A stretch of DNA of 64,000 bases from a virus (lineage: Duplodnaviria > Caudoviricetes), in the IMG/VR virus record IMGVR_UViG_3300043450_000376; one strand, given 5' to 3'. Both the position numbers and the translations under genes were made by a program. Positions 1 through 64,000 of this stretch are shown in pieces (positions within the stretch are counted from its first letter, which is position 1; the number at the start of each line of letters is the position of its first letter). The notes under the pieces were generated by a model. It was not told the DNA's origin and did no database searches. It worked only from the letters and a program-made list of their open reading frames with translations.

Positions 1-55
1 TTTGAAGATATAATCTTTGGCTAGACCCCGGCTAGGGCCACTCCCTAGTAGACAA

Positions 56-110
56 TGTTAATAACTTTATTAAAAAACATTGTACTATGTCAAATAAAAG
101 TATTATATTT
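56..110 (+). promoter_or_regulatory. class I (early-type) promoter with upstream TGTTAATAAC box
   Basis: TGTTAATAAC at 56, TGTCA-N11-TATATTT at 88-110; upstream of the sigma gene. Confidence 0.7.
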
Positions 111-143
111 AAATTATAAATCAATCAATCTAAAAAAATAACT

Positions 144-860
144 ATGGCAAAATTTGAAGCATCAACCAACTTACCAGCATACTTTAAAAGTATTGACAAA
201 CTGGCGAAGCCTTTAAGCAAGGCTGCGGAAAAAGAATTAGCTATCCGGATTCAGGCCGGCGACGAGGCTGCAATGCACTCCCTAGTAAATGCTAACCTTA
301 AGTTCGCTGTCAGCTTAGCGAATAAGTTTATTGGACTAGGCTTGCCTGTCGACGATCTTATTATGGAAGCTAACTGCGGTCTTATCGAAGCTGCAAAGCG
401 TTTTACTCCAGAAAAAGATGTTAAGTTTATTACCTATGCACAGTTCTGGATTCGTAAGAAGTTAAATACTGCACTAGGCGAGTATGGTCGTACTGTACGA
501 TTACCTATGAATCAGGAATACGATATCTACAAGCGCAAAATGGCTGGCGAAGATATCAACTTAACTAATATTAGATTAGACAAGCCAATCGGCGAAGATG
601 GTTCTAATACCTTAGGCGATCTTATTCTTCGTGCAGAATTCGTGGATCCATTTGAAGAACAAAGCGTTGAGCAACAAGTTGCCGCAGTGTTAAGCAAATT
701 AAATGACCATGATCGCAAGGTAATCGAGACTTTCTATGGAATCGACAGAGGCGAAGCTCGCTCTGCTAAAGAAACTGCTGATGAATTAGGAATGGAAGTT
801 TCTAAAGTAAATCAAACTCTTCGATTAGCTCGTCACAAATTACGTAAAACTTTTAACTAA
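144..860 (+). CDS. sigma70-family RNA polymerase sigma factor
   Basis: Region 2 motif (DDLIMEANCGLIEAAKRFTPEKDVKFITYAQFWIR) and C-terminal region 4 HTH. Confidence 0.9.
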   Translation: MAKFEASTNLPAYFKSIDKLAKPLSKAAEKELAIRIQAGDEAAMHSLVNANLKFAVSLANKFIGLGLPVDDLIMEANCGLIEAAKRFTPEKDVKFITYAQFWIRKKLNTALGEYGRTVRLPMNQEYDIYKRKMAGEDINLTNIRLDKPIGEDGSNTLGDLILRAEFVDPFEEQSVEQQVAAVLSKLNDHDRKVIETFYGIDRGEARSAKETADELGMEVSKVNQTLRLARHKLRKTFN

Positions 861-876
861 TTAAATCCTAAAGAAA

Positions 877-1278
877 ATGTCAGATCAAATTAAACAATGG
901 ATAGCTAAAGGCTATGCGCTAGAAGTAACAGAAGTAATTATAGAGAATGATAAGGCAGGGGATCTAGATCAAGAAACTCTTTTACTTGATATAACTAATG
1001 CTGCACTGGAAAATATGAAGGATGATATAGTTCCTTTTGTAAATCCTAACTTGACTGAAGAGCAGGTCAGTGCAGTGATAGACTCTGCAGCGAAAGCCCA
1101 AATAAGAAATACTATTTCTGAAATGGTAGACGCTGGATTAATTGATGCAGCGCTTAGCGAATCAGGCGAGGTAATGTACAAGCAGTCTGCAAAAGGCGCA
1201 GCCTACGAAGACATGCTTCAAGATGGATTCATAAAGCCAGAAGACTTTACTAAACAATTAAAAGGAGGAAAACTATGA
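877..1278 (+). CDS. hypothetical protein, acidic
   Basis: ORF track; A-rich leader. Confidence 0.75.
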   Translation: MSDQIKQWIAKGYALEVTEVIIENDKAGDLDQETLLLDITNAALENMKDDIVPFVNPNLTEEQVSAVIDSAAKAQIRNTISEMVDAGLIDAALSESGEVMYKQSAKGAAYEDMLQDGFIKPEDFTKQLKGGKL

Positions 1279-1586
1279 TAAGTTATGTCGAAGAACAGGG
1301 TAGTATTGCAAGCGTGGTGCACGACAACGGGACCCGAACCCAGTTTGTATTAGGTAACTATGAACTTATAGGTTGGGATTCAGAAGAGGTCTGCTGCATG
1401 TCTCAAACAGGCGAGGTTAATTTCTTTACTGCAACCGGCGAGAATAGAGGTATGTATAGATTAGGATTACCCAATCAAGAACCTCTCTCTTTTAATAATG
1501 GTATATTACTTTACGAAGACCTTGGCCTAAGAGAAAAGTTTGCATATAATCGTCGCACAGGCGAAACCCGGCAGTCGAATCGATAG
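1275..1586 (+). CDS. hypothetical protein
   Basis: ORF track; ATGA overlap with upstream gene. Confidence 0.7.
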   Translation: MISYVEEQGSIASVVHDNGTRTQFVLGNYELIGWDSEEVCCMSQTGEVNFFTATGENRGMYRLGLPNQEPLSFNNGILLYEDLGLREKFAYNRRTGETRQSNR

Positions 1587-1623
1587 TACAATAATAGATA
1601 ATACTATAATATAACCAGGAATC

Positions 1624-1788
1624 ATGTCAGTAGGAACCTATTACTATTACTCAAAACTAGATAAATCAACCGAGGCTGTTGATAAAGTTTTTACAACTGG
1701 CAGATTGGCCGCCGCTAAACACTTCGCAAACCGTAAGAATCTGCCGCTAAAGGCATTCTTACAAATATGGGCAGTAAGCAAAAAATAA
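1624..1788 (+). CDS. small hypothetical protein (54 aa)
   Basis: Manual translation MSVGTYYYYSKLDK...WAVSKK; below the ORF-track cutoff. Confidence 0.6.
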   Translation: MSVGTYYYYSKLDKSTEAVDKVFTTGRLAAAKHFANRKNLPLKAFLQIWAVSKK

Positions 1789-1797
1789 TCTCGATGT

Positions 1798-1941
1798 ATG
1801 GATCCAAAAGAAAAAGAAGGGGCAGACTCAGCTGCGCAACAAGAGCTAGACCAATGGTTAAAGGATCTTGATAAAGAACTTGATAATCTTGAAGAAGAAC
1901 AAAAAGAGAGATGGGGACCAGATGGAAAACCTGAAGAATAA
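1798..1941 (+). CDS. small acidic hypothetical protein (47 aa)
   Basis: Manual translation MDPKEKEGADSAAQQELDQWL... Confidence 0.55.
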   Translation: MDPKEKEGADSAAQQELDQWLKDLDKELDNLEEEQKERWGPDGKPEE

Positions 1942-1943
1942 AA

Positions 1944-2010
1944 TGTTAATAACTTTTTTAAAAATAAATGAACCTGGATTTTTTTAATTCAGGTTTTTTT
2001 ATTATATTTA
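1944..2010 (+). promoter_or_regulatory. class I promoter with embedded hairpin; 65-bp exact direct repeat of 7579-7643
   Basis: TGTTAATAAC at 1944, TATATTT at 2003; 1944-2008 is identical to 7579-7643. Confidence 0.75.
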
Positions 2011-2037
2011 CATATAACAAACTAACAAAGATATAAT

Positions 2038-2319
2038 ATGAACTACTCACAAATCCTTTCTCAAATCAACACCCTTTCTACTGCTGACCTTTCAAAGTTA
2101 AATGCAGATCTTATTGACATTATTAAATTACGTCGCAGACAAGAAGCGCGTATGGTAAAACGTTCTTTAATAATTGGGATGTCGGTTAGAGTTAACCATC
2201 CTAAAGCTGCGGGTAAAACGTTCGAAGTTGTTAAAATCAACCGCACCAAAATACATTTAAAAGAAGCTGGTAAATTAGGCATTATAATCGCTCCACTTAG
2301 TTTGACTGAGGCAATTTAA
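2038..2319 (+). CDS. hypothetical protein (C-terminal SH3-like beta region)
   Basis: ORF track; directly behind a class I promoter. Confidence 0.75.
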   Translation: MNYSQILSQINTLSTADLSKLNADLIDIIKLRRRQEARMVKRSLIIGMSVRVNHPKAAGKTFEVVKINRTKIHLKEAGKLGIIIAPLSLTEAI

Positions 2320-2335
2320 TAATAAACAAATCAAT

Positions 2336-2647
2336 ATGAAAATGACAAGAGAAGAACAGATTAACATCGTAAGGGCAGAGGTAGAAATATACCTTGATAA
2401 TAATGCTCAATGGACAGAACTCGTCGACCTATCGGAAAGTGAAAGAGTTCATATTATTGATATAGGAACCTCGATTCTCTGCACTAAGTGGAAGGTAGGA
2501 TATGAAGGTGGAAGCTTTGTACAGAGCTTTGTTGCTAACGATCTTATGGGTGCGATTGGTCGCGCAGATTATACAACATACAAAGGATTAAAATTCTTTG
2601 CAAACTTAGTCTATAATGTAGGAATACCAACTAAACTATTAAAATAA
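2336..2647 (+). CDS. hypothetical protein
   Basis: ORF track. Confidence 0.75.
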   Translation: MKMTREEQINIVRAEVEIYLDNNAQWTELVDLSESERVHIIDIGTSILCTKWKVGYEGGSFVQSFVANDLMGAIGRADYTTYKGLKFFANLVYNVGIPTKLLK

Positions 2648-2653
2648 AAAGAT

Positions 2654-2893
2654 ATGAAGATACACGAAAAGGCGAGAGCCTATGACGAATTAATGAAGGA
2701 TATAGATTCCTTTATTACTCAATTAGAGGAACACTCTAACTCCATTAAAGAAATCGATAAGGACGAAACTGGTAAAGACGGGATGGGATATTATCCTATG
2801 AAAGTAGGTCGTCTCGTTGGAAGCAACTTTGGTCTAGAGCTAAAGATTCAAAAAATGGTGGGTATATTAGAATGGTATAAGAAATTAAAGTAA
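2654..2893 (+). CDS. hypothetical protein
   Basis: ORF track. Confidence 0.7.
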   Translation: MKIHEKARAYDELMKDIDSFITQLEEHSNSIKEIDKDETGKDGMGYYPMKVGRLVGSNFGLELKIQKMVGILEWYKKLK

Positions 2894-2914
2894 TCAATTA
2901 AATCAAATATAACT

Positions 2915-3217
2915 ATGGCAAAACTAAGCTTTAACCCTGGATCAGGAACCTCGTTCCACGACACTGTAATTACATGTTCTTATAACCAATTAGCCCAAGC
3001 AATTGGTGAGCCCCAGCATAGCGATAATACTGGCGAGGATAAAGTAAACTTCGACTGGAGGTGCGAGTTGGAAGACGGACAGATATTTACAATTTATGAT
3101 TGGAAAGAGTATAGACCAATTGGGAAAGACGAAATGATTGAATGGCATATTGGTGGTTACAACCATATTGTTACAGAGCAAGCTCTCATTGAGTTGACAG
3201 CACTCTTAGCACAGTAA
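2915..3217 (+). CDS. phage hypothetical protein
   Basis: ORF track; DKVNFDW/FTIYDWK/WHIGG motifs resemble a common phage family. Confidence 0.75.
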   Translation: MAKLSFNPGSGTSFHDTVITCSYNQLAQAIGEPQHSDNTGEDKVNFDWRCELEDGQIFTIYDWKEYRPIGKDEMIEWHIGGYNHIVTEQALIELTALLAQ

Positions 3218-3341
3218 TATAGTTTCTATTATATCAAGAAATATAATCCAACAGGAGTGTCCCAGCGACCTCCTGTTCTGGGTTAGTATTAAAACCTTTT
3301 GGCTTATTCTAATAAAAGATATCAAAATAATACTTATATTC

Positions 3342-3701
3342 ATGTTTAAAGCGATCGCAAACTGGTTTAAAGGATTGTTAGGTAAAGCAGAACAAGAAGT
3401 AGTTAAGGACAAGCAAGTAGTAGATTCATTCGAGAAATGGTCAACTGTTGTTAATGAGATTCCTAAAGCAAAAGTTGAAGAGGTTAAAAAACCTTATCCA
3501 ATCGTAGCCGAAGAAACTGTAAAGCCTGCCCCTACTAAAGCTGAGAAGAACTCTCGTAAGAAAGATTCAACGAAGCCTGCTAAAGAGACAACTAAGACAA
3601 CTGCAAAGACGTCTAAGCCCTCTACAAAACCTGCGCAGAAGGCTGGCAAGCCAGCTGCAAAGACTACACCTAAGTCCAATACAACTAACACAACTAAGTA
3701 A
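3342..3701 (+). CDS. Lys/Thr/Pro/Ala-rich low-complexity basic protein
   Basis: C-terminal KPAK/KTT repeats, histone-H1-tail-like composition. Confidence 0.7.
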   Translation: MFKAIANWFKGLLGKAEQEVVKDKQVVDSFEKWSTVVNEIPKAKVEEVKKPYPIVAEETVKPAPTKAEKNSRKKDSTKPAKETTKTTAKTSKPSTKPAQKAGKPAAKTTPKSNTTNTTK

Positions 3702-3928
3702 TGGTAAAGACACTAGTACTACACAGAGAAGACACAAAGGTAATATATTGCCTAGGTGGTGGCGAAGAAATCCAATTGAATAATGCGGTAATCCGTATTA
3801 CATTTCCGGAAACTACTCGTCAAATTAAGACCATTTCGTTTGGCACTCAAGAAGAAGCAGACTCTGCTTTTAAGGAGATTCAAGACTGGCTTGCTAGCAC
3901 GCTAGCCCAGTTGGTTATGGAACTATAA
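3701..3928 (+). CDS. hypothetical protein
   Basis: ORF track; TAATG coupling. Confidence 0.65.
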   Translation: MVKTLVLHREDTKVIYCLGGGEEIQLNNAVIRITFPETTRQIKTISFGTQEEADSAFKEIQDWLASTLAQLVMEL

Positions 3929-3932
3929 GAAT

Positions 3933-4000
3933 TGTTAATAACTTTTCTTAAAATAAGTCCTCAAAGATTTTTTTCTTTGAGGATTTTTTATTATATTAGC
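3933..4000 (+). promoter_or_regulatory. class I promoter with embedded perfect inverted repeat
   Basis: TGTTAATAAC at 3933; TCCTCAAAGA/TCTTTGAGGA; TATATTAG at 3992. Confidence 0.7.
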
Positions 4001-4026
4001 TCTATAACCAATTAACTAAAGAAGAT

Positions 4027-4182
4027 ATGTGGACACTAGATTGCAGCTACTACAAGAAAGAATTCTCAACTCTACAAGAACTTATCGATGATGTCATGTC
4101 CAGCGGCATGGATCCAAATTACGAGATCCTGCGAGATGGCAAGCCTACGGGCGAAGAGCTATGGGATTTTATAGTCCCATAA
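4027..4182 (+). CDS. small hypothetical protein (51 aa)
   Basis: Manual translation MWTLDCSYYKKEFSTLQELIDDVMSSGMDPNYEI... Confidence 0.7.
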   Translation: MWTLDCSYYKKEFSTLQELIDDVMSSGMDPNYEILRDGKPTGEELWDFIVP

Positions 4183-4270
4183 TTTTTTGAAAATACGTGC
4201 TCAAATATTTTTTACTGTCAATTATTTTTATTATATTAGCTTTATATTAATCAACTAAACCCTTAAATGT

Positions 4271-4489
4271 ATGTATGTAATTATTAATCTTAATCACGAT
4301 GGTGATTCCTATTTCTTAACTGAAAACCTAGACAAAGCCCAAGCGGAGTTTAATGAGTGTTGCAAAGAAGACGAATATAACTTCAAAGTAATCCTATGTC
4401 GTCCAACTCTTGAAGGAACATTTGGATTTGGAAGTCGTGGCGAACTTTATGGTGCGGAGATCATTGAAGAATGGGAGAGAGAAGATTAG
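4271..4489 (+). CDS. hypothetical protein, acidic
   Basis: ORF track; preceded by TGTCA...TATATTAG at 4216-4239. Confidence 0.7.
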   Translation: MYVIINLNHDGDSYFLTENLDKAQAEFNECCKEDEYNFKVILCRPTLEGTFGFGSRGELYGAEIIEEWERED

Positions 4490-4501
4490 TCTCTCCCAAA
4501 T

Positions 4502-4568
4502 TGTTAATAACTTTATGAAAATAATTAATAAAAAGTTTTTTACTGTCAAATAAAAGTATTATATTTAC
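4502..4568 (+). promoter_or_regulatory. class I promoter
   Basis: TGTTAATAAC at 4502; TGTCA-N11-TATATTTAC. Confidence 0.75.
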
Positions 4569-4593
4569 TCTATAACCAATTAAAAAATAACAT

Positions 4594-5010
4594 ATGTCAA
4601 ATCAAATCGTGTTCGCCCGTTTCGGAATGGGACCAGACCCAAGAGTTTCAGAAGTATTAATGTCTGAAATTATTTTAAACAAAACTGACGCAAAAATTCT
4701 TCCACTTCCTGGAATTATTATCTCAGTTTTTAAAAGTGAGTTGACACCAACTCAAATTCGGGATCGTTTTAAAAACGATAGTGAGTTAAATGAAGTTCCA
4801 TTTATGGTTACGACCTTAGAAGATTTCGATATTAATCTTCCAGAAAAAATTCGTAAATCAGTTTTTGGTTTAGGTGAAACCTCATCACCAACAAGTTCCA
4901 CATCACACTTAACAATGGATGACTTATTGGAATTGATTTCAGTTAAAGGTTTAAGTGGACTAACCGTCGACGAAAAATCCAGACTCGATGTATTACGAAG
5001 TGAGTTTTAG
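4594..5010 (+). CDS. hypothetical protein
   Basis: ORF track. Confidence 0.75.
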   Translation: MSNQIVFARFGMGPDPRVSEVLMSEIILNKTDAKILPLPGIIISVFKSELTPTQIRDRFKNDSELNEVPFMVTTLEDFDINLPEKIRKSVFGLGETSSPTSSTSHLTMDDLLELISVKGLSGLTVDEKSRLDVLRSEF

Positions 5011-5033
5011 TTTAGTAGTTAATTGATAGAATT

Positions 5034-5060
5034 GGGAGAGCGAAAGTTCTCCCTTTTTTT
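5034..5060 (+). terminator. intrinsic terminator
   Basis: GGGAGAGC-GAAA-GTTCTCCC followed by a T-run. Confidence 0.8.
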
Positions 5061-5127
5061 GTTAATAACTTTTTGAAAAATAATTGACCCCAGATTTTTT
5101 AGTTTGGGGTTTTTTGTTTATATTTAC
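5060..5127 (+). promoter_or_regulatory. class I promoter with no downstream ORF
   Basis: TGTTAATAAC at 5060; TATATTTAC at 5119. Confidence 0.65.
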
Positions 5128-5223
5128 TATGTCAATCAATCAATAAGACGGGACGGTTCTGAACAAGGAAGCGGGAGGTATACTCCGACCTACCTCTATA
5201 TTTGGCTAGGATTACAGGAAAAT

Positions 5224-5290
5224 TGTTAATAACTTTTTGAAAATAAGTGTATAAAAGTTTTTTATTGTCAAACTAATTGCTTATATTTAC
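5224..5290 (+). promoter_or_regulatory. class I promoter
   Basis: TGTTAATAAC at 5224; TGTCA...TATATTTAC at 5282. Confidence 0.75.
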
Positions 5291-5313
5291 TTAACCAATT
5301 AACTTAACTACAT

Positions 5314-5826
5314 ATGACAAATCAAATCAGAGCAGCTCGGCCAAACCTTAATCCAAAGTCACTACCAACCTTGGCGCTTGCAGGTAGAGCCAACATCACC
5401 TTCCGCAATAATGAACAACTTACCCACATGAACGTGCGTATCAAGCAGTTACGTGACAAGGAGGATCGCAAAAAGATGCTGCCTATTTACTACGTCAATA
5501 TCTCTCTATTGGCGGACGGGCGTAGCGGTCATCAGTTTGCAGGTACCCTATTTGCCGAGCCCTTAACCTATGTATTGGGCAAAGGAGTTACACCAAGCTC
5601 GCGACTGGCACAGGCTCTAGGCTGGGTGGTAGCTGCTATTAAGGACCCTACAATTTTGGGAACCCGAGTAGGTCTATTTCATAATGGGACCTGCTGCAAA
5701 TGTGGCTTGCCATTAACCCATCCAGAAAGTATCAATACTGCAATGGGACCTGTTTGTTTGGAGAGAGTAAAAGCCGCAATGACATCAGTAGACTTTTTCG
5801 ACACCTTTACCCCAATCGGGGTATAG
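5314..5826 (+). CDS. hypothetical protein with C-terminal Zn-binding DUF6011-like domain
   Basis: CCKCGLPLTHPESINTAMGPVC motif. Confidence 0.7.
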   Translation: MTNQIRAARPNLNPKSLPTLALAGRANITFRNNEQLTHMNVRIKQLRDKEDRKKMLPIYYVNISLLADGRSGHQFAGTLFAEPLTYVLGKGVTPSSRLAQALGWVVAAIKDPTILGTRVGLFHNGTCCKCGLPLTHPESINTAMGPVCLERVKAAMTSVDFFDTFTPIGV

Positions 5827-5843
5827 GTTATACTTAGTTACAG

Positions 5844-5910
5844 TGTTAATAACTTTTTGAAAATAAGTAACAAAAAGTTTTTTACTGTCAAATAAAAGTA
5901 TTATATTTAC
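5844..5910 (+). promoter_or_regulatory. class I promoter
   Basis: TGTTAATAAC at 5844; TGTCA-N11-TATATTTAC. Confidence 0.75.
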
Positions 5911-5935
5911 TTATAACTAATTAAAACAAATAAAG

Positions 5936-6187
5936 ATGATTTTTCAAATAAAAAACGAAAGCAACGAGGTTGGACTGTTAAAAGTCGTTGAATGTATAGG
6001 AAATACCTGGTCTCCCGAGTCATATGGTGATATTATCAGTAAGTCATTAAAACTCTTTTCTGAAATAGGAGAGGCCGATGGATGGGATGTTGATGATCTT
6101 GATGATTTTGTGGAATTCAACAATCTGAGAAACGTATTAATTTTGGAGCATTTTTTTATAGTGGACGAAATACAATTTTATCAATAA
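5936..6187 (+). CDS. hypothetical protein, acidic
   Basis: ORF track. Confidence 0.7.
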   Translation: MIFQIKNESNEVGLLKVVECIGNTWSPESYGDIISKSLKLFSEIGEADGWDVDDLDDFVEFNNLRNVLILEHFFIVDEIQFYQ

Positions 6188-6229
6188 AATACTTATATTT
6201 ACTTTATAATCAATTAAACTATATACAAT

Positions 6230-6643
6230 ATGCAAGAAAATCAAGTAACTTTAGTGGACCAAATGTACGCATGGGGTCAAGGTGAATCAGCTCTCTACCC
6301 GCACTGTCATGACTTCTATGACTGGTTCTGTAGCGATGCTTCGCTCGATCGTAGAGCTAAATCCCTTCAGAGCAAGGTAATCAAGTTGGTAAAGTACTTT
6401 TGCAAAAATGGAAATCCAATCGATTGCAGCAAGGTGTATGTATTCTTTAAGAATAACTGTCCAATGGGCGGACCGCTTTATGATTCATTCTCTATCTGTG
6501 ATCGCGAATCAGGTGATGTTCTCTTTTGGGTAACTCCTAAATCCGGTCATAGCGGTAAAGCTGAAATCTTTTCACGCGCAAAGGGATTTAGCGATCCTTT
6601 GGCCGAAGCTGATAATTTCTCTCAACTCTTAAAATCTATCTAA
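6230..6643 (+). CDS. phage hypothetical protein
   Basis: ORF track; FYDWFC/FKNNCP/LYDSF motifs. Confidence 0.75.
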   Translation: MQENQVTLVDQMYAWGQGESALYPHCHDFYDWFCSDASLDRRAKSLQSKVIKLVKYFCKNGNPIDCSKVYVFFKNNCPMGGPLYDSFSICDRESGDVLFWVTPKSGHSGKAEIFSRAKGFSDPLAEADNFSQLLKSI

Positions 6644-6645
6644 CT

Positions 6646-6831
6646 ATGGCAACACAAGAAGCAATCGATGAAGCAATCGCGATATGGGGTCAAGACGCAG
6701 TCTATCAAGCAATGGAGGTCGTAGCAATGTCAGACCCCGATGGGGCCTACACAATGTTCGAAGATCTAGGAATCTTTGATCAAGCCGAGGTAGTAGAATT
6801 CCTCTATTTCGATGGGGCAGGTAATGAATAA
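6646..6831 (+). CDS. small acidic hypothetical protein
   Basis: ORF track. Confidence 0.65.
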   Translation: MATQEAIDEAIAIWGQDAVYQAMEVVAMSDPDGAYTMFEDLGIFDQAEVVEFLYFDGAGNE

Positions 6832-6881
6832 AGAGACTCCGTAGTAAGTATAATAATATTAATCAATTAAATCAAAGAACA

Positions 6882-7262
6882 ATGGGATTAGACATGTATG
6901 CACAGGTTCGCAGTAACAAGCCAAAAACTGCAGTAGACTTTAAAACTGAAGAAGGTGTTGAAGATCAGGAGTTACACTACTGGCGTAAGCACCCTAACCT
7001 GCACGGTTGGATGGAAAACCTATACTACCTTAAGGGCGGTACGGCCGAGAGTTTCAACTGCGTAAACGTGCTAATTGAGTCAGATGACTTAGACCAGTTA
7101 GAGCGTCATATTAAAGAGCGTCACCTACCTCAAACCGCTGGATTCTTTTTTGGTAATAGCCAATCCGATGAGCGTGAGATAGAAGACGATCTACAGTTTA
7201 TTAAAGAGGCGAGGAGAACGATCGCGGCTGGAGAGTATGTCTACTATACTTCATGGTGGTAG
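6882..7262 (+). CDS. conserved phage hypothetical protein (MGLDMY...YWRK...LHGWM family)
   Basis: MGLDMY, YWRKHPNLHGWME, LPQTAGFFFG, YYTSWW motifs. Confidence 0.8.
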   Translation: MGLDMYAQVRSNKPKTAVDFKTEEGVEDQELHYWRKHPNLHGWMENLYYLKGGTAESFNCVNVLIESDDLDQLERHIKERHLPQTAGFFFGNSQSDEREIEDDLQFIKEARRTIAAGEYVYYTSWW

Positions 7263-7305
7263 GCCCGCCTGCCCACTCCCTAGTAGATTAGGTATATTAA
7301 TAACT

Positions 7306-7314
7306 AGATAAATA
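7306..7314 (+). promoter_or_regulatory. class III (late-type) promoter AGATAAATA
   Basis: One-base variant of the T4 late promoter TATAAATA, 9 nt before the ATG. Confidence 0.55.
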
Positions 7315-7322
7315 ACCCATAC

Positions 7323-7577
7323 ATGAACGAAATAAAAAGAGACCTTAAGACTTCACAAATGCTAGCCGAGCTGGTAAGTCTTCGTCATACAGATTTCGAT
7401 GCATTTATGAATCTGTTATATGATGCACTACAGCGCGAACTTAGCGGTGCTATCTTTGATGAGACTCCACTTACTGAAAAACAGGAAGCACTCAACTCAA
7501 TGATTCAATACTTTCAAGATAAGGAAGAATACGAGAAGTGTGCAGTGCTTAGGGACATGGTCCTAACGATCGAATAA
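7323..7577 (+). CDS. hypothetical protein with C-terminal UVR (UvrB/UvrC) coiled-coil motif
   Basis: YFQDKEEYEKCAVLRD. Confidence 0.65.
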   Translation: MNEIKRDLKTSQMLAELVSLRHTDFDAFMNLLYDALQRELSGAIFDETPLTEKQEALNSMIQYFQDKEEYEKCAVLRDMVLTIE

Positions 7578-7578
7578 T

Positions 7579-7646
7579 TGTTAATAACTTTTTTAAAAAT
7601 AAATGAACCTGGATTTTTTTAATTCAGGTTTTTTTATTATATTAGC
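7579..7646 (+). promoter_or_regulatory. class I promoter, second copy of the 65-bp repeat
   Basis: Identical to 1944-2008. Confidence 0.7.
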
Positions 7647-7757
7647 TTATGTAGTTTAGACCCCAGCCGGACTCCGTAGTAAATAGATAACTAAAGAGCA
7701 GTGCCAAAAACTACTCTACATTAGTATAATAATAGTAATCAATTAAAAATCAAACAT

Positions 7758-8876
7758 ATGACAGGAAAAAAAGAAGTCCAAGTCCGCAAGTATTTCTCAC
7801 AGGAATTCGGCGGCGAAGTTCCAACCGGCAAGGTATTGGATCTATTCCAAAACTTTCAGACCCATCCTCTAGGCGAGGGTATCTCTTATTCGCTCTTTAA
7901 CGGAGTTATAAAGAAGTTACGCGGTCCACAAACCCCAGCTGATGTAACACAAACCAGCCGAGTAGTTGCAACACCAGCTGCAGCAACCAAGGATTTTGAA
8001 TTAGAGATTGTCGAGATTGGCAATATGGAATTTCCTGATTTTAAATGCTTTAAGACTGGTACCCTATTAGACAAGTTATTTTCAGACCACGAAGATGGCG
8101 GAGGTATCTATGGTGGTACTGCTAATATTGTAATCGGCGAGTCGGGCGTGGGTAAATCAACTGTAATGCTAGATGTTCTTGCTAAGATTAAGCGTAATCA
8201 ACCTGAAGCAAAGATCCTCTATATCTCTAGCGAAATGACTCGTAATGATCTCTTCTTCTACTACAGTAAAATGCCGATTATTGCCGAGGTTCCTACCTTA
8301 CTCTTAATGGATTATATCCAAACGGGTTTTGTGAAAGCAATTGAAAAGGCCTTGACTGGAGAACACGATGTAATCCTTATTGACTCGCACCAAGATATTA
8401 TTGTAAAGCTAAAGGATGTCTTAGGCTGGAAGTCAACCTATGCAGAGGCATGGTTAACTAATCTTGTAATCAAAGCTGCAGACGGTATGGGTAAATCAAT
8501 CTTCTGTATTCAACACATGACAAAGGGCGGTACCTATGTAGGAAGTACTTATCTTAAACATGCGACTACCTCAATGATGGAGATTAAGTTTGGCCCAGGC
8601 AATCGCAGATACTTAGAGTTCACAAAGAACCGTAGAGGCGGCAGCTTAGTAAATAAACCCCTCTTCTATTCAATGGCAGATGGTCAAGTAGTTTACGATC
8701 AAGCAAGTTGGGATCTTCAAATCCGAGCTGAGGATGTTGCACATACCGAAGAGGCAAGGCGAGAAGAATTAGAGAGCGAGTTTGATGCTCTATTTCTAAG
8801 CGCAACCTTAGCAACCTCATCAGTAGAGGAGCCAACTGAATTTACTGAAGAAAATAAAGTTGAGGTAGAGCAGTAA
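7758..8876 (+). CDS. RecA-superfamily ATPase, RadA/Sms-like
   Basis: Walker A GESGVGKST, Walker B ILIDS, QHMTKGGTYVGS, KNRRG; lacks the RadA Zn finger and Lon-like domain. Confidence 0.8.
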   Translation: MTGKKEVQVRKYFSQEFGGEVPTGKVLDLFQNFQTHPLGEGISYSLFNGVIKKLRGPQTPADVTQTSRVVATPAAATKDFELEIVEIGNMEFPDFKCFKTGTLLDKLFSDHEDGGGIYGGTANIVIGESGVGKSTVMLDVLAKIKRNQPEAKILYISSEMTRNDLFFYYSKMPIIAEVPTLLLMDYIQTGFVKAIEKALTGEHDVILIDSHQDIIVKLKDVLGWKSTYAEAWLTNLVIKAADGMGKSIFCIQHMTKGGTYVGSTYLKHATTSMMEIKFGPGNRRYLEFTKNRRGGSLVNKPLFYSMADGQVVYDQASWDLQIRAEDVAHTEEARREELESEFDALFLSATLATSSVEEPTEFTEENKVEVEQ

Positions 8877-8930
8877 CTCTGCCTACTTCTTTAGTATAAT
8901 AGTATTAACCAAAAAAACCAAATAAAATAT

Positions 8931-10052
8931 ATGTTATCACAAGCACAATTTAACGAGGCAAAATTAGCCGCAATCAACACTGAACCGCTGACTAAACCCG
9001 TAATGCTAAGTGAGATCAAATTGAGTGACAATTCACAGAAGGATGGCTTCATCCACTTGAATGACTCAAGGGTCCCAGCTAGCGGCGCGTTTTTTAAACA
9101 GCTGGCTTCCCTACTTAACATCAACCAAACCTTAAACTCTAAGTTTGAGAAGAATGGTGATGCTGCAATCGGTAATAAACTTATCGGCGCAGTCAAGCAC
9201 TACACAGAGAACCGAGGTGGAGATGTTCCCCTAATGATGGTTGCAAATCGTGATCATCGCGAAATTACAGGTATCGTAAAGGCAGACAAGTTTGCACGTA
9301 TCTCTAATGAGACTCTATTTAAAACTGCAGAAGGAATCCTTAACGAGGTACCGGACATGCATATTGAGTCTATTGACAATGGTAACGGCACCAGTCGTAT
9401 TAACTTGATCCATACCAGTGAGGTAGGTTTTGAGCGTATCGGCCCAGACGAAGTATTCCGTTTCGGAGTTTCATTAGTGAACAGCCCTACACAAACTCAA
9501 GTAGATGATTTCTTCTACAGATTAGTATGTGCTAATGGCGCAGTTGCTAAAGACATGACAGCAGCCTTCCAATTAAAACAGGCAAATGCTACAGGTATTG
9601 CCGAGTTATTCCAATCCCTTAAAGCTTATGGTAAAACAGGTTTTGTACCGCGTGCCTTTGCTGAAAGATTAGAACGTGCAACCGGTACACGCGCAAGTTT
9701 GCAAGAGGTACAAAGAGCAGTGGACTCCGTAGTAGGTAACCTTAAACATGAGGATCCGGAAATGAGACGTCGTCTACAGGAAAGCGTAGTGGACAACCAC
9801 TTCCCAATGTATAAGTCTACCATGGCCAGAGTATTTAATGCAGGCCATAACCCAGATTTCTTAACAGACAAGCAAAAGAGTTTCGTTAAGACAGGTATGA
9901 GTGTATGGGATCTTGTCAACGAGTTGACTTGGTTAGGTAGCCATAACACTGTTGAAGAGTATGAAAACCGTGCACGCTTTAAAGCTGCAGGTGGAAGCCT
10001 CTTCGCTAAGAGTAACTATGATTTAGAAGCAGCACAGTTTGCGACTATATAG
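8931..10052 (+). CDS. DUF932-like hypothetical protein
   Basis: RLVCANG motif and helical C-terminus with WDLVNELT. Confidence 0.55.
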   Translation: MLSQAQFNEAKLAAINTEPLTKPVMLSEIKLSDNSQKDGFIHLNDSRVPASGAFFKQLASLLNINQTLNSKFEKNGDAAIGNKLIGAVKHYTENRGGDVPLMMVANRDHREITGIVKADKFARISNETLFKTAEGILNEVPDMHIESIDNGNGTSRINLIHTSEVGFERIGPDEVFRFGVSLVNSPTQTQVDDFFYRLVCANGAVAKDMTAAFQLKQANATGIAELFQSLKAYGKTGFVPRAFAERLERATGTRASLQEVQRAVDSVVGNLKHEDPEMRRRLQESVVDNHFPMYKSTMARVFNAGHNPDFLTDKQKSFVKTGMSVWDLVNELTWLGSHNTVEEYENRARFKAAGGSLFAKSNYDLEAAQFATI

Positions 10053-10076
10053 TTTGATGATTGATTGATTAGGATT

Positions 10077-10101
10077 AGGCCCTCTACAAGAGGGCCTTTT
10101 T
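10077..10101 (+). terminator. intrinsic terminator ending the early region
   Basis: AGGCCCTCT-ACA-AGAGGGCCT-TTTT. Confidence 0.85.
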
Positions 10102-10194
10102 CTTTTAGGATAAAACCGTACTCCGTAGTAGAGTACAAGATCTTGGAGTTCTTATCCAGCTATTTAAATCTAGACCGTTTCAATAGCAAACCCA

Positions 10195-10227
10195 AAGGGA
10201 TCTGCGCAAGCTGATCCCTTCTTTTTT
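10195..10227. terminator. probable bidirectional terminator
   Basis: AAGGGATC/GATCCCTT stem; T-run on plus strand; lies just downstream of the minus-strand ORF 10232-10360. Confidence 0.65.
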
Positions 10228-10231
10228 GGAG

Positions 10232-10360
10232 TCAGCGACCTTGTCCTTGATACTTCTTAGGTTTCTGTTCCTTAGGACCGAAGCTCTTCTTTGCCTTGCC
10301 AACCTTCTTTACAGTAGGACGGAAGGTAGAGCCAGCAGTTGCGCCTTTCTTTGTTGCCAT
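10232..10360 (-). CDS. small basic protein (42 aa, ends KKYQGQGR)
   Basis: Manual translation MATKKGATAGSTFRPTVKKVGKAKKSFGPKEQKPKKYQGQGR; TATAAATA upstream on minus strand at 10385-10392. Confidence 0.7.
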   Translation of the reverse strand: MATKKGATAGSTFRPTVKKVGKAKKSFGPKEQKPKKYQGQGR

Positions 10361-10525
10361 TTCTAGACCGGGTTATTTTGCAATTATTTATAAGTTATAG
10401 GTATAATAGAAATAGGCCCAAAAGCCCGGGCCCATGCCGACGGGGCATAGGTATTTATGGTGACCCCGCTCCGTGGGGATCCCCGGCCCCTGGAGAAATG
10501 CTCCTCTATTAGGGCCGCCAGAAAT

Positions 10526-10582
10526 TGTTAATAACTTTATGCAAAAAGATTGTCAGGAGTCATGGAAAAGTGGTATATTAGC
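10526..10582 (+). promoter_or_regulatory. class I promoter with no convincing downstream ORF
   Basis: TGTTAATAAC at 10526; TATATTAGC at 10574. Confidence 0.6.
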
Positions 10583-10734
10583 TATAGGTAACCGGTTAAG
10601 AACTCCGACCCAGGGCTGGACCCAGCATAAGGATCCAGAAGAGTATACTCCGACCTGCCTCTCTCTAGGGGGCAGGACTAATGTACTACTCTATACAACG
10701 CATTAGTTTTGAACCAGTTAGACAACCCTAAGTG

Positions 10735-11367
10735 CTAGATACCAAGCTCCTTGGCGCTAGCGATTATATCGACCAGCTCCTCCTTGATTTCGTCGATATA
10801 TTCCTGTCGGCCAACCTTCGGCTGGATTATATGTATATCTACACCATGATAAATCAGTACCCGTTCAAGTATATCCCAAGCAAGGAATCTGGCTAGCCTG
10901 TCCGGGGTCTCGATAATCAGGGTGCTGACCTTTTTACGTACAACCAGATCCATAATTCGGTTCAAGCCCGGTGCATTATCATCTAGCCTGTTCGCGCGCC
11001 TAACCTCTTGGATTACCTCATCGACCCTGATACCCCGGGCTGTGCAGTAACCCTGTACCCGGTCTAGCTGGCTACGCAGCCTGCTCGTACTGGATATTCC
11101 GGCTGCCCCAGAGTCTGGAATGGGGCTCGTTCTACAATATATTATTACTAGCCTGTCTTGAGGTACTCTACTCCCTAGTAGATATAGTATCTGGTCTGAG
11201 TCTATATAGACCCTACCATTAACCCGGTTCTTCATAGGTGTTATCTTACCCTGTTCTATATAGCGACCTAGAGTTCGGGTAGTTACACCTAGTCTCTGCG
11301 CGGCTTCGCGACTACTTATTAATTCGCCAGTAGGCAAGGTCTGCGGTATCGTAGGTTCTATCTTCAT
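10735..11367 (-). CDS. IS607-family TnpA-like serine recombinase (MerR-like HTH plus resolvase domain), no TnpB beside it
   Basis: N-terminal REAAQRLGVTTRTL HTH; IYCRTS catalytic motif; LIIETPDRLARF; AGATAAATA upstream at 11375-11383 (minus). Confidence 0.85.
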   Translation of the reverse strand: MKIEPTIPQTLPTGELISSREAAQRLGVTTRTLGRYIEQGKITPMKNRVNGRVYIDSDQILYLLGSRVPQDRLVIIYCRTSPIPDSGAAGISSTSRLRSQLDRVQGYCTARGIRVDEVIQEVRRANRLDDNAPGLNRIMDLVVRKKVSTLIIETPDRLARFLAWDILERVLIYHGVDIHIIQPKVGRQEYIDEIKEELVDIIASAKELGI

Positions 11368-11500
11368 ATAGGGTTATTTATCTAGCCCCATACAGACAGC
11401 CTGGAACCCGGTGTCAGCGGATGTCTACTAGTGTCTACAGTTCCGGGTGGATCGCCCGACCCGAGGATTCCGTTGCGGGCCCCGAGTCGAGAGGCGCACC

Positions 11501-11630
11501 ACTCCGTAGTCCTTAAGTAGGACCAAGTGGGTCAGTCTGGGTCGGCTGGCTGCTGGCACTCCGTAGTCCCGGTATCTAGGCTAGGTGCTGGCTGGGGTCT
11601 AGCCTATATAGGTTACTCCGTAGTCCCGGT
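11501..11630 (+). repeat. three direct repeats ACTCCGTAGTCC(CGGT) at an exact 57-bp period
   Basis: Copies start at 11501, 11558, 11615; spacers differ. Confidence 0.85.
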
Positions 11631-11798
11631 CTGGGCAGGTAGAGTCTATATAGGATTGGTGATAATATAGAGAAGAGTAGACTAGGAGGGTCTTATACCT
11701 AGGGTTAGGCTTGTTCTTTCTATTATTAATATAAGTAGAGAAAGTATCTATAGAAACAGGAGTAGTCTAGATATAGGTAGTATTATTATTGGTAAAGA

Positions 11799-11824
11799 GC
11801 CGCCCCTTTGAGTTTAGAGGCGGC
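11799..11824 (-). terminator. probable terminator of the minus-strand gene
   Basis: GCCGCCCCT/AGAGGCGGC hairpin just downstream of 11844-12458. Confidence 0.55.
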
Positions 11825-11843
11825 AAAATACCTAGACCCGGTT

Positions 11844-12458
11844 TTAGCAGGCAAAATAGCCATGTACCCAGCCGCAATTATTAACCTGTAAGGTTGTACC
11901 GCCAGATGGAATATCAACATCATTAACATGGTACCAGCTACCCCCACCAAGGAAGGGCTGAGTCAAGGACTGGTCTAGCCAGATGCGGTCGACCTGTTGC
12001 CACTCCTCGCGCTGTACCCATACCGTCTGATTATACGGCCCTTGTAGATTACACTGGGTTGAGCTTGGCTGGGTGATCCTGACCTGGATAGCCTCGGGCT
12101 GGGCAATAGTTTCAATCGCTGCAATACCCGACGCGTTGTATTTTATTAGCTGGCTATCAATGCGATACCAGTTACCGTTAATTAAGGTCGCAATCTCTTG
12201 GCTTAGGCCGCTATCTAGATAGAGTCGGGCGCCAACCTCTAGGGTAGGGCTGCTTGGCCATACTTGAGCAAAGCTGCTATTGTTGCCGGCTAGACTCCAC
12301 CAGTCATTAATATCGCCATCGCCTTGTGCGCCAACAAATAGGCTGTCAAATTCATAGCCGTATCGCAATTGTAGAGAGTTGGTACAGGCAACAGTTAGTG
12401 TGGCGGCTGCTCCACCTGCTCGGCGGCCTAATAGGGTATAGTAGTAGTTATGATTCAT
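11844..12458 (-). CDS. hypothetical protein (two similar beta-rich modules; possibly virion-associated)
   Basis: ORF track; internal similarity VWPSS..LYLDSGLSQ / VWVQR..IWLDQSLTQ. Confidence 0.7.
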   Translation of the reverse strand: MNHNYYYTLLGRRAGGAAATLTVACTNSLQLRYGYEFDSLFVGAQGDGDINDWWSLAGNNSSFAQVWPSSPTLEVGARLYLDSGLSQEIATLINGNWYRIDSQLIKYNASGIAAIETIAQPEAIQVRITQPSSTQCNLQGPYNQTVWVQREEWQQVDRIWLDQSLTQPFLGGGSWYHVNDVDIPSGGTTLQVNNCGWVHGYFAC

Positions 12459-12494
12459 AGGTATAGAGACTTTGTTATAGCTATTTATTATCCG

Positions 12495-12502
12495 GATAAA
12501 TA
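12495..12502 (+). promoter_or_regulatory. class III promoter GATAAATA
   Basis: Upstream of gene 12526. Confidence 0.6.
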
Positions 12503-12525
12503 ATAAGAAAAGAGTTCTACTCTAT

Positions 12526-12948
12526 ATGAAGGCAAAATCATTTAGTCAATTTATTACCGAAGACCACAACGATGATGCACAACAACATCAGGTTTATCGC
12601 AGACTACAGGGGCTTGGACTTGCTGACTCTCCACTTGAAGGATTGGAGAAGATGTTGATACAGCGCCGCTGGAAATGGGAAAAGGTTGATAGCGACCGCA
12701 CCTTTGCAATTGAGCTAACCCGATGGGAAGCTGAGTCGACCTATCTGTCGCGAATGGGTGCGCGCCACCAAAAGAAATATCCTAATGTCTACTATTTTAG
12801 TGTAACTGATCTAGGTGCCGAGCCCAATCAGGTTCGAATCCTGTGGTATTCAAGTAAAGACTCTGTTAAGGAGGTGCAGGTTGCCGCAGAGCCAGAGGTA
12901 ATAGTACGCAAGATTGAACAATTATTTGGTGAACGCAGTGCAGATTAA
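12526..12948 (+). CDS. hypothetical protein with T4-like capsid-targeting N-terminus
   Basis: MKAKSFSQFITE versus T4 internal protein MKTYQEFIAE. Confidence 0.7.
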   Translation: MKAKSFSQFITEDHNDDAQQHQVYRRLQGLGLADSPLEGLEKMLIQRRWKWEKVDSDRTFAIELTRWEAESTYLSRMGARHQKKYPNVYYFSVTDLGAEPNQVRILWYSSKDSVKEVQVAAEPEVIVRKIEQLFGERSAD

Positions 12949-13375
12949 CAGAGCCAACATATCAGAAGCATTTTCATTTGGGGCATGGCAGCGACTACAG
13001 GATCTGGGCCTAAGCGAAGAAGGTATTGTTGCAAAGCGTATTGAACTATATCGCAAGCTGGTAAGTCAGGTTGTAGATCCAGAAGAATTTAAAAGGGTTC
13101 TAGTTGAACTTGGTCTCGCTATTATTAAGGTTAACGTTACCCGCAATAAAGGCTATGCTATGCACCAATCGGTTGCCATTGCTGGGCCAGAAGAGGCGTT
13201 TGAAGAATTAGATAGGTGGTGGCATAGTCAAACTGGTCGAGACTGTCCACTATACCTGCACCTTGAGCCTCACCATGCAAATAGCCCGCTGGTTAGGGAT
13301 CGTTGGGAAAGGGCAGTTTCAAGCGGAACCCCATTTACAGTTGGTGCGCTTAGCGACCATGCTGCAAAATTATAA
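12914..13375 (+). CDS. hypothetical protein, N-terminally similar to the upstream gene
   Basis: WQRLQDLGLSE versus YRRLQGLGLAD. Confidence 0.65.
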   Translation: MNNYLVNAVQINRANISEAFSFGAWQRLQDLGLSEEGIVAKRIELYRKLVSQVVDPEEFKRVLVELGLAIIKVNVTRNKGYAMHQSVAIAGPEEAFEELDRWWHSQTGRDCPLYLHLEPHHANSPLVRDRWERAVSSGTPFTVGALSDHAAKL

Positions 13376-13384
13376 TTAAGTACT

Positions 13385-14260
13385 ATGAAAAAATTAATAC
13401 TATTAACCCTATTGGTCCTAACCTGCTTTACTGCCACTTCACAAGTTGCGCAAGATACGGTTAAGCTTACTCCGCAAGAACTATTTGAATTTAATTCAGA
13501 GTGGTTGAGCTTGGGCACAACACAGTCCTATATTGATTTTTCAAAGGATGTCCTAAATACATCAGATCTTTCGCTTGGTATAGTTGGTCGTAAGGTTTCA
13601 ACTACCCTCAACTTGACCCTTAACAGGGCGTCAACTAGTGGTAAGTGGAGCCATGCTGGTATACTATCCATAAATCCAGGTTGGAAATATTATGGTGTAG
13701 GTTATGGCCTTACCCGAAAGCGGGCCAATCGCAGCACAACTTTACAAGTAGTTGGTTCGGCCGACTTTGATTTTCAGAAAAATATTAACATTTCGCTAAT
13801 CGATATGGTTAAAACCCGCCGCTTTGGTAACTTTGGTTATAACCTAACTGCAAGCCAAACCTGGTGGGGTGAGTGGCAAGGCCCATGGCAAGGTGAATAC
13901 ACAGTAGATTCGCTAGGCAATTGGGTTGCTAACATCTATCCAACGATGCCACCTTCTAGACAGCTAACAACCCGTGCGATGATTGTCTATTCCTATCCGG
14001 TTAAATTAAGACGGGTTACCCTTTCACCACAACTTATTTTAGTTAGTGATATTCATAAATCATTTAGTGATGGTACTCTTAATATTAGTTATCTAGCAGA
14101 TTTTAACATTGATGCCTATTATGGGGTACAGGCTGACTGGAAAATAGGCAAGCACTTTATCCTAAATAGCGGTCTTAGATTTAATAGCACAATTGAAAAA
14201 AACAGTCAAGATTTTAAAAAGAGTAATCCAATTCTTTTTTCAATCGGCACCGGCTTCTAG
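13385..14260 (+). CDS. exported protein, probable outer-membrane beta-barrel
   Basis: Signal peptide; alternating beta-strand pattern; C-terminal Phe (IGTGF). Confidence 0.6.
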   Translation: MKKLILLTLLVLTCFTATSQVAQDTVKLTPQELFEFNSEWLSLGTTQSYIDFSKDVLNTSDLSLGIVGRKVSTTLNLTLNRASTSGKWSHAGILSINPGWKYYGVGYGLTRKRANRSTTLQVVGSADFDFQKNINISLIDMVKTRRFGNFGYNLTASQTWWGEWQGPWQGEYTVDSLGNWVANIYPTMPPSRQLTTRAMIVYSYPVKLRRVTLSPQLILVSDIHKSFSDGTLNISYLADFNIDAYYGVQADWKIGKHFILNSGLRFNSTIEKNSQDFKKSNPILFSIGTGF

Positions 14261-14269
14261 AAATAAATA

Positions 14270-14614
14270 ATGTATATGAAACACGTATCAAACTTTGGAG
14301 GCTGGAAAGCCGAAAATAATATTAATGAAAGCTTGATTCTTACTATTCAAGCTGGTATTGTACTTGGTCTACTTGGTATAAAGGGCCTTATGATGATTGT
14401 ACGCAAGGTTGCGCAAAAGGTTGGTGAAGGGGTTGAACTGCCTAAAGCTGAACTAAAATCCCTAGTTGATGACATTATCTCCGATATTAAAAAGGCAGAT
14501 AAGGGTAACTCATCATTTGCTGAATTAGAACGCGAACTAAAAAAGAGGATTGATGGTGGTGAAATTACCAAAGCCAAAGATATTATTCCTGTAATTAAAG
14601 AATTTACTAAATGA
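14270..14614 (+). CDS. single-TM hypothetical protein with capsid-targeting-like N-terminus
   Basis: MKHVSNFGGWKAENNINE followed by a hydrophobic helix. Confidence 0.65.
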   Translation: MYMKHVSNFGGWKAENNINESLILTIQAGIVLGLLGIKGLMMIVRKVAQKVGEGVELPKAELKSLVDDIISDIKKADKGNSSFAELERELKKRIDGGEITKAKDIIPVIKEFTK

Positions 14615-15444
14615 AACACTTAATGCTCTATGAAGAGTGGTGTGCAGCTGGTAAGTTAGACACCGATTCATATCAAATAGACGAACAGCTTTCTGATATC
14701 CTACATTTTGTTGGTGATGTTGCAGCTGCCGTGGCCGATGTAGTCGTACCTGGTTCGGGCGCTGTACTTGATGTTATTAATATGCTTTCCTATTGGGTGC
14801 AGGCTCATCTAGCAACAGACGGTCTTGACAAAACCAAATACATACTTAGTGGTATAATTCAGGCATTTGCTATATTTGATCCAATTAATGCGCTTAGTAC
14901 AATACTTAAAACTGGTCTTAACAAGGTAATTGCCGCAATCGCAACCAAGAGCCCAGCCACACTTGCTGCCGCCAGGATTGCAGCACGCCAAGTTGCAGAT
15001 GGCCTAACTACACTGCTAGGAGCCTTAACTGGCTTTGCAACCAAAATGATAACTGGGCTAAGTGGTTCAAAATTTGGCTCAGCTGTTGCATGGCTAAGTA
15101 CAAAATTAGGCATGACTAATGTACTTGCCTGGCTAAAGACTTTTATTACCCAAACTGCGCCAACTTATATTAAACAGTTTCTAACCCGAATCCGCGATAC
15201 ATTTAATCCAGCTCAAGCTGGTGCAAATACTGCTGCAACTGAATTTAATCAGGTACTAAGCCGAAATATTGCAAAGACAGTTGTTAACTATGGTGCAGCT
15301 AATGCTATTCACCAAAAGGTATCAACCTTTGCTCAAAACTGGAATAGTTCAATCCAAAATATTAAGAACTATCCAGATCCAAGAATTATGGCTAGGGACA
15401 ATACTTATGTTGCTCAAAACCACAGACTACCTGGTTTAAACTAG
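14611..15444 (+). CDS. hydrophobic helical protein with capsid-targeting-like N-terminus
   Basis: MKHLMLYEEW; long Ala/Gly/Leu-rich helices. Confidence 0.7.
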   Translation: MKHLMLYEEWCAAGKLDTDSYQIDEQLSDILHFVGDVAAAVADVVVPGSGAVLDVINMLSYWVQAHLATDGLDKTKYILSGIIQAFAIFDPINALSTILKTGLNKVIAAIATKSPATLAAARIAARQVADGLTTLLGALTGFATKMITGLSGSKFGSAVAWLSTKLGMTNVLAWLKTFITQTAPTYIKQFLTRIRDTFNPAQAGANTAATEFNQVLSRNIAKTVVNYGAANAIHQKVSTFAQNWNSSIQNIKNYPDPRIMARDNTYVAQNHRLPGLN

Positions 15445-15474
15445 ACTTAATCCAAATTCATGGTATCTAGTACA

Positions 15475-15483
15475 AGATAAATA
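15475..15483 (+). promoter_or_regulatory. class III promoter AGATAAATA
   Basis: Upstream of gene 15508. Confidence 0.65.
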
Positions 15484-15507
15484 ATTACAAATAAACATTA
15501 TCTTAAA

Positions 15508-16779
15508 ATGTCTACAATTAAATCATTTGAATCCTTTGTTAATGAAGGTCTAACCAATCAATACCTAACTCAACTTAATGAGGGGTTTGAAAAAGATAGC
15601 TATACATATCGCACAGAATCTACTAATTTAAGACCAATGCAATATTTTGACCAGGTTACCACGGTTTTGCAAACTGGAACTTTAACCAAAGGAAATATTC
15701 CACCGTGGTTGGGTCGATATGGTAATTTTGAAGGAAAATCTGCTAACGAAATTTATCAAGTGTTAATGGCAAAGGAGGCCCTAATTGAAATAGATTTAAT
15801 TATTACAGCTAAGGCTCAAAAAAGTAATACTGCAGAAGAGCTTATCAAATGGAAAGCTGACCCAACTAAGAATTTATTGTATGCAATGGTTTTGCTTGAT
15901 CTAAACTCAAATAATCGTGAATCTTGGCGAAGCTCTCTAGACAAAGGTAGAACCTCTGTAATTGTTTCTGATATTGAAACAAAGAAAAAAATTACTAAAC
16001 CAGGTTCTTCCGTAACTACACCGGGTACACAATCTGCGCCAAATGCAACATCTGTTCCATTTAGTCATTCACAAGATGGTTCTAAAGGAGATGTGTTTGT
16101 AATTAATGAATGGATTTTAAGTGATTCATTTAAATCTGAGCTTGATGCTAGAATTCAAGATATTAAACAAACGGTTGATTTATTAAATCCGCCTTCAGGT
16201 AAGCCTAAAGCATTTTGCTCAAATATTGAAATTGAATCCAGTTGTTCAACCGCTCCAAATGGTACACCAAAATCTTCACCTGGTGCTTCAAAATATGCAG
16301 GAACAAAAATCTCTTTTATGGATTTGTCTAAAGAGCGAGCAAATGCAATTTTAACATATCTTAAAACTGGATTATCTTCAGTTGGAGTTTTAATTGATAC
16401 TGATACTAAAGTTACAATTAAAGCTGATGGTCAAAATGCAGATGGTACAAGCGGACCAGCTTGGAATAGTGTAAAGGGTAATTCAAATGAAGAAAAACTT
16501 GCACAAGTTAAAAAATATCAAATGGCAAAGTTTGATTTTACAATTCTATTTAATGATACAACGGCGTCAATTACTCCATCTGAGGAAACAAAACCCGAAG
16601 GTTCGGTTGTTCCGCCAGAAATGGTTGAAGTACCGGTTGGAGAATACAAATTGACTCTTGCAATTAACACATTTAGATTCCACTTGCCTGAAATTACTTT
16701 ACCTAGAATCAAAATCAGACTTCCTAAATTAGGTAGTGGTCGACGTAATTGGGGTTCAACTAAATGTTATAAATTCTAA
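15508..16779 (+). CDS. capsid-targeted protein with an OmpA/MotB-like domain
   Basis: MSTIKSFESFVNE; P/T linker; IEIESSCS...DLSKERANAILTYL. Confidence 0.65.
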   Translation: MSTIKSFESFVNEGLTNQYLTQLNEGFEKDSYTYRTESTNLRPMQYFDQVTTVLQTGTLTKGNIPPWLGRYGNFEGKSANEIYQVLMAKEALIEIDLIITAKAQKSNTAEELIKWKADPTKNLLYAMVLLDLNSNNRESWRSSLDKGRTSVIVSDIETKKKITKPGSSVTTPGTQSAPNATSVPFSHSQDGSKGDVFVINEWILSDSFKSELDARIQDIKQTVDLLNPPSGKPKAFCSNIEIESSCSTAPNGTPKSSPGASKYAGTKISFMDLSKERANAILTYLKTGLSSVGVLIDTDTKVTIKADGQNADGTSGPAWNSVKGNSNEEKLAQVKKYQMAKFDFTILFNDTTASITPSEETKPEGSVVPPEMVEVPVGEYKLTLAINTFRFHLPEITLPRIKIRLPKLGSGRRNWGSTKCYKF

Positions 16780-16800
16780 TAGCTAAATACTTTATTGTAA

Positions 16801-16829
16801 AAAGCCGGGAAAATCTCTCGGCTTTTTTT
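16801..16829 (+). terminator. intrinsic terminator
   Basis: AAAGCCGGGA/TCTCGGCTTT plus T-run. Confidence 0.8.
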
Positions 16830-16842
16830 GTATATTAGATAT

Positions 16843-17337
16843 ATGAAGAAGTTGCTAATTATAGGAATCTTTGCAATAAGTCCACTTGCAAAAGCACAGG
16901 TAAAAACCGATTCAGTTTATACTGTAATTCGTGAATTGGTTGCTCCATCTACCAAAATAACCAGAACATCAAACCTTGATTCTGCTGCAGCCTTTCACGC
17001 AAATTACCTAATCTCTGGTAAAAAGACTGGCCACTATGAAGAAGAGTGCCCTCTAACCAAAACCCCAATGCGCAGAGCAGAAAAGTTTGGAGATGAAGGA
17101 TTGGGTATCTATGAAGTATGCTGGGCTGGAACCCCAAAGTATGGAAATCTGCCGGCCTCAGTACGATCGGCTATCTATTATTTTAAACTTAGTGATAAAC
17201 ACTGGGATATTATGACCAGAGCAGTTAGTCAATTTACTGAAATCAGATTCGGCTATAGCCGAATTGAAACTAAAGACTGGAGTGTATGCGTTATTATCTA
17301 CTCAACTGGTCCAGAACCGGTTGGATCTAACAGATAA
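16843..17337 (+). CDS. secreted CAP (SCP-like) domain protein
   Basis: Signal peptide; AAAFHANYL...GH...RRAEKFG...EV...SDKHWDIM; ATG start preferred over the TTG at 16828. Confidence 0.65.
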   Translation: MKKLLIIGIFAISPLAKAQVKTDSVYTVIRELVAPSTKITRTSNLDSAAAFHANYLISGKKTGHYEEECPLTKTPMRRAEKFGDEGLGIYEVCWAGTPKYGNLPASVRSAIYYFKLSDKHWDIMTRAVSQFTEIRFGYSRIETKDWSVCVIIYSTGPEPVGSNR

Positions 17338-17340
17338 ATA
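17332..17340 (+). promoter_or_regulatory. class III promoter AGATAAATA
   Basis: Upstream of gene 17365. Confidence 0.65.
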
Positions 17341-17364
17341 ACTACAAACAAACATTAATGTACA

Positions 17365-18714
17365 ATGTCAAACATTTTAAGATACCAAACTTGGTTAAAT
17401 GAAAACCGTATCTTTGAGGCAGACTCTAGTCTCTTCATTGATTGGAAAGGAAAATTAAGCGGAGCATTTCCTAAATTAGGATTAGCTGGAGAAGGCAAAC
17501 GAATAATTGGAATTGGTGCAAAGTCCGGAAAAGAAGACGCAATGGGAATAACATTTGGCTCAGCTGCAAATCGCGGAACTAAGTGGTCAGTAATTACACC
17601 GCCTAAATCTACTCCGCCAGTTGCAACTACTCCACAATTAACACCGCCTACTATTACCCCATCTGTTGATTTTAAAGGAACAGATTTTCCTTATCCAGAT
17701 AATATTATTACCCCAAACTGGACCATTGCACAAGGTGCAAAGACTCTATTTGATGGTTTTATTATAAATCTGGTTGACTATTTTAAATTAGATCCAACTC
17801 AAGCTAAAAACAATTTTAAATCAATTGCAATTGAAGGAGCAGCCGACGTTGCAACTGCAACGCTAGATGTTCCAGCTGGATATACGAAGCTAGATCATAA
17901 TTATGGTGGAGCTAAACCCAGTAACGAATTTCTTGCAGAGAATCGTGCACTTAAAATGAAAGAAGCAATTGTTAAAGCCCTAACTGCAAATGGCGGACTT
18001 ACTCCAGAATTAGTTACTTTTATATCAGGTAAAATTACAACCACTTTTAAAACAGGTTTACCGAGAGGCGGTCGTTATGTTAAAATCACAACTGCAGCTA
18101 CTCCATATGATGTAAAAACAGCAGGCACAGCAATTCCAGCCACAACTACACCAGGAACAGAAACTCCAGGCCAAGTTGGACCTAGCGGAGAAATTTCTAA
18201 AACCTATTCGGTTCTAACTGATAATTTATTAGAATTCTTTTTTGGAGATGCCAGTACGCATAAAATTGAATCTAGTGCAATTACTCCATTTAGACCAGAT
18301 AAAAATGGTAAATCTGATTTTGTAAAAATTGAAATTTCAGCTTTACAAAATTGGGCTAAAGCATATTTAGGTGGTGAGCTATTAAGTTCAGCTGAAGTTG
18401 CTAATCTTACTGCAACTATTGAAATGGGTGAAGCTGAGACTCGTCAAAATGCATACGGTAAAGAAAGAACCTATTCAATTTCATTTAATGTTCCATCTGG
18501 AAAAGTATTTGCTCCATCTGATGAAGGTAATACTGTTACATGCTCAACTCAAAATAGTAGATATCTAAACCAATTTGGTTATGGAACAGATCAGCAAGGA
18601 ATAAAAACAGGTATGCCATTTGTAATATTCTATACTGCAATTGGAGACGGTCAGTGGGGAATATTAGAAATGAATTCAATTGCAATTGCAAAAGAAACTT
18701 TAATAATGGGATAA
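17365..18714 (+). CDS. capsid-targeted protein with an OmpA/MotB-like domain; paralogue-like to 15508-16779
   Basis: MSNILRYQTWLNE; P/T linker; IAIEGAAD...NEFLAENRALKM. Confidence 0.6.
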   Translation: MSNILRYQTWLNENRIFEADSSLFIDWKGKLSGAFPKLGLAGEGKRIIGIGAKSGKEDAMGITFGSAANRGTKWSVITPPKSTPPVATTPQLTPPTITPSVDFKGTDFPYPDNIITPNWTIAQGAKTLFDGFIINLVDYFKLDPTQAKNNFKSIAIEGAADVATATLDVPAGYTKLDHNYGGAKPSNEFLAENRALKMKEAIVKALTANGGLTPELVTFISGKITTTFKTGLPRGGRYVKITTAATPYDVKTAGTAIPATTTPGTETPGQVGPSGEISKTYSVLTDNLLEFFFGDASTHKIESSAITPFRPDKNGKSDFVKIEISALQNWAKAYLGGELLSSAEVANLTATIEMGEAETRQNAYGKERTYSISFNVPSGKVFAPSDEGNTVTCSTQNSRYLNQFGYGTDQQGIKTGMPFVIFYTAIGDGQWGILEMNSIAIAKETLIMG

Positions 18715-18721
18715 TTTACTT

Positions 18722-19486
18722 ATGCGATACATCAAACTATTTGAAGACCTAGAACCATTTTATCAGCCGAGCCTTAACCCAAGGGTTTGGGGAGTTACTG
18801 ATGTAAATACTGCACCTAAAATCCATCCAGGTTTAAGAAACAGGCTACTTGTTATTGCGCAAGATTTCTATGAAGCCCTTAAAGTTGAGATTCCAATTGA
18901 GGATATCCACTTAACTGGCTCGCTTGCTAATTATAACTGGACTAAGTATTCAGATTTTGATGTGCATGTTCTATTTGATTTTACTAAGATTAATGAAGAT
19001 ACTGCACTAGTTAAAAAAGCACTCGACGGTCAACGATTTATGTGGAATCAGCGTCATCCAGTCCAAATCTTAAGTCATGATGTTGAACTATATGCCCAAG
19101 ATATTAGTGAACCACACATCGCAAGCGGTCTCTATTCTCTCCTAAAAGACGAGTGGATTACAATTCCTCGCTTTACTCCACCTTCAATTGATCCTAAAGA
19201 CGTTAGTCGTAGAGTTGAAGCACTAGAAACTGAAATTGAAATGCTGGCTAAAGAGATTGTTACGGGCGATTTCGGGTTAATTCAGGAGCCTCTAATCTCA
19301 AGAGTTGATTGGCTTAAAGAGAAAATCATGAAAGCTCGCAAGGATGGTCTAAGTGCACGAGGAGAGTTCTCAGTTGAGAACCTAACGTTTAAAGCGCTTA
19401 GAAATTCAGGCCATATTGAAAAACTAATTGATCTAGGCAAAGAAGCCTATCGACGTCGTCACTCAGACGGAAACCCTATTGTATAG
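18722..19486 (+). CDS. Pol-beta-superfamily nucleotidyltransferase with capsid-targeting-like N-terminus
   Basis: TGSLANYNWTKYSDFDVH (GS...DxD) and third Asp in HDVELY; N-terminus MRYIKLFED. Confidence 0.8.
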   Translation: MRYIKLFEDLEPFYQPSLNPRVWGVTDVNTAPKIHPGLRNRLLVIAQDFYEALKVEIPIEDIHLTGSLANYNWTKYSDFDVHVLFDFTKINEDTALVKKALDGQRFMWNQRHPVQILSHDVELYAQDISEPHIASGLYSLLKDEWITIPRFTPPSIDPKDVSRRVEALETEIEMLAKEIVTGDFGLIQEPLISRVDWLKEKIMKARKDGLSARGEFSVENLTFKALRNSGHIEKLIDLGKEAYRRRHSDGNPIV

Positions 19487-19653
19487 TAGAGTAGAATATA
19501 GAATAAATCTCTATACTATGCGATCAAAAATTAAAGCCCTTTCGAATTTTGCACTATCAAGCATTTGGAATTTTGTCTTTACCTTATTAGGCATAAGCCT
19601 TGCACTTCGTTTTATTGCACTATTCGTTAAGTACTGTATATTACAGAATTAGT

Positions 19654-19860
19654 ATGAAAGAATTAGACTATATCGAAATCGCTAAGTGGATTAACCGAAT
19701 AGTCGAATCCTCTACCACTAACGCTCATCTTAAATGTTGCGAAAAGTTATTGGATCAATATCAAGATCTAATTATCAAACAACGGGATTCTCAATTGTGG
19801 ACACTGCACCACCAAATTCGCAACCATATTTTTACCAAAGCCTGTAAAATTAAAGTATAA
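19654..19860 (+). CDS. hypothetical protein
   Basis: ATG inside ORF-track entry 19600-19860. Confidence 0.55.
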   Translation: MKELDYIEIAKWINRIVESSTTNAHLKCCEKLLDQYQDLIIKQRDSQLWTLHHQIRNHIFTKACKIKV

Positions 19861-20000
19861 TAATACTATGAAAATAGTGTACATGGAGCAGACCATTAAT
19901 TGGCTTGCTCAAATAGATCCTGAGCGGGTCAATGAACTTATAAAAGTCAGTACTGTTAAAAAGACAGAATCTGGTATTAATTATTTAGTAATAGAAGAAG

Positions 20001-20201
20001 ATGGAAACACAAACACAAAAGGCAATTAACGAAGCTCGTGAAATTATGGAAAGCTTTGATCCAAGTCCAGCAATGACAATTGGATTTGACTTGCCGACTT
20101 ATACCCTAACCGCAGAGCAAATGATTAAAATCGCTGGCGCTCTTTACCTGGCCGATTGCGAAATTGGCGAACTTACAATTAATAAATGCAAATGTAACTA
20201 A
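20001..20201 (+). CDS. hypothetical protein
   Basis: ORF track. Confidence 0.6.
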   Translation: METQTQKAINEAREIMESFDPSPAMTIGFDLPTYTLTAEQMIKIAGALYLADCEIGELTINKCKCN

Positions 20202-20202
20202 T

Positions 20203-20502
20203 ATGCCAACTCTAATTAAAATACACCAAGACGGCCGAGAAGAATTTAAGGAACAGGGCCAAAGAGTAGAGGCAATTGCTTGGAATGAAGACAAGACTTT
20301 TAAAGAAATTGTTGATTCAAAACCAGTGGTTGGCTGTTCTCTCTTAGTAGGATCAGTTACCGCTAGATCTTATTCAAGTCAAGATTATTGGTTAACGACA
20401 GTCGTAACTGAAATCTTAGAAGAGAAAAAAGATGCAGAAGGTCATTTAGAATTTGTAAAATTCAAGACCAAAAACTCAGATTATATCTTAACGAACAGAT
20501 AA
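20203..20502 (+). CDS. hypothetical protein
   Basis: Internal ATG of ORF-track entry 20164-20502. Confidence 0.7.
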   Translation: MPTLIKIHQDGREEFKEQGQRVEAIAWNEDKTFKEIVDSKPVVGCSLLVGSVTARSYSSQDYWLTTVVTEILEEKKDAEGHLEFVKFKTKNSDYILTNR

Positions 20503-20503
20503 A

Positions 20504-21076
20504 ATGAAAGTAATATTTTTAGATCATGATGGAGTTATTTGCTTAGCCACTGAATGGGGCGGCAGATTTAAAAAGCAACAAAAACACGGCCGAAAACTGA
20601 GTCAATCTGTTTTGTCTCTTCCAGTAGATTGTAGGTTTGATAACTTTAATAAGAAAGCTATTCTAATCTTAAATGAAATTATCCAAGAAACTGGCGCAGA
20701 GATTGTTGTAAGTTCAGATTGGAAACGTTGGGCAACCTGCGAAGAGATGGGAGACTATTATGAAGCTAAAGGCATCTGTAAGAAACCTATTGCATTTACA
20801 CCTGATCTTAGAGACTGTACAATACATGGTACTAATTTTATATGGAGTCCTCAATGGGATTTGGAACAAACCAGATCTATTGAAATCAAACAATATTTAC
20901 ACGACCATCCTGAAGTAACGCATTGGGTTGCAATCGATGACTTAAATATGGGAATGGATGAGGACCATAAAGTTTGGGGTTTATCAAATTTTGTCTTAAC
21001 TCCAAAATCAAGAGAAGGCATAAAACAAAGCGGAATAAAAGAATCAATTTTAAAATTTTTAAAAGATGGGAACTAA
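20504..21076 (+). CDS. HAD-family phosphatase, Swiss-Army-knife RNA-repair-like (HAD_SAK_2)
   Basis: VIFLDHDGVI, IVVSSDWK, WVAIDD. Confidence 0.85.
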   Translation: MKVIFLDHDGVICLATEWGGRFKKQQKHGRKLSQSVLSLPVDCRFDNFNKKAILILNEIIQETGAEIVVSSDWKRWATCEEMGDYYEAKGICKKPIAFTPDLRDCTIHGTNFIWSPQWDLEQTRSIEIKQYLHDHPEVTHWVAIDDLNMGMDEDHKVWGLSNFVLTPKSREGIKQSGIKESILKFLKDGN

Positions 21077-21563
21077 TTATTATAGAATTCCGACTGAATC
21101 GGAAATGCAAGAGCGTAAAGCTCGTTTAGAAAATCGTATTCAAGAATTAGAGATGACGGCTGGAAATATTGAACGCAAATTTAATACGATTCCAACTCAT
21201 GATTCAGATTATGTTTGGGAATATGAAACTCCATGGGACGAGTTTTGTAACAACACTAATATCCATTTAGGAAAACGCAGCAGCGGCTGGAAGTTTAGCT
21301 GGAATTTCCATAAGAATAAGTTTTACAATAACAAAGAAACCCTATTCGCCTTTATTAGAGCGGGCCGAATTGTTGATGAATATGGTACAGAACTTCCAGC
21401 AGAAGAATTTATTCAAATGGCCATGGAATGGGGTCAACCCGATGGCTTAATTGCAGATGAAGCTTACCTAAGAAAGTACGAACGTAATATTGGTAATTGG
21501 CAAGACTATGTGGATCGGGACATTGACGGGCTTAGGGTTTCTTCTTCAACTGAATTCTGTTAA
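21066..21563 (+). CDS. phage hypothetical protein
   Basis: MGTNYY...IHLGKRSSGWKF...IVDEYG motifs. Confidence 0.75.
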   Translation: MGTNYYRIPTESEMQERKARLENRIQELEMTAGNIERKFNTIPTHDSDYVWEYETPWDEFCNNTNIHLGKRSSGWKFSWNFHKNKFYNNKETLFAFIRAGRIVDEYGTELPAEEFIQMAMEWGQPDGLIADEAYLRKYERNIGNWQDYVDRDIDGLRVSSSTEFC

Positions 21564-21604
21564 AATTAACTAGACCCTAGTCAATAATTAAAGTATAATA
21601 CAGT

Positions 21605-21910
21605 ATGGAAAACCAAGAAGTTTTAATATGTGAATGTCACTCAACTGATCATCAGATCCTATTTATGTGGGAACACGATCCATTTATCGATGATCAATTG
21701 GCTTTTATGCACATACACTTATCGAATTACCGAGGTTTTTGGCAAAGACTTCGCTATGGCTTAGCCTATGCGTTTGGTAGAAAGAGCCGCTTTGGGGCTT
21801 TTGATGAAATTATCTTAGATCCAAAGGATGCTGATAAACTACAAAAGGTAGTTAATCACCTCAAAAATATAAAGAAACAACGTGAAAAGAAAGTTAAGAG
21901 AACTGTTTGA
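21605..21910 (+). CDS. hypothetical protein
   Basis: ICECHSTDH...FWQRLRY. Confidence 0.7.
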   Translation: MENQEVLICECHSTDHQILFMWEHDPFIDDQLAFMHIHLSNYRGFWQRLRYGLAYAFGRKSRFGAFDEIILDPKDADKLQKVVNHLKNIKKQREKKVKRTV

Positions 21911-22085
21911 TAATCTTGCTAAAAAAGCAGGATATGTAACAGTTGCCGAGGCTGAGAAACTTGTAATAGACCAGCGCGAAAGATGCGCGGTTAGAGCAAG
22001 TCAAAGATTCCAACATGCTAAAAGTAATAGAGACATGTTTGGTGCAGTAATAAACACATGGTTAGTAACAGAAAAACAAGACTAG
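21882..22085 (+). CDS. hypothetical protein
   Basis: ORF track. Confidence 0.5.
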   Translation: MKRKLRELFDNLAKKAGYVTVAEAEKLVIDQRERCAVRASQRFQHAKSNRDMFGAVINTWLVTEKQD

Positions 22086-22090
22086 AAAAC

Positions 22091-22456
22091 ATGCAAATTG
22101 CCCTAATTGCACACGATGGAAAGAAAGCCGAAATGGTTGCCTTCCTAATGGAAAATCGTGAAGCACTTAACGGAATTAATCTTATCTCAACCGGTACTAC
22201 CGGAAAATTTGTTGAGCAGGCAGGACTTAAGGTAACGCGAGTCCTGTCTGGCCCAATGGGTGGAGACGCCCAAATTGCAGCTAAGATTGCTGAAAAGGAA
22301 ATCGAAGCAGTAATATTTTTTAGAGATCCACTCAATGCCCATCCACACGAACCAGATGTTCAAATGTTAATGCGTATTTGTGATGTACATAATATCCCGC
22401 TTGCAACAAATCCTAGTTGTGCTCGCCTTATCTTAAAAGGCCTACATAGTAATTGA
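22091..22456 (+). CDS. mgsA: methylglyoxal synthase
   Basis: IALIAHDGKK, STGTTG, SGPMGGDAQI, FFRDPLNAHPHEPDV, CDVHNIPLATN. Confidence 0.95.
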   Translation: MQIALIAHDGKKAEMVAFLMENREALNGINLISTGTTGKFVEQAGLKVTRVLSGPMGGDAQIAAKIAEKEIEAVIFFRDPLNAHPHEPDVQMLMRICDVHNIPLATNPSCARLILKGLHSN

Positions 22457-22471
22457 TAAATATTTACAGTT

Positions 22472-22723
22472 ATGCAATTTATAGAATTTTATATTACAAC
22501 GTACAACTCTACAACAGAAAGAGTTATTGAAACTATCCTTGTTCAACTAGCTGATGCTGGCATGGTTAAAAAGTGGAAGACTCACGAAAGTGATTCGACT
22601 CTGCACTGGACTGTAACTGGCAGCTGGGCTGCGTATTCAACAGTTTCAGCAGTCGATAAGAATAAATTTATTTCAGAATCAGAACCAATCTCTTTTAGTC
22701 TAGAGCACTTCGAGGAAGATTAA
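22472..22723 (+). CDS. hypothetical protein
   Basis: ORF track; GATAAATA at 22455. Confidence 0.65.
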   Translation: MQFIEFYITTYNSTTERVIETILVQLADAGMVKKWKTHESDSTLHWTVTGSWAAYSTVSAVDKNKFISESEPISFSLEHFEED

Positions 22724-22795
22724 TAAACATAGTGTTAATGATTTGATAATCCTAAAACAGATTATCGGATTGGCAAAGCCAATAGATAACCTTAT

Positions 22796-23500
22796 ATGAT
22801 TAGTACCAAATTAACTATAGTTATTCCATGTAAAAACGAGGGCAATACAATTTATGCCTGCCTACTTGCCATCTCGAACCAAGTAGATTCCAACAACCTT
22901 TCCATTATTATTGCAGATAGTTCAGATAACCAAGAGTCTCTTGATATTTTAGCTAAGTGCAAATTTGATTTTAAAAATCTAGATATTCAAATAGTAAATG
23001 GCGGATTTCCAGCTCAAGCCAGATTAAATGGTTCGTATCTAGTTAAAACAGATTATCTACTCTTTTTAGATGCAGATATTATGCTAACTGATATTAATAC
23101 ACTAATACAGTCTATAATTTATTGCTGCGCTAACCCACATATTGATTTACTTACAATACCTTTTTACACAGATCCTAAATGGAACTGGGCTTTTAAAGCG
23201 TTTAAATTCTTTCAAATGATTGGCCCACCATTTGCAATAGGCGGCTTTCAATTATGGAAAACCTCAGCCTATTGGAAAACTGGCGGTTATAATCCAGCTG
23301 AAATATTTGCAGAAGACTATTCAATTTCTTCTAAAGTAGATCGAGCTAATTTTAAAATGCTAAAGTCTAGTCTTGCATATACTTCGCCAAGACGATTTGA
23401 GAATAAGGGTATCTTTTATATGTTTAAGTTAATGATCTTAAGCTATCTTAACCGAAATAAACCAGACTTTTTTAAAAAACACCATGATTATTGGACATGA
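22796..23500 (+). CDS. glycosyltransferase family 2
   Basis: IVIPCKNE, IIIADSS, LLFLDAD, FAEDY. Confidence 0.9.
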   Translation: MISTKLTIVIPCKNEGNTIYACLLAISNQVDSNNLSIIIADSSDNQESLDILAKCKFDFKNLDIQIVNGGFPAQARLNGSYLVKTDYLLFLDADIMLTDINTLIQSIIYCCANPHIDLLTIPFYTDPKWNWAFKAFKFFQMIGPPFAIGGFQLWKTSAYWKTGGYNPAEIFAEDYSISSKVDRANFKMLKSSLAYTSPRRFENKGIFYMFKLMILSYLNRNKPDFFKKHHDYWT

Positions 23501-24240
23501 CCTATCAATCTATAATAGTATCTGACCTACACTTAGGAACAAAAGATTCTAAATGTGAAGAGTTCTTGGAATTCTTAGATACACATAAAACCCATCAGCT
23601 AATTCTTAATGGAGACATTATAGATGGTTGGGCCATTAATAGAGGAGGCAAGTGGAGAAAAGAACACACTAAAGTTCTTGGTAAATTACTAAGACTTTCA
23701 AATGATATTCAAATTATTTGGATTAGAGGAAACCACGACGACTTCTTAACTGAATTTATTGGCAATGCCTTTGGCGGAATTGAATTTAGAGAAGACTATA
23801 CGCTAGAATATTCTGAATGGATTGAATCTGATGTATGGAAGCGCAAAAGTTACTATGTTTTTCATGGAGATGTTATTGATGTTTTTATTACTAACTATAA
23901 ATGGTTAGCCAAAATTGGAGCAGTAGGCTACGACTTTGCACTATGGTTAAATCGTATCTACAATGGATATAGAAAATGGAGAAATCTTCCATATCAATCA
24001 ATTTCTCAGAAAATAAAGGCTGGAGTTAAAGTTGCAACCAATTATGTTAATGATTTTGAAGTAACAGCTCTGCGTATGGCAGAAAAGAAAGGCTGTCATG
24101 GAGTTATTTGTGGTCACATTCACCAACCAGCTGACCGCTATATCAATGGTCACCACTACCTAAACTCTGGAGACTGGGTTGAAAACATGTCTGCTATCTT
24201 AATTGATAACAAGGGCCATGTTAAATTATATCAAGCTTAA
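23491..24240 (+). CDS. LpxH-like UDP-2,3-diacylglucosamine diphosphatase / metallophosphoesterase
   Basis: SDLHLG, LNGDIID, GNHD, FHGD, GHIH, NSGDWVE. Confidence 0.85.
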   Translation: MDMTYQSIIVSDLHLGTKDSKCEEFLEFLDTHKTHQLILNGDIIDGWAINRGGKWRKEHTKVLGKLLRLSNDIQIIWIRGNHDDFLTEFIGNAFGGIEFREDYTLEYSEWIESDVWKRKSYYVFHGDVIDVFITNYKWLAKIGAVGYDFALWLNRIYNGYRKWRNLPYQSISQKIKAGVKVATNYVNDFEVTALRMAEKKGCHGVICGHIHQPADRYINGHHYLNSGDWVENMSAILIDNKGHVKLYQA

Positions 24241-24423
24241 ACTCTTTCAGCGTACACCAGTATAATAATCCATGAAATGGAAGAAATATAACTGGACTTT
24301 CCTTGTTACATGGGTACTTGTCCTAATTACAGCAGGCTTTCTTTGGGGTAAGCTAATCGCCTGGTTAACGTCTTAGCCAAACCCAATAGTATTGGGTATA
24401 TTAATTTAAATTACGTCTAAACG

Positions 24424-26259
24424 ATGGCATCAACAAAAGAAATTAGTAAGAAATACCAGCTGCTTGATGAGATCGAGCACGTCCTAAAAAGACCTGGCAT
24501 GTATATTGGTTCAACTAAACCTCATACAAGTCAGGAGTGGATCCTTAAAGATGGTATGTATGAGAAAGAGGAATTGACTTACAATCCCGGCTTTCTAAAG
24601 TTATTTGATGAGATTATCTCAAACTCAGTCGACGAGCATAAACGCTCAGGTAAAATTAACCAGATCAAAGTTGTTATTAAAGACAACCTTATTTCAGTTT
24701 GGGATAATGGCGGAATTCCAGTAGTTCAGCATCCAGAACATAAAGTCTGGATTCCCGAATTAATCTTTTCTAACCTTAGAGCTGGCTCTAATTTTAATGA
24801 TGATGAAGGTAGAATTGTAGCTGGAACAAATGGAGTTGGTGCATCACTAGTTAATATCTTTTCTAATAAGTTTAAGATTGAAACAGCTGATGGTAAAAAG
24901 AGACTAGTTCAGCTTTTTACCAAAAACATGTCAGTTAAGGGTGTTGCAAAGATTTCTGCATCAACTCAAGGTTTTACTGAAATTTCATATGAAACAGATT
25001 TAAGCAGATTTGAAATGAAATCTCTTGATGAAGCTCATATTAAAATGATGCGTAAACGTGTTATTGATATTGCAGCAGCAAATCCGGGTCTTAAGCTAGA
25101 ATTTAATGGCGAGAAATTTAGATTTAAAAATTTCAAAGAATACGTTGAGCTCTATGTTCAAGCTCCAGTTTGGGAAAAGAGCGAGCATTGGGAATTTGCA
25201 GTTGGCCATTCAAAAGATGGCTATCAATCTATTTCATTTGTTAATTCAATTGAAACTAAAGATGGCGGTACCCATGAAAACTATATCTTAAATCAGGTAA
25301 TTGAAGACCTAAGAGTCTTAATTAAAAAGAAACATAAGGTTGAAGTTAAACCTTCGGAAATTCGTAATCATGTTTTCTTATTCATAAACTGTACAGTAAT
25401 TAATCCGGCGTTTTCTTCTCAAACCAAAGAAAAACTAATTACTGAACCTAAAGAATTTGGAACAGCCCATACTGTTTCAGACAAATTTGCTAAAGCAGTT
25501 TTTGCATCAGAAATAATTGAATCATTATTAGATTGGATTCAACAAAAGAAACAGGCTGAAGAGAGAGCTGAGTTACGTAAACTTAATAAATCTCTTGCAA
25601 CAACTAAAGTTCTTAAGTTAATTGATGCTAAAGGCAAGGACAGAAGCAAGTGTTCGCTTGGAATATTTGAAGGTATGTCTGCCCTATCAGCAGTTCGTAA
25701 GTTTAGAGATCCTCAGGTATTTGGAGCATTTCCACTTAAAGGTAAATTTCTTAATGTAAGTGAGATGAAGAATACTGAAGTTATTAAGAACGAAGAAGTA
25801 GTTCAGCTGATGGCATCGTTAGGAATTAAATTAGGAGAAGATCCCAAGGAAATGCGTTATAATAAAATCCTAATCTATACTGATGCTGATCCAGATGGAG
25901 ACTCGATTGCAGGTTTACTAATTAACTTTTTTAATAGGTATTGGCCAGAATTAGTAACAGAAGGCAAGGTCTTTAAAGTAATGACGCCGCTTGTTGTTGC
26001 AAAGAAAGGTAAAGAAATCATGCCATTTTATACAGCCGATTCTTATTTAAAATGGGAAGCTGAAACTAAAATGACAGGCTGGACAGTTGAATACAAAAAA
26101 GGTCTTGCAGCACTTGAAGATGCAGAGTATCGAGAGATTATTCATAACCCAAATTTAGTACAATTAACTAACGATAAACAGGCAGCGAAATCACTAGACG
26201 ACTGGTTCGGAAATGATTCAGCTCCTCGAAAAGCACGTCTTTTACAATTTTCAATATGA
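24424..26259 (+). CDS. type IIA DNA topoisomerase, ATPase/TOPRIM subunit (T4 gp39+gp60-like)
   Basis: RPGMYIGS, DEIISNSVDE, GTNGVG, EGMSA, PLKGK, YTDADPDG. Confidence 0.95.
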   Translation: MASTKEISKKYQLLDEIEHVLKRPGMYIGSTKPHTSQEWILKDGMYEKEELTYNPGFLKLFDEIISNSVDEHKRSGKINQIKVVIKDNLISVWDNGGIPVVQHPEHKVWIPELIFSNLRAGSNFNDDEGRIVAGTNGVGASLVNIFSNKFKIETADGKKRLVQLFTKNMSVKGVAKISASTQGFTEISYETDLSRFEMKSLDEAHIKMMRKRVIDIAAANPGLKLEFNGEKFRFKNFKEYVELYVQAPVWEKSEHWEFAVGHSKDGYQSISFVNSIETKDGGTHENYILNQVIEDLRVLIKKKHKVEVKPSEIRNHVFLFINCTVINPAFSSQTKEKLITEPKEFGTAHTVSDKFAKAVFASEIIESLLDWIQQKKQAEERAELRKLNKSLATTKVLKLIDAKGKDRSKCSLGIFEGMSALSAVRKFRDPQVFGAFPLKGKFLNVSEMKNTEVIKNEEVVQLMASLGIKLGEDPKEMRYNKILIYTDADPDGDSIAGLLINFFNRYWPELVTEGKVFKVMTPLVVAKKGKEIMPFYTADSYLKWEAETKMTGWTVEYKKGLAALEDAEYREIIHNPNLVQLTNDKQAAKSLDDWFGNDSAPRKARLLQFSI

Positions 26260-27611
26260 TGATTAAAGCAGAATTAAAATCAGTATCTCAATTTCTAGAT
26301 CAGGACTATGCAGCCTATGGTATGTACACTCTTGAAAACAGAGCAATTCCCTCAGTTATAGATGGATTTAAGCCAACTCAGCGTAAAATTATTTTTATTG
26401 CAGATAAAGTTTGGAAAGGTTCTAATGATAAACCACTAAAGATATTTCAGCTAGGCGGCCGAATTGCAGCAGATGCACACTATCATCATGGAGATGGATC
26501 TCTTAATGGAGCTATTATTGGAATGGCTCAATCATTTAAAAACTCCCTTCCGTTATTGGATGAGGTTGGCCAATTTGGATCAATGCGATCTCCCGAAGCA
26601 GGTGCTGCTCGTTATATTTCAACCAAACTTACTCCAAATTTTAGATTACTCTATAAAGATTTTGAACTATTAACTTCGCAAATCGAAGAAGGTAATGAAA
26701 TCGAACCTAAATATTTCTTACCAATTATTCCAACTGTCCTCCTAAATGGAAGTTCAGGTATTGCAGTAGGTTTTGCTACAAATATTTTGAACAGAAATCC
26801 TGCTCAATTAATAGAAGCTTGCACTAAAGTATTAGATGGTAAAAAGATTGGAGAATTACTTCCATGGTTTAAGGATTTCAATGGGCCAATCTCTAGAATT
26901 GGAGATAACCAATATCAATTTAAAGGAGTTGCTCGAGTAGTTAATACAACAACGGTTGAAATTACCGAGTTACCTCCATCAATGACATTCCAAAAATATG
27001 AGAACCATTTAAATAATTTACAAGAGCGTGGAGTTATTTTCTCATATGAAGATAACTGTTCAAACGGAATTTCATATACCCTTAAATTTCAACGAGCTAG
27101 CCTTGCTGACTTGATTGCAAAAGATAAATTAGAGACAACTCTTAAATTAGTAGAAACTGATAGTGAGAATTTAACATGTCTAGATGAAAGAGGTAAACTT
27201 AAAATATTTTCAAGTCTACCAGAATTAGTTGATTACTTTGTTAAATTTCGTTTAGCGTATTATGATAAACGCAAGGCTTACTTAATTGATACATTAGAAA
27301 AAGATTTAGTGTATCTTTCAAATAGAGCCAGATTTATTAAGATGATTATTGATGGTAAACTTAAATTAGGTAATCGCCCAAAACAAGAAATCGTTTTAGA
27401 ATTAGATGAGCTTAAGTTTGACCGTATCAATTCAGGCTTTGACTATTTGCTAAGCATGCAAATTCAAACTTTAACTAAGGAGAAATACGAGCAGTTAGTC
27501 AATGAAGTTAAAGAAAAATCTGCAGAATTGGTAACTGTAAAAAAGACTGCACCAATTGATATGTATAGAACCGATCTTGCAGAATTAAAGAAAAATCTTA
27601 AGACTAAATAA
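26256..27611 (+). CDS. type IIA DNA topoisomerase, breakage-reunion subunit (T4 gp52-like)
   Basis: RAIPSVIDGFKPTQRK, YHHGD, AARY catalytic Tyr, GIAVGF. Confidence 0.95.
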   Translation: MMIKAELKSVSQFLDQDYAAYGMYTLENRAIPSVIDGFKPTQRKIIFIADKVWKGSNDKPLKIFQLGGRIAADAHYHHGDGSLNGAIIGMAQSFKNSLPLLDEVGQFGSMRSPEAGAARYISTKLTPNFRLLYKDFELLTSQIEEGNEIEPKYFLPIIPTVLLNGSSGIAVGFATNILNRNPAQLIEACTKVLDGKKIGELLPWFKDFNGPISRIGDNQYQFKGVARVVNTTTVEITELPPSMTFQKYENHLNNLQERGVIFSYEDNCSNGISYTLKFQRASLADLIAKDKLETTLKLVETDSENLTCLDERGKLKIFSSLPELVDYFVKFRLAYYDKRKAYLIDTLEKDLVYLSNRARFIKMIIDGKLKLGNRPKQEIVLELDELKFDRINSGFDYLLSMQIQTLTKEKYEQLVNEVKEKSAELVTVKKTAPIDMYRTDLAELKKNLKTK

Positions 27612-28018
27612 TGAAGTTTTTAAATCAACACCCTATCAAGAAATCTGATCTTGGATTTCATGGTAATTTATTTGGAGGTAAACTCCTAGCCTGGATTGAT
27701 GCAGCGGCAGCCGGTTATGCAATGGAATATGCACATAATCGTAGAATGGTTACAGTTAAAATTGATGAATGTATATTTAAAAAGCCAGCCAAAGAGGGCA
27801 GTCTACTTAAAATTTATGGTTCTATAACAAAGGTTGGTAATACCAGTATTACTCTGTACATAGAGGCAAGATCCTTTAATGTCTATACGCACGACGAAGA
27901 TATTGTCCTGTCCACTCATATTACATTTGTTAGAATAGATGAAGACGGTAGTCCTATTCCAATTTCAGATAAGGTTCGAAACGGCTTTCATTATGAAGTA
28001 GCATCGAAAGATAAATAA
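27611..28018 (+). CDS. acyl-CoA thioesterase (hotdog fold)
   Basis: GNLFGGKLLAWID, VTVKID, VGNTSI, FVRIDEDG. Confidence 0.85.
   Translation: MKFLNQHPIKKSDLGFHGNLFGGKLLAWIDAAAAGYAMEYAHNRRMVTVKIDECIFKKPAKEGSLLKIYGSITKVGNTSITLYIEARSFNVYTHDEDIVLSTHITFVRIDEDGSPIPISDKVRNGFHYEVASKDK
28009..28017 (+). promoter_or_regulatory. class III promoter AGATAAATA
   Basis: Upstream of gene 28041. Confidence 0.65.
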
Positions 28019-28040
28019 TACTGAAAAAAGAACTATTAAT

Positions 28041-28913
28041 ATGTCATTAGTAACTAGCTTCGATAAATTTAATGTAAACGAAGAAGAAATTGAAACTCCT
28101 ACTCCAGCCCCGGCTGAAGATCCAATGGCTGAACCTGCTGCTTCTGAAGAAGTTAAAGTAGAAGAGCCTGCTGCTGAAGAAGCTCCAACCGAAGAAGTTA
28201 AAGCGGACGAACCTCAAGCTGAAGAACACGAATACTATTTTACATGGTATGGCTGGGTTCCTAGTTATGGAGATTTTGACCAAGACTGGATGTCAGTTAA
28301 AGCAAAATCGGATAGCGAAGCAATTGAAAAATTATCTGAATACAAACCACTTCAATATTCAAAAGGTGGAGTTGGTCTTGATACACTAGACGGAGAAAAA
28401 CCTAAAGGTGCATCTGTTGCTGGATGGGACGAACAAGAAGATGGTTCTAAAATTGCAAAATCTTATGAAGTAGATTTTAAAAACAAGAAATTTGTTCTTA
28501 ATGTTACTACATATCCAAAGGATCACTTTGCTAATCCTAAAGAAAACCCTAAAAAGAATGAAAAACAGGACGTTGAACCATTCTTTAGTGGAGAAACTAA
28601 AACTAATGAAGGAATGGATTCTATGATGGAAGTTTCTCTTGAAGAGAAGTACGATACATTTGTAGAGTCAATTCGCAAAAGCGGTAAAGGCGCAAAGCTT
28701 ACCTTAACACCTAACGATATTATTGTTGAATTTGGATTTGACTATCCAGATGAATTAGCTCAGCTTGCATTTGAAACTGCAGATGAATTAGGAATTTCTA
28801 GTAGAGAACTTTCAGTTTGTGCAGAATCTAGCGGACACAAAGCTATTAAGATCAATAGAGTTAACGGTGGCCCTAAGAACTGGAACATGCTAAATAGATA
28901 CGGGCGTCGTTAA
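28041..28913 (+). CDS. acidic hypothetical protein with capsid-targeting-like N-terminus
   Basis: MSLVTSFDKFNVNE; E/P/A-rich segment. Confidence 0.7.
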   Translation: MSLVTSFDKFNVNEEEIETPTPAPAEDPMAEPAASEEVKVEEPAAEEAPTEEVKADEPQAEEHEYYFTWYGWVPSYGDFDQDWMSVKAKSDSEAIEKLSEYKPLQYSKGGVGLDTLDGEKPKGASVAGWDEQEDGSKIAKSYEVDFKNKKFVLNVTTYPKDHFANPKENPKKNEKQDVEPFFSGETKTNEGMDSMMEVSLEEKYDTFVESIRKSGKGAKLTLTPNDIIVEFGFDYPDELAQLAFETADELGISSRELSVCAESSGHKAIKINRVNGGPKNWNMLNRYGRR

Positions 28914-28916
28914 TCA

Positions 28917-29174
28917 GTGCCAAAGGTATTATCATATAACGAGTGGGCTGATCTTAAGCAAGCCAATCATGTAAACCACGATGGCTATCTAGACTCATCT
29001 CCAAATAATACAAACCCCTATAATATTATTCCTTCTGCTGACATCACAATGGATGGCGTTAGCAGAAGGCTTAAACTTACCCCCGAAAAAGGCGAATCTA
29101 TTATCGCTGAACCAAACTCAGGTTCATATAATTTCGGAGACTCTAGTTGGGTACTAGAAATTCCTCAAGATTAA
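28917..29174 (+). CDS. hypothetical protein with capsid-targeting-like N-terminus
   Basis: MPKVLSYNEW; GTG start. Confidence 0.55.
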   Translation: MPKVLSYNEWADLKQANHVNHDGYLDSSPNNTNPYNIIPSADITMDGVSRRLKLTPEKGESIIAEPNSGSYNFGDSSWVLEIPQD

Positions 29175-29228
29175 GTTAATCTAATTCAAGTTTTTTAGTA
29201 TAATAGTTTAGATACTAATTATAACTAT

Positions 29229-29951
29229 ATGAAACTTGGACACTGGTTTTGCGAAATGGTTGGAATTAAAATTAGATCGTTTTATTTAGGCGACCTATAT
29301 TTTACCATTACCAAAGATTCCCCTTACTATTCATCAGGCAATGATGTTTTAAACACCCTACATTTTAAATTTCTAGGTCTTTATTTTGCCAGTCGGCTAA
29401 AGAAGCGAAAAACTAAAGCTGGTTTTAGGAAAAATCAAAAATTAATTAAGATTTTTGAATCTACATGCGGAGTTATTGTTGGTAACTATCAAGTTAAAGA
29501 TAACTCTAGCAATACATATGATGATTGGGCTTTACCGGATGCAGTTGTTACCATACAGGATAAAAAATTAGTTGGCACACTAAGCGATTGTTACTGGCTT
29601 CTAGAGAAATCTGTAGTAGTTTGCGAAGAGTTCCCAAGTGCAGGCTATTCAATGACTGATAACATGTGGGTAGGCTGGTCTCATAGAGCAACTGCAGGTT
29701 TCAAAAAAGGTGATCGTCTTTTTGATGAAACATATAAACCAATCGAATCTGATTATACACAAGCTGAGTGGAAAGACTGGACAGTTAAATTTCAAAAGGC
29801 AATCAATAAAGCTGACGATCTTGAAAAGAAGTGGATTATTGAAGATGGTATGTCTTATGTAATACCGTTTAAACAAAGAGGGCCAAAGATTATTGAAACA
29901 AATCAGGAAGCTAAACAGGCAGCAATTAATTTTTCTAAATACGTATCATAA
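29229..29951 (+). CDS. hypothetical protein
   Basis: ORF track; W.GWSHRA..GF..GD motif. Confidence 0.7.
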   Translation: MKLGHWFCEMVGIKIRSFYLGDLYFTITKDSPYYSSGNDVLNTLHFKFLGLYFASRLKKRKTKAGFRKNQKLIKIFESTCGVIVGNYQVKDNSSNTYDDWALPDAVVTIQDKKLVGTLSDCYWLLEKSVVVCEEFPSAGYSMTDNMWVGWSHRATAGFKKGDRLFDETYKPIESDYTQAEWKDWTVKFQKAINKADDLEKKWIIEDGMSYVIPFKQRGPKIIETNQEAKQAAINFSKYVS

Positions 29952-29952
29952 T

Positions 29953-30258
29953 ATGAAATTAACAACCGAATTCCAATCAATTAGAGATTGGGCAGAAGAA
30001 AAAGGAATCTACTCTAAAGGGGATCCTAAAACACAATACATTAAACTATGTGAAGAGATGGGAGAGCTGGCTCAATCTATCTTAAAGCAGGACGAAGCAG
30101 AATTTAAGGATGCAGTTGGAGATTGTGTTGTAGTCTTAACAAACTTAGCCAAATTAAAGGGTTATACAATCGAAGAGTGCATTAACGGATCTTATGATGT
30201 TATTGCAAAGCGTACAGGTAAAATGGTTAATGGAACATTTGTTAAAGAACAAAACTAA
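29953..30258 (+). CDS. mazG: MazG-like nucleoside triphosphate pyrophosphohydrolase
   Basis: KLCEEMGELA...DAVGD...Y.VIAKRTGKMVNGTFVKE. Confidence 0.85.
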   Translation: MKLTTEFQSIRDWAEEKGIYSKGDPKTQYIKLCEEMGELAQSILKQDEAEFKDAVGDCVVVLTNLAKLKGYTIEECINGSYDVIAKRTGKMVNGTFVKEQN

Positions 30259-30260
30259 TA

Positions 30261-31229
30261 ATGAAACAATATAAACTTTTCTCAATTGACGGTCGTCCAC
30301 TCGCAAACGAAATTTGCGAACATCTTTCAACCCTAACTGACTCTGATATTAGAGTCGGTAAATTTAAAATTGATCAATTCTCAGATGGAGAATTTAGTCC
30401 ACAGTTTTTAGAATCAATTAGAGACAAGTCTGTATTTTTAACAACTACTTTAACTAGTTCAGATGCTATTATTAAATTAGTACTTTCAATTGATGCAGCA
30501 AAGCGAGCATCTGCATCTGAAATTATTATAGTACTGCCATACCTTGCATATTCGCGACAAGATCGAAGAGAAGGCCATCGTGGTTCAATCGGCGGAAAGG
30601 CGATTGCCGATCTTATTAAAAACGCAGGTGCTGATAAAGCAATTCTATTTGATCTACACTCAGAACAGATTCAGGGTTTCTTTGATATGCCAGTTGAACA
30701 CATTCCTGGCTGGGTTGCATTTACTGATTATGTAAAAGACTTGGATCCAACTTGTGATTGGACAGTATGCTCGCCAGATGCCGGCGGTGTTAAACGAGCA
30801 AACCGTTTTTATCAGCACTTTGTTAAAACACATGAGACGGCAACCTTTTCAATGTTATCTAAACTAAGAGACAAGCCAAATTCAATTGAACGAATGGATC
30901 TGATTGGAGATGTTAATGGTCGATGCGTAATCTTAATTGATGATATGGTTGATACTGGCGGAACTCTTCTACTTGCAGCTAAACTGCTAAAAGAAGCAGG
31001 CGCGCTAAAGGTTCATGCAATCTGTACGCATGGAGTTTTATCTGGCCCTGCATATGACCGACTAAGCGGAGAAAATGGTCAATATCTAGATTCGTTAGTT
31101 ATTAGTACTTCAATTCCATCTAATTTTCACGATAAAATAAAAACCGTAAGCTGTGCTCAGCCCATTGCTAAAACTATTTTTGCAATGACTAGATCTGTAT
31201 CTGTAGCACAAACTCTATTACCACTATGA
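30261..31229 (+). CDS. prs: ribose-phosphate pyrophosphokinase (PRPP synthetase)
   Basis: FSDGE, PYLAYSRQDR, DLHSEQIQGFF, SPDAGGVKRA, IDDMVDTGGT, THGVLS. Confidence 0.95.
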   Translation: MKQYKLFSIDGRPLANEICEHLSTLTDSDIRVGKFKIDQFSDGEFSPQFLESIRDKSVFLTTTLTSSDAIIKLVLSIDAAKRASASEIIIVLPYLAYSRQDRREGHRGSIGGKAIADLIKNAGADKAILFDLHSEQIQGFFDMPVEHIPGWVAFTDYVKDLDPTCDWTVCSPDAGGVKRANRFYQHFVKTHETATFSMLSKLRDKPNSIERMDLIGDVNGRCVILIDDMVDTGGTLLLAAKLLKEAGALKVHAICTHGVLSGPAYDRLSGENGQYLDSLVISTSIPSNFHDKIKTVSCAQPIAKTIFAMTRSVSVAQTLLPL

Positions 31230-31960
31230 AGAAATTAATTTTTATCCTATGCTTTTTGCCAAGCTTGGCAGGAGCACAAACCCAAATCTATTCCCTAACT
31301 GGAATGTTAAATATTGGTAACCGTGCAGGTTATCTGGTCGGAACAAAGGCAGAATACAAATCAAAGGACACTGGCAAAATTGGTTTAGTTAGCAATGCAT
31401 CAGGTCAAATTCAATATGCATCAGTCAATGACGCGATGCTATTACAGAGAAGAGATATTAACCTTTCTGTGTATGGCTGGAAGACTCTGGATAAGGTACA
31501 GTCACTTATATTTTTTAGTGAAGGTGAACATTCATATACCAGAAAGGTTGAATTCAGGGTGACCGGAGGAGCTGGTTATAAAAAGGTTCTAGTTGATATT
31601 CCAGGTAAAAAGATTGAAGTTTCACAAGCAGTTACGACCGAGCAACTTCAATTAATAGATGGCAATCGTAGCTGGACCATTCGCAGTTCAACTAGAGGTA
31701 AACTTGTGTTGGGTACAGACACTAAATTAACAATCATTGCCACCATACAGCCGCCCCTTGCCTCTAATACTGGAGCAGACGTTAAGAACAATATGGTAGG
31801 TCGAGTTATTGCTCAATTGGAGCACCCATTATCAAAAAGTCTGTCATTTTCAGTTAGTAGCGATATAAACTATCAAACATATCAGTCTTGGGTTAAACCA
31901 GACGTTAAACCTTACGACGGAGTTATTCAGCTTGGCCTAATGTGGAGGCCGAATAAATAA
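31226..31960 (+). CDS. exported protein, probable DUF481-like outer-membrane beta-barrel
   Basis: Signal peptide; beta-strand pattern; EFRVTGGAGY. Confidence 0.55.
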   Translation: MKKLIFILCFLPSLAGAQTQIYSLTGMLNIGNRAGYLVGTKAEYKSKDTGKIGLVSNASGQIQYASVNDAMLLQRRDINLSVYGWKTLDKVQSLIFFSEGEHSYTRKVEFRVTGGAGYKKVLVDIPGKKIEVSQAVTTEQLQLIDGNRSWTIRSSTRGKLVLGTDTKLTIIATIQPPLASNTGADVKNNMVGRVIAQLEHPLSKSLSFSVSSDINYQTYQSWVKPDVKPYDGVIQLGLMWRPNK

Positions 31961-31966
31961 TCCTAT

Positions 31967-32581
31967 ATGACAACTGCCAGTCGACTAGAACATCCACGTA
32001 TTAAAGCATTTATTAATCACGTAAAGTCTGAATGTAAACGTACTGGAATTAGGGTCGAACTAAGAAACGTAAGATACTTAATGCTGGGTCACGGCATGAA
32101 GTGTTCGGGATATTTCGATGAAGCAAACCGCAAGTTAGTAGTTGCAATGCTAAATCCAGTTGCAGTTGAGGTCTTGGTCCATGAATTTGGTCACTTTACC
32201 CAATGGGACGAAAACATTCCAATTTGGAAAGAAGCCGGCTTTGCAATGGGTCATATTGAAGAGTGGCTAAACGGAAAAACTAAGCGCAGTATCGAAAAGT
32301 GGATGGCTCTATCCAGAGATCTTGAACTTGATAATGAAAAGCGTAGCGTTCAGCTAATCAAAGACTTTAACCTTCCAATTAATATAGAAAAATATACTAG
32401 ATGTGCTAATGCATATGTTCTTTTCTATAATTGGATGCTTACTTCAAGAAAATGGTGTAAGCCTGGCAATACCCCATACTCAAATAAAGCTGTAGTCGCA
32501 GCATGTTCCCCTAAATTCAATATGAGATACGATCAGCTCTCTGCAAAGATGAGATTGGCATTTGAAGAGTCAGGAATCTAA
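31967..32581 (+). CDS. hypothetical protein with HExxH zinc-metalloprotease motif
   Basis: VLVHEFGHF. Confidence 0.65.
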   Translation: MTTASRLEHPRIKAFINHVKSECKRTGIRVELRNVRYLMLGHGMKCSGYFDEANRKLVVAMLNPVAVEVLVHEFGHFTQWDENIPIWKEAGFAMGHIEEWLNGKTKRSIEKWMALSRDLELDNEKRSVQLIKDFNLPINIEKYTRCANAYVLFYNWMLTSRKWCKPGNTPYSNKAVVAACSPKFNMRYDQLSAKMRLAFEESGI

Positions 32582-32640
32582 AACCAAGTAACCCAATTAG
32601 GTATAATACCTTTATAATAAAAACACACAATACAATACAA

Positions 32641-32835
32641 ATGAAAAACGGAACAGTAAAATTCTTCAACGCTGAAAAAGGCTTTGGATTTATTAAAGAA
32701 GACAATGGACAAGAAATTTTTGTACATTCAACAGGTTTACAAGAAGACATTCGTGAGAATGACACAGTAACTTTTGACGTACAAGATGGTAAAAAGGGTT
32801 TAAACGCAGTAAACGTTAAACTAGTCCAAAACTAA
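32641..32835 (+). CDS. cspA: cold-shock protein
   Basis: GTVKFFNAEKGFGFI, IFVH. Confidence 0.95.
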   Translation: MKNGTVKFFNAEKGFGFIKEDNGQEIFVHSTGLQEDIRENDTVTFDVQDGKKGLNAVNVKLVQN

Positions 32836-32864
32836 AAACAAAACACAATAAAAAAACAACACAT

Positions 32865-33035
32865 ATGAAAAACTACGTAATCGTAATGCTTCTAGTTGCC
32901 GCAGTAGGAATTACTGCATGTGGAAATGGTTCGGCTAGTGCTGACGCCACTGCTGCTGACTCTACTCAAGTAGACTCAATGGTAGTCGCAACAGACTCAA
33001 CTGCAACTGTAGACACAGCCTCTACTACTAAGTAA
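32865..33035 (+). CDS. small lipoprotein (56 aa) with four D-(S/T)-(A/I/L/M/T/V) sequons
   Basis: Manual translation; lipobox ITAC at Cys19; DST, DSM, DST, DTA. Confidence 0.75.
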   Translation: MKNYVIVMLLVAAVGITACGNGSASADATAADSTQVDSMVVATDSTATVDTASTTK

Positions 33036-33060
33036 TCAAGAGTTAATATACTCGGAGTTA

Positions 33061-33090
33061 AAAGGGAAACTATTTGTTTCCCTTTTTTTT
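33061..33090 (+). terminator. intrinsic terminator
   Basis: AAAGGGAAAC/GTTTCCCTTT plus T-run. Confidence 0.85.
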
Positions 33091-33120
33091 GTTTCTGGCG
33101 TCAAGTAACACAAATAAACT

Positions 33121-33129
33121 AGATAAATA
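33121..33129 (+). promoter_or_regulatory. class III promoter AGATAAATA heading the 33-42 kb operon
   Basis: Directly after a terminator, upstream of gene 33153. Confidence 0.65.
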
Positions 33130-33152
33130 ATAAGAAAAGGTCTAGATTTAAA

Positions 33153-35084
33153 ATGAAACAGTGGCTAAAAACCCTCCTATTCGCCGTGCTGTGTCTCTCG
33201 GCAAGCTCAATTTACGCTCAAACCGGTCCTCCAGCTCCATCTTCGGGTGCTTGGGTCTTGATTGACACCAACTACACAGTTGGATCATCTCTGCTTGGTC
33301 AAACCAAAGCACGAATTACTTACAAAAATAATACCTCAACCCTAGTAACAGGTCTTCAATTTAGAGTATTCTATGATAAGACTGCATTTACTGGTGCTAC
33401 CGTCGCTGCAGTAACTTCAGCGTCAAACGAAGTTCTGTCGTATGTAACAGATTCAGTTAATGGATTTATTACAATTACGCTTGTTTATACAGGTTCAAGC
33501 AGCACATGGACACTAGCCGAAGGTGAAACTTTTGAAATTACATTTACCCATGCTGCAAACACTACATTCCAAGCACTAACTGCAATTTCAAACTTAACTT
33601 GGTCTGCAACTAGTGGAAACTCTTTCCCTCAGTTATTGGCAAAGCAGAATGGTACAGACGGAACGCTAAGCCAACACAACTATGGTGGTATCTTTGTAAG
33701 ACCATCTCTTAATTACCATGGTACATTTACCAACGTAACTGGTTCAGGTTCAAAGAATATTATTGTTCAACTACAGCAACGTCCAAAGACTGGTGGTACT
33801 TGGTCAACTATTAAAATGGATACGACGGCTGTATCTGGAGCATTTGCATTCAATGATGTAGTTGTCGATACTACTTACTTTAATGCACGATTATATGTTA
33901 AAGGTGATACCTTAACAGTAGGTAATACAATCTCTACAGCAGATGCTGCTAAAGTAAACCAATACGTATTAGGTCAAGCAACTCCAACCGGATTTGATTA
34001 CTATGCAGCTGACGTAAACTCAGATAATACAATTTCAATTACAGATGCTTATGGTATCTATGGTAGATTAGCTGGAAGATTTACAGCATGGCCAAACAGT
34101 ACAATGGATGTTAAATTCTTTACTGCGGCTCAATACGCAACCATCAATGGTTCATCTACAAACTATACTTCATCAATTGCAGGTGTAACTGATATTACAT
34201 TTAATATTGTCGCAGGTCAACCTGATTCTGTAACATTCTATGTATTAGGTAAAGGCGATGCAAATGGAACAGGATTCCATATGGCACGTGTAACCCCTAT
34301 TCAAATTATTAATCCTAATAATGCGCCAAACCATATTATCGATGTAACAACTGAATATGATAATGCTAATCAATTAGGAACAATTGAAGTAAACATGCCA
34401 ACTCTATCAGTTGAGGCTGGAAATTTAGTTAATGTTCCTGTTAAAATTTTAGCAACCAATACTCAAATCAGTGCTCTGCAATTAGCAATGAAATACGATC
34501 CAATTCTATTAGAATTTAAATCTCTTTCTGCTGAAGCTGGAGTAGCTCACTGGTTATCATTTGTAAATCCATCAGATGGAACAATCGAATGGGGAGCTTC
34601 TGACTTTACTACAACTAATCCACTAAGTGACGGGCAAACTGCAATTAATATTCAATTTAAAGCGTTAGTTCCTCAAAATCAATGGAATAAAAGCCCACTC
34701 TATGTAACTCGTAAATTTGCAGGTGTTGCTGGTACGCTTAGAGATTTAAATATTACACCAACTGATGGAATTATTCAGGTATTAATCGTTAATCCTGGAT
34801 TTGGCAATCAATTAATTGAAAACAAATTGATGCAAGTTAGATTAGCACCAAACCCAACTAGAGATCAGGTTGCAGTAACCTTTAATATTATAGAAGATGC
34901 AATGGTTAATCTTACATTTAGAGATCACCTAGGTCAACCTATTAAAACTTTAGTTAATCAGTTTATGCCAGCTGGAACCTATACCTACACTACAAATTTA
35001 GGTCATGTTCCCGATGGAATTTACTATGCAATTCTTTGGTCTGGCCAAAAAGCTGCATCAGCAAAGGAAATAGTTTTAAAGTAA
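33153..35084 (+). CDS. secreted cohesin/dockerin-like protein with a T9SS C-terminal sorting domain
   Basis: Signal peptide; two cohesin-like domains (GLQFRVFYD; ALQLAMKYDP); dockerin-like DVNSDNTISITD; CTD APNPTRDQVAVTF...GIYY. Confidence 0.8.
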   Translation: MKQWLKTLLFAVLCLSASSIYAQTGPPAPSSGAWVLIDTNYTVGSSLLGQTKARITYKNNTSTLVTGLQFRVFYDKTAFTGATVAAVTSASNEVLSYVTDSVNGFITITLVYTGSSSTWTLAEGETFEITFTHAANTTFQALTAISNLTWSATSGNSFPQLLAKQNGTDGTLSQHNYGGIFVRPSLNYHGTFTNVTGSGSKNIIVQLQQRPKTGGTWSTIKMDTTAVSGAFAFNDVVVDTTYFNARLYVKGDTLTVGNTISTADAAKVNQYVLGQATPTGFDYYAADVNSDNTISITDAYGIYGRLAGRFTAWPNSTMDVKFFTAAQYATINGSSTNYTSSIAGVTDITFNIVAGQPDSVTFYVLGKGDANGTGFHMARVTPIQIINPNNAPNHIIDVTTEYDNANQLGTIEVNMPTLSVEAGNLVNVPVKILATNTQISALQLAMKYDPILLEFKSLSAEAGVAHWLSFVNPSDGTIEWGASDFTTTNPLSDGQTAINIQFKALVPQNQWNKSPLYVTRKFAGVAGTLRDLNITPTDGIIQVLIVNPGFGNQLIENKLMQVRLAPNPTRDQVAVTFNIIEDAMVNLTFRDHLGQPIKTLVNQFMPAGTYTYTTNLGHVPDGIYYAILWSGQKAASAKEIVLK

Positions 35085-35110
35085 TTAAATAATAAAAAAA
35101 CAATTAAACA

Positions 35111-35434
35111 ATGTCTGAAGAAACAGAAAACGACGGCACTTGGTCAGGTCTTAAGAAGACCCTAATCGGAACAGTTTCAACTGTTGTGCTAGCAGGTGGA
35201 ACATACTTAACTACTACTCTTTTTGGTGGTGATGACAAAGAAGAAACTAAAACTGAACAGGCTGCACCGGCTCCTGTTATAGTTAATGTTCAACAAAATC
35301 AAGAGAATACTCAAAAACAGCAAAACAATGGTGGTACCACAACTATCATCAAAGAAAGAGTTATAGAGAAAGCTCCTGCAGCAGAGCCAGCCGCTCCTAA
35401 AAAAGAGGCTAAGAAAGAAGAAGATTCTTGGTAA
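35111..35434 (+). CDS. single-TM hypothetical protein
   Basis: ORF track; one hydrophobic helix. Confidence 0.7.
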   Translation: MSEETENDGTWSGLKKTLIGTVSTVVLAGGTYLTTTLFGGDDKEETKTEQAAPAPVIVNVQQNQENTQKQQNNGGTTTIIKERVIEKAPAAEPAAPKKEAKKEEDSW

Positions 35435-35457
35435 TTAAAAAAATAAAAACTATTAAC

Positions 35458-35748
35458 ATGGCTAAATTAGAAAAAACAAAACCAAATTTCTTTAAACGTA
35501 TGTTTATGGATGATAACGATATCAATGAAAAATCAATCGTAGGGTTCGGCGCGTTTGTAGTAATGTGTATTGCATTTGGGGTTGACATTTATACAGGAGT
35601 TAAAGGTATGCCTTTTGAAATTAATGAATTTATTTTTGATGGTTTTATGGTTATTACCTTAGGTGCATTTGGTATAGCATCAGTTGACAAATATCTAACT
35701 GGAAAGAATAAACCAGGTTCTTCTGACGAAGAAACTCCAGCAGAATAA
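35458..35748 (+). CDS. two-TM membrane protein (holin-like topology)
   Basis: Two hydrophobic helices; internal ATG chosen. Confidence 0.6.
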   Translation: MAKLEKTKPNFFKRMFMDDNDINEKSIVGFGAFVVMCIAFGVDIYTGVKGMPFEINEFIFDGFMVITLGAFGIASVDKYLTGKNKPGSSDEETPAE

Positions 35749-35762
35749 AAAAATTAAAACTT

Positions 35763-35867
35763 ATGAAGAAGGTATATTCTTTCTTTGAAGAATATTGGAA
35801 AATCCTTTTACTGGCAGCCATTTGGTTTGGTGGAATTGGATTTATCGCCTATAAACTTGGAATATGA
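35763..35867 (+). CDS. small membrane peptide (34 aa)
   Basis: Manual translation MKKVYSFFEEYWKILLLAAIWFGGIGFIAYKLGI; ATGA overlap with the next gene. Confidence 0.55.
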   Translation: MKKVYSFFEEYWKILLLAAIWFGGIGFIAYKLGI

Positions 35868-36577
35868 AAAAGTTAATCGTAATTTGCACAATGCTGCTAT
35901 TGGCGGTGGGTGTTCAAGCTCAAACAATTGGTTCAACTAAAACTGAAACCTATCAAGCTGATTTTGAAAAGAAGCAGTCAATAAACCTTGTTGCAAATTA
36001 CGATGATACTATTGTAATTCCTATCCAAGTATTAAAGATTGGTATTAACGAAGAGTTATACGAGATGTACCCTGAATTAAAGGATAATAGAGTAGGGCTT
36101 GGTGTTGCCAATATTGTTCTTGAATTTTTAGAATCAACTGACCGATTTAAATTCACAGAGGACAGGGAAGAGATTAAGCAAAAAATGATTGCTCAACAAA
36201 AAGCATCAGACAAAGGAGTCTCATCAAATACTATTCAAGTAAAAGGCAATGTTATTCTTGCTAAATACTTTGTTTATATCGAAGTTTATGATTTTGCAAT
36301 ATCAGAAGATGAAGAAATTCAAGTTTCTAGTGCAGAAGTTAAACAAAAAACTACAATTGGCCTTCAAGTAAGATTCGTAGACGCTGAAACAGGCGAAATT
36401 ATTACTGGCTCAGGTCTTGGTGAAGCCATTACTGTTAAGAAAGCAAGTCTATTGGATGGCGTTGATGAGGTTAAGTTTAACCAATCAACAATCGGTATAT
36501 CGACTAAGAAATCCCTTGAGACTGCTGCTTCACGTGTAGTGAGTAAGCTGATCAAAAAGGGAGTCTTTAGACGATGA
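35864..36577 (+). CDS. CsgG/HfaB-like (curli assembly/transport) fold protein
   Basis: Signal peptide; GLGVANIVLEFL...RF.F; GLQVRFVDAETGEII.GSG.G; STIGIS.KKSLE.A. Confidence 0.65.
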   Translation: MKKLIVICTMLLLAVGVQAQTIGSTKTETYQADFEKKQSINLVANYDDTIVIPIQVLKIGINEELYEMYPELKDNRVGLGVANIVLEFLESTDRFKFTEDREEIKQKMIAQQKASDKGVSSNTIQVKGNVILAKYFVYIEVYDFAISEDEEIQVSSAEVKQKTTIGLQVRFVDAETGEIITGSGLGEAITVKKASLLDGVDEVKFNQSTIGISTKKSLETAASRVVSKLIKKGVFRR

Positions 36578-38220
36578 GATCTCTACTCTTAATAATATTT
36601 TTATCTGCTTTTACTACTTCTGTAAAAGCTCAAAGCTACATATACCAATATGTAGATCCATGTACAAAGAATATTAAATTCGTATCTGTTCCGCTTAGTG
36701 GTGCAAATGTCGCCGTAACCTATTATGGCCAAGTTGGAACATTTAGTAATGCAGATTTTAGCAATGGTAATTTTATATCATGGTTAAATCAAACTTCTGG
36801 CTCAAATGCTGGTAAACCATGCGATCAGGCTACAACTCAAGCAGTTAACTCAACTAACTTAATCGTTACAAATAACATTATTTCAACCTTAACTAATATT
36901 ACATCAGTTTCAATGATGGCAGCAAGTCTTTCATCAAATGTTGCAGGGTCAGTCGGCGGTAATCTTGGAAATACTGTAAGCAATGGATCTTCCGGCGATG
37001 GTTCAGGAAACGGTAGCGGCGATGGAAAAAAGGACGATAAGAAAAATAATAGCGGAAATGGAAGCGGTAGCGGCAATAATAACAATAATTCTAATGGGTC
37101 CTCTGGTTCTAATGGGAATACTCAGTCTAGTGGTTCAACTGGATCAACAAATAATCAAGGAAATGGCTCATCTAATAACAACGGAGGAAATACAACAGGC
37201 TCTAGTGGAAATACTGGAAGCGGAAACACTGGATCAGGTTCAGGTTCTGGTCAAGCAGGTGGAAACCCTGCTTCAGGCTCGGGAGGAAGCGGTTCAGGTT
37301 CAAGTGGTTCAACTCAAGGAGGAGGTTCATCGTCTCAGCCGCCTGTAGGTAATACGGGATCCACTGGGTCAACTGGAACTGGCGGTAATGGTAACACTAA
37401 TGGAGGCGGAACTGGATCAGCTGGCGGAACAGGAAACACCACAGAAACAGGCGGAGCAACTCAATCTAGTTCAAGTAGTGGAAGCGGTGGAACTGCAAAC
37501 TCTGTATCAAATGCAGCAGAATCAACATCAAGCGGAGGCGGTAGTTCTAGCGGCGGAGGAAGTTCAAAAAATGGAGATAAAAACCGAGCAAGAACTGGTG
37601 CTCTTATTGGAACTGGAGATATTGTAGCTGTGCGCAGTGCAGAAGAGGGAGAAAAGGATCAATTTAAGTTTACAATGAGTATGACTAAGTCTAATACCAA
37701 AAACACCTTTGCTAGAGGATTCTTAGGAAACTTTACTACTCAAATTAATAATTCAAACGTTACGTTCTATGGCGCATGGACTCTACCTAAAAGTAAAACA
37801 ACTGTTATTGTTGCAAACTCATCAATGATAAATCCAGATAGAGATTTCTTTAATACAACAACACTACTTGCGTCAAAGAGATTTACAAAACTTTCACTTA
37901 TGGGCGGTCTTAACTTTACAGCGGGTGCAATTGGCGAAACTGGGTTTCAAAACTTATCAGCAGTCGGTGGTGGATTTTATATGTTTAATGCAGGTAAAAA
38001 AATAACAGCAACTCTCCTGGTACTTGGAGTTTATTCTCCATTTACACAATTCTATGAAGGAAATTGGTGGAGTTCAGGTCTATTGGTAGTTCCGTTTAGT
38101 TCATGGGATTATTCAATTACAAAGAAATTTAAATTTAATATAAGTTTCTCGGGAACTTATGAAATGAATAAAAATATGCTTAACTATCAGATCTTAACTG
38201 GTGGTAAAGTGATGCTCTAA
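36574..38220 (+). CDS. secreted protein with a long Gly/Ser/Asn/Thr low-complexity linker and a beta-barrel-like C-terminus
   Basis: Signal peptide; about 230 aa of G/S/N/T repeats; alternating beta strands at the C-terminus. Confidence 0.7.
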   Translation: MRSLLLIIFLSAFTTSVKAQSYIYQYVDPCTKNIKFVSVPLSGANVAVTYYGQVGTFSNADFSNGNFISWLNQTSGSNAGKPCDQATTQAVNSTNLIVTNNIISTLTNITSVSMMAASLSSNVAGSVGGNLGNTVSNGSSGDGSGNGSGDGKKDDKKNNSGNGSGSGNNNNNSNGSSGSNGNTQSSGSTGSTNNQGNGSSNNNGGNTTGSSGNTGSGNTGSGSGSGQAGGNPASGSGGSGSGSSGSTQGGGSSSQPPVGNTGSTGSTGTGGNGNTNGGGTGSAGGTGNTTETGGATQSSSSSGSGGTANSVSNAAESTSSGGGSSSGGGSSKNGDKNRARTGALIGTGDIVAVRSAEEGEKDQFKFTMSMTKSNTKNTFARGFLGNFTTQINNSNVTFYGAWTLPKSKTTVIVANSSMINPDRDFFNTTTLLASKRFTKLSLMGGLNFTAGAIGETGFQNLSAVGGGFYMFNAGKKITATLLVLGVYSPFTQFYEGNWWSSGLLVVPFSSWDYSITKKFKFNISFSGTYEMNKNMLNYQILTGGKVML

Positions 38221-38222
38221 TT

Positions 38223-39029
38223 ATGAAGAATTTATTTTTAATAAGTACGTTGATTTTTATATCAGTAAATGCATTTTCACAGGCAGTGCCTCCTCCGCCT
38301 CCACCGAATCCGCCTGCTCCAATGGAAAATGTTGGTCAAGTACAAAATGCAACTGGATTTGTTCAATCTAAATCGTTTGCTCCATCTGGGTCTATGGTTA
38401 AGCCTAGCCCATTTTTAGCAGGAGCTGATATGGCTTTTATATCAAATCCAACATTTGAAGGAGGTTTTAGAGCAGGCTTTTCATTAGGTTATGCTAAAAC
38501 CTCGACTAATGGATCAAAAACATTTGGCGGTAATGGAATTGCAACCTTTGATTTAACACAAAGATCTTTTAATATTTTTTATGGAAGAAATAAAAAAACC
38601 TATTCAGCATTTATATCAACATCATTTGCGCAAATAGGACTTGATTGCAGTTATGGTCCAGCTTTTACTGTATTGTTTAAAAGAAAAGCTTTCAACTATG
38701 GCTCAACTTTAGGTTGGAGCTTTATAGATGGAGCTACCTATAGAATAATGTCGCCAACTGCTGTTATTATAATTAATAAGCCAATGCAGATAGGAAAGAG
38801 AATTAAATACACACCGGAATTATTTGCAACCTTTGCCAATCCTTATTATAGTAGAGATGCAATGGCTTGGTCAAATGATTTAACAGTTAATGCAATCGTT
38901 GGAAACTCAATTGGTTTGCTAATAGGAAAATCATTTATTATGAATGTGGATTGGAGAGCAAACATAAATACAAATCCAAAGCTTGGCATAATGCACAACT
39001 TATTAATTGGAACCAACTATAAATTTTAA
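38223..39029 (+). CDS. secreted protein, probable beta-barrel, Pro-rich N-terminus
   Basis: Signal peptide; PPPPPPNPP; C-terminal Phe (TNYKF). Confidence 0.6.
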   Translation: MKNLFLISTLIFISVNAFSQAVPPPPPPNPPAPMENVGQVQNATGFVQSKSFAPSGSMVKPSPFLAGADMAFISNPTFEGGFRAGFSLGYAKTSTNGSKTFGGNGIATFDLTQRSFNIFYGRNKKTYSAFISTSFAQIGLDCSYGPAFTVLFKRKAFNYGSTLGWSFIDGATYRIMSPTAVIIINKPMQIGKRIKYTPELFATFANPYYSRDAMAWSNDLTVNAIVGNSIGLLIGKSFIMNVDWRANINTNPKLGIMHNLLIGTNYKF

Positions 39030-39042
39030 AAAATCAAATACT

Positions 39043-39489
39043 ATGAAAAAGTTATTATTAGTTTTATCAACCCTTACTCTACTTTCTTTTACTGAACCTT
39101 GTTATAAAGTAACAAGCGTTATCGCAAGTGCAGATGCTCCTGATATGAAAAAAGAAAGAGTAATCTTTGGAATTAAACAATTAGCAGAAGAAATTGTTTC
39201 AGAAAAATATACAATTTGCAGCGACGGTTCGCCAATTACAGTTGATCTTTTTTCAATAGAGGCTCCAACTACTGGCGTTTCAATCGGACCTTTTACTGCA
39301 ATTAAGAAAGAAACTATTATTAAAGTTAAAATTACCAAAGATGGTAAAGAATATATTGGAGAAGGCACAGCTAAAACCACGGTTAAATCTACCTTAATTG
39401 AATTAAAAGACGAGAATCTTCCATTTGAAAAAACAACTTTCGCTAGTGCAGTAAAGAAAAGTTTATTAGACGCAGTTAGCAAAATGTAA
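39043..39489 (+). CDS. exported hypothetical protein
   Basis: Signal peptide; C-terminal EKTTFASAVKKSL resembles the end of the CsgG-like protein. Confidence 0.65.
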   Translation: MKKLLLVLSTLTLLSFTEPCYKVTSVIASADAPDMKKERVIFGIKQLAEEIVSEKYTICSDGSPITVDLFSIEAPTTGVSIGPFTAIKKETIIKVKITKDGKEYIGEGTAKTTVKSTLIELKDENLPFEKTTFASAVKKSLLDAVSKM

Positions 39490-39491
39490 TT

Positions 39492-41804
39492 ATGTTTAAA
39501 AAACCACTCTACATATTATTAGGACTTGTCCTATTCTTAATTCCAGCACTAGGTTTTGCGCAAGCAACAACAGTTAATCTTGGAACAAGTAGTAGTGGGG
39601 TTGTATCAGTTAGCTTTAATACATGGACCAAAGTTGATCCAAACATATCAATAACAGCAAATGGTACAATTACTGGTTTTAGGGTTCAAATATCTCAAGC
39701 CTATACAAGTGGTGCAAGCGGAGATCAATTAAGATCTACCGCAACTCTGCCATCGGGAATATCAGTTGCTGCATTTAATACAACTACGGGAGTCTTAGCA
39801 TTTAGCGGTTCCACCACTGCCTCTAATTGGCAAACTGTATTAAGTGGAGTGGAGTTTAGATCAACTACTTCAACCTGCTATGCGTTACAAAGAAGAATTA
39901 CTTTTGTAGCAGGTACAGTATTTTATAACCCATTAACCGAACACTTCTATGAATATGTTTCAGGTACTACATCTTGGACCAATTCCTATACGGCGGCATC
40001 TGCTAAATCATATTTTGGCCGAGCTGGATATTTAGCAACAATGATGTCAGAAGCAGAAAATAATTTTGTTTGGAAGTTAATGGCAAATGATGCTTGGATG
40101 GGAGCGTCTGATGACTATAACTATATTAATACCGCAAAGGGTTCAACCGTTTATGCTAGTCAATCGGCAGCTGAAGGTAAATGGCACTGGGTTACAGGTC
40201 CAGAAAAAGGTCAAAACTTTTCAAACGGAAATACCCCAAGCACAACCTTAGTATCGGGTATGTATCATAAATGGGCAGGCGGCGAGCCTAATGGTACATC
40301 AGAAGCTTTTGGTCAATTCTATTCTTCAAATAATGGCCAATGGAATGACTTAGCCAATAGCACTCTACCTGGTTATATTTGTGAATATGGAGATATGCCT
40401 GGAGATATTACATCAAGTACTACAATATTAACCCGAAGTATTGAGATTAGCGGAGCATCGAGCGGTTATATTTCAGGTGGAGATATTAATGTTTGTTCAG
40501 GTTCAAATAGTACAACCCTAACTCTTAATAGTTATACTGGAAGTATTGTAAGATGGGAATCTTCTTTTGATAACTTCTTTACTGCAGGTACTACAATTTC
40601 AAGTACGTCCGCTAGCATCACAGTTACTAACTTAACTAAGACTACATATTATAGAGCAATTGTAAATTCAACTAGCCCAACTACTTGTTCAGGTTTAGCA
40701 ACATCGAGTAGCGCTCTATCAGTTAAGCCAACAACCGCTGGCTCGGTATTCGCAGCAAACAATTCAATTTGTGCAGGCGGTCAAGCTGAACTAACCTTAT
40801 CTGGTCAACAGGGTAATATTAATAAATGGCAAAGGTCAACTGATAATGTTAACTGGACTGATATTACAAATACGACTGCAAGTTTAACTCAAACTCTTAA
40901 TACAGCAGGTACCTATTATTATAGAGCACAGGTGCAAACACCAAACTGTGGAAGTGCAGTTAATACTAGTGCTAAGACCATTACCGTTACATCGGGAACT
41001 CCGCCAGTCGGAGGATCAGTTTCATCTGCAGTTCATGCAACCGCAACCAATTCAGGTACGCTAACGCTTAGTGGACATACCGGAACTATTGTTAAATGGC
41101 AACGTTCGGCAAATGATGGAGTAACGTGGACAGATATTACAAATACCTCTACGACCAATTCATATTCAAATCAAACCGATGGTGTTTTGTATAGAGCTCA
41201 ATTACAAAATGGAACATGTGGATTTACATTTTCAACTGCAGGAATAATTACAGTTGCACCATTTACATATTCCGGAACTGTTTACAATTCAGAGGTAATC
41301 GTTTTTCCAAACGTTGAAGTTAAACTATATTCTAAACTTAAATCTGATCTAACCTATTCTTTTAATAGTTCGTCTACTACTAATGCAAGCGGAGTATACT
41401 CATTCACAACTTCTCTAAGTGTAAACAAATATGATTTTAGAGTGTCAATTGAATCTATTACAACTACAATTCCAACATCGACTGATGCTCAAACATTTAC
41501 CAATAAGATTTTAACACAAACATTTAACTCAAAGGATTACTATAGAATTGACGCAAATAATAATAACTCATTATCAATTACAGATGTGTTCTTAATTTAT
41601 TCTAAAGTTAACTCTACTATTTTAACTTGGCCAAATTCAACACCAGACTATAGAATATTCTCGGCAACCCAATGGTCTACTATTAATAGTGGAACAGCTA
41701 ACATGAAATCTACTTTACCTGGACAACAATCGCTGCTAATAGATGGGCCAGTTTCAGGTGGAACAACTAACTTTTATATAGTTAGAACTGGAATTCGCCA
41801 GTAA
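39492..41804 (+). CDS. secreted adhesin-like protein: C-type lectin domain, Ig-like repeats, dockerin-like C-terminus
   Basis: GYLAT...EN.F.W...W.GA...W.W...W..GEPN...WND...YICEY; repeated KWQRS.D...WTDI; DANNNNSLSITD. Confidence 0.8.
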   Translation: MFKKPLYILLGLVLFLIPALGFAQATTVNLGTSSSGVVSVSFNTWTKVDPNISITANGTITGFRVQISQAYTSGASGDQLRSTATLPSGISVAAFNTTTGVLAFSGSTTASNWQTVLSGVEFRSTTSTCYALQRRITFVAGTVFYNPLTEHFYEYVSGTTSWTNSYTAASAKSYFGRAGYLATMMSEAENNFVWKLMANDAWMGASDDYNYINTAKGSTVYASQSAAEGKWHWVTGPEKGQNFSNGNTPSTTLVSGMYHKWAGGEPNGTSEAFGQFYSSNNGQWNDLANSTLPGYICEYGDMPGDITSSTTILTRSIEISGASSGYISGGDINVCSGSNSTTLTLNSYTGSIVRWESSFDNFFTAGTTISSTSASITVTNLTKTTYYRAIVNSTSPTTCSGLATSSSALSVKPTTAGSVFAANNSICAGGQAELTLSGQQGNINKWQRSTDNVNWTDITNTTASLTQTLNTAGTYYYRAQVQTPNCGSAVNTSAKTITVTSGTPPVGGSVSSAVHATATNSGTLTLSGHTGTIVKWQRSANDGVTWTDITNTSTTNSYSNQTDGVLYRAQLQNGTCGFTFSTAGIITVAPFTYSGTVYNSEVIVFPNVEVKLYSKLKSDLTYSFNSSSTTNASGVYSFTTSLSVNKYDFRVSIESITTTIPTSTDAQTFTNKILTQTFNSKDYYRIDANNNNSLSITDVFLIYSKVNSTILTWPNSTPDYRIFSATQWSTINSGTANMKSTLPGQQSLLIDGPVSGGTTNFYIVRTGIRQ

Positions 41805-41849
41805 TCCAATCCAATTTTCATAGTATAATAACTAAAATAATCAATCGTA

Positions 41850-42077
41850 ATGATAGATTTAAAGGAAGTATCTATTGCCTGGTTTAGATCGTTTAACCCA
41901 ACTCCTGAACAAAGGGCAACAGCAGACGAACGACTCGCTATTTGTGAAGCCTGTCCAGAATCAAAAGTTAATCAATTAAATATTCACTATTGCGGTGCAT
42001 GCGGCTGTCCTCTTAACAAGAAAATTTTCTCACCAAAGGGGCCAAGTGCATGTCCTCAGCAAAAATGGCCCCAATAA
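41850..42077 (+). CDS. small Cys-rich metal-binding protein (DUF6171-like)
   Basis: RLAICEACP...CGACGCPL..K...CP..KW. Confidence 0.7.
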   Translation: MIDLKEVSIAWFRSFNPTPEQRATADERLAICEACPESKVNQLNIHYCGACGCPLNKKIFSPKGPSACPQQKWPQ

Positions 42078-42094
42078 GGGTATATTAATCGTAA

Positions 42095-42322
42095 ATGGCA
42101 AAGTTAAACATACAGTTATTCAAAGAAACAATGGACGAGTTTAAAGACAAGATCGAAAATGATCCGTTTAGAACTGGCGAAATTCTTCGTGATCAATATC
42201 CCGATGAAATTTCAGAAATGTTAGAATTGCTATTTTGGGCAAAGGGCGCTAGGGAAGTAACATTTAAAGTTTCCAAAGATTCCGATGACCTACTTAAAGT
42301 TGAAATCTTAAACAGAAAATAA
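42095..42322 (+). CDS. hypothetical protein
   Basis: ORF track. Confidence 0.65.
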   Translation: MAKLNIQLFKETMDEFKDKIENDPFRTGEILRDQYPDEISEMLELLFWAKGAREVTFKVSKDSDDLLKVEILNRK

Positions 42323-42323
42323 A

Positions 42324-42530
42324 ATGCCACCAGAATTTTACACAGAAGCAGACATTGAAAATGCTCAAGCAAACGCACCAATAGATTACAATAAAGTATT
42401 TAGGGGTTCAACTTATACCGAAACCGAATTAGGTAAATTGTTACTTGAAATTTGGGAAAACCGTAATTGGTTTAGTACAAAGGATATTGATGCGATACGT
42501 AATCAATTAAAAGAAGATAGGAAATTATGA
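42324..42530 (+). CDS. hypothetical protein
   Basis: ORF track. Confidence 0.65.
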   Translation: MPPEFYTEADIENAQANAPIDYNKVFRGSTYTETELGKLLLEIWENRNWFSTKDIDAIRNQLKEDRKL

Positions 42531-42979
42531 TTAGAATTTATTTAGATGATGTACGAACTCCAGTTGAAACTGAATGGGTAGTAGTCCGAAATTATGAAGA
42601 GTTTGTACATTTAGTTAAAGAAACTGGGTTAGAGAATATCGAAGTAATTTCTCTTGACCACGACCTAGGTGATTCGGCTATGAGTGAATACTTTAATAAC
42701 GTAAGTCCTAATTATATTTTAGATTACACGCATATTAATGAGAAAACTGGATATGACTGTGCTAAATGGTTAGTTAACGAGTTTTATGATAGGAATCCAA
42801 AGTGGAGTGACTTATCACGAGACGTAAAGCGAGGTAAGCCTTTTCAATTTCCACTAGTCTATACTCACTCAGCTAATCCAATCGGCAGTGCCAATATCAT
42901 GGGTTATATTAATAACTTCTTTATGAATGAGGCTCAAGCCCAAACTTGTGTACGAGTAACTATTACTCACACAGTATAA
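42527..42979 (+). CDS. cyclic-phosphate-processing receiver-domain protein
   Basis: IYLDDVRTP, SLDHDLG, TGYD..KWL, HSANP. Confidence 0.8.
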   Translation: MIRIYLDDVRTPVETEWVVVRNYEEFVHLVKETGLENIEVISLDHDLGDSAMSEYFNNVSPNYILDYTHINEKTGYDCAKWLVNEFYDRNPKWSDLSRDVKRGKPFQFPLVYTHSANPIGSANIMGYINNFFMNEAQAQTCVRVTITHTV

Positions 42980-42993
42980 AAATATTTTAAATT

Positions 42994-43134
42994 ATGGGAA
43001 TACTTACCGGAATATTGATATGCGCAATATGTGCTGTCATAGTATACATGGCATTTAAACATGTATACTATCATGAAAAAAATGATAAGAAGCTAGTTAA
43101 GTCAATACTAAAAAACAAAAAAAGTAAAAAATAA
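42994..43134 (+). CDS. small membrane peptide (46 aa)
   Basis: Manual translation; N-terminal TM helix, basic tail. Confidence 0.55.
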   Translation: MGILTGILICAICAVIVYMAFKHVYYHEKNDKKLVKSILKNKKSKK

Positions 43135-43142
43135 TATGCAAA

Positions 43143-43168
43143 TTGTCAAAAACTTTGTGTATATTAGC
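43143..43168 (+). promoter_or_regulatory. class I-like promoter of the leader/tRNA transcript
   Basis: TTGTCA...TATATTAGC without the upstream box. Confidence 0.6.
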
Positions 43169-43200
43169 AAATATAAATAACTATACAAAATAACACCGTG

Positions 43201-43299
43201 ATGCAAACACAAATGAACCATATTATCGAGAATTGCTTTAGCCAAGTAGCATATGCTAAGTGGACAGGCAATGACCGTGACTTAGGGTTCAGGCGTTGA
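43201..43299 (+). CDS. putative attenuator leader peptide (32 aa)
   Basis: MQTQMNHIIENCFSQVAYAKWTGNDRDLGFRR; its last codons contain the antiterminator strand. Confidence 0.7.
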   Translation: MQTQMNHIIENCFSQVAYAKWTGNDRDLGFRR

Positions 43300-43334
43300 T
43301 AGGTATTATAAAGTTAGTAACTATGAAAACACTG

Positions 43335-43369
43335 AGCCCGAACCCAAAAAGTTCGGGTTTTTTGTTTTT
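43335..43369 (+). terminator. attenuator terminator upstream of the tRNA array
   Basis: AGCCCGAAC/GTTCGGGTT plus T-runs; 5' arm overlaps CTGAGCCC, complementary to GGGTTCAG at 43285-43292. Confidence 0.85.
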
Positions 43370-43378
43370 ACAGAATAG

Positions 43379-43400
43379 GTTCTTTGACATGTTGGAAAGT
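43379..43400 (+). promoter_or_regulatory. rrn-type boxA antitermination element
   Basis: GTTCTTTGACATGTTGGAAAGT immediately before tRNA-Phe. Confidence 0.7.
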
Positions 43401-43404
43401 ATTT

Positions 43405-43477
43405 GGACAGGTAGCTCAGTAGGTAGAGCACAGGACTGAAAATCCTGGTGTCGGCGGTTCGACCCCGCCCCTGTCCA
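43405..43477 (+). tRNA. tRNA-Phe(GAA)
   Basis: Cloverleaf; loop CTGAAAA. Confidence 0.95.
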
Positions 43478-43478
43478 C

Positions 43479-43556
43479 GTTGGCTGTAGCTCAGTTGGTT
43501 AGAGCGTCTGATTGTGGTTCAGAAGGTCGTGGGTTCGATTCCCATCAGTCACCCCA
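43479..43556 (+). tRNA. tRNA-His(GTG)
   Basis: G-1, loop TTGTGGT, encoded CCA. Confidence 0.93.
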
Positions 43557-43558
43557 TT

Positions 43559-43643
43559 GGAAGTTTGTCAGAGTGGTCTATTGTGCAGCTTTGCTAAAGC
43601 TGTGGATGTCAAAGTCCCGAAGGTTCGAATCCTTCAGCTTCCG
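43559..43643 (+). tRNA. tRNA-Ser(GCT)
   Basis: Loop TTGCTAA, long variable arm, G73. Confidence 0.93.
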
Positions 43644-43657
43644 CTTAAAATTGTTGC

Positions 43658-43765
43658 TGGTAGGTGGTGAAATTTGGCAGACACGACCTCCTGTCTCGGG
43701 GTTAAAGATCGGAAATAAAGCGAAAGCCTAATCCCTTTGTACTGGTTCGAATCCAGTCCTACCAG
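43658..43765 (+). tRNA. atypical tRNA-like RNA, GTC anticodon, 38-nt variable arm
   Basis: Acceptor TGGTAGG/CCTACCA, Leu-type D arm, loop CTGTCTC, T arm ACTGG-TTCGAAT-CCAGT. Confidence 0.7.
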
Positions 43766-43795
43766 CAGTAGTTAAAAATTTGTAAATTACTTATT

Positions 43796-44224
43796 ATGGA
43801 TAATATAGACAAAGAGTTTTTAAAACTCAAAATACAGAAACAATTGGAGCATGATCGAATCGATCGTGCCAAAAGGATTAGGGAATATTGGGAAACTGAA
43901 ACTACTCCATTTAAGGAGCCACATGAAGTTCCAACTATTCCTAGAGCAGAGCCCGAAGAATATAAAAACTTTTATATTCCTAAACTTATACAAAGAGGTG
44001 CAATTCCAAAACGCGACCTGATCCACGGTCAAGTTTATATTGGCGATACACGTAATGCCACTACTGCAAAATGGAATGCAGACCTGCAAGAGTTTGAATA
44101 CTGGCGATATAAGTTCGGTAACACTTATATTGATACTTGCAATCATTTCGAAGATGATAATGGATTTGCCCTCTTTGTTCCTATCAGATTAGGAGAAGAA
44201 AAAGATTGGAAAAAAAGTGAATAA
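43796..44224 (+). CDS. hypothetical protein inside the tRNA region
   Basis: ORF track; AIPKRDL..G..Y.G..RNAT.A.W motif. Confidence 0.75.
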   Translation: MDNIDKEFLKLKIQKQLEHDRIDRAKRIREYWETETTPFKEPHEVPTIPRAEPEEYKNFYIPKLIQRGAIPKRDLIHGQVYIGDTRNATTAKWNADLQEFEYWRYKFGNTYIDTCNHFEDDNGFALFVPIRLGEEKDWKKSE

Positions 44225-44234
44225 AAATTTTTTA

Positions 44235-44260
44235 GTGTCAAATATTTGTTTTATATTTGC
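44235..44260 (+). promoter_or_regulatory. promoter with an exact Bacteroidota -7 element (TATATTTG)
   Basis: TGTCA...TATATTTG at 44252 matches TAnnTTTG. Confidence 0.7.
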
Positions 44261-44271
44261 TCTAATTCAAT

Positions 44272-44345
44272 CGAACTGTAGCTCAGTTGGTTAGAGCACT
44301 CGCCTGATACGCGAGTGGTCGATGGTTCGAGTCCATCCAGTTCGA
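44272..44345 (+). tRNA. tRNA-Ile(GAT)
   Basis: Loop CTGATAC. Confidence 0.93.
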
Positions 44346-44350
44346 CTCAT

Positions 44351-44422
44351 AGTTTCTTAGTTCAATGGATAGAACACTTGACTACGGATCAAGAGATAAG
44401 GGTTCGAGTCCTTTAGGAACTA
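44351..44422 (+). tRNA. tRNA-Arg(ACG)
   Basis: Loop CTACGGA. Confidence 0.93.
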
Positions 44423-44428
44423 CTATAG

Positions 44429-44498
44429 GTACAGGATGATCGTGGTGGTCGGATAGTCTGCAAAACTATTGGTGTTGGTTCGATTCCAACCTTGTACT
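44429..44498 (+). tRNA. tRNA-Cys(GCA)
   Basis: Loop CTGCAAA, U73. Confidence 0.88.
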
Positions 44499-44506
44499 CA
44501 ACATAC

Positions 44507-44577
44507 ATGCCTGTGGTGAAATGGTATCATGTCGGTCTCCAAAACCGCGGTTAGAGGTTCGAATCCTTTCAGGTGTG
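44507..44577 (+). tRNA. tRNA-Trp(CCA)
   Basis: Loop CTCCAAA. Confidence 0.9.
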
Positions 44578-44583
44578 CAAAAT

Positions 44584-44658
44584 GTCTTGGTAGCTCAGCG
44601 GTAGAGCTCTCGACTGTTAATCGAGTGGTCGCAGGTTCGAATCCTGCCCGGGACGCCA
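44584..44658 (+). tRNA. tRNA-Asn(GTT)
   Basis: Loop CTGTTAA, encoded CCA. Confidence 0.95.
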
Positions 44659-44662
44659 ATAT

Positions 44663-44737
44663 TGCGGGATGTGTAGAAGATGGTTATCTCGTCAGTCTCA
44701 TAAGCTGAAGTCCCCGGTTCGAGTCCGGGTCCCGCAA
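44663..44737 (+). tRNA. tRNA-Met(CAT), elongator type
   Basis: Loop CTCATAA; acceptor TGCGGGA/TCCCGCA; slightly irregular D arm. Confidence 0.85.
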
Positions 44738-44744
44738 CAAAAAT

Positions 44745-44818
44745 GATCTCGTAGCTCAGTTGGCTAGAGCACCTCACTTTTAATGAGGGAGTCGATGGTT
44801 CGAGTCCATCCGGGATCA
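44745..44818 (+). tRNA. tRNA-Lys(TTT)
   Basis: Loop CTTTTAA. Confidence 0.95.
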
Positions 44819-44821
44819 CAA

Positions 44822-44902
44822 ATGTAAGTAGAATATAGAAATGGCGAGTTCAGTATTCCTCCCAATTACGCCTATGCAAAGGAGGTCGAATTCTACTTAC
44901 AT
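44822..44902 (+). ncRNA. candidate small pseudoknotted ncRNA
   Basis: Perfect 13-bp closing stem around a pseudoknot. Confidence 0.6.
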
Positions 44903-44906
44903 GCAT

Positions 44907-44981
44907 GCTTTCTTAGCTCAGTTGGTTTAGAGCATCTCGTTTACACCGAGAGGGTCGTAGGTTCGAATCCTACAGAAAGTA
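44907..44981 (+). tRNA. tRNA-Val(TAC)
   Basis: Loop TTTACAC. Confidence 0.95.
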
Positions 44982-45012
44982 CATAGTATAATTAAATTAG
45001 TATAATAACTGT

Positions 45013-45684
45013 ATGAGAAACGAATTTGAAAAATACGCGATGAGTAAGCATGGCATTTCTTCACTGAATATGCACTACCATCAAAAACAGATTGAGTCGT
45101 CAATGACTCCTTATATTTTAGAAGAGCGCGAATTACGTGCAACTCAAATGGATATTTTTTCCAGATTAATGATGGAAAGATTAATTTGGGTAGCCGGGCC
45201 AGTCAACGATCATATGTCGACTATTGTTCAAGCTCAGCTAATGTTTTTGGATTCAGTTGATGGATTAGATATTACAATGCATATTGATAGTCCAGGCGGA
45301 AGCGTTAAGAGTGGTCTTTCAATGGTAGATGTAATGGACTATATTAACTGCGATATCAAAACAGTTAATACTGGAATGGCTGCATCAATGGGATCAGTGT
45401 TGTTAGGAGCAGGAACAAAAGGAAAGCGCTCCTCACTAAAACACTCAACTACAATGTTGCATCAGTCTTCAGGCGGTTTTAGCGGAAATATCCAAGATGC
45501 TGAAATCGATATGCAAGAGTGGCAAAAGGTAAATGCTGAGTTGTTTGTTTTACTAGGTGGATATTGTGATAAAGATCCAGAACAGGTAAAACGGGATGCA
45601 ACTCGAGACTTTTGGTTAAATGCAGAAGAGGCCAAGGCATATGGAATTATTGATGAAGTAATTACAAAAAAGCCTAGAAAATAA
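45013..45684 (+). CDS. clpP: ATP-dependent Clp protease proteolytic subunit
   Basis: MDIFSRL, IDSPGGSV, GMAASMGSVLL, MLHQ, RDFWLNAEEAKAYGIID. Confidence 0.95.
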   Translation: MRNEFEKYAMSKHGISSLNMHYHQKQIESSMTPYILEERELRATQMDIFSRLMMERLIWVAGPVNDHMSTIVQAQLMFLDSVDGLDITMHIDSPGGSVKSGLSMVDVMDYINCDIKTVNTGMAASMGSVLLGAGTKGKRSSLKHSTTMLHQSSGGFSGNIQDAEIDMQEWQKVNAELFVLLGGYCDKDPEQVKRDATRDFWLNAEEAKAYGIIDEVITKKPRK

Positions 45685-45689
45685 TAATT

Positions 45690-45771
45690 GGGAGTATCGC
45701 ATAGCGGCAATTGCCAGGGACTGTAAATCCCTCCTCATTCGAGTTCGGTGGTTCGAGTCCACCTGCTCCCA
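45690..45771 (+). tRNA. tRNA-Tyr(GTA)
   Basis: Loop CTGTAAA, long variable arm. Confidence 0.95.
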
Positions 45772-45777
45772 CAAAAA

Positions 45778-45799
45778 GGTCTTTGACATATTGGAAAGT
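45778..45799 (+). promoter_or_regulatory. rrn-type boxA element, second copy
   Basis: GGTCTTTGACATATTGGAAAGT, near-identical to 43379. Confidence 0.7.
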
Positions 45800-45803
45800 A
45801 CAC

Positions 45804-45874
45804 TGTCCTGTGGTGTAAAGGCAGCACATCTGGTTTTGGTCCAGATAATCGAGGTTCGAATCCTTGCGGGACAA
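45804..45874 (+). tRNA. tRNA-Gln(TTG)
   Basis: Loop TTTTGGT. Confidence 0.93.
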
Positions 45875-45882
45875 CATGGGGC

Positions 45883-45986
45883 TTGTGGAAGTCCAAGAGT
45901 AGGCAAGTAGCTTATATCCACAATGGTGAAGAGAACCCTTAGTTTATAGATGGTTACTATAAATCAAGTAGACGTCACACTTCACC
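45883..45986 (+). ncRNA. candidate two-domain structured ncRNA
   Basis: Three 7-bp perfect helices. Confidence 0.45.
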
Positions 45987-45991
45987 TATTT

Positions 45992-46064
45992 GCCTCCTTA
46001 GCTCAGCTGGTAGAGCAACTGATTTGTAATCAGTAGGTCGTTGGTTCGATTCCGACAGGAGGCT
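45992..46064 (+). tRNA. tRNA-Thr(TGT)
   Basis: Loop TTTGTAA. Confidence 0.95.
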
Positions 46065-46129
46065 CAATACAATTATTAACCTGTTTATAGTATAATAACT
46101 ATAATTAATAATTTAAATAAAGTATACCT

Positions 46130-46303
46130 ATGCAAACATTAGCACAAATCCAAGCAACACTTGACGCGGTTCAAGCAGATGCAGTAAAGTTTTTCGAAAG
46201 CGGAAACAAATCAGCTGGAACGAGAGTTCGTAAAGCCATGCAAACTATCAAAAGTCTAGCACAAGATGTTAGAGCTGAAGTTTCGGCTAAGAACAACGCT
46301 TAA
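46130..46303 (+). CDS. Hc1-family histone H1-like protein (57 aa)
   Basis: Manual translation MQTLAQIQATLDAVQADAVKFFESGNKSAGTRVRKAMQTIKSLAQDVRAEV. Confidence 0.8.
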   Translation: MQTLAQIQATLDAVQADAVKFFESGNKSAGTRVRKAMQTIKSLAQDVRAEVSAKNNA

Positions 46304-46369
46304 CCTATTGAATTTTTTAAAATTCAACTAAGTCTACTCCGGTCGAGACTATAAATAAGGATCGGAGAT

Positions 46370-46443
46370 GGGGGTGTAGCTCAGTTGGCTAGAGCATCTG
46401 CCTTGCACGCAGAGGGTCGCAGGTTCGATTCCTGTCACCTCCA
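46370..46443 (+). tRNA. tRNA-Ala(TGC)
   Basis: Loop CTTGCAC; G3:U70. Confidence 0.95.
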
Positions 46444-46445
46444 CT

Positions 46446-46633
46446 ACAAATCTTACATAAGACGGGTTAGCACCGTTGAAAGAGACCTTGGCTTCGTGGG
46501 AGTAATTACCCAATGAAGTATACATGACCCAAGGTATTATGTGATGGACCCTGCTCTGTAGTGCACTTACACCAGGTGAACAGTAAACTATGTTCAATCA
46601 AATCCACAAGCATGGTGAGCATGCAAGATTTGT
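46446..46633 (+). ncRNA. candidate multibranched ~190-nt ncRNA
   Basis: 9-bp closing stem plus about nine internal helices. Confidence 0.65.
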
Positions 46634-46638
46634 TTTTT

Positions 46639-46710
46639 GGCCCCATCGTCTATCGGTTAGGACGCCAGGTTTTCATCCTGGAAAGTCGGGTTCGACTCCC
46701 GGTGGGGCTA
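46639..46710 (+). tRNA. tRNA-Glu(TTC)
   Basis: Loop TTTTCAT. Confidence 0.95.
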
Positions 46711-46717
46711 CACAATT

Positions 46718-46789
46718 GGTCCTGTAGTTAATCGGCTATAACGCCGCCCTGTCACGGCGGTATGCCGGGTTCGATTCCCGGTGGGACCG
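46718..46789 (+). tRNA. tRNA-Asp(GTC)
   Basis: Loop CTGTCAC, G73. Confidence 0.95.
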
Positions 46790-46794
46790 CAACT

Positions 46795-46895
46795 AGTTAG
46801 GAGTCCATTGGTTGGAGGCACCTCCCCAAGGTTGAGTACAGTTAGGCTGACTCTTTATGGCAAAGCTGGAATAGGTTCGAATCCTGTCCTGACTA
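46795..46895 (+). tRNA. atypical tRNA-like RNA with enlarged D domain (possible TAG anticodon)
   Basis: Acceptor AGTTAGG/CCTGACT, T arm ATAGG-TTCGAAT-CCTGT, bulged anticodon-like stem. Confidence 0.55.
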
Positions 46896-46975
46896 CAACA
46901 GTGTCTCGGTACGCTCTGACGAAAGTTAACGACGAGGTCCCGGCAGGCAGAAGGCCTCTGATCCTGCCCAAAGCT

Positions 46976-47047
46976 GCGAATATCGTATAGTGGTTATTAC
47001 TCCATCCTTCCAAGTTGGAGACGACAGTTCGATTCTGTCTATTCGCT
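46976..47047 (+). tRNA. tRNA-Gly(TCC)
   Basis: Loop CTTCCAA, U73. Confidence 0.92.
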
Positions 47048-47102
47048 CAAAAAGTTTTTAGGTATATTAAAAACTATTATTAACTAAGTAATACAATAAA
47101 AC

Positions 47103-47531
47103 ATGAATATCACAAAAGCACTTAAACAGAAAAACAAATTAGTTTCAAAAACTAATGAGTACATTTCGCATGTTTCGGCGTACAACTCGATTCAAGAAGG
47201 AACTACACGTCCTTATGATGCAAGAGAAGCGTTGGAAAAAGCAATGGCGTCGGTTGATGAATTAGTTGCCCTAAAAACAGCTATTCACAAAGCTAACTCA
47301 AAGGTTTATGATAAAATCTTTAAATTGGCTGAACTAAAATCTTTGGTTTCTAAATTGAAAAGTTTGGATTGCAAAGAAGGAATGCACCAATCATATCGAA
47401 TGGATGCTCCAGTAAAATACACTACACAAATCTCAATTGTTGAGAAAGACCAGTGGATTGAAAAATTGGAGTCTCAAATCGAGATGTTGCAAGAGGAGTT
47501 AGAAGCTCACAATGCAAAAACCAAAATTTAA
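47103..47531 (+). CDS. coiled-coil protein resembling the DIP1984/DUF6847 family
   Basis: MNITKALKQKNKL...LVALKTAIHKAN...IFKLAELKSL...IEMLQEELEAHNAKTKI. Confidence 0.65.
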   Translation: MNITKALKQKNKLVSKTNEYISHVSAYNSIQEGTTRPYDAREALEKAMASVDELVALKTAIHKANSKVYDKIFKLAELKSLVSKLKSLDCKEGMHQSYRMDAPVKYTTQISIVEKDQWIEKLESQIEMLQEELEAHNAKTKI

Positions 47532-47536
47532 AATAT

Positions 47537-47730
47537 AGGGGAGAGAAAAGAGTGAAGGGGGATCGGTAGCAACAAATGGCCACAAGCTATTTCTTACATA
47601 CTAGCTATCCAATCGATGTTAAGACGAAGACACTGAATTCAAAGTTCAAGATTCAAGTAATTCAAAAATGGGCAAGTCAAAACACAACAATCTTTCAGCG
47701 AAAATTTTTTCGGATCTCTTTTCAAACCCT
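47537..47730 (+). ncRNA. candidate structured RNA with tandem TTCAA repeats, downstream of the DIP1984-like gene
   Basis: Ends pair (AGGG/CCCT, GAAAAGAG/CTCTTTTC) and are followed by a T-run. Confidence 0.5.
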
Positions 47731-47802
47731 TAATTTTTTTTTTACTTTTATTAAACCGATATAGAATAAAGTAGGTATAATAAATAAGTAAACACAAAAT
47801 AA

Positions 47803-47812
47803 GTTCTTTGAA
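47803..47812 (+). promoter_or_regulatory. boxA-like element before the large ncRNA
   Basis: GTTCTTTGAA downstream of promoter-like TAGGTATAAT. Confidence 0.6.
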
Positions 47813-47822
47813 TTTTATTGAT

Positions 47823-48672
47823 ATATGTAGCCTAGCTTGCTAGGTTGCAACACGGTCGCCTATGATCGTTAAATAAATCTGGAAACAGATATAAAGTGGA
47901 GCTATAAGACTTATCGGCTCTGCGGTTTCGCAAGGAACTCAAGTAGGCAAGCAGGATATCAGAAGTCCTGAGTATCTGAGGGTAACACTGTAGGAGAAAT
48001 GGAATGCTGACTAGGCGATGTGGGTCGTTTAGTTGAGAGGGGAACCTCAATAAGATTAACCTGTAGGATATTTGCAAGGAGTGGACTCATCCGACTCCAT
48101 GATTGCGAACTCCAATTTAATGGGAACCTTAAAGTCGAAAGACAAGTTGGTGTACAGACGGTGCTGTTACTAACCTTATCATCAGTCTACCAAGGCTGCA
48201 GTTAAGAGGAATCCGGAAAAATTGAGGTAGGGATATCTCAGAGAGTAGTTAAGTATCGACCCTGACAAAATCGGGGTTGGCCTAATGACGAGCCACTACT
48301 TTCATAATCCACAGAGTCAAAAACTTTGGAATAAAGTTCTATTGGTGAATAACTAATCCAACCCAAAAAACAAAGCTTAAGCGCTCGTCAGCTGCGAACG
48401 AAAGGTGCCTACCTAGTAACTGGTTGTCAGTTGCCGTAGAGGATCGCAAGTCCAATACGAGTTCTCAGAAAAATCTATAGCCTCGCAAGGGTTAACGGGA
48501 TCGGCAGATTCTGGTAGATATAATATGAGGAGAGTAGTTCAAACCCGCAGCTCAAGGAGTGGTACACCTAAAAAACCGGCACTGTTAGAATAGAGATCAA
48601 AAGTCTCTGGATAAGTAGGGAAACAATAATCCTATGTAAAGATCTAACGTTAAAACGTATAATCTCAGCGTT
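47823..48672 (+). ncRNA. large structured ncRNA, GOLLD-like
   Basis: About 850 nt without a credible ORF, between tRNA genes; many hairpins and GNRA/GCAA loops; duplicated GAGAGTAGTT; 3' end GGGAAACAATAATCC...AATCTCAGCG plus T-run, matching my recollection of GOLLD. Confidence 0.7.
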
Positions 48673-48711
48673 TTTTTACTTTCCAACAATCACATCTTGA
48701 AAATATTATAT

Positions 48712-48784
<73 letters not shown>

Positions 48785-48794
48785 CTAAAAAGAA

Positions 48795-48817
48795 AAAGCC
48801 GCAATTAGCGGCTTTCT
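48795..48817. terminator. bidirectional terminator between convergent units
   Basis: AAAGCCGC/GCGGCTTT. Confidence 0.75.
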
Positions 48818-48840
48818 GTGTTTATCTAGTTTATTATAAG

Positions 48841-49782
48841 TTATGCAATAGTTGATGCATAGTCTAGTGCTCTTGCATAACCTCTTGCACTATGGCCGGC
48901 ACGAATATCTGTACCCCATCCAGCATTGGCTTGAACATAGTCAGTAACAGCAGATTCTAAATTATTGTAGGAGTTTAGGTCTTTACCCTTTCCTTTAAAA
49001 CTATTAATAAAGTACAACATTGCAAATTCAGCTGCAATATTTGGATCTTCTAGTAATTCAGGTTCCTCAACAATATTAATTTCAGTACCAGCTTTAAGCT
49101 TACCCATTTTATCAAATAGGTCTTGCAGTTTTTTATAGTTAGCCTTAAATGTTATTTGGTTAAATCCACGACCTCTATATCTAGCCCCATCGCCAGGTTG
49201 AGTATTGCCGTATTTTACACCACGACCAGTTGGATCGTCTACTCCATATACTCTATCCCAAAATTTAGTAGGCTCTTCTTTTAGTGCAGTAAGTTGACTA
49301 TCGGAAAGATCTGCTACTCTTGCACCATATACTTCTCTGATTCTTGAATTTGAAGTATTACTATAGTCCCCTTCTGGAGTTAAGTTTGAACTTTCTTTTG
49401 AAATTACACCAAGAATTGCTTTTCTTGCAAAGTCATTTGTAATTCCATGTCTTTCCATTGCAGCCTCAAGCGCTAAGACGTTTTCTGCTGGAATTTTCTT
49501 GTCAAACTTTTTAAATTTAGTAGACGACTTAGCAGAATCTGATTTAGATTTTTCTTTATCATCAGCTTTAGTATCAGTCTTTATACCTAGGGCAGAAGCA
49601 GTCTTATCTATAACTGCAGCTGCGGTTGATCCAGGTTCTGCAATTGAAGTTACTGAACTTGGTGCAGGCTCAACTGCCTTTCCGGTAAATGCCGATGTTG
49701 CAAGATCGCCAATCCATCCTAAAAATGAAGTGTCTTCATTTAATCTTTGCCATGACTTAAAGTCTCTAATGTTTTGTCCCAT
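48841..49782 (-). CDS. GH19 (chitinase-like) peptidoglycan hydrolase with capsid-targeting-like N-terminus
   Basis: GDGARYRGRGFNQIT..ANY; MGQNIRDFKSWQRLNE; AGATAAATA at 49806-49814 (minus). Confidence 0.8.
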   Translation of the reverse strand: MGQNIRDFKSWQRLNEDTSFLGWIGDLATSAFTGKAVEPAPSSVTSIAEPGSTAAAVIDKTASALGIKTDTKADDKEKSKSDSAKSSTKFKKFDKKIPAENVLALEAAMERHGITNDFARKAILGVISKESSNLTPEGDYSNTSNSRIREVYGARVADLSDSQLTALKEEPTKFWDRVYGVDDPTGRGVKYGNTQPGDGARYRGRGFNQITFKANYKKLQDLFDKMGKLKAGTEINIVEEPELLEDPNIAAEFAMLYFINSFKGKGKDLNSYNNLESAVTDYVQANAGWGTDIRAGHSARGYARALDYASTIA

Positions 49783-49860
49783 TAATAATTAGTTATTTCT
49801 ATAAATATTTATCTAAGGAAGATAACCCAGTTAACAAACGTAGTATAATAACTTAGTTAT

Positions 49861-49949
49861 GCCGACGTGATGAAACAGGTAGACATGAGAGACTTAAAAT
49901 CTCTTGGGCAGTAATGCCCGTGCCGGTTCGATTCCGGCCGTCGGTACCA
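49861..49949 (+). tRNA. tRNA-Leu(TAA)
   Basis: Loop CTTAAAA, long variable arm, encoded CCA. Confidence 0.95.
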
Positions 49950-49966
49950 AAAATAACCTCAACTAA

Positions 49967-50254
49967 ATGTCAGAGGAGCTTACTAAAGAAGAGCGAGGAA
50001 AAATCCTTGCTGAAATGATGCGATTAGACCAAGAGGCTGGTTTATATGATGAACCGGTTGAAAATCCACTAGTCAAAGAAAAATTAAAGGACACTAATTA
50101 TTATAAATTTGCTGGCACTACGCCAGACGGATTTGTCCTGATTCCAACCGAAGTTATCGATATGCTAGATGATTTTGAAGAGTGGAAGGATTTTAAATAT
50201 AGAAAGTTTGAATGGATAGAAGAAAAATCCAAACAGGTTTTAAGAGTAAAATAA
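49967..50254 (+). CDS. hypothetical protein
   Basis: ORF track. Confidence 0.7.
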   Translation: MSEELTKEERGKILAEMMRLDQEAGLYDEPVENPLVKEKLKDTNYYKFAGTTPDGFVLIPTEVIDMLDDFEEWKDFKYRKFEWIEEKSKQVLRVK

Positions 50255-50267
50255 AATAAAGAAAACG

Positions 50268-50540
50268 ATGATTAATGTAATTTATTTCTCAGCGCCATGG
50301 TGTGGACCATGTAGAACATTTGGTCCAGTTATGGAAAAAGTAGCTGAACAGTTTAACGAAAACGATTTAGTTGAAATCACTAAAGTAAATGCGGATGAAG
50401 ATCCAGATACAGCAGCCCTACATGGAATTAGATCAATTCCTGCCCTGGTATACTTAAAGGCAGGCGAAACTGTACACCAATCGGTTGGCGTAAAATCCCA
50501 AGCAGATATTATTGAAAAAATTAATGAGCTATTAGCTTAA
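50268..50540 (+). CDS. trxA: thioredoxin
   Basis: WCGPC active site. Confidence 0.93.
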   Translation: MINVIYFSAPWCGPCRTFGPVMEKVAEQFNENDLVEITKVNADEDPDTAALHGIRSIPALVYLKAGETVHQSVGVKSQADIIEKINELLA

Positions 50541-50546
50541 TAAATT

Positions 50547-51611
50547 ATGAATGAACCTATATTAGGAGTACATGCATTCTACTCAGGAGATGTAGATGAA
50601 GGAATATTTAAATCAGTTAATTTACTATGTCAATTAACGTCAGCTCTGTATTGGAGAAAAAACTTTGGCCCAATTGGTCTCTATATTAGTCCCGAACGAG
50701 AGGCTCAGCTATTTCACTATGGTCTGCACAATGCCTATTCGTTTGTTGATACTATCCACCATGAACAGGTGTTAATGCGAAGTGATGATAGATTTTGGGC
50801 ATATCCTAAAATGCTAATTGCAAAACACGTTTCACTAGACTTTAATAAATTTTGCATGATCGATACCGATCTCTATATTAAATCTAGAGATTTTTTTAAT
50901 ATTGATGCACAAATATTAACTTTCCATGGTGAAATAACCGATGCTGACAAATATCCAGAAGTTGGTTATGTAAATGGCGATGACCTATACAAAGTTGCAG
51001 AGTTAGAGAGTCCAGTTGAAAAATGGTCGCCTAGAGCAGTTAACACGGCAATGCTGTATTGTAATGGAGCTAGCGAATTTATCCATGAGTGGATGTATCA
51101 TGCAGAAATGATCGTTGAAAATAGCGATAAGTGGAAACCTATTATTGGAGCAGGCGATCAGATTTTTATAGAACAATACCTATTGTCTAATTTAGCTGAA
51201 GCCCGAGGAATTAATATTGAAACTTATCTTAAATCAGACTGGATTCCTGGCAAAAAGATTAATGTGACCCACCTAGATCCAGAAATGGAAGGTTGGATTC
51301 ACACCGAACCTCTTGATACAGTTAAACAGAAATTTAATAATGTTTTACATATATGGGGTCTAAAGCATAACTTAAATTATGCAATCGTTAGGCTTCAACT
51401 TTTAGGTAAAATTCTTGAAGATTTAGATAGAGATTTTCCAGGAATTGACCAGTCATATCCAGTTCTGTTAGCTGAGGCTAGGGAATTGTACAAAGACCAA
51501 ACTGACTATAATCTAGGTATATTGACTAAAGATACACCTAAACAAATAAAGAATGGAAAATCAAAAAAACTTCGCCCAACACCTAACAGAAAAAGCAACA
51601 GCCCTTCTTAA
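50547..51611 (+). CDS. DUF6734-like / nucleotide-diphospho-sugar transferase-like protein
   Basis: FWAYPKM...FCMIDTD (DxD), NTAML..G, IFIEQYLL, HIWG. Confidence 0.55.
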   Translation: MNEPILGVHAFYSGDVDEGIFKSVNLLCQLTSALYWRKNFGPIGLYISPEREAQLFHYGLHNAYSFVDTIHHEQVLMRSDDRFWAYPKMLIAKHVSLDFNKFCMIDTDLYIKSRDFFNIDAQILTFHGEITDADKYPEVGYVNGDDLYKVAELESPVEKWSPRAVNTAMLYCNGASEFIHEWMYHAEMIVENSDKWKPIIGAGDQIFIEQYLLSNLAEARGINIETYLKSDWIPGKKINVTHLDPEMEGWIHTEPLDTVKQKFNNVLHIWGLKHNLNYAIVRLQLLGKILEDLDRDFPGIDQSYPVLLAEARELYKDQTDYNLGILTKDTPKQIKNGKSKKLRPTPNRKSNSPS

Positions 51612-51882
51612 AAGAATTGGAACAGTTGCAGTTTTAGCCAGTGCACTAATCGCAGGATTTTGTATTGGTTATTATTACGAATTAGCCTTAAACAAAGTTA
51701 AAGGTGAAGCTTGGAGAGAAGCTAGATCTCTTAAAAGTACGTCGATTGCAGTAAATGAAAAGGAAGAGCTATTGATTATCGATAGAAAGACTGGAGTTTA
51801 TACAATTTACTCAGACTCAATCGGACGTGTTATTTTTAACATATATGCACAAAAAGCATATGTAAATGCTACTGGCCACTAA
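51553..51882 (+). CDS. single-TM hypothetical protein
   Basis: ORF track; hydrophobic helix. Confidence 0.65.
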   Translation: MENQKNFAQHLTEKATALLKRIGTVAVLASALIAGFCIGYYYELALNKVKGEAWREARSLKSTSIAVNEKEELLIIDRKTGVYTIYSDSIGRVIFNIYAQKAYVNATGH

Positions 51883-51892
51883 AATTAAAATT

Positions 51893-52393
51893 ATGGGAGT
51901 AAATTCATTTAAAACTCTCATTGTATTGGCTGGAATATTAGCATTTGGTTTTCTTTGGAGACTATTTAATACTGAACCAACTAAAGAGCTAAGCAGCGGA
52001 ACAATCAATGAGAAGTCACCGCCAAGTTTAGCTCTTTATTATTATCTAGAGAAATATTCAGATGAATATAATGTTCCATTCCATATTGCAATGGGAGTGG
52101 CAAGGGAAGAAACAGGTTACCATGGTCCATTTGATTGGAAATACAATCCAAAGCTAACTTCATCTGCTGCAGCGTATGGTGCAATGCAGATACAGGTACC
52201 AACTGCAAATTTTATTTGGGATGAGCCGATAACCAAGAAACAATTACTAAATAACCTTGAACTAAATGTTCAAATTTCAATGAAACTTTTGGCATATCTG
52301 TATAAAAGATATGATAGTTGGCCATTGGCGGTTGGCTGTTATAATACAGGTAGACCAATGGTTAACGATTACGCTAGACGTATAGTTAAATAA
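51893..52393 (+). CDS. lytic transglycosylase (SLT domain) with N-terminal anchor
   Basis: Catalytic E in AREETG; SSAAAYGAMQI; LAVGCYNTG. Confidence 0.88.
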   Translation: MGVNSFKTLIVLAGILAFGFLWRLFNTEPTKELSSGTINEKSPPSLALYYYLEKYSDEYNVPFHIAMGVAREETGYHGPFDWKYNPKLTSSAAAYGAMQIQVPTANFIWDEPITKKQLLNNLELNVQISMKLLAYLYKRYDSWPLAVGCYNTGRPMVNDYARRIVK

Positions 52394-52541
52394 AATAAAG
52401 CAACATGGAAAACTGGGATCCGAACGAATATCAAGGTCGTAGCAAAAAACAAGTTGAAGGCAATGAATCAATAGTGACAGCCGTATTATTTACTGGTGCA
52501 GTTATTGCAATAATTGTCATTACAATCAAAATACTATTTTA

Positions 52542-52781
52542 ATGAAAGAAAACTCTAAAGAAAAACTGCACTCAATCCTAAACCTTATATTCTATGTAAT
52601 GGTGGTGGTAAATTTTATTTTTCCAATCTCACTAGTAACTCTATGTACTATTGCGCTAGACCACTTGGAAAATGTACACTGGTCAATTTATTGGGCTATT
52701 AGAGTTTCGCTGTGTCTTGCAGTTGTAGAAACCTGTGCCCAGCTAATCCGAACTGTGAAACTTTTTAAAAATAAGAAGTAA
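52542..52781 (+). CDS. two-TM membrane protein
   Basis: Two hydrophobic helices. Confidence 0.6.
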   Translation: MKENSKEKLHSILNLIFYVMVVVNFIFPISLVTLCTIALDHLENVHWSIYWAIRVSLCLAVVETCAQLIRTVKLFKNKK

Positions 52782-52801
52782 ATAATATTGAAGAAGAGAG
52801 A

Positions 52802-52866
52802 TTAGAGCCTCTCCTTGTTCGCCTCGGGTTAATAGCCCTTGAATGATCGCATGGTCATAAAGAGGT
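52802..52866 (+). promoter_or_regulatory. structured 5' leader (three-way junction) complementary to the 3' UTR at 53685-53701
   Basis: TTAGAGCCTCTC-CT-TGTTC pairs with GAACA-GAGAGGCTCTAA. Confidence 0.6.
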
Positions 52867-52887
52867 AAGCAAAAATATAAATCTAAA

Positions 52888-53679
52888 ATGTATACACTAC
52901 AAGAACAAAAGCGTTGTTCGGTGAATATCACCAGCAACAAAAACCGTATTAAACAATACGAAGACTCTGTCTACCTAAATGACGGACAACAATTTGAACT
53001 GGAAATTTTTAATCCCCATCAGTTCAAAGTACTAGCAAAAATTTCAATTAACAGTAAAGAGATTTCTCAAGCTGGTCTAGTTATTAGACCCGGCCAAAGA
53101 ATTTACCTTGAGCGTTATCTTGATGTTGCTAAAAAATTTAAGTTTGAAACATATGAAGTTGAAGACTCTACAGAATCCAAAGAAGCTATTGCTAAAAATG
53201 GACAAGTTAAAGTTGAATTTTTCTATGAGCTGAACTTAAGAGGAAATTACTGGTATGGTAATTCAATGACAATTAATTCAAATAATTGGGCTGGAACAAC
53301 TATAACTACTAATACTCCAAGTATCTATTGTACAGGAACCAGTACAGGTTCGCTTGGCTCAGGTATAAGTTATACTAGCTCAAGTGCAGTAGGTAATTTA
53401 AGTTATGGTGGAACCACTCTCAACAATGTTTCAATGCCAGTAGCTGGATCAATTGAAACAGGTAGAATTGAAAAGGGTTCTAATTCAAAACAAAAATTCT
53501 CTGAAGAAAACGGATCTTATAATTGGTGGGTTAACGAAACTTTAATTATAAAACTCCTACCACTTTCAAAAAAACCATTAGAAGTTGCTGAGATACGTAA
53601 CTACTGTGGCGGATGCGGCTCACGTATCAAAAAATCTAGTTGGAAGTTTTGCCCTAGTTGCGGCGAATCTTTAGACTAA
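52888..53679 (+). CDS. hypothetical protein with C-terminal zinc ribbon
   Basis: CGGCG...FCPSCG; Ser/Thr/Gly-rich middle. Confidence 0.8.
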   Translation: MYTLQEQKRCSVNITSNKNRIKQYEDSVYLNDGQQFELEIFNPHQFKVLAKISINSKEISQAGLVIRPGQRIYLERYLDVAKKFKFETYEVEDSTESKEAIAKNGQVKVEFFYELNLRGNYWYGNSMTINSNNWAGTTITTNTPSIYCTGTSTGSLGSGISYTSSSAVGNLSYGGTTLNNVSMPVAGSIETGRIEKGSNSKQKFSEENGSYNWWVNETLIIKLLPLSKKPLEVAEIRNYCGGCGSRIKKSSWKFCPSCGESLD

Positions 53680-53741
53680 AATAAGAACAGAGAGGCTCTA
53701 ACTCAATTCTTTTTAGTATAATAACTCTATACACAATAAAG

Positions 53742-54083
53742 ATGGAAAATTTATTAAATGAAGCACTAGGCTTTTCGGGTCGAATGATTTCGGCAAGCAA
53801 GAGCGGTTATCGAGATCGCAACCCAAACAACTTTGCAATATTTAATGCAAACGTATGCACTGACGCTGGAAAACTTTGGTGGGGAGATATTGATCTTACC
53901 CTTAGCAAAGATGCACTTATTCAAGCGGCAGTCGCTGAAGGTCAAACTATCTATGTTCTATATGAAATGGATGGTAGATTTGAAAATGAAGACTCTCCTA
54001 AAATACATGAGGCAGTGGTTCGATTTTTACCAGACGGCACAGTTAAAATACGAGAAGACCTGCAACAATATTACACACTTTAA
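53742..54083 (+). CDS. phage hypothetical protein
   Basis: MISASKSGY...IFNANV...WWGDID. Confidence 0.75.
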   Translation: MENLLNEALGFSGRMISASKSGYRDRNPNNFAIFNANVCTDAGKLWWGDIDLTLSKDALIQAAVAEGQTIYVLYEMDGRFENEDSPKIHEAVVRFLPDGTVKIREDLQQYYTL

Positions 54084-54088
54084 AAAAT

Positions 54089-54565
54089 ATGAAACTATAC
54101 TTACTTAGAGGATTACCAGGAAGTGGTAAATCAACCCTAGCCAAAGAATTAGGCGGCAGGCACTATGAAGCAGATATGTTCTTTGTAGATAAGGATTCTA
54201 ATTATAACTTTGATGCAACTAAATTGAGTGAAGCTCATGCTTGGTGTCGTCATTCAGTAATGGCAGAAATGAAAGCTGGCGAACCTATTATTGTAGTATC
54301 AAATACCTTTACTCAAGCTTGGGAAATGTCAGCCTACTTTGATTTGGCTGAAGAACTTGGATATCAAGTATTTTCTCTAATAGTTGAAAATCGTCATGGC
54401 GGTAAAAATTTACATGGCGTACCCGATGATAAGTTGGAACAAATGAAAAATAGATTTGAATTACAACTACTTCCAGTAAAAGAAATTAAAATGGAAGATG
54501 TATTCAATGATGAGAAAAAAGAAGATCTTAAAAAATTTATAAACGAACACAAAAATGGAAAATAA
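54089..54565 (+). CDS. AAA_33 P-loop polynucleotide-kinase-like protein
   Basis: LRGLPGSGKST, VSNTF, HGVP. Confidence 0.88.
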   Translation: MKLYLLRGLPGSGKSTLAKELGGRHYEADMFFVDKDSNYNFDATKLSEAHAWCRHSVMAEMKAGEPIIVVSNTFTQAWEMSAYFDLAEELGYQVFSLIVENRHGGKNLHGVPDDKLEQMKNRFELQLLPVKEIKMEDVFNDEKKEDLKKFINEHKNGK

Positions 54566-55682
54566 TAATTCAGTGTGCTTTGTTGCAACAGTTAAGGAAA
54601 TTAAACCAATTGAAGGTGCTGATAAAATTGAATTAGCTGTAGTTGGTGGATGGAACTGCATTGTGCAAAAAGGTCAATATAAAGTTGATGATTGGGTAGT
54701 TACTGCAACAACCGATGCAGTAATTCCAATTAAGCTTTCTGATGAACTTAATGTTACAAACTATCTTAGAAAAGGTGGTAGGGTCCGTACTGTAAAATTA
54801 CGTGGTGTTTATTCTGAATGTCTAGTGATTCCGTTAAAGCATATTCCATTCATGGAAAACTACTATGAAGGTAAGGACATGATGTATGCAATGGATATTT
54901 GGAAATACGAACCTCCAGTTAAACAGGTTCAATTGGCTAGCGGTAAAAAGATTAGGTATTCCGAAAATCCAAACTTTCATATCTACTATAAATTTCCAAA
55001 TGCAAAAAATGTACCAGGAATGTTTACCGAAGAAGATTGGGTTGAGATTTCTCGTAAGATCCATGGTACTAATGCAAGATACGGTATTGTAAAGAAAAAC
55101 AAACTTTCCTTATTTGATAAAGTAAAGAAATTATTTGGTGTTAAATGGGTCGATTATGAATTTGTAGCAGGTTCACACAATGTTGAAAAGGGTTCTGACT
55201 CTCAGGGTTTCTATGATACTAATGTGTGGTATGATGTTGCCGATAAATATAACATTAAGGAAGTTTTATGGAAGTTTGCCAAGGACACCGAAAGATTCCC
55301 AGACGGTATTGGTATAGGCGTAGTTTTATACGGCGAAATTTATGGAGCAGGTATTCAAAAGAACTATGATTATGGACTAAAGGAAATTGAATTTGCAGGG
55401 TTTGACTTGGAAATCAATGGCAAATACTGTTCAACTGATGAATCTTTTAATTTTGTTGGAATTGAAATGGATTTACCTTATGTTGATGTGTTATATGTTG
55501 GAGAGTGGAATAAAGAAATTGAAGATATGTATGTCTTTAAGAATTTTATCCCTGGAACTAAAGTGCCACACGAAGGAGTTGTTGTAAAACACCACACCGG
55601 TGATCGTCATAAAGTTGCAAAGGTAATTAATCCAGACTACTTAATATATGCAGAAAACTGGGAAGTTGGTGACAGCCATTAA
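54555..55682 (+). CDS. ATP-dependent RNA ligase, DRB0094/Rnl2-like, with N-terminal OB domain
   Basis: IEGADKIE; motif I KIHGTN; YGEIYG; FDL; EGVV; KVIN. Confidence 0.88.
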   Translation: MENNNSVCFVATVKEIKPIEGADKIELAVVGGWNCIVQKGQYKVDDWVVTATTDAVIPIKLSDELNVTNYLRKGGRVRTVKLRGVYSECLVIPLKHIPFMENYYEGKDMMYAMDIWKYEPPVKQVQLASGKKIRYSENPNFHIYYKFPNAKNVPGMFTEEDWVEISRKIHGTNARYGIVKKNKLSLFDKVKKLFGVKWVDYEFVAGSHNVEKGSDSQGFYDTNVWYDVADKYNIKEVLWKFAKDTERFPDGIGIGVVLYGEIYGAGIQKNYDYGLKEIEFAGFDLEINGKYCSTDESFNFVGIEMDLPYVDVLYVGEWNKEIEDMYVFKNFIPGTKVPHEGVVVKHHTGDRHKVAKVINPDYLIYAENWEVGDSH

Positions 55683-55807
55683 CAAAATAATTGGGTATAA
55701 TATTATTATGAAAAACACATTTAATAGAAAGGATGCGATCATATATTTGATCATAGCTCTTTGGTTAGGTGGAATTATTTGGGGAATCGCATATTCAAGC
55801 TAATTAT

Positions 55808-56137
55808 ATGAATCTATACATTTATCCTGGCGTTAGACAAGTAGAAGACGCCCAATTTTTAGTAGTAACCGAAGAAGGAGAAGTTCTCTATTCTCACATT
55901 TGTTCAAGTTATCTCTTTGCAAAAGGAGATTTAGTTGATAACAAGCCTGACCGAATAGATGAGCTTAACCAAAAGTATGGCGATGGTGGATGGACTCTAA
56001 GATTTATCGACGAAGAGGGTCAACTCGATATTACAGATGACCAGTTGTGGGAGCGTAATCAAGCATTCTATAAACCAAGTGCACCACCAATCGAGGGTCC
56101 TCTATCAGAGGATGCAGACTGTGGTTGCGGCCAATAA
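55808..56137 (+). CDS. hypothetical protein
   Basis: Internal ATG of ORF-track entry 55769-56137. Confidence 0.65.
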   Translation: MNLYIYPGVRQVEDAQFLVVTEEGEVLYSHICSSYLFAKGDLVDNKPDRIDELNQKYGDGGWTLRFIDEEGQLDITDDQLWERNQAFYKPSAPPIEGPLSEDADCGCGQ

Positions 56138-56143
56138 TTTAAT

Positions 56144-56383
56144 ATGAATCCAGCAAATTTAAAACGATATATGCAAGTAAGTAGAACGGTAAAGGTATCT
56201 GATCAATTCAGAACAAATAATTTAAGCTTGACTCCAGGTGGGTCTGAAATTTCAATTACACTTAACACTGGACAAACCTTAGTTTACGATAAGATTAAGA
56301 GTCCCAAGAAATATATTCAAAGTCTATCTAACTACAAGGATATTGTTGCAGTTACAGTAAATGGCGAACCTTTTAATTTTTAA
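56144..56383 (+). CDS. hypothetical protein
   Basis: ORF track. Confidence 0.7.
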   Translation: MNPANLKRYMQVSRTVKVSDQFRTNNLSLTPGGSEISITLNTGQTLVYDKIKSPKKYIQSLSNYKDIVAVTVNGEPFNF

Positions 56384-56386
56384 GAA

Positions 56387-56650
56387 ATGAAAACATTTGA
56401 AGATTTAGAATTTAAAGATCACCCAAACCATGAGGGTGGCGTGCATGCCAAAATCAAATTTAGTAATGGATTTGGCGCAAGTATAGTTAAAAGCCCGTAT
56501 TCGTATGGTGGAAAAAACGGGCTATACGAATTGGCAGTATTTGGACAAGACGGAGATATTACCTATGATACTCCAATTACTAGTGATGTATTAGGTTATT
56601 TATGTGAAGCTGAAGTAACCGCAACCCTAGCTCAAATTCAAGCTCTATAA
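56387..56650 (+). CDS. phage hypothetical protein
   Basis: FSNGFGAS...SYGG..GLYELA...TPITSDVLGYL. Confidence 0.78.
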   Translation: MKTFEDLEFKDHPNHEGGVHAKIKFSNGFGASIVKSPYSYGGKNGLYELAVFGQDGDITYDTPITSDVLGYLCEAEVTATLAQIQAL

Positions 56651-56651
56651 T

Positions 56652-56939
56652 ATGGCAAAGAAGAAATCTCCAGAAGAAGTAGCACAGGTTCTCATTGATA
56701 AAATGTTTGAGCTAGCCGGTCATGAAGTTAAATACGCAGATATCGTTGAGCGCAAAGACAATTGGTTTTGGGATTGGACTATGACAATGGAACAGCGAAA
56801 TCAATGGATGGAATGGGGTGTTGACTACTTACGTAAAAACAATAGATATACAACCAAAAAGCAGGCTGAGATCAATATGAGCTGGGTTGATATGCAATGG
56901 GGTCTTAAAGTATCAGATTATGAGCACGCTAACAATTAA
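56652..56939 (+). CDS. hypothetical protein
   Basis: ORF track. Confidence 0.7.
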   Translation: MAKKKSPEEVAQVLIDKMFELAGHEVKYADIVERKDNWFWDWTMTMEQRNQWMEWGVDYLRKNNRYTTKKQAEINMSWVDMQWGLKVSDYEHANN

Positions 56940-57228
56940 TACAGATTCAAGTCACTTGACCATGCAAGGTTCAGGTAAAGTTACTATTAAGAGTAGTATT
57001 AAGATTGCTGGCAGCGGGACTCATTTACCAATTGAGTGTACTGCAGATTTTAGTACTATTCCAACTCATTTGCACCAAGTATATTTTGATGCATTTAAGT
57101 ATCAATACAATAGCCAAGTAAATGTTCATAATAATACTGAGCCTTTAACAATCAAAGAACAAAAAAGTGAATGGCGCTTGAATAGGATAACTAATATTAT
57201 TCTTAATGCAATTAAATCAAAGAGGTAA
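56920..57228 (+). CDS. hypothetical protein
   Basis: Internal ATG of ORF-track entry 56887-57228. Confidence 0.6.
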   Translation: MSTLTINTDSSHLTMQGSGKVTIKSSIKIAGSGTHLPIECTADFSTIPTHLHQVYFDAFKYQYNSQVNVHNNTEPLTIKEQKSEWRLNRITNIILNAIKSKR

Positions 57229-57461
57229 TGAGCAGATACACCAAAAAACTGGATAGTGGACAAACTATCATATACGGCTGGGACCATGCGCTTGGATATT
57301 TTTATGATGTCTGGGAAAATTATGGTACCAAAGAAGAAAAATGTATTAAGGATCGATGTTCCCTCTTCGGCATGTCTAAAAATGAATTAGTTGCTGCAAT
57401 TAGCGAAATCAAGGCAAATCCAAATTTTATGCAAGCCCTTGCATTGGACCTGCCAGATTAA
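57228..57461 (+). CDS. hypothetical protein
   Basis: YGWDHALGYF. Confidence 0.65.
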   Translation: MSRYTKKLDSGQTIIYGWDHALGYFYDVWENYGTKEEKCIKDRCSLFGMSKNELVAAISEIKANPNFMQALALDLPD

Positions 57462-57547
57462 TTTAATGTTATTTTTAAAGAAATCTCACATTTTTAAAAA
57501 CTTATAGTGGACTTGTTGTTAAATAACTAAAATTAACAACTGTTATT

Positions 57548-57784
57548 ATGTCTATACTACTAAAATCACCAATTACCATTGACGATACCTATATCGGCAA
57601 AAGTTTTACTATGGTAAATTCTAGAGGTGAAGAGGTAGAAGACACTGTCAAAGAGTTTGTAACTATTTGGATGGCAAAAACTCATAGGAAAACCAACACT
57701 AGAGTTTATCGACCGCAGTTAACAGTTAAAAGCCCCAGTGAAAAACTCTATCCACTGGCTGAGATCTATTTTCATCTCGATTAA
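57548..57784 (+). CDS. hypothetical protein
   Basis: ORF track. Confidence 0.65.
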   Translation: MSILLKSPITIDDTYIGKSFTMVNSRGEEVEDTVKEFVTIWMAKTHRKTNTRVYRPQLTVKSPSEKLYPLAEIYFHLD

Positions 57785-57845
57785 TCCATTTCTTATTTAG
57801 TAGTATAAGACCATTGTAGCTAAGACACAAAATAATCTAAAAACA

Positions 57846-58148
57846 ATGGAATTAACTTCATTCGCTTTAGGTATGCTAACGATGGTTGCTATTGCATTTG
57901 CAGTAGTAGTTGTTATTGGTTTGCTTAAGGTTAACAGACAAGCAAAGCAGATTGAAAATCTGCACCAAGGAATCGATCAAATGAATCGAAATTTTCAACA
58001 AGATCTTCAAATATGGAGAACAGATTTAGAGTTAGAATTAAAGAGAGTCGAATTAGAGTGCAAATCCTACACTGATTCAAGACTTGATAAAAAATTAGGA
58101 TTGACAGGTTCAAAGTCACAAACAGAGAATACGCTAATTACTAGTTAA
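57846..58148 (+). CDS. N-terminally anchored coiled-coil protein
   Basis: TM helix followed by coiled coil. Confidence 0.7.
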   Translation: MELTSFALGMLTMVAIAFAVVVVIGLLKVNRQAKQIENLHQGIDQMNRNFQQDLQIWRTDLELELKRVELECKSYTDSRLDKKLGLTGSKSQTENTLITS

Positions 58149-58171
58149 TTAGTATATTAGTCTTAGCTACT

Positions 58172-58246
58172 CGGGATGTAGCGTAGCTCGGTTATCGCGC
58201 CTGCTTTGGGAGCAGGAGGTCGCAAGTTCGAATCTTGCCATCCCGA
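58172..58246 (+). tRNA. tRNA-Pro(TGG)
   Basis: Loop TTTGGGA. Confidence 0.95.
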
Positions 58247-58274
58247 CAAATATAGTTTTTAATAAAATTGTTAA

Positions 58275-58478
58275 ATGAGTAAAGTTGATTTAATAGAAGA
58301 GGATCTTTGGGATCACTATAGCGGATTACCGAATCCATCTTGGTATCAATATAAAAAGAAGCTAACTGATGAGAAAACTGATACAAATAATAGTACTGAT
58401 TTGGGAAATTCTAAAGAAACACCTCAGCCGCAAACGGAAAAGCATATGGAATTTATAAACAAGAACCAATTAAAGTAA
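58275..58478 (+). CDS. hypothetical protein
   Basis: DLWDHYSGLPNP motif. Confidence 0.6.
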   Translation: MSKVDLIEEDLWDHYSGLPNPSWYQYKKKLTDEKTDTNNSTDLGNSKETPQPQTEKHMEFINKNQLK

Positions 58479-58479
58479 A

Positions 58480-59073
58480 ATGAATAATTTAATAATAATA
58501 GCGCACCCTAACCGCAAATCTTTTTGCTATAATGGAATTTTTAAAACAATTGAAAATACCCTAATTAAAAACAATGAATCTGTCAAAGTATTAGATCTGT
58601 ACAATGACGATTACGCAAGACCAAGAACCGATTTGATACAATCATATAAAGAAGCGGTAACATGGTCAGACCGAATTTATATTATTTCTCCGGTATGGTG
58701 GTTTAGATTAACTCCAAGAATGGAAACTTTCTTCGATGAAGTATTTACACCAGGATTTGCATATAACTTTGTACCCTTAACTAAATTATACGGCTATCCA
58801 AAGCCACTATTAAGTGATAAAAAAGTTAGAACTTATTTAACACATGGAGCTCCGGCACTACCAGTTCAAACCCTATATTTAAACTCTGTTAAACTAAGAT
58901 TAGTTATGGGAGTTTATTCATTTGTCTTTGGTTGGTTTAAAACAAAAACCAGACAATTTTGGAGCGTACCTTTTGTATCTCAAGAAAAAAGAATAAAGTA
59001 TTTAAGAAGAGTAGAAAAAGATGTTAACTGCGATTTAGGCTGGAATACTCACGGATATTTTTATAAAAAATAG
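58480..59073 (+). CDS. NAD(P)H dehydrogenase (quinone), flavodoxin-like fold
   Basis: IIAHPNRKSF, DLY, SPVWWF..TP, FDEVF.PGFAY. Confidence 0.88.
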   Translation: MNNLIIIAHPNRKSFCYNGIFKTIENTLIKNNESVKVLDLYNDDYARPRTDLIQSYKEAVTWSDRIYIISPVWWFRLTPRMETFFDEVFTPGFAYNFVPLTKLYGYPKPLLSDKKVRTYLTHGAPALPVQTLYLNSVKLRLVMGVYSFVFGWFKTKTRQFWSVPFVSQEKRIKYLRRVEKDVNCDLGWNTHGYFYKK

Positions 59074-59086
59074 GTATATTATAATT

Positions 59087-59272
59087 ATGAAGAAGATCAG
59101 TAAGTTTTTTGTTTGGGCACAGTTAATTATCAACTTGTTATTAATGGTTGTATTATGCTTTGCCGCATTTGATAAAACAATCCTAGATGTGATTGATGTC
59201 AGATGGTGGACCCTTTTTATTTTAGTTAATTTGTACAGCGATAAGTTATACAAGGAATTAGATAAAGAATAA
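59087..59272 (+). CDS. small membrane protein
   Basis: Two hydrophobic segments. Confidence 0.55.
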   Translation: MKKISKFFVWAQLIINLLLMVVLCFAAFDKTILDVIDVRWWTLFILVNLYSDKLYKELDKE

Positions 59273-59280
59273 TAAAACGC

Positions 59281-59355
59281 GGTCCTGTAGTTCAACGGAT
59301 AGAACAACTGCCTTCTAAGCAGTGGATCCAAGTTCGATTCTTGGCGGGACTACCA
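59281..59355 (+). tRNA. tRNA-Arg(TCT)
   Basis: Loop CTTCTAA, encoded CCA. Confidence 0.95.
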
Positions 59356-59367
59356 CAAAATTTAAAT

Positions 59368-59628
59368 ATGAAAAAAGTATATTTTATAATTGGAACAATT
59401 TTTACACTAGCTGCACTTGGCTGTGAATCGCCTAAGGTTGCTGAAGTTATTGAAAAGGATTGTGTTATAACGGAAGTTGAATACTTCCAAATTGGACAAA
59501 AGCATACATTACAGCTTGATCCTGAATGGAGAGTCAAAACTGACTGTGGAACAACCTATACTATGCGAAAGGCAATGCGAGTAGGTGATACTGTTCAGAT
59601 TAAAATTGTAAAGTATAAGAAACATTAG
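59368..59628 (+). CDS. small lipoprotein
   Basis: Lipobox ALGC after the internal ATG. Confidence 0.65.
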   Translation: MKKVYFIIGTIFTLAALGCESPKVAEVIEKDCVITEVEYFQIGQKHTLQLDPEWRVKTDCGTTYTMRKAMRVGDTVQIKIVKYKKH

Positions 59629-59651
59629 TATAATAAATTAAAATCAATACA

Positions 59652-59861
59652 ATGAAAGCACATTTAGCAAATATGCTGAAATCCGCAGCTGAAGCAGATA
59701 GACAAAGGGCTCTTTTAACTCTTGAACTATTAAGTAATCATGCAGTAGGAATTGGCGACCATTCGACTGGAGATTTCTATAAAAATGCTGAAGAAGCTAT
59801 TACAATGTTAGTAGATGCAGACGATCGCATCGCTGCCGTTGAAAAGTATCTAAGTAAGTAA
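59652..59861 (+). CDS. phage hypothetical protein
   Basis: VGIGDH motif. Confidence 0.72.
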   Translation: MKAHLANMLKSAAEADRQRALLTLELLSNHAVGIGDHSTGDFYKNAEEAITMLVDADDRIAAVEKYLSK

Positions 59862-59870
59862 TAAATCCAA

Positions 59871-59955
59871 GCCCTTTTGGTGGAATTGGTAGACACGCTA
59901 GACTTAGGATCTAGTGCCGCAGGGTGTGAGAGTTCGAGTCTCTCAGAGGGTACCA
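59871..59955 (+). tRNA. tRNA-Leu(TAG)
   Basis: Loop CTTAGGA, long variable arm, encoded CCA. Confidence 0.95.
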
Positions 59956-59956
59956 C

Positions 59957-59983
59957 AGGACTGAAGCAATTCAGTCCTTTTTT
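59957..59983 (+). terminator. intrinsic terminator
   Basis: AGGACTGAA-GCAA-TTCAGTCCT plus T-run. Confidence 0.88.
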
Positions 59984-59988
59984 CGTTT

Positions 59989-59997
59989 AGATAAATA
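59989..59997 (+). promoter_or_regulatory. class III promoter AGATAAATA
   Basis: Directly after a terminator, 6 nt before the ATG. Confidence 0.65.
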
Positions 59998-60002
59998 ACC
60001 TT

Positions 60003-60383
60003 ATGAAGAATCAAGTTAAACAGTTTAGCGAATTTATCAATGAGGCTAAAGCACCTACTGACAATCTCAAAAAGAAATTTATTGAGTTTGACGAGTCCCG
60101 ATTAATGGGAGCAACTAAAATTGCAGAAAATGCAAAGGAACGCGGCGGTAACGCAATGTTAACGTATAACCACTTTGTTGTTAAGTTACCATATTACAAA
60201 AAAGCAAAAAAGGGCTGGACGGTTGAAGATCGCGACTCTGCAATAAAAGAATACAATACTTTAATTGATGAACTTGCCTCAACTAAAGACACTGTTAAAA
60301 TTAAGCAAACTGACTTTCAAAAGTTAGTTGGAAAAATCGAAGTTCTTGGAGAACTTATTATTAAGTACAATGAAATATATTAA
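60003..60383 (+). CDS. hypothetical protein with capsid-targeting N-terminus
   Basis: MKNQVKQFSEFINE. Confidence 0.72.
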   Translation: MKNQVKQFSEFINEAKAPTDNLKKKFIEFDESRLMGATKIAENAKERGGNAMLTYNHFVVKLPYYKKAKKGWTVEDRDSAIKEYNTLIDELASTKDTVKIKQTDFQKLVGKIEVLGELIIKYNEIY

Positions 60384-60927
60384 GCTATACGAAGATTTTG
60401 ATCTTGATAAATTTATGAAAGATCCTGAAGCAGAGTTTCAGAAAAACGAGGAAAATCCTGATATTGAGCCTGGTGACTATGTAACTAGTTATAGAGGACC
60501 TGGCCAAGTAATTGATATGGATGATGACTTTATTAAAATTGAACTATTGGATTCTAGCAAAAGGATTGTTAGAGTTCCAAAGGATCTTGTTACTAAAACT
60601 AAAAAGAAAGACGTTTACCAAGATAACAAATCGCACGCTGAAGAAATTGCAGAGATTGGCGAAGAGGTTAGACAGTATGCTGAAATTATTTCTCCAGATG
60701 GAGAGGATCCAATGAATGTCAATGTTGAAGCCATTGCAGGTTTTATTGAAGATACCCTAATTGATGTATTAAGTATGTACAAAAAGGATAAAAATGTTAC
60801 ATATCTTCCAGGTTATGATAGTATTGTAAATGGTATTGCACTAATTGCAGATATCGCTGAAACCGCTGATCCATCAATATCGGACAGAATACAAGCTGCT
60901 CTTGAAAAATTTTATGAATTGGGATAA
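60370..60927 (+). CDS. acidic hypothetical protein with capsid-targeting-like N-terminus
   Basis: MKYIKLYEDF (internal ATG of the track ORF). Confidence 0.7.
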   Translation: MKYIKLYEDFDLDKFMKDPEAEFQKNEENPDIEPGDYVTSYRGPGQVIDMDDDFIKIELLDSSKRIVRVPKDLVTKTKKKDVYQDNKSHAEEIAEIGEEVRQYAEIISPDGEDPMNVNVEAIAGFIEDTLIDVLSMYKKDKNVTYLPGYDSIVNGIALIADIAETADPSISDRIQAALEKFYELG

Positions 60928-60952
60928 TCTAATTAAATATAGAATGTATAAG

Positions 60953-60981
60953 AAAGAGCAGCTAATCACTGCTCTTTTTTT
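60953..60981 (+). terminator. intrinsic terminator
   Basis: AAAGAGCAG/CTGCTCTTT plus T-run. Confidence 0.85.
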
Positions 60982-61017
60982 GTATAATAGTATTAATCAA
61001 CACAAATAAACTATAGG

Positions 61018-61737
61018 ATGAGAATAACGTTAATTTCTGACACGCACACAAAACACCATGAGGTAACCAATGATTTACCGGGTGGAGACTTACTAATCCA
61101 TGCTGGAGATATCATGAATTCAGGACGTAATCCTGGTGATATTACCAGTTTCTGTAAATGGTTTGATGGACTAGATCAATATGACCATAAAATTTTTATT
61201 GCAGGTAATCATGACCGCATGTTTGAAGATTTTCCAGAGAAATCAATGGAAATTGTTAATTCTTATAAGTGGATTGATTATTTGCAAGATAGTACAATTG
61301 AAGTCGGAGATGATAATGAAACAGCTAAAATCTACGGTAGTCCTTGGCAACCAGAATTTCACAATTGGGCATTCAATCTTCCTCGTCAAGGAGAAGAGTT
61401 AGCTGCTAAATGGGCTGCAATTCCAACTAATACTGATATTTTAGTTACACACGGGCCAGCTCAAGGTCATTTAGATACAAGCGGTCCTCCATATAACGAA
61501 CCAAATTTAGGTTGTCCACTATTGAGAAATCATATCGATCAATCTAAAGTTAAACCTAAAATTCATGTATGTGGACATATTCACGGTGGATCTGGTTATA
61601 AGTTTGATGGAACCACTCACTGGTTTAATGTATCAATCCTAAATGAATACTATGAATATGTTAATAAACCGGTAACATTCGATTGGGACCCTATTACTAA
61701 TGAAATAACCTTTGTTAAATTTACAGATAATGAATAA
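61018..61737 (+). CDS. calcineurin-like metallophosphoesterase (MPPED/239FB-like)
   Basis: SDTH, HAGD, AGNHD, YGSPW, THGP, GHIH. Confidence 0.9.
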   Translation: MRITLISDTHTKHHEVTNDLPGGDLLIHAGDIMNSGRNPGDITSFCKWFDGLDQYDHKIFIAGNHDRMFEDFPEKSMEIVNSYKWIDYLQDSTIEVGDDNETAKIYGSPWQPEFHNWAFNLPRQGEELAAKWAAIPTNTDILVTHGPAQGHLDTSGPPYNEPNLGCPLLRNHIDQSKVKPKIHVCGHIHGGSGYKFDGTTHWFNVSILNEYYEYVNKPVTFDWDPITNEITFVKFTDNE

Positions 61738-62803
61738 GACTGCTCTTACATATGATGATATCCAATTGGTACCAGGTTATTCTGAAGTATCAAGTCGTCA
61801 AACTATTAAATTAGATACACTAGTGAGCCGTCGATATGGCTTGATGCGACCTCTAGTTGCTTCACCGATGGATACGGTATGCGAATTAGAAATGGCATTT
61901 AGGCTATTTCTCCTAGGCGGAGTTGGCTGTATTCACAGATTTATGTCAATTGAAGAGCAGGCCAATCAGGTTAAATTGTTGAGCTATAAAATATATGGTG
62001 ATGGATTCGGCGGTCCATATGAAGATTGGGGAATTATGTATGATGATTGGCACGCTGAAATTAAACAGGTTCCAATTATGGCGGCAATTGGTGTAATGGC
62101 AAGTGATATGGATAGAGCAAAGGCCCTAGTTGAAGCAGGCGCAAATATCCTCTTAATTGATGTTGCACACGGCCATCACATAAATGTAAAGGTCATGATC
62201 GAATGGTGTAAGGCAAATTTACCTGAACACGTTGATATTATTGCAGGAAATATTGCAACGGCCGAGGCAGCTCAAGACTTAGAATCATGGGGAGCAGACG
62301 GCTTACGAGTTGGAATTGGTGGAGGTTCTCTTTGCACAACCAGAATTAAGACTGGCTTTGGTATTCCAAACGTAACCTGTATCAGTGATATTGTTTCAGT
62401 TGCAAAAACTCCAGTAATGGCAGATGGCGGAATTAAAACAAGCGGCGATATTGCAAAAGCCCTAGCACTAGGAGCAAGTTCAGTAATGCTAGGTTCACTC
62501 TTAGCTGGAACACATGAGAGTCCTGGTCAAATTGTTGAAAAGTCAACTGGTTTGTATAAGAGATATAGAGGCGCAGCTTCTTTAGAAACTAAAACCGTTC
62601 ATGGTCAAGCTCAACGAAATGTTGAAGGCGAATCAACAATTATTCCATACAAAGGCGGAGTTAAATTTATAGTAGAGGGCCTTATTGATGGAGTTAAATC
62701 TGCTCTGTCCTATGCTGGAGCTGACTCTCTTGCAAAATACCACCCAAAATGGGTACAAATAACTAATGCTGGTCAAACAGAAGCAAAACCACACTTACTA
62801 TGA
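61730..62803 (+). CDS. IMP dehydrogenase / GMP reductase family, lacking CBS domains
   Basis: SPMDTV, IDVAHGH, RVGIGGGSLCTTR, ADGGI..SGD..KALA, YRGAAS, EG. Confidence 0.93.
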   Translation: MNKTALTYDDIQLVPGYSEVSSRQTIKLDTLVSRRYGLMRPLVASPMDTVCELEMAFRLFLLGGVGCIHRFMSIEEQANQVKLLSYKIYGDGFGGPYEDWGIMYDDWHAEIKQVPIMAAIGVMASDMDRAKALVEAGANILLIDVAHGHHINVKVMIEWCKANLPEHVDIIAGNIATAEAAQDLESWGADGLRVGIGGGSLCTTRIKTGFGIPNVTCISDIVSVAKTPVMADGGIKTSGDIAKALALGASSVMLGSLLAGTHESPGQIVEKSTGLYKRYRGAASLETKTVHGQAQRNVEGESTIIPYKGGVKFIVEGLIDGVKSALSYAGADSLAKYHPKWVQITNAGQTEAKPHLL

Positions 62804-62907
62804 AGAATATAATTAATAAGATTAAAAAAATCTGCAAAGAGATTCTATTAGGCTTTAAGATAGCTGAAGAAAATCGTCACCGCAGTGGATGGGGTAAATT
62901 TTAAACT

Positions 62908-63141
62908 ATGGCAGACTTTTGTGATAAATGCGCCCCTGAAATGTGGGGAGAAGATATTCCAGCCGATATTGATACAGATCAAATCTTTGGAAGCCTGATG
63001 GACGAACACTATCAAGATGGATTTATTTGTGAAGGCTGCGGCCTAAAGGCAGTAGGTCGAGTTGGAGATGAAAAGATTCTAATCTATGATAACACAGATC
63101 TTCATAAGTTGCACGAGAAAATAGTAAACCGGCTAACCTAA
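62908..63141 (+). CDS. small Zn-binding hypothetical protein
   Basis: MADFCDKC...ICEGCG. Confidence 0.7.
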   Translation: MADFCDKCAPEMWGEDIPADIDTDQIFGSLMDEHYQDGFICEGCGLKAVGRVGDEKILIYDNTDLHKLHEKIVNRLT

Positions 63142-63160
63142 ATTAAATAAAATACACAAT

Positions 63161-63415
63161 ATGGCAGATTATCAACAACGACCAAATCGAGGAAAAGACG
63201 AATTTGCTAGAGAATTTGATCGAACCGATCAAACTTTATCACTTAGGGACCAATTAAAAAAATGGGGAACTGCTGAAGAAAAGCTGTGGATTGCTAAACT
63301 CGAGAAAAGAGAATCTGATTCAGCCGAACGAAAAAAAATGCAGGGTATTGAAACCCAAGAAAAGTACAATATTGTACCTAATTTTTCAAAACACGACGTT
63401 AAGCGAGATTGGTAA
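63161..63415 (+). CDS. hypothetical protein
   Basis: ORF track. Confidence 0.65.
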   Translation: MADYQQRPNRGKDEFAREFDRTDQTLSLRDQLKKWGTAEEKLWIAKLEKRESDSAERKKMQGIETQEKYNIVPNFSKHDVKRDW

Positions 63416-63425
63416 AATATACACT

Positions 63426-63510
63426 GGAAGATTGGCAGAGTGGTCGATCGCGGCAGTCTTGAAAACTGTTGTACTGCAAGGTACCGTAGGTTCGAATCCT
63501 ACATCTTCCG
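63426..63510 (+). tRNA. tRNA-Ser(TGA)
   Basis: Loop CTTGAAA, long variable arm, G73. Confidence 0.95.
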
Positions 63511-63511
63511 C

Positions 63512-63540
63512 AAAGGAGAGCTGAAAAGTTCTCCTTTTTT
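63512..63540 (+). terminator. intrinsic terminator
   Basis: AAAGGAGAGCT-GAAA-AGTTCTCCTTT plus T-run. Confidence 0.85.
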
Positions 63541-63575
63541 ATTTTAGATAAATAATAAAAATTAATAGAGAAATT

Positions 63576-64000
63576 ATGGCAGACAAAAACGGAGACGGAA
63601 TAGTATATCATCGCTCAGATTGCGGAGATAACAATGTAAGATGGTATGGCTTTGGTGGAGATGCACCTTGTTCAACATGCGAATCATGGGGACTTACCGA
63701 CAAAGCAATACGATATATTCACGACCATCCTGAAATAAATCATAGAATTGAAGATGTGACTGGTAGAGAATGGGAAGAAGAAGTAGTACCAGTACTTATT
63801 AATATTGGAAATCAAATAGAGTCTGGAGTTAAAGAAGGTTATGAAGTAGTAAAAGATGGTGCTGTAATGGCATACCACTGGGCGGATGAAAACGCATGTA
63901 ATATAGCAATAACCGCAGCAATCTCTGCAGGTGTAGTTGCAGCATTTACGCCAGCTCAACCGGCTGGAGCAGCAACATCAACCACATTATCGTTAATGGC
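63576..64000 (+). CDS. hypothetical protein, runs off the window end
   Basis: Manual translation MADKNGDGIVYHRSDCGD..., open to 64000; AGATAAATA at 63546. Confidence 0.7.
   Translation, partial: MADKNGDGIVYHRSDCGDNNVRWYGFGGDAPCSTCESWGLTDKAIRYIHDHPEINHRIEDVTGREWEEEVVPVLINIGNQIESGVKEGYEVVKDGAVMAYHWADENACNIAITAAISAGVVAAFTPAQPAGAATSTTLSLM

Follow-up and report, generated by a model that had tools for sequence, protein, structure and literature searches.

In the window, that is, the whole 64,000-nt stretch of tailed-phage DNA analyzed here, eleven genes begin with similar N-termini, which an original prediction had likened to the capsid-targeting sequence (CTS) of phage T4. All eleven translate exactly as had been quoted, at the starts given below. 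An [ILV]-x-E tripeptide is present in seven of them, as predicted, in four cases adjacent to a pair of aromatic residues and in three after 1-4 extra residues, and its Glu lies at residue 12-18. Three classes of leaders are distinguished. The four canonical leaders (12526, 15508, 17365, 60003) all fit [FYW]-x-x-[FYW]-[ILV]-x-E, the three gapped leaders (14276, 28041, 49782) have support from relatives, and in the four degenerate leaders (14611, 18722, 28917, 60370) the aromatic pair is kept, while the adjacent [ILV]-x-E is absent or displaced. The aromatic-x-x-aromatic pattern, originally ascribed to most of the set, was found in 10 of the 11 leaders; the exception is 18722, which has F-x-x-L. 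The features are as follows, with a slash at the putative processing site and bit scores from two models described below.

12495..12502, plus strand: GATAAATA promoter-like site, 31 nt before 12526
12526..12948, plus strand: 140-aa protein, canonical leader MKAKSFSQFITE/D (PSSM 15.3 bits, HMM 17.8 bits)
14261..14269, plus strand: AAATAAATA site, abutting the 14270/14276 starts
14276..14614, plus strand: 112-aa protein, gapped leader MKHVSNFGGWKAENNINE/S, then a hydrophobic segment (HMM 10.8 bits)
14611..15444, plus strand: 277-aa protein, degenerate leader MKHLMLYEEW, second gene of a unit (HMM at noise)
15476..15483, plus strand: GATAAATA site, 32 nt before 15508
15508..16779, plus strand: 423-aa protein, canonical leader MSTIKSFESFVNE/G (PSSM at least 10 bits, HMM 17.6 bits)
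17333..17340, plus strand: GATAAATA site, 32 nt before 17365
17365..18714, plus strand: 449-aa protein, canonical leader MSNILRYQTWLNE/NRIFE/A
18722..19486, plus strand: 254-aa nucleotidyltransferase-like protein, degenerate leader MRYIKLFEDLE/P, second gene of a unit
28010..28017, plus strand: GATAAATA site, 31 nt before 28041
28041..28913, plus strand: 290-aa protein, gapped leader MSLVTSFDKFNVNE/E, then a Pro/Ala/Glu-rich linker
28917..29174, plus strand: 85-aa protein with a GTG start and the degenerate leader (M)PKVLSYNEW, second gene of a unit (HMM 7.5 bits)
48841..49782, minus strand: 313-aa protein resembling peptidoglycan hydrolases, with a GH19/chitinase-like endolysin domain and the gapped leader MGQNIRDFKSWQRLNE/D
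49806..49813, minus strand: GATAAATA site, 31 nt before the 49782 start
51553..51882, plus strand: possible extra member, 109 aa, MENQKNFAQHLTE/K (HMM 13.3 bits, fifth of 937 starts)
59990..59997, plus strand: GATAAATA site, 13 nt before 60003
60003..60383, plus strand: 126-aa protein, canonical leader MKNQVKQFSEFINE/A (PSSM 16.1 bits, HMM 24.7 bits)
60370..60927, plus strand: 185-aa protein, degenerate leader MKYIKLYEDFDLD, second gene of a unit (HMM at noise)

The promoter-like sites are arranged as had been described, with GATAAATA 13-32 nt upstream of six genes on the two strands, AAATAAATA abutting the 14270/14276 starts, and 14611, 18722, 28917, and 60370 as second genes of such units. 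The co-occurrence of leader and promoter was quantified with a strict motif, [FYW]..[FYW][ILVMN].E. ATAAATA precedes all four strict leaders, compared with 10 of the 124 other ORFs of the window (p = 9e-5), and the association was also observed in the relatives G001 (p = 0.03) and G003 (p = 0.004). The protease-scaffold gene described below is preceded by TAATAAATAAG. G003 encodes a homologue of T4 gp55 (E = 4.5e-6), and in a T4-like scheme the late promoter type is TATAAATA-like. By analogy with these promoters, the leader genes would belong to the late class.

The enrichment of the motif at N-termini was evaluated by shuffling residues 2-20 within each N-terminus. The strict motif is present in 4 of the 128 N-termini of the window, compared with a shuffle mean of 0.27 (maximum 2, 300 shuffles), and internally only 3 matches were found in about 18,000 positions. 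A looser half-motif is present in 8 of the 128 N-termini versus 1.2 after shuffling, a margin that is modest in the window alone because the maximum of 300 shuffles reaches 6. In the relatives, the strict motif was found 7 times versus 0.30 (G001), 15 versus 0.69 (G003), and 28 versus 4.1 (W01), and the half-motif 27 times versus 3.0 (G003) and 87 versus 15 (W01). Neither motif occurs at an N-terminus in the early-type block 144-10052, in agreement with the expectation that the leaders should be rare in early genes.

Two models built from other phages were also applied. A PSSM built only from the distant phage W01 assigned at least 10 bits to the same four N-termini, compared with 1 of 16,956 internal positions. 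An HMM, for which relatives alone provided the training sequences, was used to rank all 937 possible starts in the six frames. Above the noise floor of about 4.6 bits, the order was 60003, 12526, 15508, 17365, 51553, 14276, and 28917, with the score of 60003 being inflated because the training sequences included its orthologue from G001. Five of the 11 leaders did not rise above noise in this ungapped profile: 49782, 14611, and 60370 were at noise, and 18722 and 28041 were below it, the latter also in the ungapped PSSM. Thus, the canonical four are statistically solid alone, whereas the other seven need evidence from orthologues or homologues.

For the gapped leaders, the G001 orthologue of 14276 is 45% identical overall and retains MKHV..F..W.....INE together with the start at 14276, not that at 14270, and the orthologues of 28041 in G001 and L049 retain FDKF[NT]VNE. 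The G001 orthologue of the degenerate 14611 is 46% identical overall, yet its first 11 residues are identical, and the G003 orthologue of 60370 is 37% identical overall and retains MKHVKLFEDFDLDKF. For 28917, conservation is uninformative because the sole orthologue seen is 95% identical. Among the degenerate four, canonical leaders in orthologues are known only for 18722 (MKHLKPYTSFINE/G, MKLFKFTEFINE, and MKLFKFNEFLTE/G in related phages). The 51553 protein, which was absent from the original list, is a doubtful additional member: His replaces the second aromatic residue of its leader, the leader is missing in the G003 orthologue, and no ATAAATA site was seen before the gene. At identical leader residues, the third codon positions are only 51% identical, and Ser codons switch between AGY and TCN; therefore, selection acts on the peptide and not on the DNA.

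The proteins behind the leaders have diverse predicted functions. The 18722 protein matches NTP_transf_2 of Pfam (E = 1.2e-4) and phrog_36119 (E = 3.8e-33), and the 49782 protein matches the endolysin phrog_181 (E = 4.6e-26). The leader was recognized in 96 of 120 GH19-like database homologues of the latter with a regular expression, and in most of the others by eye. In the family of 17365, 23 homologues, the most distant at 23% identity, all retain Y7, W10, and E18. In the AF2 model of this protein, the leader is a low-confidence helix of residues 2-14, and residues of about 120-245 possibly form a MotB/OmpA-like peptidoglycan-binding domain; the top five Foldseek matches are MotB/MotS periplasmic domains, at weak significance (E about 0.01-0.04, prob 0.92-0.98). 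For the 12526 protein, searches of Pfam and PHROG yielded no match.

The original prediction had proposed searching for a gp21-like prohead protease elsewhere in the genome. An S77 gene of this type is present in the close relative G001, which is syntenic with the window and has a 96% identical topoisomerase, at a position about 43 kb beyond the window. The protein is assigned to Peptidase_S77 (PF03420, precomputed) and phrog_207 (E = 1.6e-38), and phmmer aligned it with T4 gp21 (E = 1.1e-10), including the GEL[ND]HP and SSR stretches. S77 proteases were found in the close relatives G001, G002, G003, and G005, as well as in W01, W02, and Sphingomonas phage PAU, and in a close relative protease and scaffold domain are joined in one protein. 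The G001 protease gene is adjoined by a gp23-type capsid gene (E = 1.8e-18 versus gp23; PF07068), and a W-x-x-x-L-x-E/[SG] site near the N-terminus of the capsid protein is common to T4, G001, and PAU. Just after the capsid gene, G001 and G003 both encode a small protein of Lys-rich repeats that begins with a canonical leader and is reminiscent of the T4 internal proteins.

In T4, the internal proteins IPII and IPIII indeed start with MKTYQEFIAE/A (read from NC_000866), as had been stated in the prediction. Mutagenesis of the T4 CTS has shown that residues 4 and 7 are important for targeting and residues 8 and 10 for processing, and that Asp at position 10 stops processing, but not targeting (PMC9026906). 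The conserved positions of the leaders described here correspond to these four functional positions, and the 60370 leader has Asp at the place of the processing Glu. Like the CTS of IPI, IPII, IPIII, and the Alt propeptide, which are processed by gp21, they are N-terminal leaders of 10-20 residues, with aromatics at the equivalents of CTS positions 4 and 7 and [ILV]-x-E at 8-10. Further likenesses are the unrelated, hypervariable cargo, the ATAAATA-type promoter, and, in the close relative, the gp21-family protease together with a gp23-family capsid protein. There are also clear differences. T4 has 3-4 leaders, whereas at least 11 are present here in 64 kb and about 25 per 250-kb genome, and five further leaders lie in the 10 kb upstream of the window. 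The cargo, too, differs from that of T4, with sizeable enzyme-like proteins that reach about 450-660 aa. Between the aromatic pair and the Glu there is a variable spacer of 0 to 4 residues, the processing site is missing in a subclass, and protease and scaffold domain form a single fused protein.

By analogy with T4, the leaders are likely to be capsid-targeting propeptides, a reading in line with the original prediction, all of whose computationally feasible checks gave favourable results. The leader would be an amphipathic N-terminal segment of 10-18 residues with two aromatics three apart, followed directly or after 1-4 residues by a Glu-terminated [ILV]-x-E, and would confer on the cargo an affinity for the scaffolding core while the prohead assembles. 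The scaffold-fused serine protease of the gp21 family (S77) would then cut after the Glu and free the cargo inside the head, from which it may exit with the DNA at infection. Core binding, cleavage, packaging, and ejection are all inferred from the T4 example. The proteins with the four degenerate leaders may be targeted and yet escape cleavage at this position.

Alternatively, the leader could escape removal by the prohead protease and serve as a sorting or recognition tag for a target other than the core; candidates would be the phage-encoded chaperones of the DnaJ/ClpA type, an assembly site at a membrane, or some further compartment. This explanation is unlikely, but several observations fit it. 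In G001 and G003, the protease-scaffold gene is directly preceded by a DnaJ gene, and ClpA, DnaJ, and DnaK are characteristic genes of the related "moraphages" (PMC12619734). Furthermore, four leaders have no cleavage site, and, by the half-motif count, about 9% of the ORFs carry the tag, which is many for head cargo. However, the fact that the four conserved positions coincide with those functional in the T4 CTS argues for the capsid-targeting reading, and in strict leaders from four phages the Glu is held at residue 10-14 in 48 of 54 cases, as a processing site predicts, with mostly S/N/E/A/K at P1'. Additional evidence against a tag for another target comes from PAU (NC_019521), the closest cultured phage found by protease similarity (37% identity). 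Eighteen PAU genes begin with MK[ST][LI]..L[YF]E..(KLNE/), and most of them cluster around the portal, protease, scaffold, and capsid genes. The leader proteins gp142 and gp154 are annotated as "internal capsid protein", one further leader gene is annotated as "scaffolding", and the same KLNE/ site is found near the N-terminus of the PAU capsid protein. The PAU leader resembles the degenerate class of the window (K-L-[YF]-E), but has Leu at the first aromatic position, and the PAU protease and scaffold are separate genes. No publication on the PAU leaders was found in a literature search.

It is very improbable that the shared N-terminus is simply the first segment of one divergent paralogous family, with no targeting role. 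The nearly identical upstream regions of 15508 and 17365 and the frequent tandem arrangement of leader genes would be compatible with such an origin, but BLASTP among the 11 proteins revealed no similar pairs beyond the leader, and their description as otherwise unrelated therefore holds. The cargo is modular: at the locus of 49782, G001 has the same leader with a different cargo, and GH19-like cargo is combined with VanY, PG_binding_1, or Amidase_2 domains, in each combination behind a leader; the leader-bearing homologues span four domain architectures. Moreover, leader residues are invariant in homologues of only 23-27% identity. An origin of the pattern in AT-rich codon choice, in an mRNA or translation-initiation signal at the 5' ends of genes with high expression, or in chance is effectively refuted: F, I, N, K, and E do have AT-rich codons in a genome of about 36% GC, and GATAAATA occurs 12 times on both strands of the 64 kb, near a rough base-composition expectation of about 9, but residue shuffling removes the motif, the codons of the conserved residues vary freely, and the motif holds in phages of 29%, 31%, 35%, and 41% GC.

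Extensive head processing is known from other giant phages. phiKZ, 201phi2-1, and SPN3US have dozens of processed head, inner-body, and ejection proteins, which are cut after Glu by a gp21-related protease, and eject enzymes into the host (PMC5694885). In these giant phages, the motif is [S/A/G]-x-E or A-x-E, the propeptides often exceed 100 residues, and a short common aromatic leader like that described here is absent. The leaders of the window do not fit this S80-like type, having I, L, or V at P3 and a length of 10-18 residues; the precomputed match of the G001 protease to Peptidase_S80 (PF20034) is weak.

The leader is also present in a 634-kb phage. If about 9% of its ORFs were tagged, it would have 70 or more cargo proteins, which is very many for head cargo, and therefore, there is room for another destination. 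Taken together, the results are best interpreted, by analogy with T4, as a greatly expanded capsid-targeting/propeptide system of the T4 type in an uncultured, Bacteroidota-type jumbo phage. The cargo would be a hypervariable, modular set that includes a nucleotidyltransferase-like protein, a GH19-like hydrolase, a possible MotB/OmpA-like binder, and many proteins of unknown function, and the phage thus probably packs enzymes together with its DNA.

The N-termini of the 11 genes for which the original prediction had proposed a T4-like capsid-targeting function were all found in the window, letter for letter. Upstream of the genes, (A)GATAAATA or AAATAAATA sites were present as claimed, as was the layout in which a gene is second in such a unit. 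Four window genes, which start at 12526, 15508, 17365, and 60003, match the strict pattern [FYW]-x-x-[FYW]-[ILVMN]-x-E at their N-termini. When residues 2–20 of every window ORF were shuffled, the pattern appeared 0.27 times on average and at most twice in 300 trials, and inside the window proteins it matched only 3 of about 18,000 internal positions. A weight matrix built only from the distant phage W01 gave the same four N-termini at least 10 bits, compared with 1 of 16,956 internal positions. In addition, 937 possible start codons in the six frames of the window were scored with an HMM trained only on the close relatives G001 and G003 and on orthologues. The order was 60003, 12526, 15508, 17365, 51553, 14276, and 28917, all above the noise floor of about 4.6 bits. 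The starts at 49782, 14611, and 60370 scored at noise, and 28041 and 18722 were under the noise floor. Therefore, the four strict leaders stand on statistics alone, and the others need outside evidence.

Two further observations concern leader-like sites in the window. The start ranked fifth of 937 belongs to an extra leader-like N-terminus, for which the second aromatic position is His and the leader is missing from the G003 orthologue; it is a doubtful additional leader gene. The other is a short stretch shared by the 12526 protein and the next ORF (arrows indicate predicted cleavage after Glu).
51553–51882 (+): N-terminus MENQKNFAQHLTE↓K
12526–13375: RRLQGLGL (12526 protein) and QRLQDLGL (next ORF), both soon after [I]-x-E sites

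The window has a GC content of about 36% and 24 tRNA genes, and it encodes a T4-type topoisomerase II and many proteins with Bacteroidota-style signal peptides. A megablast of 18 kb against the INPHARED phages revealed no near match among deposited phage genomes, and an exact-pattern search of IMG/VR gave no match. Proteins identical to those of the window are encoded on JGI metagenome contigs, including one of 201 kb.

Relatives of the window phage
G001: IMG/VR contig, 118 kb; topoisomerase 96% identical to that of the window; syntenic
G003: IMG/VR contig, 253 kb; 81% identical; CheckV 93% complete
G002 and G005: IMG/VR contigs, partly fetched; close relatives of the window
W01: LR745206.1, 634 kb; distant; topoisomerase 55% identical
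PAU: Sphingomonas phage PAU, NC_019521, 219 kb; closest cultured phage by protease similarity

The sizes of the relatives and their relation to the window indicate that the window belongs to a jumbo phage with a genome of roughly 250 kb. With T4-like virion genes, a sigma factor, and DnaJ beside the head genes, the relatives resemble the recently described 'moraphages' in gene content; the predicted hosts of the moraphages are Flavobacteriia (PMC12619734). The host of the window phage probably belongs to the Bacteroidota.

The breadth of the leader was analyzed with the half-motif [ILVM][KRLST]x[FY]xx[FWY] at N-termini, in comparison with shuffled sequences. Overall, about 9% of the ORFs carry it.

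Half-motif at N-termini
Window: 8 of 128 ORFs; shuffled 1.2
G001: 14 of 182; shuffled 1.9
G003: 27 of 297; shuffled 3.0
W01: 87 of 970; shuffled 15.4

The W01 leaders have the consensus MIKKYxQFIxE↓S, and TTAATATATA is found upstream of 14 of the 26 W01 leader genes versus 145 of 970 genes overall. Five further leader genes lie within the 10 kb upstream of the window in the same phage, three of them directly preceded by ATAAATA-type sites.

Upstream leader genes (fetched piece L043:215–4574)
MEIKKYHDWLFE↓K (514 aa)
MPQHIKLFESWLGD (Amidase_2 peptidoglycan amidase)
MKYLKPYRLFE↓S
MKHIRLYKDFITE↓E
MNRIKRFSEYLVE↓A

In gapped leaders, one class of the weaker members, the aromatic pair is followed by one to four extra residues and then by [ILV]-x-E. 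The GH19-like protein 49782 (minus strand) has 120 database homologues (38–92% identity), of which 29 have a strict leader, 59 a gapped leader, and 8 the aromatic pair only; the remaining 24 were scored 'none', and most of these nonetheless start with MKHLKSREEFINE↓N or similar. The homologues have four architectures, GH19-like alone or combined with VanY, PG_binding_1, or Amidase_2, all behind the leader. For 14276, the pattern MKHV..F..W.....INE is kept in the G001 orthologue despite an overall identity of 45%. The nucleotidyltransferase-like protein 18722 has the degenerate N-terminus MRYIKLFEDLE↓P, and its orthologues in related phages have the canonical leaders MKHLKPYTSFINE↓G, MKLFKFTEFINE, and MKLFKFNEFLTE↓G. 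For two other degenerate leaders, conservation of the N-terminus far exceeded that of the whole protein: 14611 (11/11 residues vs 46% identity to the orthologue) and 60370 (about 12/16 residues vs 37%). In the strict-leader protein 17365, Y7, W10, and E18 are the only invariant residues among the first 100 in 23 homologues with identities down to 23%. The support for 28917 consists of the HMM score and the aromatic pair only.

Two other origins of the motif were considered. The original prediction described the proteins as otherwise unrelated, and indeed no similarity outside the leader was detected between any pair of the 11; a single paralogous family was rejected on this ground. At the 49782 locus of G001, an identical leader precedes other cargo. 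An AT-rich codon bias or an mRNA element as the source of the motif was ruled out by the shuffle controls together with the codon variation: the codons at conserved residues vary freely (TTT/TTC, ATT/ATC/ATA, AGY/TCN for Ser, GAA/GAG), and third-position identity at identical leader residues is 51%. This variation shows that selection acts on the peptide.

The T4 capsid targeting sequence named in the original prediction is indeed present in the T4 record, where IPII and IPIII start with MKTYQEFIAE↓A and IPI with MKTFKEF...ITE↓A. Its 10 residues are sufficient for encapsidation (review of L. Black's work, PMC9026906); residues 4 and 7 chiefly govern targeting, residues 8 and 10 govern processing, and Asp at position 10 blocks processing and leaves targeting intact (PMC9026906). 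The T4 residues at these positions (Y4, F7, I8, and E10) coincide precisely with the four that are conserved in the window motif. In the degenerate leaders, the targeting positions 4 and 7 are retained and the processing positions 8 and 10 are lost; 60370 has Asp in place of Glu. In view of the T4 precedent with Asp at position 10, the proteins with degenerate leaders could be targeted yet remain uncut at the processing position. [quoted passage not shown]

ATAAATA is present at most 50 nt upstream of 4 of the 4 strict-leader genes versus 10 of the 124 other window ORFs (p = 9e-5), in agreement with the proposed co-occurrence with a late promoter. The association was also found in G001 (p = 0.03) and G003 (p = 0.004). 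In G001, several nearby genes of the virion region have the ATAAATA-type motif in front of them, as does the protease-scaffold gene itself. The T4 late sigma factor gp55 has a homologue in G003 (E = 4.5e-6). The strict motif and the half-motif are both absent from the N-termini of the early-type block (144–10052). By analogy, the promoter association, the gp55 homologue, and the motif-free early-type block make late expression of the leader genes plausible. The distance from the end of the ATAAATA site to the ATG is only 1–7 nt in two units; if the site acts like the T4 late -10 element, the transcripts of the 60003 and 14276 units would be leaderless or nearly so. Features of the early-type region and these sites are:
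144–860 (+): sigma-70 family factor, Sigma70_r2 and r4 (precomputed Pfam), opening the early-type block
10000–12500: block of raised GC (0.45–0.47 vs about 0.36) with two minus-strand genes, located between the first leader gene and the early-type block; may be an inserted mobile element
10735–11367 (minus): serine recombinase, PF00239 Resolvase in JGI gene calls
14261–14278 and 59990–60005: ATAAATA sites close to the ATG

The search for a gp21-like protease was successful in G001, about 43 kb past the point where the window ends. The protein has 698 aa, of which a gp21-family protease makes up approximately the first 230 (E = 1.6e-38 to phrog_207, head maturation protease; PF03420 Peptidase_S77, precomputed match; phmmer against T4 gp21, E = 1.1e-10). 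GELDHP and SSR are aligned with GELNHP and SSR of gp21, and these stretches presumably correspond to the His and Ser catalytic motifs of gp21. The DnaJ gene lies directly before the protease gene and a gp23-type major capsid protein gene (E = 1.8e-18; PF07068) follows it. The same protease family is encoded by G003, G002, G005, W01, W02, and PAU. With the W01 protease as the query, the only homologues retrieved were near-identical W01-type proteins, and the protease of the window phage was not among them. Every characterised member of the gp21-related family cuts after Glu (PMC5694885). W-x-x-x-L-x-E↓[SG] near the N-terminus of the capsid protein is common to T4, G001, and PAU. In both G001 and G003, the gene right behind the capsid gene encodes a small Lys-rich protein that has a canonical leader and KSVD.xMAKL-type repeats and resembles a T4 internal protein. 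A PHROGs search of ten large ORFs of the G001 virion region was uninformative.

Head genes of the relatives
G001 99219–101315 (fetched piece L084:1378–3474): protease-scaffold gene
G003 161268–163250 (minus): protease-scaffold gene
W01 198546–200669: protease-scaffold gene
G001 103095–103448: Lys-rich repeat protein
G003 159054–159413 (minus): Lys-rich repeat protein

In PAU, 18 genes at about 100–113 kb start with MK[ST][LI]..L[YF]E, many continuing with ..KLNE↓[AS]. Most of them lie near the portal, protease, scaffold, and capsid genes, and in the depositors' annotation two are named 'internal capsid protein' and another 'scaffolding'. The PAU capsid protein has AKLNE↓S close to its N-terminus. 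No description of leaders of this type in PAU or huge phages was found in the literature.

The cargo was characterized as far as homology allowed. The 18722 protein is Pol-beta-type nucleotidyltransferase-like (Pfam E = 1.2e-4), and a Pfam search of the window cargo gave no other match even at E <= 5. The 49782 cargo is a GH19/chitinase-like peptidoglycan hydrolase (phrog_181, E = 4.6e-26). An AF2 model of 17365 (mean pLDDT 75) has the leader as a low-confidence helix (residues 2–14) apart from the body. The five best Foldseek matches of the model are MotB/MotS periplasmic peptidoglycan-binding domains, all weak (E about 0.01–0.04, prob 0.92–0.98), and an N-x-x-L-A-x-x-R-A stretch is invariant across the family. 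One G001 protein has several internal leader- or cleavage-like motifs and may be cut at several sites:
G001 68253–69470 (+): Cys-rich acidic protein of 405 aa, GATAAATA site in front; VLRFADFLTE↓K (53), KFEGYINE↓A (254), VEYNEYVAE↓A (320)

The protease carries a fused scaffold-like domain in G001, G003, and W01, in which there are 9–10 perfect 14-residue repeats, x-I-x-Y-S-E-Y-[LIV]-A-E-N-[LV]-x-x, every one of which contains the aromatic-x-x-aromatic-[ILV]-x-E of the leader. The protein tops its own genome in internal strict-motif matches, with 6, 8, and 11, respectively. This match at the key positions suggests that the leader imitates one scaffold repeat. T4 gp22 has one similar stretch (EWLAEN) and the N-terminus MLKEQLIAE↓A. 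With the HMM of N-terminal leaders, the repeats were not the best internal matches in G003 or W01, and they made up 4 of the top 25 in G001; thus, the resemblance is at key positions (regex) and not over the full profile. A complex prediction for the scaffold repeats and the first 45 residues of the 60003 protein gave no answer in either direction (score 0.00, low pLDDT). Tentatively, and with the odds rather against it, we hypothesize that the leader is one copy of the scaffold's own repeat, that the cargo would be loaded by co-assembly with the scaffold as a 'pseudo-repeat', and that it would be freed by the same cut that takes the scaffold apart. If this were true, the tag would allow the packaged and ejected proteome to be predicted from sequence alone (about 9% of genes, at least 70 proteins in a megaphage), and it would do so in the moraphage, Mahaphage, and PAU lineages of huge phages of the Bacteroidota type.

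Taken together, the best-supported explanation is that the leaders would represent a T4-type capsid-targeting and propeptide system, much expanded, in a jumbo phage. We infer by analogy that the leader proteins bind the core, are cleaved, are present in virions, and are ejected. The kind of system is already known; its occurrence, scale, and variants in this lineage were not found described. It would carry the T4 targeting principle, which so far has been studied chiefly in the T-even phages, over to a deep-branching lineage whose hosts are predicted to be Bacteroidota. PAU is a cultured phage in which the leader can be tested, and the leader might serve as a portable tag with which foreign proteins could be loaded into these capsids. 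In jumbo and huge phages, the majority of genes are without assigned function, and the tag would place about 1 gene in 11 inside the capsid and would also imply a probable fate, delivery into the host. Hypothetical proteins would thereby become candidate first-strike effectors, i.e., cell-wall hydrolases, nucleotidyltransferases, and possible anti-defence proteins.

Follow-up and report, generated by a model that had tools for sequence, protein, structure and literature searches.

The closest published cases to the locus described here are the csgG/csgF clusters of pelagimyophages and the T9SS cargo of "Cryophage". T4-like pelagimyophages (the HTVC008M group) carry a 'curli-like' csgG/csgF cluster, with 'sibling capture' aggregation and improved uptake as its suggested roles (Zaragoza-Solas et al. 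2020, PMC7029224). Cryophage encodes T9SS cargo in variable islands, comprising an endoglucanase, a GH39 protein and a PA14 protein (Bellas et al. 2020, PMC7468147). The window analyzed here, a 64,000-nucleotide stretch of DNA from a large phage of Flavobacterium-type bacteria, contains a gene block with features of each. As in the pelagimyophages, a large aquatic myophage has a small operon that includes a CsgG-family gene and lies outside the virion module (PMC7029224). The pelagimyophage genes are recognizable csgG and csgF near alphaproteobacterial ones (PMC7029224), whereas the CsgG-fold protein of the window (D) scores below the Pfam CsgG threshold, bears polar hairpins, and comes with a short paralogue (G) and no CsgF match. 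The T9SS cohesin cargo, the lectin proteins, and the 12-strand barrels of the block are a further difference. Shared with Cryophage are Bacteroidota phage genes that end in a T9SS type-A sorting domain, with secretion by the host presumed, and T9SS-cargo genes that differ between phage variants (PMC7468147). The cargo in the window (A) differs in being a conserved cohesin scaffold within a fixed multi-gene envelope block.

Nine ORFs occupy positions 33122–41804 of the window as a single, tightly packed block of ~8.7 kb, with intergenic distances of −7 to +26 nt. All features below are on the plus strand. A terminator-like hairpin at 33060–33086, an 11-bp stem followed by a T-run, closes the upstream unit and is the sole plus-strand terminator-like site in 32400–42400; the gene before it encodes a 56-aa PG1828-family lipoprotein. 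The promoter-like motif GATAAATAA lies at 33122–33130, 23 nt 5′ of the A start codon. Just past the last gene, H, a promoter-like motif of a different class, AGTATAATA (41822–41830), marks the start of the next unit, 20 nt ahead of an ATG at 41850. The hairpin and GATAAATAA upstream and AGTATAATA downstream set the limits of the block, and the packed operon that the sequence-only reading described is confirmed, with a promoter-like motif at its head. Neighbors in the window are topoisomerase II, PRPP synthetase, MazG, a Tad6-like protein, ClpP, and tRNAs.

Both motifs exceed expectation. GATAAATAA has 9 copies in the window compared to 2.1 expected, a count reached in 0 of 100 shuffles, and the eight plus-strand copies each lie 20–35 nt ahead of a start codon. 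For AGTATAATA, 13 copies were counted where 1.4 would be expected, and every one is on the plus strand. In the nearest relative, a 118-kb contig, the GATAAATAA-type promoter-like motif has 11 forward and 0 reverse copies. A 254-kb relative has the motif ATAAATAA ahead of its A homologue and of its tail-sheath homologue. In the cultured Flavobacterium phage immuto, the motif ATATTTAT lies ahead of the cassette genes and likewise of those for the terminase, tail sheath, tube, baseplate hub, and a virion structural protein. The genes that share GATAAATAA within the window are without known function, and the window itself does not show timing. The 'late' label given to the operon earlier has indirect support from two relatives, where virion genes too are headed by the promoter-type motif of the cassette, and a late-type promoter for the block is plausible.

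The core A-B-D-E-G-H is syntenic in ~80 fetched viral contigs, so the possibility that the genes would not be syntenic in relatives, raised in the sequence-only reading, was not borne out. Conservation within the block is highest for D; 289 relatives of it were found, identity is 67–97% over 80 viral loci, and marine contigs retain the block even where D identity falls to 38%. G is present in 74 of 81 loci. The block also occurs in immuto, and the four immuto records were the only matches to D by tblastn (E ≤ 1e-3) in a 50,697-record phage collection. Bacterial genomes are essentially without it: 185,579 species genomes gave 2 matches, both of them MAG contigs with the whole cassette and one also with a tail-sheath homologue. 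The immuto cassette, gp013–gp019, lies at 10.5–16.4 kb and the virion genes at 119–159 kb, and no PHROG structural matches were obtained for the block proteins. Peptidoglycan-binding or endolysin-like genes adjoin the block directly downstream in several relatives, which could indicate lysis and counts against an envelope role. A further point against such a role is that simple lectin display does not explain the conserved D/E/G/B core.

A (643 aa; 33153–35084) consists of a signal peptide, a cohesin, a middle module, a second cohesin, and a T9SS type-A C-terminal sorting domain. When the domains were scanned singly, the cohesins scored 24.3 and 32.2 bits (GA 24.1) and Por_Secre_tail scored 27.6 bits (GA 27). 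The middle module (approximately residues 165–345) combines a beta-sandwich with a dockerin-like Ca-loop, scoring 21.7 bits as Dockerin_1, slightly below the GA of 22.9, with just one canonical Ca-loop. Thus, the two cohesins and sorting domain first read from the sequence clear their thresholds, but the dockerin-like segment falls short. Por_Secre_tail is found in 16 of 16 A homologues (best E 8e-12) and Cohesin in 15 of 16. Alignment of these homologues shows that PNP and G..Y of the sorting domain are invariant, as are D287, V288, N289, and D298 of the Ca-loop.

H (770 aa; 39492–41804) has a signal peptide, an N-domain, a C-type lectin, Ig-like (Ig_7) repeats, and a C-terminal module. Lectin_C (26.6 bits, GA 22.6) and Ig_7 (33.7 bits, GA 27.3) both pass in single-domain scans, in agreement with the original C-type lectin/Ig call. 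The sugar-binding motifs EPN265 and WND284 are intact, and their spacing is 18–20 residues in 12 of 16 H homologues. The C terminus is a beta-sandwich plus dockerin-like module that is also present in A, with 181 aligned residues at 33% identity (E 1e-15); the homology proposed before is real, but its ~110-aa extent was too short. This module is the sole conserved part of the H homologues. Their heads differ (Lectin_C in 9, Laminin_G_3 in 2, SdrD_B in 2, and GEVED in 1 of 16), a swap that had been missed. A T9SS sorting domain was searched for in H and not detected. H has no recognized outer-membrane export signal that would account for its reaching the surface, which speaks against an envelope role. 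As in the cellulosome, two cohesins lie on one exported protein, and a dockerin-like Ca-loop segment is found on A and on H, the latter with a variable functional head. The dockerin-like part differs, since it joins a single canonical loop to a beta-sandwich and scores under the Pfam threshold; no enzymes are attached, and the putative anchoring is by T9SS and not SLH/sortase. Cohesin-dockerin binding in this block is a candidate interaction.

D (237 aa; 35864–36577) is a signal peptide followed by a CsgG-fold domain. Its predicted structure (pLDDT 80.5) has CsgG as its best match (Foldseek E 3e-8), and it aligns with E. coli CsgG (PDB 4uv3, 6l7a) at Z 13.5–13.7 and rmsd ~3 Å over 172–192 residues (~190 residues at Z 13.5). 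The CsgG relatives PelC, LptE, and TraT were also compared. PelC and LptE give Z 8–10, and TraT gives Z 8.0, close to background. The D family profile matches PDB CsgG with E 8e-4, and the invariant YPEL, which contains the conserved YP motif, falls on the CsgG constriction loop in that alignment. The counterparts of the CsgG transmembrane-barrel hairpins are shorter and charged in D; they are ~30% D/E/K/R with charged tips, and neither face is hydrophobic. The fold upholds the CsgG-like assignment, but the secretion pore suggested with it is not supported: the hairpins that would enter the membrane carry charge and lack an amphipathic pattern, which makes a lipid-embedded pore improbable for D. 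Many D relatives are lipoproteins with a lipobox Cys, which is absent from the window D and from immuto D. G (148 aa; 39043–39489) has a signal peptide and a short CsgG/LptE-like domain. Comparison of the two family profiles (hhalign probability 95.8%, E 6.9e-9, 115 columns) shows G and D to be paralogues, G being the shorter. An invariant C20 lies right behind its signal peptide, and most homologues have a second Cys.

E (548 aa; 36574–38220) comprises a signal peptide, a conserved N-domain, a disordered linker, and a 12-stranded beta-barrel. Homologue alignment identifies an invariant C30/C83 pair and a long helix in the N-domain. The Gly/Ser/Asn/Thr linker is ~215 aa, and the model is disordered over 120–339. 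The 12 strands span 343–547 (pLDDT 70–84), and Foldseek matches the barrel to NanC/KdgM (TM by target 0.70–0.73), FapF, NalP, and COG4313, as well as to autotransporter barrels. F (268 aa; 38223–39029) has a signal peptide, a Pro-rich stretch, and a beta-barrel ending in NYKF; its Atlas model has TM 0.65–0.73 to 12-strand barrel families, plus a 474-aa viral cluster. F is rare, found in 3 of 81 loci by tblastn, with one more locus added from blastp gene maps. Both C termini end in an OMP-type hydrophobic residue. The models support the barrel-like calls made for E and F from the sequence, with both as 12-stranded outer-membrane barrels, and a weak profile match joins the F and E barrels (hhalign 66%, E 6e-5). 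This paralogy, like the protein G and its relation to D, was missed in the sequence-only reading. E shares a helical periplasmic N-domain, a disordered linker, and a barrel with FapF, the Pseudomonas functional-amyloid exporter, and a 12-stranded barrel with the NanC/KdgM porins. E has no sequence similarity to either, and the block has no Fap or curli subunit genes. Compared to FapF, the E linker is far longer (several hundred residues in some homologues), and E has an extra small beta-domain with the conserved Cys pair.

The three small membrane proteins noted from the outset were all found. B (107 aa; 35111–35434) has an acidic N terminus, one TM segment, and a Lys/Glu/Pro/Ala-rich tail predicted to be periplasmic; it is present in 79 of 81 loci with 46–76% identity. 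C (~96 aa; 35458–35748) has two TM segments (residues 34–58 and 68–86 in the 106-aa reading); its ATG is at 35458, and the ORF opens at a TTG at 35428. Its place is not fixed among the loci that have it, which are only 16 of 81. A 34-aa single-TM peptide (35763–35867), whose stop overlaps the D start (ATGA), is shared with no more than the two closest relatives, where it ends exactly at the D start. The other six of the nine products (A, D, E, F, G, and H) have predicted cleavable Sec signal peptides with AQ/SQ/GQ endings that are conserved in homologue alignments. Together with the three TM proteins and the conserved A sorting domain, these signals bear out the earlier view that the products are exported and are not virion parts.

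The most likely explanation is that the block re-dresses the host cell envelope late in infection, because all nine products are predicted to go to membranes, the periplasm, or the surface. The fuller proposal, to which we give about even odds, is that the phage encodes a host-envelope module that the infected Bacteroidota cell makes and that goes to its envelope and not to virions. The block would probably be transcribed from a late-type promoter. Sec would carry A across the inner membrane and the host T9SS would take it across the outer one, and it would stay on or near the surface. H would dock via its C-terminal module onto A or the barrel complex, with its sugar-binding head swapped between phages. 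B, C, and the 34-aa peptide would form the inner-membrane part of the phage's own envelope complex, D and G would lie at the periplasmic face of the outer membrane (as lipoproteins in many relatives), and the E/F barrels would be inserted by BAM. The complex of these proteins would anchor the adhesin parts or help to export them.

Four other explanations were weighed. CsgG-CsgF, FapF, and PelC-PelB are periplasmic rings or plugs under or within a barrel. The conserved core of D, G, E/F, and B might similarly be a phage-made outer-membrane conduit that exports unfolded polypeptide or polysaccharide, or imports nutrients late in infection, with A and H as substrates or accessories. The proximity of D to CsgG, then PelC and LptE (Z 8–10), the alignment of its YPEL with the constriction loop, the resemblance of E to FapF, including the periplasmic helical domain and disordered linker before a 12-strand barrel, and to the NanC/KdgM oligosaccharide porins, and the like interpretation of the pelagimyophage clusters (PMC7029224) all favor this idea. 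It is nonetheless unlikely: the block has no CsgA/B-like, FapC-like, or polysaccharide-synthesis gene and no CsgE or CsgF family match, the D hairpins are not amphipathic, and the barrel likeness is generic among 12-stranded barrels. The module might instead serve exclusion and not adhesion, with TraT, Llp, and Cor as precedents; phage surface or outer-membrane proteins would mask the receptor or block DNA entry, shielding the infected cell from superinfection or progeny from loss on debris. TraT, a decameric lipoprotein that acts in surface exclusion, belongs to the D fold family, although its match (Z 8.0) is near background and weak compared to CsgG. Variable H heads would be expected if they track host surface glycans, but exclusion genes are usually small and early, and we judge this role distinctly unlikely. 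The Cryophage authors raised a similar idea for their T9SS cargo (PMC7468147).

To our knowledge, spanins are rarely recognizable in Bacteroidota phages, and the block could instead be lysis machinery that replaces them by outer-membrane disruption, with B as the inner-membrane arm and D/G as the outer-membrane arm. The late-type promoter, products in the inner membrane, periplasm, and outer membrane, the lipobox Cys of many D relatives, and the peptidoglycan-binding or endolysin-like genes directly 3′ in several relatives are consistent with this role. It has little probability, since lectins, cohesins, T9SS cargo, and stable BAM-inserted barrels are foreign to known lysis systems, no endolysin adjoins the block in the window, the window and immuto D proteins lack the lipobox, and ~8.7 kb far exceeds any known spanin or disruptin locus. 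Virion parts such as fibers or decoration proteins are scarcely credible. Their promoter motif is common to virion genes in relatives, and lectin and Ig-like domains are frequent in such proteins, but virions assemble in the cytoplasm, which cannot be reconciled with cleavable signal peptides, a T9SS sorting domain, outer-membrane barrels, and TM peptides, the immuto block is >100 kb from the virion module, and the PHROG structural search gave no match.

Aggregation, receptor masking, and grazer avoidance, named as purposes of the block in the sequence-only reading, are speculation. If the block does re-dress the host envelope, the infected cell or its debris would be coated with phage-chosen lectins, and this coat would either attach it to glycans on the cells or particles nearby or hide glycan receptors.

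The 64-kb window is phage DNA. Its ORFs lie nearly all on the plus strand, 24 tRNA genes are present, and the gene content includes topoisomerase II subunits, RNA ligase, PRPP synthetase, MazG, ClpP, and a Tad6-like protein. No recognizable virion gene was found within the window. An IMG/VR fragment of 118 kb, rated 46% complete, is the nearest relative. More distant relatives reach 254-308 kb, which indicates that the window belongs to a probable jumbo phage. Among cultured phages, Flavobacterium phage vB_FspM_immuto (160 kb, Baltic), which infects Flavobacterium sp. LMO8, is the closest. Nine plus-strand ORFs fill positions 33153-41804 with intergenic spacings of -7 to +26 nt. In order, they encode a cohesin/T9SS protein (A, 643 aa), two small membrane proteins (B, 107 aa, and C, ~96 aa), a 34-aa peptide, a CsgG-fold protein (D, 237 aa), two predicted outer-membrane barrels (E, 548 aa, and F, 268 aa), a short relative of D (G, 148 aa), and a lectin/Ig-like protein (H, 770 aa). 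ATGA overlaps occur at two junctions, 34-aa peptide/D and D/E. A PHROGs search gave no match for any cassette protein, and an NCBIfam search of the same proteins returned only sub-threshold noise. In a megablast search of 50,697 phage records, the block as a whole had no match, so relatives exist at the protein level only.

Genes outside the block were also annotated. A 240-aa protein at 29229-29951 (plus strand) matches Tad6, the Pfam type I Thoeris inhibitor family (E 4e-17, 63 bits versus GA 27), lies behind a copy of the motif AGTATAATA, and is likely an anti-defence gene product. A ClpP protease gene (E 1e-56; 45013-45684, plus strand) sits inside the tRNA array, and a cREC_REC (cyclic-phosphate processing receiver) domain protein (E 2e-21; 42527-42979, plus strand) is encoded shortly 3' of the cassette. 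Four plus-strand genes are located directly 5' of the cassette, within 31226-33035. Their products are a 244-aa protein with a signal peptide, a 204-aa protein carrying the metallopeptidase motif HEFGH, a cold-shock-like protein of 64 aa, and a lipoprotein of the PG1828 family (56 aa, E 1.5e-9). Except for the cold-shock-like gene, these are kept in L002 and L003, the closest two relatives, and these upstream genes may encode further lineage-specific envelope proteins.

The boundaries of the block are marked by sequence signals. A terminator-like hairpin at 33060-33086, the sole plus-strand one in the region, lies directly 5' of the block, and the 9-mer GATAAATAA is located at 33122, the position at which the sequence-only reading had started a late operon. 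This motif occurs 9 times in the window versus 2.1 expected, and eight of the occurrences precede plus-strand start codons at a distance of 20-35 nt. The contig of the nearest relative carries 11 forward and 0 reverse copies. Besides the cassette, GATAAATAA precedes seven unknown genes in the window that have no PHROG function and matched nothing in the phage collection by tblastn. AGTATAATA forms a separate motif class (13 copies versus 1.4 expected) found 5' of topoisomerase, the Tad6-like gene, the tRNA blocks, others, and the gene directly after H (41822). The third class, TGTTAATAACTTT, has 9 copies versus 0 expected, all within the first 10.5 kb and its small genes. These three strand-specific promoter-like classes span 56-10538 for TGTTAATAACTTT, and the ranges 6847-59635 and 7307-63555 for AGTATAATA and GATAAATAA; together they look like an early/middle/late programme. 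The upstream hairpin, GATAAATAA at 33122, and the motif of another class at 41822 define the block as a discrete unit with its own putative promoter class.

The timing of expression was approached through the relatives. A tail sheath was not detectable in the 118-kb fragment of the nearest relative. Immuto has ATATTTAT 5' of its cassette genes, and the motif is also found at a distance of 20-40 nt 5' of the genes for terminase, tail sheath, tail tube, baseplate hub, and a virion structural protein. The motif itself is common, and its presence before both gene sets is only suggestive of shared timing. In a 254-kb relative, ATAAATAA precedes the A homologue by 24 nt and the tail-sheath homologue by 31 nt. 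Late expression of the block is therefore a reasonable but indirect reading of motifs that cassette and virion genes have in common. The proposed late operon stands as a packed unit with its own promoter-like motif, and late timing is suggested by the motif sharing in immuto and the 254-kb relative.

The genes run A-B-D-E-G, with H placed ahead of A or behind G, in about 80 fetched viral loci, and the order recurs in marine contigs in which the identity of D is just 38%. One genome from each of 185,579 prokaryotic species was scanned with a narrower D alignment, which gave 2 matches, both MAG contigs with the whole cassette. These are L087 (CAIWBA010000291.1, 254 kb, labeled 'uncultured Bacteroidetes') and L088 (RFPL01000028.1, labeled 'Sphingomonadaceae'). 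L087 additionally encodes a tail-sheath homologue (203.6 kb). Both are phage contigs that were probably mis-binned. The ~80 viral loci, the conserved order in divergent marine contigs, and the phage-like nature of the two bacterial-scan matches show that the block is phage-specific and old within its phage group. The sequence-only reading had allowed that the genes might not be syntenic in relatives; across the viral loci they are. In several relatives (L016:296-1117, L031:14659-15489, L035:15615-16445, and L075:14400-15607), the cassette is directly flanked by a gene whose start resembles peptidoglycan-binding or endolysin proteins; the cassette in the window has no such neighbor.

Protein A has a signal peptide and two cohesin domains (PF00963), scoring 24.3 bits (residues 54-147) and 32.2 bits (residues 412-506) versus GA 24.1 in a domain-wise scan. 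Cohesin was present in 15 of 16 A homologues. Assignment to T9SS type A took a ~75-aa C-terminal profile match plus an N-terminal Sec signal. The C terminus of A matches Por_Secre_tail (PF18962, the T9SS type-A sorting domain) with 27.6 bits as a domain versus GA 27, and 23.4 bits over the whole protein. All 16 homologues carry this domain (best E 8e-12), and PNP and G..Y are invariant in the family alignment. The two cohesins and the sorting domain first read from the sequence are thus confirmed by Pfam scores over GA for the cohesins and at GA for the sorting domain, and by their retention in the homologues. A and H align over 181 residues with 33% identity (E 1e-15), which establishes the common module that had been noticed between them. 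The module is a beta-sandwich with one canonical, invariant Ca-loop, D-x-N-x-D...D, followed by W-P-N-S; the repeat before the loop is degenerate. The two tandem Ca-binding F-hand repeats of a type I dockerin were not found in the A/H module. Dockerin_1 (PF00404) scored 21.7 bits on A, below GA 22.9, one of 16 A homologues reached E 1e-3, and the same profile gave no match in H. The dockerin-like repeat of the earlier description is retained as one invariant loop, but it falls below the Pfam threshold and lacks the second repeat. Joint complex prediction of cohesin 1, cohesin 2, and the H C-terminal module gave a median of 0.64, compared to 0.59 for a control with cohesin 2 replaced, and speaks neither for nor against binding.

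The C-type lectin and Ig-like domains first read in H were confirmed. Lectin_C (PF00059) scored 26.6 bits versus GA 22.6 in the domain-wise scan, and Ig_7 repeats are also above threshold. EPN and WND are the Ca/sugar-binding motifs of mannose-type C-type lectins; they are intact in H at 265 and 284, and 12 of 16 homologues have both. Only the C-terminal module is conserved among H homologues, and the heads are exchanged (Lectin_C, Laminin_G_3, SdrD_B, GEVED, and Ig_7). No T9SS sorting domain was recognizable in H. In immuto and its close kin (L001, the immuto locus, 6599-8423), A is split over two genes: gp014 encodes cohesin 1 plus the module, and gp015 encodes cohesin 2 plus the sorting domain with its own signal peptide. 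The immuto lectin gene, gp013, is upstream rather than downstream.

D is the most conserved gene (67-97% identity across 80 loci), and its family is small: a search of 1.8 billion proteins gave 246 representatives at E <= 1e-3. D itself scores 19.1 bits against CsgG (PF03783), below GA 20.8. Relatives at ~30% identity exceed the Pfam threshold with 35.9-45.8 bits; they are mostly lipoproteins, and some are fused to Ser/Thr kinases or caspases. CsgG is the top match of the D AlphaFold model (pLDDT 80.5), with a Foldseek E of 3e-8 and VIA values of Z 13.5-13.7 and rmsd 2.9-3.2 A over 172-192 residues. The VIA runners-up are PelC, LptE, FlgT, and TraT at Z 8-10.5, the next family scoring 10.5. 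The D family profile matched Escherichia coli CsgG in the PDB (E 8e-4), and an invariant YPEL aligns on the CsgG constriction loop. CsgG forms a nonameric ring in which two amphipathic beta-hairpins per subunit build a 36-strand transmembrane barrel. The hairpins of D are shorter than those of CsgG and charged. In the monomer model, 7 of 20 residues at the tip of hairpin 1 (residues 145-164) are charged, and both faces are hydrophilic by simple hydropathy (-0.85 and -0.66). Mean hairpin charge in the D family is ~30%, compared to 14% for CsgG TM1, which has one hydrophobic face. The cleavage site of the window D (...AVGVQAQ) has no Cys and hence no lipobox, and many relatives have L-x-G-C or F-S-C. 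The shorter charged hairpins, the missing hydrophobic face, and the missing lipobox lead us to file D as a predicted CsgG-fold protein and not to call it a pore. Thus, the fold of the CsgG-like protein in the earlier description stands, but the modeled hairpins argue against a secretion pore. G, which that description left out, matches D by family profile (hhalign 95.8%, E 6.9e-9) and on this comparison is a short paralogue of D. The G family profile also matched ribosomal protein S1 in the PDB (residues 414-470, E 3e-4; NCBIfam S1, E 0.003); given the D/G profile match, an S1-like assignment was set aside as probably spurious.

In E, a conserved N-domain, which contains a long helix and two invariant cysteines, is followed by a disordered Gly/Ser/Asn/Thr linker, a barrel, and an OMP-type C terminus. 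The linker is ~215 aa in the window and ranges from a few tens to several hundred residues among homologues. The modeled barrel has 12 strands (residues 343-547, pLDDT 70-84) with a TM by target of 0.70-0.73 to NanC/KdgM, and it also resembles the amyloid exporter FapF and autotransporter translocators. The succession of helical domain, disordered linker, and 12-strand barrel is FapF-like. F, present in few relatives, is a second barrel; its Atlas model has a TM of 0.65-0.73 to 12-strand families, and its C-terminal residue is F. BLASTP gave no match between E and F, which are linked by a weak profile match and an Atlas structural match only, and Pfam and NCBIfam gave no family at E 0.1 for either. 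Both proteins combine a signal peptide, 12 modeled strands, and a hydrophobic/aromatic C terminus, the features of an outer-membrane barrel, and models with TM 0.65-0.73 to known families uphold the earlier barrel-like calls. The three small membrane proteins were also found as described. B is predicted to span the membrane once, N-in, with a charged tail in the periplasm. Two TM segments are present in C, and the 34-aa peptide completes the set; both C and this peptide are lineage-specific. Many relatives encode, between B and D or just 3' of D, a ~120-aa protein without a signal peptide and with a conserved ...VKVEDKNRFY... (L002:9524-9883, L004:9517-9876, L031:10724-11071, and others). This protein is absent from the window, and C and the 34-aa peptide occupy that place.

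These data firmly identify the block as an exported host-envelope module. The alternative that its products are virion parts was rejected on the signal peptides, the sorting domain, and the barrels. The sequence-only interpretation is partly supported, in its exported envelope module and synteny but not in its CsgG pore. Lectin display is the best model of the block. The host T9SS would export the cohesin scaffold A, the head-swappable lectin H would use the docking module it has in common with A, and a phage-made outer-membrane complex of D, G, and E, tied to B, would anchor or assist both. The weak points of the display model are the predicted cohesin-dockerin contact, the absence of an export signal in H, and the need for D/G/E, for which the model does not account.

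A rival explanation is that the block is a conduit for a polymer or solute, like CsgG, FapF, or PelBC. The fold of D and the architecture of E carry these resemblances, and the charged hairpins of D speak against a CsgG-type pore. We did not detect Pfam or NCBIfam matches to CsgA/CsgB or CsgE/CsgF in the scanned ORFs, a search that small divergent partners could escape. The block could also be an outer-membrane lysis device. In a two-component spanin, adjacent or embedded genes of a lysis cassette encode an inner-membrane protein of type II topology, with a coiled coil in the periplasm, and a small lipoprotein of the outer membrane. B has the predicted topology of a single-pass, N-in protein, and neither a small lipoprotein partner nor an endolysin is adjacent to it in the window. 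An exclusion or receptor-masking device is a further rival, one that overlaps the display model. More elaborate, and in our judgment unlikely, is a self-contained phage apparatus for secretion and display that would join two routes and make the infected cell a glycan-sticky trap. The host T9SS would deliver scaffold A by one route. By the other, a new kind of phage outer-membrane complex would export or anchor H, which has no sorting domain, and H would plug into A. This complex would place a D/G pair of CsgG-fold rings with polar hairpins beneath the FapF-like tethered 12-strand barrel of E, with B as the tie to the inner membrane. The sticky cell would gather fresh hosts ('sibling capture') or neutralize receptor-bearing debris at burst.

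Single phage genes alter host surfaces through O-antigen modification, Llp, Cor, and TraT-like proteins, and phage-encoded envelope and secretion modules are known. We did not find a description of the Flavobacterium-phage block in the literature; immuto, cohesin, and lectin all go unmentioned in the 2020 Baltic Flavobacterium phage paper. Reports of lone T9SS cargo or csgG/csgF genes in phages are few. 'Cryophage' encodes a T9SS cargo (PMC7468147), and pelagimyophages carry csgG/csgF clusters of unknown function for which 'sibling capture' was proposed (PMC7029224). Here the genes form a fixed multi-gene block, conserved in hundreds of large Bacteroidota phage contigs of lake and marine origin, that combines the host T9SS, phage outer-membrane proteins, and swappable lectins. 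It also offers a modeled CsgG-fold protein that is apparently not a membrane pore and, judged by sequence, a candidate natural cohesin/dockerin-like pair outside cellulosomes. The block is widespread and multi-component, and its role can be addressed directly in culture with the pair of phage immuto and its host, Flavobacterium sp. LMO8. Flavobacteria are key degraders of algal polymers. If the block makes infected cells sticky or masks their receptors, it would affect the aggregation of Flavobacteria on particles, the finding of hosts by progeny in dilute water, and carbon sinking.

What the first reader, a model, noticed from the sequence alone, without database searches (positions are those of the whole stretch)
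43143..43400. Leader-peptide attenuator that could sense loss of almost any tRNA and switch on the phage tRNA array
Seen: promoter, then a 32-codon ORF (43201-43299), then a strong intrinsic terminator (43335-43369), then boxA and tRNA-Phe/His/Ser plus an aberrant tRNA. The last leader codons contain GGGTTCAG (43285-43292), which can pair with CTGAGCCC (43332-43339); that segment overlaps the terminator's 5' arm, so the two folds are mutually exclusive. The first 28 codons already use 19 of the 20 amino acids (only Pro is missing), including C, W, H, M, Y and F, instead of the run of one residue seen in classical amino-acid attenuators. Established: in trp/his-type attenuation, ribosome position selects terminator versus antiterminator. 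Inference: a ribosome reaching the stop codon masks the antiterminator (tRNAs off); a stall at any earlier codon, for example after host anticodon-nuclease cleavage or starvation, gives read-through. That would be a general translation-damage sensor coupled to tRNA resupply.
Basis: partly seen in the sequence, partly recalled or inferred. Interest (0 to 1): 0.85.

Follow-up and report, generated by a model that had tools for sequence, protein, structure and literature searches.

The report
Leader-peptide attenuator gating phage tRNA array
A 32-codon mini-gene wired to a switchable transcription terminator sits in front of this phage's tRNA genes and uses exactly the amino acids those tRNAs carry, so the phage probably makes more tRNA only when ribosomes run short of them; I found no published account of this trp-operon-style control for tRNA genes.

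Summary
The 32-codon ORF (43201-43299), the strong intrinsic terminator (43334-43369) and the GGGTTCAG:CTGAGCCC alternative pairing are all present, directly 5' of tRNA-Phe/His/Ser.

Comparative evidence supports the attenuator reading and sharpens it. I found seven divergent leader lineages in uncultured freshwater phages. All have the order promoter, small ORF, terminator, tRNA array, mostly with no room for a promoter before the first tRNA.

- The terminator arms differ between lineages, and each ORF tail carries the matching complement. There are compensatory changes, and in one case the RNA strand is kept while its reading frame shifts.
It tracks the array. Window leader residues 2-27 use 18 amino acids, identical to the set served by the 18 tRNAs at 43405-47048 (0 of 300,000 random phage-protein segments).
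- A lineage found after I formed the hypothesis matched 14 of 14 exactly.
- The true leader-to-array assignment beat all other 5039 permutations.

Most likely this is a multivalent, ribosome-mediated attenuator giving feedback control of the phage tRNA supply. Polarity and trigger are inferred, not shown. No publication was found. This scan has already noted the same kind of element on at least 95 other genomes.

The parts
43143..43183 (+). Promoter region (inferred), with two -10-like hexamers: TATATT 43160-43165 and TATAAA 43172-43177. It is followed by the conserved start-proximal block ATAAATAACTA.
   Evidence: Nearly invariant in L002-L004. The same block, with TATAAT/TATAAA, heads the divergent leaders of G005, G003 and G015. 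A similar motif occurs at 44237-44262. Function not tested.
43201..43299 (+). Leader ORF, 32 codons including the stop TGA at 43297-43299.
   Evidence: An ORF at the same place is kept in all seven lineages despite 16-34% peptide identity. The mid-peptide is conserved with synonymous changes. No Pfam or PHROG family matches.
43204..43281 (+). Proposed sensing window, codons 2-27. It holds 18 kinds of amino acid, the same 18 that the tRNAs at 43405-47048 carry.
   Evidence: exact set identity in 0 of 300,000 random segments. At codon level, 93% of codons are cognate to array tRNAs against 68% expected (P 0.005).
43285..43292 (+). Segment 2, the antiterminator 5' strand GGGTTCAG, in codons 29-31. 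It ends 4 nt before the stop codon.
   Evidence: Its counterparts in other lineages differ in sequence but match their own terminator arm.
43296..43327 (+). Inner hairpin of the antiterminator form. Its 5' strand contains the stop codon.
   Evidence: Predicted. An equivalent hairpin (AGUUAA...UUAACU) recurs in other lineages (39 of 42 cells paired in the G005-type). This would explain why nearly all these ORFs end in AGT TAA/TGA.
43332..43339 (+). Segment 3, CTGAGCCC. It overlaps the terminator 5' arm, so the antiterminator and the terminator exclude each other.
43334..43369 (+). Intrinsic terminator: stem 43334-43343/43351-43360, loop CCAAAAA, T-run 43358-43369.
   Evidence: -13.9 to -17.2 kcal/mol. 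Invariant in L002-L004.
43379..43389 (+). boxA-like GTTCTTTGACA between the terminator and tRNA-Phe.
   Evidence: Conserved in L002-L004. The same motif lies just before the first tRNA in unrelated contexts, L067 and L072. Function not tested. It is absent from the G005- and L061-type leaders.
43405..43644 (+). tRNA-Phe(GAA), tRNA-His(GTG) and tRNA-Ser(GCT), the first genes behind the terminator.
43405..47048 (+). Block of 18 tRNA genes (gaps of at most 708 nt) whose 18 amino acids equal the leader's sensing-window set. tRNA-Met 48712 and tRNA-Leu(TAA) 49861 follow after 1.7-kb and 1.1-kb gaps. tRNA-Pro lies 8.2 kb further on.
   Evidence: A T10 run behind a long-range stem at about 47716-47744, followed by a new promoter-like site at 47772-47781, may mark the end of the unit. 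That is inferred.
43214..43220 (+). Candidate segment 1 (TGAACC, codons 5-6), which pairs with segment 2 in the minimum-free-energy fold. Status inconclusive.
   Evidence: Predicted, but not better than shuffles (P 0.46).

Best explanation
This is a ribosome-mediated (leader-peptide) transcription attenuator at the head of the phage's tRNA array. Its sensing codons are drawn from the amino acids that the array's own tRNAs carry.

A promoter at about 43143-43183 starts a transcript that begins with a 32-codon ORF. There are two proposed outcomes:
- Ribosome reaches the stop codon. It covers segment 2 (43285-43292) and the stop-codon hairpin. Segment 3 then pairs with segment 4, the terminator forms, and transcription ends at 43369.
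- Ribosome is held up earlier, at any of codons 2-27, because a cognate charged tRNA is scarce. Segment 2 stays free and pairs with segment 3 as it emerges. The terminator cannot form, and RNA polymerase runs on into tRNA-Phe/His/Ser and probably the rest of the 18-tRNA block.

Because the leader samples each amino acid the block serves, the circuit acts as an OR gate over those tRNAs. It also acts as negative feedback: once the phage tRNAs are abundant, the leader is read quickly and the array is shut down again.

Shown by sequence comparison: the ORF, the terminator, the covarying alternative helix, the position at the head of the array, and the match between leader and array repertoire.

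Inferred: the promoter, actual translation, the polarity of the switch, the extent of read-through, and the physiological trigger.
For: 1. Architecture.
- Seven leader lineages share the order promoter, ORF, terminator, tRNA array: window type; G005-type; L061-type with L164/L223 and L230 subtypes; L056; L067; and the two G015 leaders.
- In the G005- and L061-type leaders the first tRNA starts about 5-15 nt after the T-run. These tRNAs can therefore only be transcribed through the terminator.
- There is usually one copy per phage record (G015 has two), always at the array head.

2. Alternative helix.
- The ORF tail pairs with its own terminator 5' arm better than shuffles do: win -16.2 (P .006); L054 -18.7 (P 0); other G005-type leaders P .002-.006; L230/L234 P 0; L037 P .018; L061 P .05.
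- It also pairs better than with any other lineage's arm in 9 of 11 leaders (own mean -13.0, others -7.5 +/- 2.8).
- Compensatory changes: C-G to U-A in L237, and L061 against L098.
- L098 and L148 keep the same RNA strand but read it in different frames, and both still stop at AGTTAA.
- The antiterminator form (-21.4) is more stable than the terminator hairpin.

3. Coding. The frame is kept across indels, and the mid-peptide is conserved with synonymous changes.

4. Repertoire match.
- Every amino acid with a tRNA in the proximal array occurs in the leader: window 19/19 (18/18 for the closer block), L060 and L054 15/15, L053 14/14, L148 and L164 11/11, L098 9/9.
- Leaders are enriched for array amino acids: .82-.94 against .56-.77 expected.
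- Joint P values: 7e-5 (window), 6e-4 (L060), below 5e-5 (L148, L164).
- The ORF tail from segment 2 onward is not enriched, by my arithmetic on the fractions.
- Lineages found after the hypothesis was formed: L067, exact 14 = 14 identity (0 of 400,000); G015 leader 2, 18/18 coverage with Jaccard .95 (P 5e-4).
- The true leader-to-array assignment is the best of all 5040 permutations.

5. RNA. RNA-library contigs from two studies cross the terminator (43001-43460 and 43190-43389). This is weak evidence.
Against: - There is no experimental evidence for translation, termination or regulated read-through. The RNA data are assembled contigs that could stem from DNA carry-over.
- Two lineages fit poorly. 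L056 has only a weak alternative helix (P .19) and misses Cys and Glu. The first G015 leader has 17 amino-acid kinds in front of an Asp-Met-Met block.
- L164/L223 have a weak segment 2:3 helix (-6.8 to -9.5).
- Some G005-type arrays lack tRNA-Lys, Asn or Val although the leader keeps those residues. Leaders therefore do not track every recent loss.
- Given the amino acid, codon choice is only slightly more cognate than expected (z 0.3-2.2).
- A trp-like segment 1:2 helix is not significant in the window. What happens without translation is therefore open.
- Promoter-like sites inside the window's array (44237-44262, about 47050-47075) could feed the distal tRNAs independently.
- The gap threshold and the sensing-window boundary were chosen by me. 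Results held at 1000 and 2000 nt, and where the cut-off 3000-nt run got.
Confidence: 0.75

Rival explanations
1. It is an attenuator, but it does not sense tRNA supply. The nascent peptide, with its conserved Trp-containing middle and fixed stop-codon context, would arrest or slow the ribosome in response to a small molecule or a phage or host factor, as with TnaC or SecM. Alternatively the switch is simply a timer set by overall translation capacity. Under this reading the match to the array is a by-product.
For: - The mid-peptide motif (Q-V-x-x-A-K-W in the window and L061-type, N-W-N-Q-Y-P in the G005-type) is conserved at protein level.
- Trp lies 11-12 residues from the C-terminus in the window and in most L061-type leaders (my count on the peptides).
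- Nearly all these ORFs end in AGT plus a stop codon.
Against: - Conserved residues are also expected if each sensing codon must be kept.
- The Trp-to-end distance is not constant: 15 in L056, 28-29 in the G005-type, and L037 has no Trp.
- The AGT-stop conservation is explained by the stop-codon hairpin.
- This reading does not explain the exact leader/array set identities or the permutation result.
Confidence: 0.1
2. It is an ordinary small phage protein gene with its own terminator. The tRNAs behind it are made by leaky, unregulated read-through or from undetected promoters.
For: - The ORF is conserved and shows protein-level conservation.
- Strong terminators after short genes are common.
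- The window has 35 nt between the T-run and tRNA-Phe, and it has promoter-like sites further inside the array.
Against: - The tail of the ORF is conserved as RNA rather than as peptide. It is read in shifted frames in L098 and L148, and S changes to L together with a compensatory partner in L237.
- The tail always complements its own terminator arm.
- Composition mirrors the array.
- There is no room for a promoter before the first tRNA in the G005- and L061-type leaders.
- No protein family matches.
Confidence: 0.07
3. It is a non-coding structured RNA (a small RNA with its own promoter and terminator) that happens to contain an open frame, like the other ncRNAs in this tRNA region.
For: - The fold of 43190-43375 is more stable than shuffles (z -3.9).
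- The region is nearly invariant among close relatives.
- The same array holds a GOLLD RNA and a near-threshold freshwater-1 RNA match.
Against: - The open frame is kept in seven lineages that are barely alignable as DNA, with compensated frames and synonymous variation.
- There is no Rfam match beyond a chance-level Thr_leader hit on the terminator (E 0.56).
- Amino-acid content tracks the array.
Confidence: 0.03

Closest known systems
Leader-peptide attenuators of amino-acid biosynthetic operons (E. coli/Salmonella trpL, hisL, leuL, pheL; textbook knowledge)
   Same: A short translated ORF in the 5' leader, an intrinsic terminator before the regulated genes, and an alternative helix that uses the terminator's 5' arm. 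Ribosome position is proposed to choose between the two folds. The sensed quantity is charged tRNA.
   Different: - The regulated genes are tRNA genes of a phage, not biosynthetic enzymes.
- There is no run of one codon. The leader has one to a few codons for each of 11-19 amino acids.
- The output (tRNA) is itself the sensed molecule, which gives direct feedback.
- A 1:2 pause helix is not established here.
Multivalent attenuators (ilvGMEDA leader with Ile/Val/Leu codons; thr leader with Thr/Ile codons; textbook knowledge)
   Same: One leader samples several amino acids, and shortage of any of them relieves termination.
   Different: Two or three related amino acids with repeated codons, against up to 18-19 unrelated ones here. 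In this element the set is matched to a downstream tRNA repertoire and covaries with it between phages.
T-box riboswitches (uncharged tRNA binds the leader RNA of aminoacyl-tRNA synthetase and amino-acid genes)
   Same: A terminator/antiterminator choice that reports the state of tRNA.
   Different: A T-box needs no translation and reads one tRNA by a specifier codon and a T-box bulge. No T-box model matched here, and a conserved ORF is present.
pheM leader of pheST (attenuation controlling a translation-apparatus gene; from memory)
   Same: Leader-peptide attenuation applied to a component of the translation machinery.
   Different: It controls a synthetase, is specific to one amino acid, and is cellular.
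TnaC/SecM-type regulatory nascent peptides
   Same: A short ORF with a conserved Trp and a conserved stop context, upstream of regulated genes.
   Different: Those act through peptide-specific ribosome arrest, and tna acts through Rho. Here an intrinsic terminator with a covarying antiterminator explains the anatomy. Arrest is neither needed nor tested.
rrn-type boxA/Nus antitermination of untranslated stable-RNA operons
   Same: A boxA-like GTTCTTTGACA lies between the terminator and the first tRNA (43379-43389). It recurs before first tRNAs elsewhere.
   Different: That system would act after the attenuator decision. It is absent from most other leader lineages, and its function is untested.

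Membership tests
Ribosome-mediated (leader-peptide) transcription attenuators | Short ORF in the 5' leader that is translated | tested here: inconclusive
   The ORF is conserved in seven lineages with the frame kept and synonymous variation. Translation itself cannot be shown. The RNA data are contigs only.
Ribosome-mediated (leader-peptide) transcription attenuators | Intrinsic terminator between the leader ORF and the regulated genes | tested here: met
   10-bp GC-rich stem plus T-run at 43334-43369. The equivalent is present in every lineage.
Ribosome-mediated (leader-peptide) transcription attenuators | Antiterminator helix that shares a strand with the terminator and whose other strand lies where a terminating ribosome would mask it | tested here: met
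   Segment 2 ends 3-13 nt before the stop codon in most lineages. The helix is significant against shuffles and against foreign arms, and has compensatory changes. It is weak in L056 and L164/L223.
Ribosome-mediated (leader-peptide) transcription attenuators | Regulatory codons cognate to what the regulated genes supply | tested here: met
   The leader amino-acid set equals or covers the array's tRNA set. Permutation P = 1/5040. The form is unusual: many amino acids with one to a few codons each.
Ribosome-mediated (leader-peptide) transcription attenuators | Upstream 1:2 (pause / anti-antiterminator) helix | tested here: inconclusive
   It is predicted in the window's MFE but is not better than shuffles (P .46). 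A partner at codons 3-4 recurs in L061, L098, L148, L164, L230 and L233, with P .01-.4.
Ribosome-mediated (leader-peptide) transcription attenuators | Read-through rises when the cognate charged tRNA is limiting | not testable with these tools
   This needs reporter, Term-seq or in vitro coupled assays.
T-box riboswitch | Specifier loop and T-box sequence matching the Rfam T-box model | tested here: not met
   No T-box hit in 42000-50000 at E up to 1.
Known protein families (Pfam, PHROGs) for the peptide | Profile match | tested here: not met
   No family at E up to 0.1 for four leader peptides. No tblastn hit in 50,697 phage records for the two leader peptides tried, L061 and L053.
rrn-type boxA antitermination site | boxA consensus in the transcript upstream of stable RNA genes, bound by NusB/NusE | not tested
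   Only the motif resemblance and its recurrence before first tRNAs were seen.

The most novel reading that the evidence does not exclude
Phages that carry tRNA arrays have evolved a general demand sensor. A pan-codon leader peptide tests, codon by codon, the supply of exactly those tRNAs that the array behind it encodes, and opens a terminator when any one is short. This would give homeostatic, self-limiting expression of viral tRNAs. It could also serve as an automatic response to host tRNA degradation or anticodon-nuclease defence. The leader is rewritten as the array gains or loses tRNAs. The principle appears to be widespread, going by seven lineages here and by unchecked notes of this scan on at least 95 other genomes, and I found no publication describing it.
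Probability: 0.6. Interest if true: 0.9.

Novelty: new variant of a known kind. Interest (0 to 1): 0.85.

Why it matters
Why phages carry tRNA genes, and how they use them, has been debated for decades. The proposals include codon compensation, replacement of degraded host tRNAs, and escape from tRNA-cleaving defences (for example PMC10264068 and PMC11555353, found). Nothing I could find addresses how their expression is controlled.

A leader that spells out the array's repertoire would show that these phages measure decoding capacity and adjust tRNA output accordingly. That turns the question "what are phage tRNAs for" into a testable one: which shortages open the switch during infection.

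It would also extend leader-peptide attenuation in two ways. The control would move from amino-acid metabolism to the translation apparatus itself, and from one to three sensed amino acids to nearly all twenty. The element would also be a compact natural design for a multi-input sensor of translation stress.

Tried and rejected
- **Rfam**: nothing on the leader except a chance-level Thr_leader hit on the terminator. No T-box match.
- **Close DNA homologues**: only three near-identical relatives, which were uninformative for covariation.
- **Tool limits**: The peptide alignment had no block conserved enough for back-translation.
- **Cultured phages**: no hit with two leader peptides, so no laboratory system comes from this family.
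- **Bacterial and archaeal genomes**: the L061-type motif gave one real hit, on a probably mis-binned phage contig.
- **Residue diversity as a family trait**: rejected. It is ordinary in the G005- and L061-types.
- **Phe-specific sensing** (tRNA-Phe is usually first): considered and rejected on inspection. Phe is not enriched, and it is not placed where a stall would free segment 2.
- **Codon-level tuning beyond amino-acid identity**: weak.
- **trp-like segment 1:2 helix**: not significant in the window.
- **Further leader cassettes in the window**, before tRNA-Pro, Arg, Leu and Ser at 58-63.5 kb: none found.
- **RNA-seq**: only assembled contigs were available. They show presence across the terminator, but not ends, levels or strand.
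- **The count of structure pairs**: I did not use it, to avoid typing long dot-bracket strings. Pair counts were computed in Python on alignment A5 instead.
- **Script cut-off**: The key statistics were recomputed.
Full report
**What is in the window**

- The window is part of a large phage of a freshwater Bacteroidota-type host. Its nearest cultured kin are the Flavobacterium 'immuto' phages, and they are only distantly related.
- It carries 24 tRNA genes on the + strand from 43405 onward. It also carries a GOLLD RNA and a near-threshold freshwater-1 RNA match.
  - a 32-codon ORF at 43201-43299;
  - a strong intrinsic terminator, with stem 43334-43343/43351-43360 and a T-run to 43369;
  - 35 nt further on, tRNA-Phe, His and Ser.
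- GGGTTCAG (43285-43292, codons 29-31) pairs with CTGAGCCC (43332-43339), which overlaps the terminator's 5' arm.
- When the 3' arm is withheld, this pairing is the predicted fold (-21.4 kcal/mol, z -3.45).
- With an inner hairpin that contains the stop codon (43296-43327), this form is more stable than the terminator hairpin (-13.9 to -17.2).
- The ORF-tail/arm duplex beats 99.4% of shuffles.

**Relatives**

- Three IMG/VR contigs (L002-L004) carry the same element almost unchanged. The adjacent 46-aa ORF diverges in one of them and is deleted in another. The element is therefore under stronger constraint than its neighbours, but these copies say nothing about covariation.
- Searching the whole records of more distant kin with the leader DNA found matches only to its two ends: the promoter-proximal block and the terminator. 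The middle had diverged.
- Scans keyed on the conserved tRNA-Phe core (viral contigs; metagenomes) and on two peptide motifs brought more.
- I ended with seven leader lineages:

| Lineage | Members | Length |
|---|---|---|
| Window type | window, L002-L004 | 32 aa |
| G005-type | L054, L058, L053, L065, L060, L235, L237 | 42-43 aa, GTG start |
| L061-type | L061, L098, L148, L228, with subtypes L164/L223 and L230/L234 (the last from 117-434-kb phages) | 40-42 aa |
| L056 | L056/L062 | 31 aa |
| L067 | L067 | 29 aa |
| G015 leader 1 | L037 | 28 aa |
| G015 leader 2 | second leader in the same record | 40 aa |

- Every one has the order promoter-like block, small ORF, hairpin plus T-run, first tRNA of a long array of 8-35 tRNAs.
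- In the G005- and L061-type leaders the first tRNA begins about 5-15 nt after the T-run. Those tRNAs can only be made by transcription through the terminator.
- A peptide profile found the first six lineages' members once per record in 18 of 38 phage records; a weak second hit in G015 proved to be its second leader. It found nothing in some complete relatives.
- Two leader peptides (L061, L053) found nothing in 50,697 deposited phage genomes. Only one, probably mis-binned, contig among 185,579 species genomes holds the L061-type motif.

**Is it coding?**

- The peptides are only 16-34% identical to the window's, yet an open frame is kept at the same place in all lineages. Lengths vary in whole codons.
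- The middle of the L061-type peptide (…Q-V-G-I-A-K-W-Y-N-G…, compare …Q-V-A-Y-A-K-W-T-G-N… in the window) is conserved while its codons vary synonymously.
- No Pfam or PHROG family matches.
- This argues against a purely non-coding RNA.

**Is the alternative helix real?**

The terminator arms differ between lineages, and each ORF tail holds the matching complement.

| Lineage | Terminator arms | Matching strand in the ORF tail |
|---|---|---|
| Window | CCCGAAC/GTTCGGG | GGGTTCAG |
| G005-type | CCTCGAA/TTCGAGG | CGAGGTTC (11 bp in L054) |
| L061 | CTCCGGATC | ATCCGGA |
| L098/L148 | (not listed) | AGATCTGGA |
| L230 | CTCCAGATCC | GGATCTGGAG |
| L067 | ACCTCGGGA | TCCCGAGGT |
| G015 leader 1 | CCTCAAC | GTTGAGGT |

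- The duplexes beat shuffles in most cases (P 0 to .02; L061 .05; L056 not significant).
- In 9 of 11 leaders the tail pairs better with its own arm than with any other lineage's arm (own mean -13.0, others -7.5 +/- 2.8 kcal/mol).
- Within the G005-type, L237 changed C to T in segment 2 and G to A in segment 3, a compensatory pair. This turned Ser into Leu in the peptide.
- L098 and L148 keep the same 16-nt RNA strand but read it in different frames. Both still terminate at the same AGTTAA.
- So in the tail it is the RNA strand, and translation up to a fixed stop, that are conserved. The peptide is not.
- The near-universal AGT-TAA/TGA ending is explained by a small hairpin (AGUUAA…UUAACU) that holds the stop codon inside the antiterminator form.
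- Segment 2 ends 3-13 nt before the stop codon in most lineages, where a terminating ribosome would cover it.

**What does it sense?**

- That is unusual for the window (P .004), for L056 (.024) and for G015 leader 1 (.05). It is not unusual for the G005-type (.2) or the L061-type (.4-.9). Diversity as such is not the conserved property.
- The conserved property is that the leader mirrors the array behind it.

Window:
- Residues 2-27, those before segment 2 and the Leu codon that abuts it, comprise 18 kinds of amino acid.
- The 18 tRNAs at 43405-47048 serve exactly those 18. No random segment of phage protein did as well (0 of 300,000).
- Including Leu and the two further tRNAs up to 49949 gives 19 = 19, both lacking only Pro. 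The Pro tRNA lies 8.2 kb further on.

G005-type:
- The arrays serve 14-15 amino acids and have no Cys, His, Leu, Arg or Ser tRNA.
- The leaders cover all of them and add only Ser, or Ser and Leu, before segment 2.

L061-type:
- The arrays begin with the same eleven amino acids (Phe, Lys, Pro, Ala, Trp, Gln, Ile, Asn, Gly, Val, Tyr).
- The leaders contain all eleven plus Met and Ser and little else.

Statistics:
- The share of leader residues that are array amino acids is .82-.94, against .56-.77 in random segments.
- The joint probability of full coverage plus that enrichment is 7e-5 (window), 6e-4 (L060) and below 5e-5 (L148, L164).
- By my arithmetic on the fractions, the ORF tail from segment 2 on is not enriched. 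That is what the model predicts, because a stall there would mask segment 2.
- Given the amino acid, codon choice is only slightly more cognate than expected.

Two lineages were analysed only after I had formed this hypothesis:
- L067: the 14 kinds of residue before segment 2 are identical to the 14 served by the first 15 tRNAs, the next tRNA coming after a 1.4-kb gap (0 of 400,000 random segments).
- G015 leader 2: it is a relative of the G005-type leaders, but it contains Leu, Arg, His, Cys and Ser. The block behind it contains just those additional tRNAs (18/18 covered, Jaccard .95, P 5e-4).

With one fixed rule (1000-nt gap) and seven lineages, the true pairing of leaders with arrays gives the highest total similarity of all 5040 permutations. 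Five leaders rank their own array first.

**Mechanism**

The anatomy fits classical ribosome-mediated attenuation.
- A ribosome that reaches the stop codon masks segment 2 and the stop-codon hairpin, the terminator forms, and the array is off.
- A ribosome held up at any earlier codon leaves segment 2 free to capture segment 3, and polymerase reads through.
- Because the sensing codons cover the array's repertoire, shortage of any one of those charged tRNAs should open the switch. The tRNAs then produced should close it again.

These steps are inferred from geometry and comparison. None is shown experimentally.
- Whether a trp-like 1:2 helix enforces termination in the absence of translation is unresolved. 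It appears in the window's MFE but is no better than shuffles there. A partner at codons 3-4 recurs in most L061-type leaders tested.
- The proposed triggers (anticodon nucleases, starvation, loss of host tRNA) are plausible given recent work on phage tRNAs as counter-defence (PMC10264068 and PMC11555353, seen). They are untested.

**Caveats**

- L056 and G015 leader 1 fit the repertoire rule only loosely. L056 and L164/L223 have weak alternative helices.
- Some G005-type arrays have lost tRNAs whose residues remain in the leader.
- The window contains promoter-like motifs inside the array (44237-44262 before tRNA-Ile; about 47050-47075). A likely unit end lies at the T10 run at 47735-47744, and a new promoter-like site at 47772-47781 lies before GOLLD. 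How far attenuator-controlled transcripts extend is therefore open.
- Metatranscriptome contigs from two studies span the terminator (43001-43460; 43190-43389). Contigs cannot give ends or levels, and DNA carry-over cannot be excluded.

**Comparison with what is known**

- It works like the trp/his/leu/phe leader attenuators, and most closely like the multivalent ilv and thr leaders.
- It meets the structural criteria for that class.
- It differs in target (phage tRNA genes), in breadth (11-19 amino acids with one to a few codons each), and in that the product is the sensed molecule.
- It is not a T-box.
- Seven full-text searches found no description of attenuators before phage or cellular tRNA genes. 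A check of one genome-wide attenuator survey also found none. Absence from that library is not proof of novelty.
- After deriving the repertoire match myself, I looked up this scan's earlier notes. The same kind of element has been reported by other agents on at least 95 other genomes, including near relatives of this window. Those are unchecked AI notes and I do not count them as evidence.

**Verdict**

I class it as a new variant of a known kind of regulation. It is of high interest pending experiment.

Noticed in passing
window 48241-48671 (+): Full-length match to the GOLLD RNA model (243 bits, E 9e-69), directly before tRNA-Met 48712. It is preceded by a promoter-like TAGGTATAAT (47772-47781) and a boxA-like GTTCTTTGAA (47803).
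   Followed up: partly
window 46540-46602 (+): Match to the Rfam freshwater-1 RNA at 71.2 bits, just under the gathering score of 72 (E 2e-15), in the spacer between tRNA-Ala and tRNA-Glu.
   Followed up: no
window 43650-43770 (+): A tRNA-like sequence with a long acceptor helix, a T arm and a large insertion follows tRNA-Ser. Neither ARAGORN nor the Rfam tRNA model calls it. RNA-library contigs cover it (43645-43775).
   Followed up: no
window 43145-43170, 44237-44262, 5113-5130, about 47050-47075: A recurring promoter-like motif (GTCAAA..TTTGT..TATATTnGC, or AAAGT(N)GGTATAWT). The copy at 44252 fits the Bacteroidota -7 box TAnnTTTG and lies 14 nt before tRNA-Ile.
   Followed up: partly
window 47536-47744 (+): A long-range stem (GGGGAGAGAAAAGAG with CTCTTTTC…CCC) closes a domain of about 195 nt and is followed by a T10 run. 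It may be the terminator that ends the 18-tRNA unit. The local 71-nt fold alone is not stable.
   Followed up: partly
L217:4295-4417 (G015 C1 about 188994-189116) and L037:1384-1467: One phage record carries two leader cassettes. The second is homologous to the G005-type leaders but is rewritten with Leu, Arg, His, Cys and Ser, matching the larger tRNA block behind it.
   Followed up: yes
L098:2036-2227 vs L148:8778-8968 (-): The same 16-nt antiterminator strand is translated in two different frames in two related leaders, and both end at the same AGTTAA.
   Followed up: yes
L215:13831-13903 (-), L217:4158-4233, L219:5213-5284, L218:3852-3927 (-), L219:3124-3195: Unusual tRNA calls in related phages: a 73-nt 'SeC' with anticodon TCA (a possible opal-reading tRNA); tRNAs with A34 anticodons (His-ATG, Asp-ATC, Gly-ACC); and a 72-nt 'Leu-TAG' that is too short for a class II tRNA.
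   Followed up: no
window 42994-43134 (+): A 46-aa hydrophobic ORF just upstream of the leader promoter. It is divergent in L004 and deleted in L002, and one RNA-library contig carries the same deletion (joint 42980/43127).
   Followed up: no
L072 and L067 (upstream of tRNA-Phe): The motif GTTCTTTGACATATTGG lies just before a first tRNA in contexts without a leader ORF (in L072 it directly follows a promoter). This suggests it is a separate, portable element of stable-RNA transcripts.
   Followed up: no
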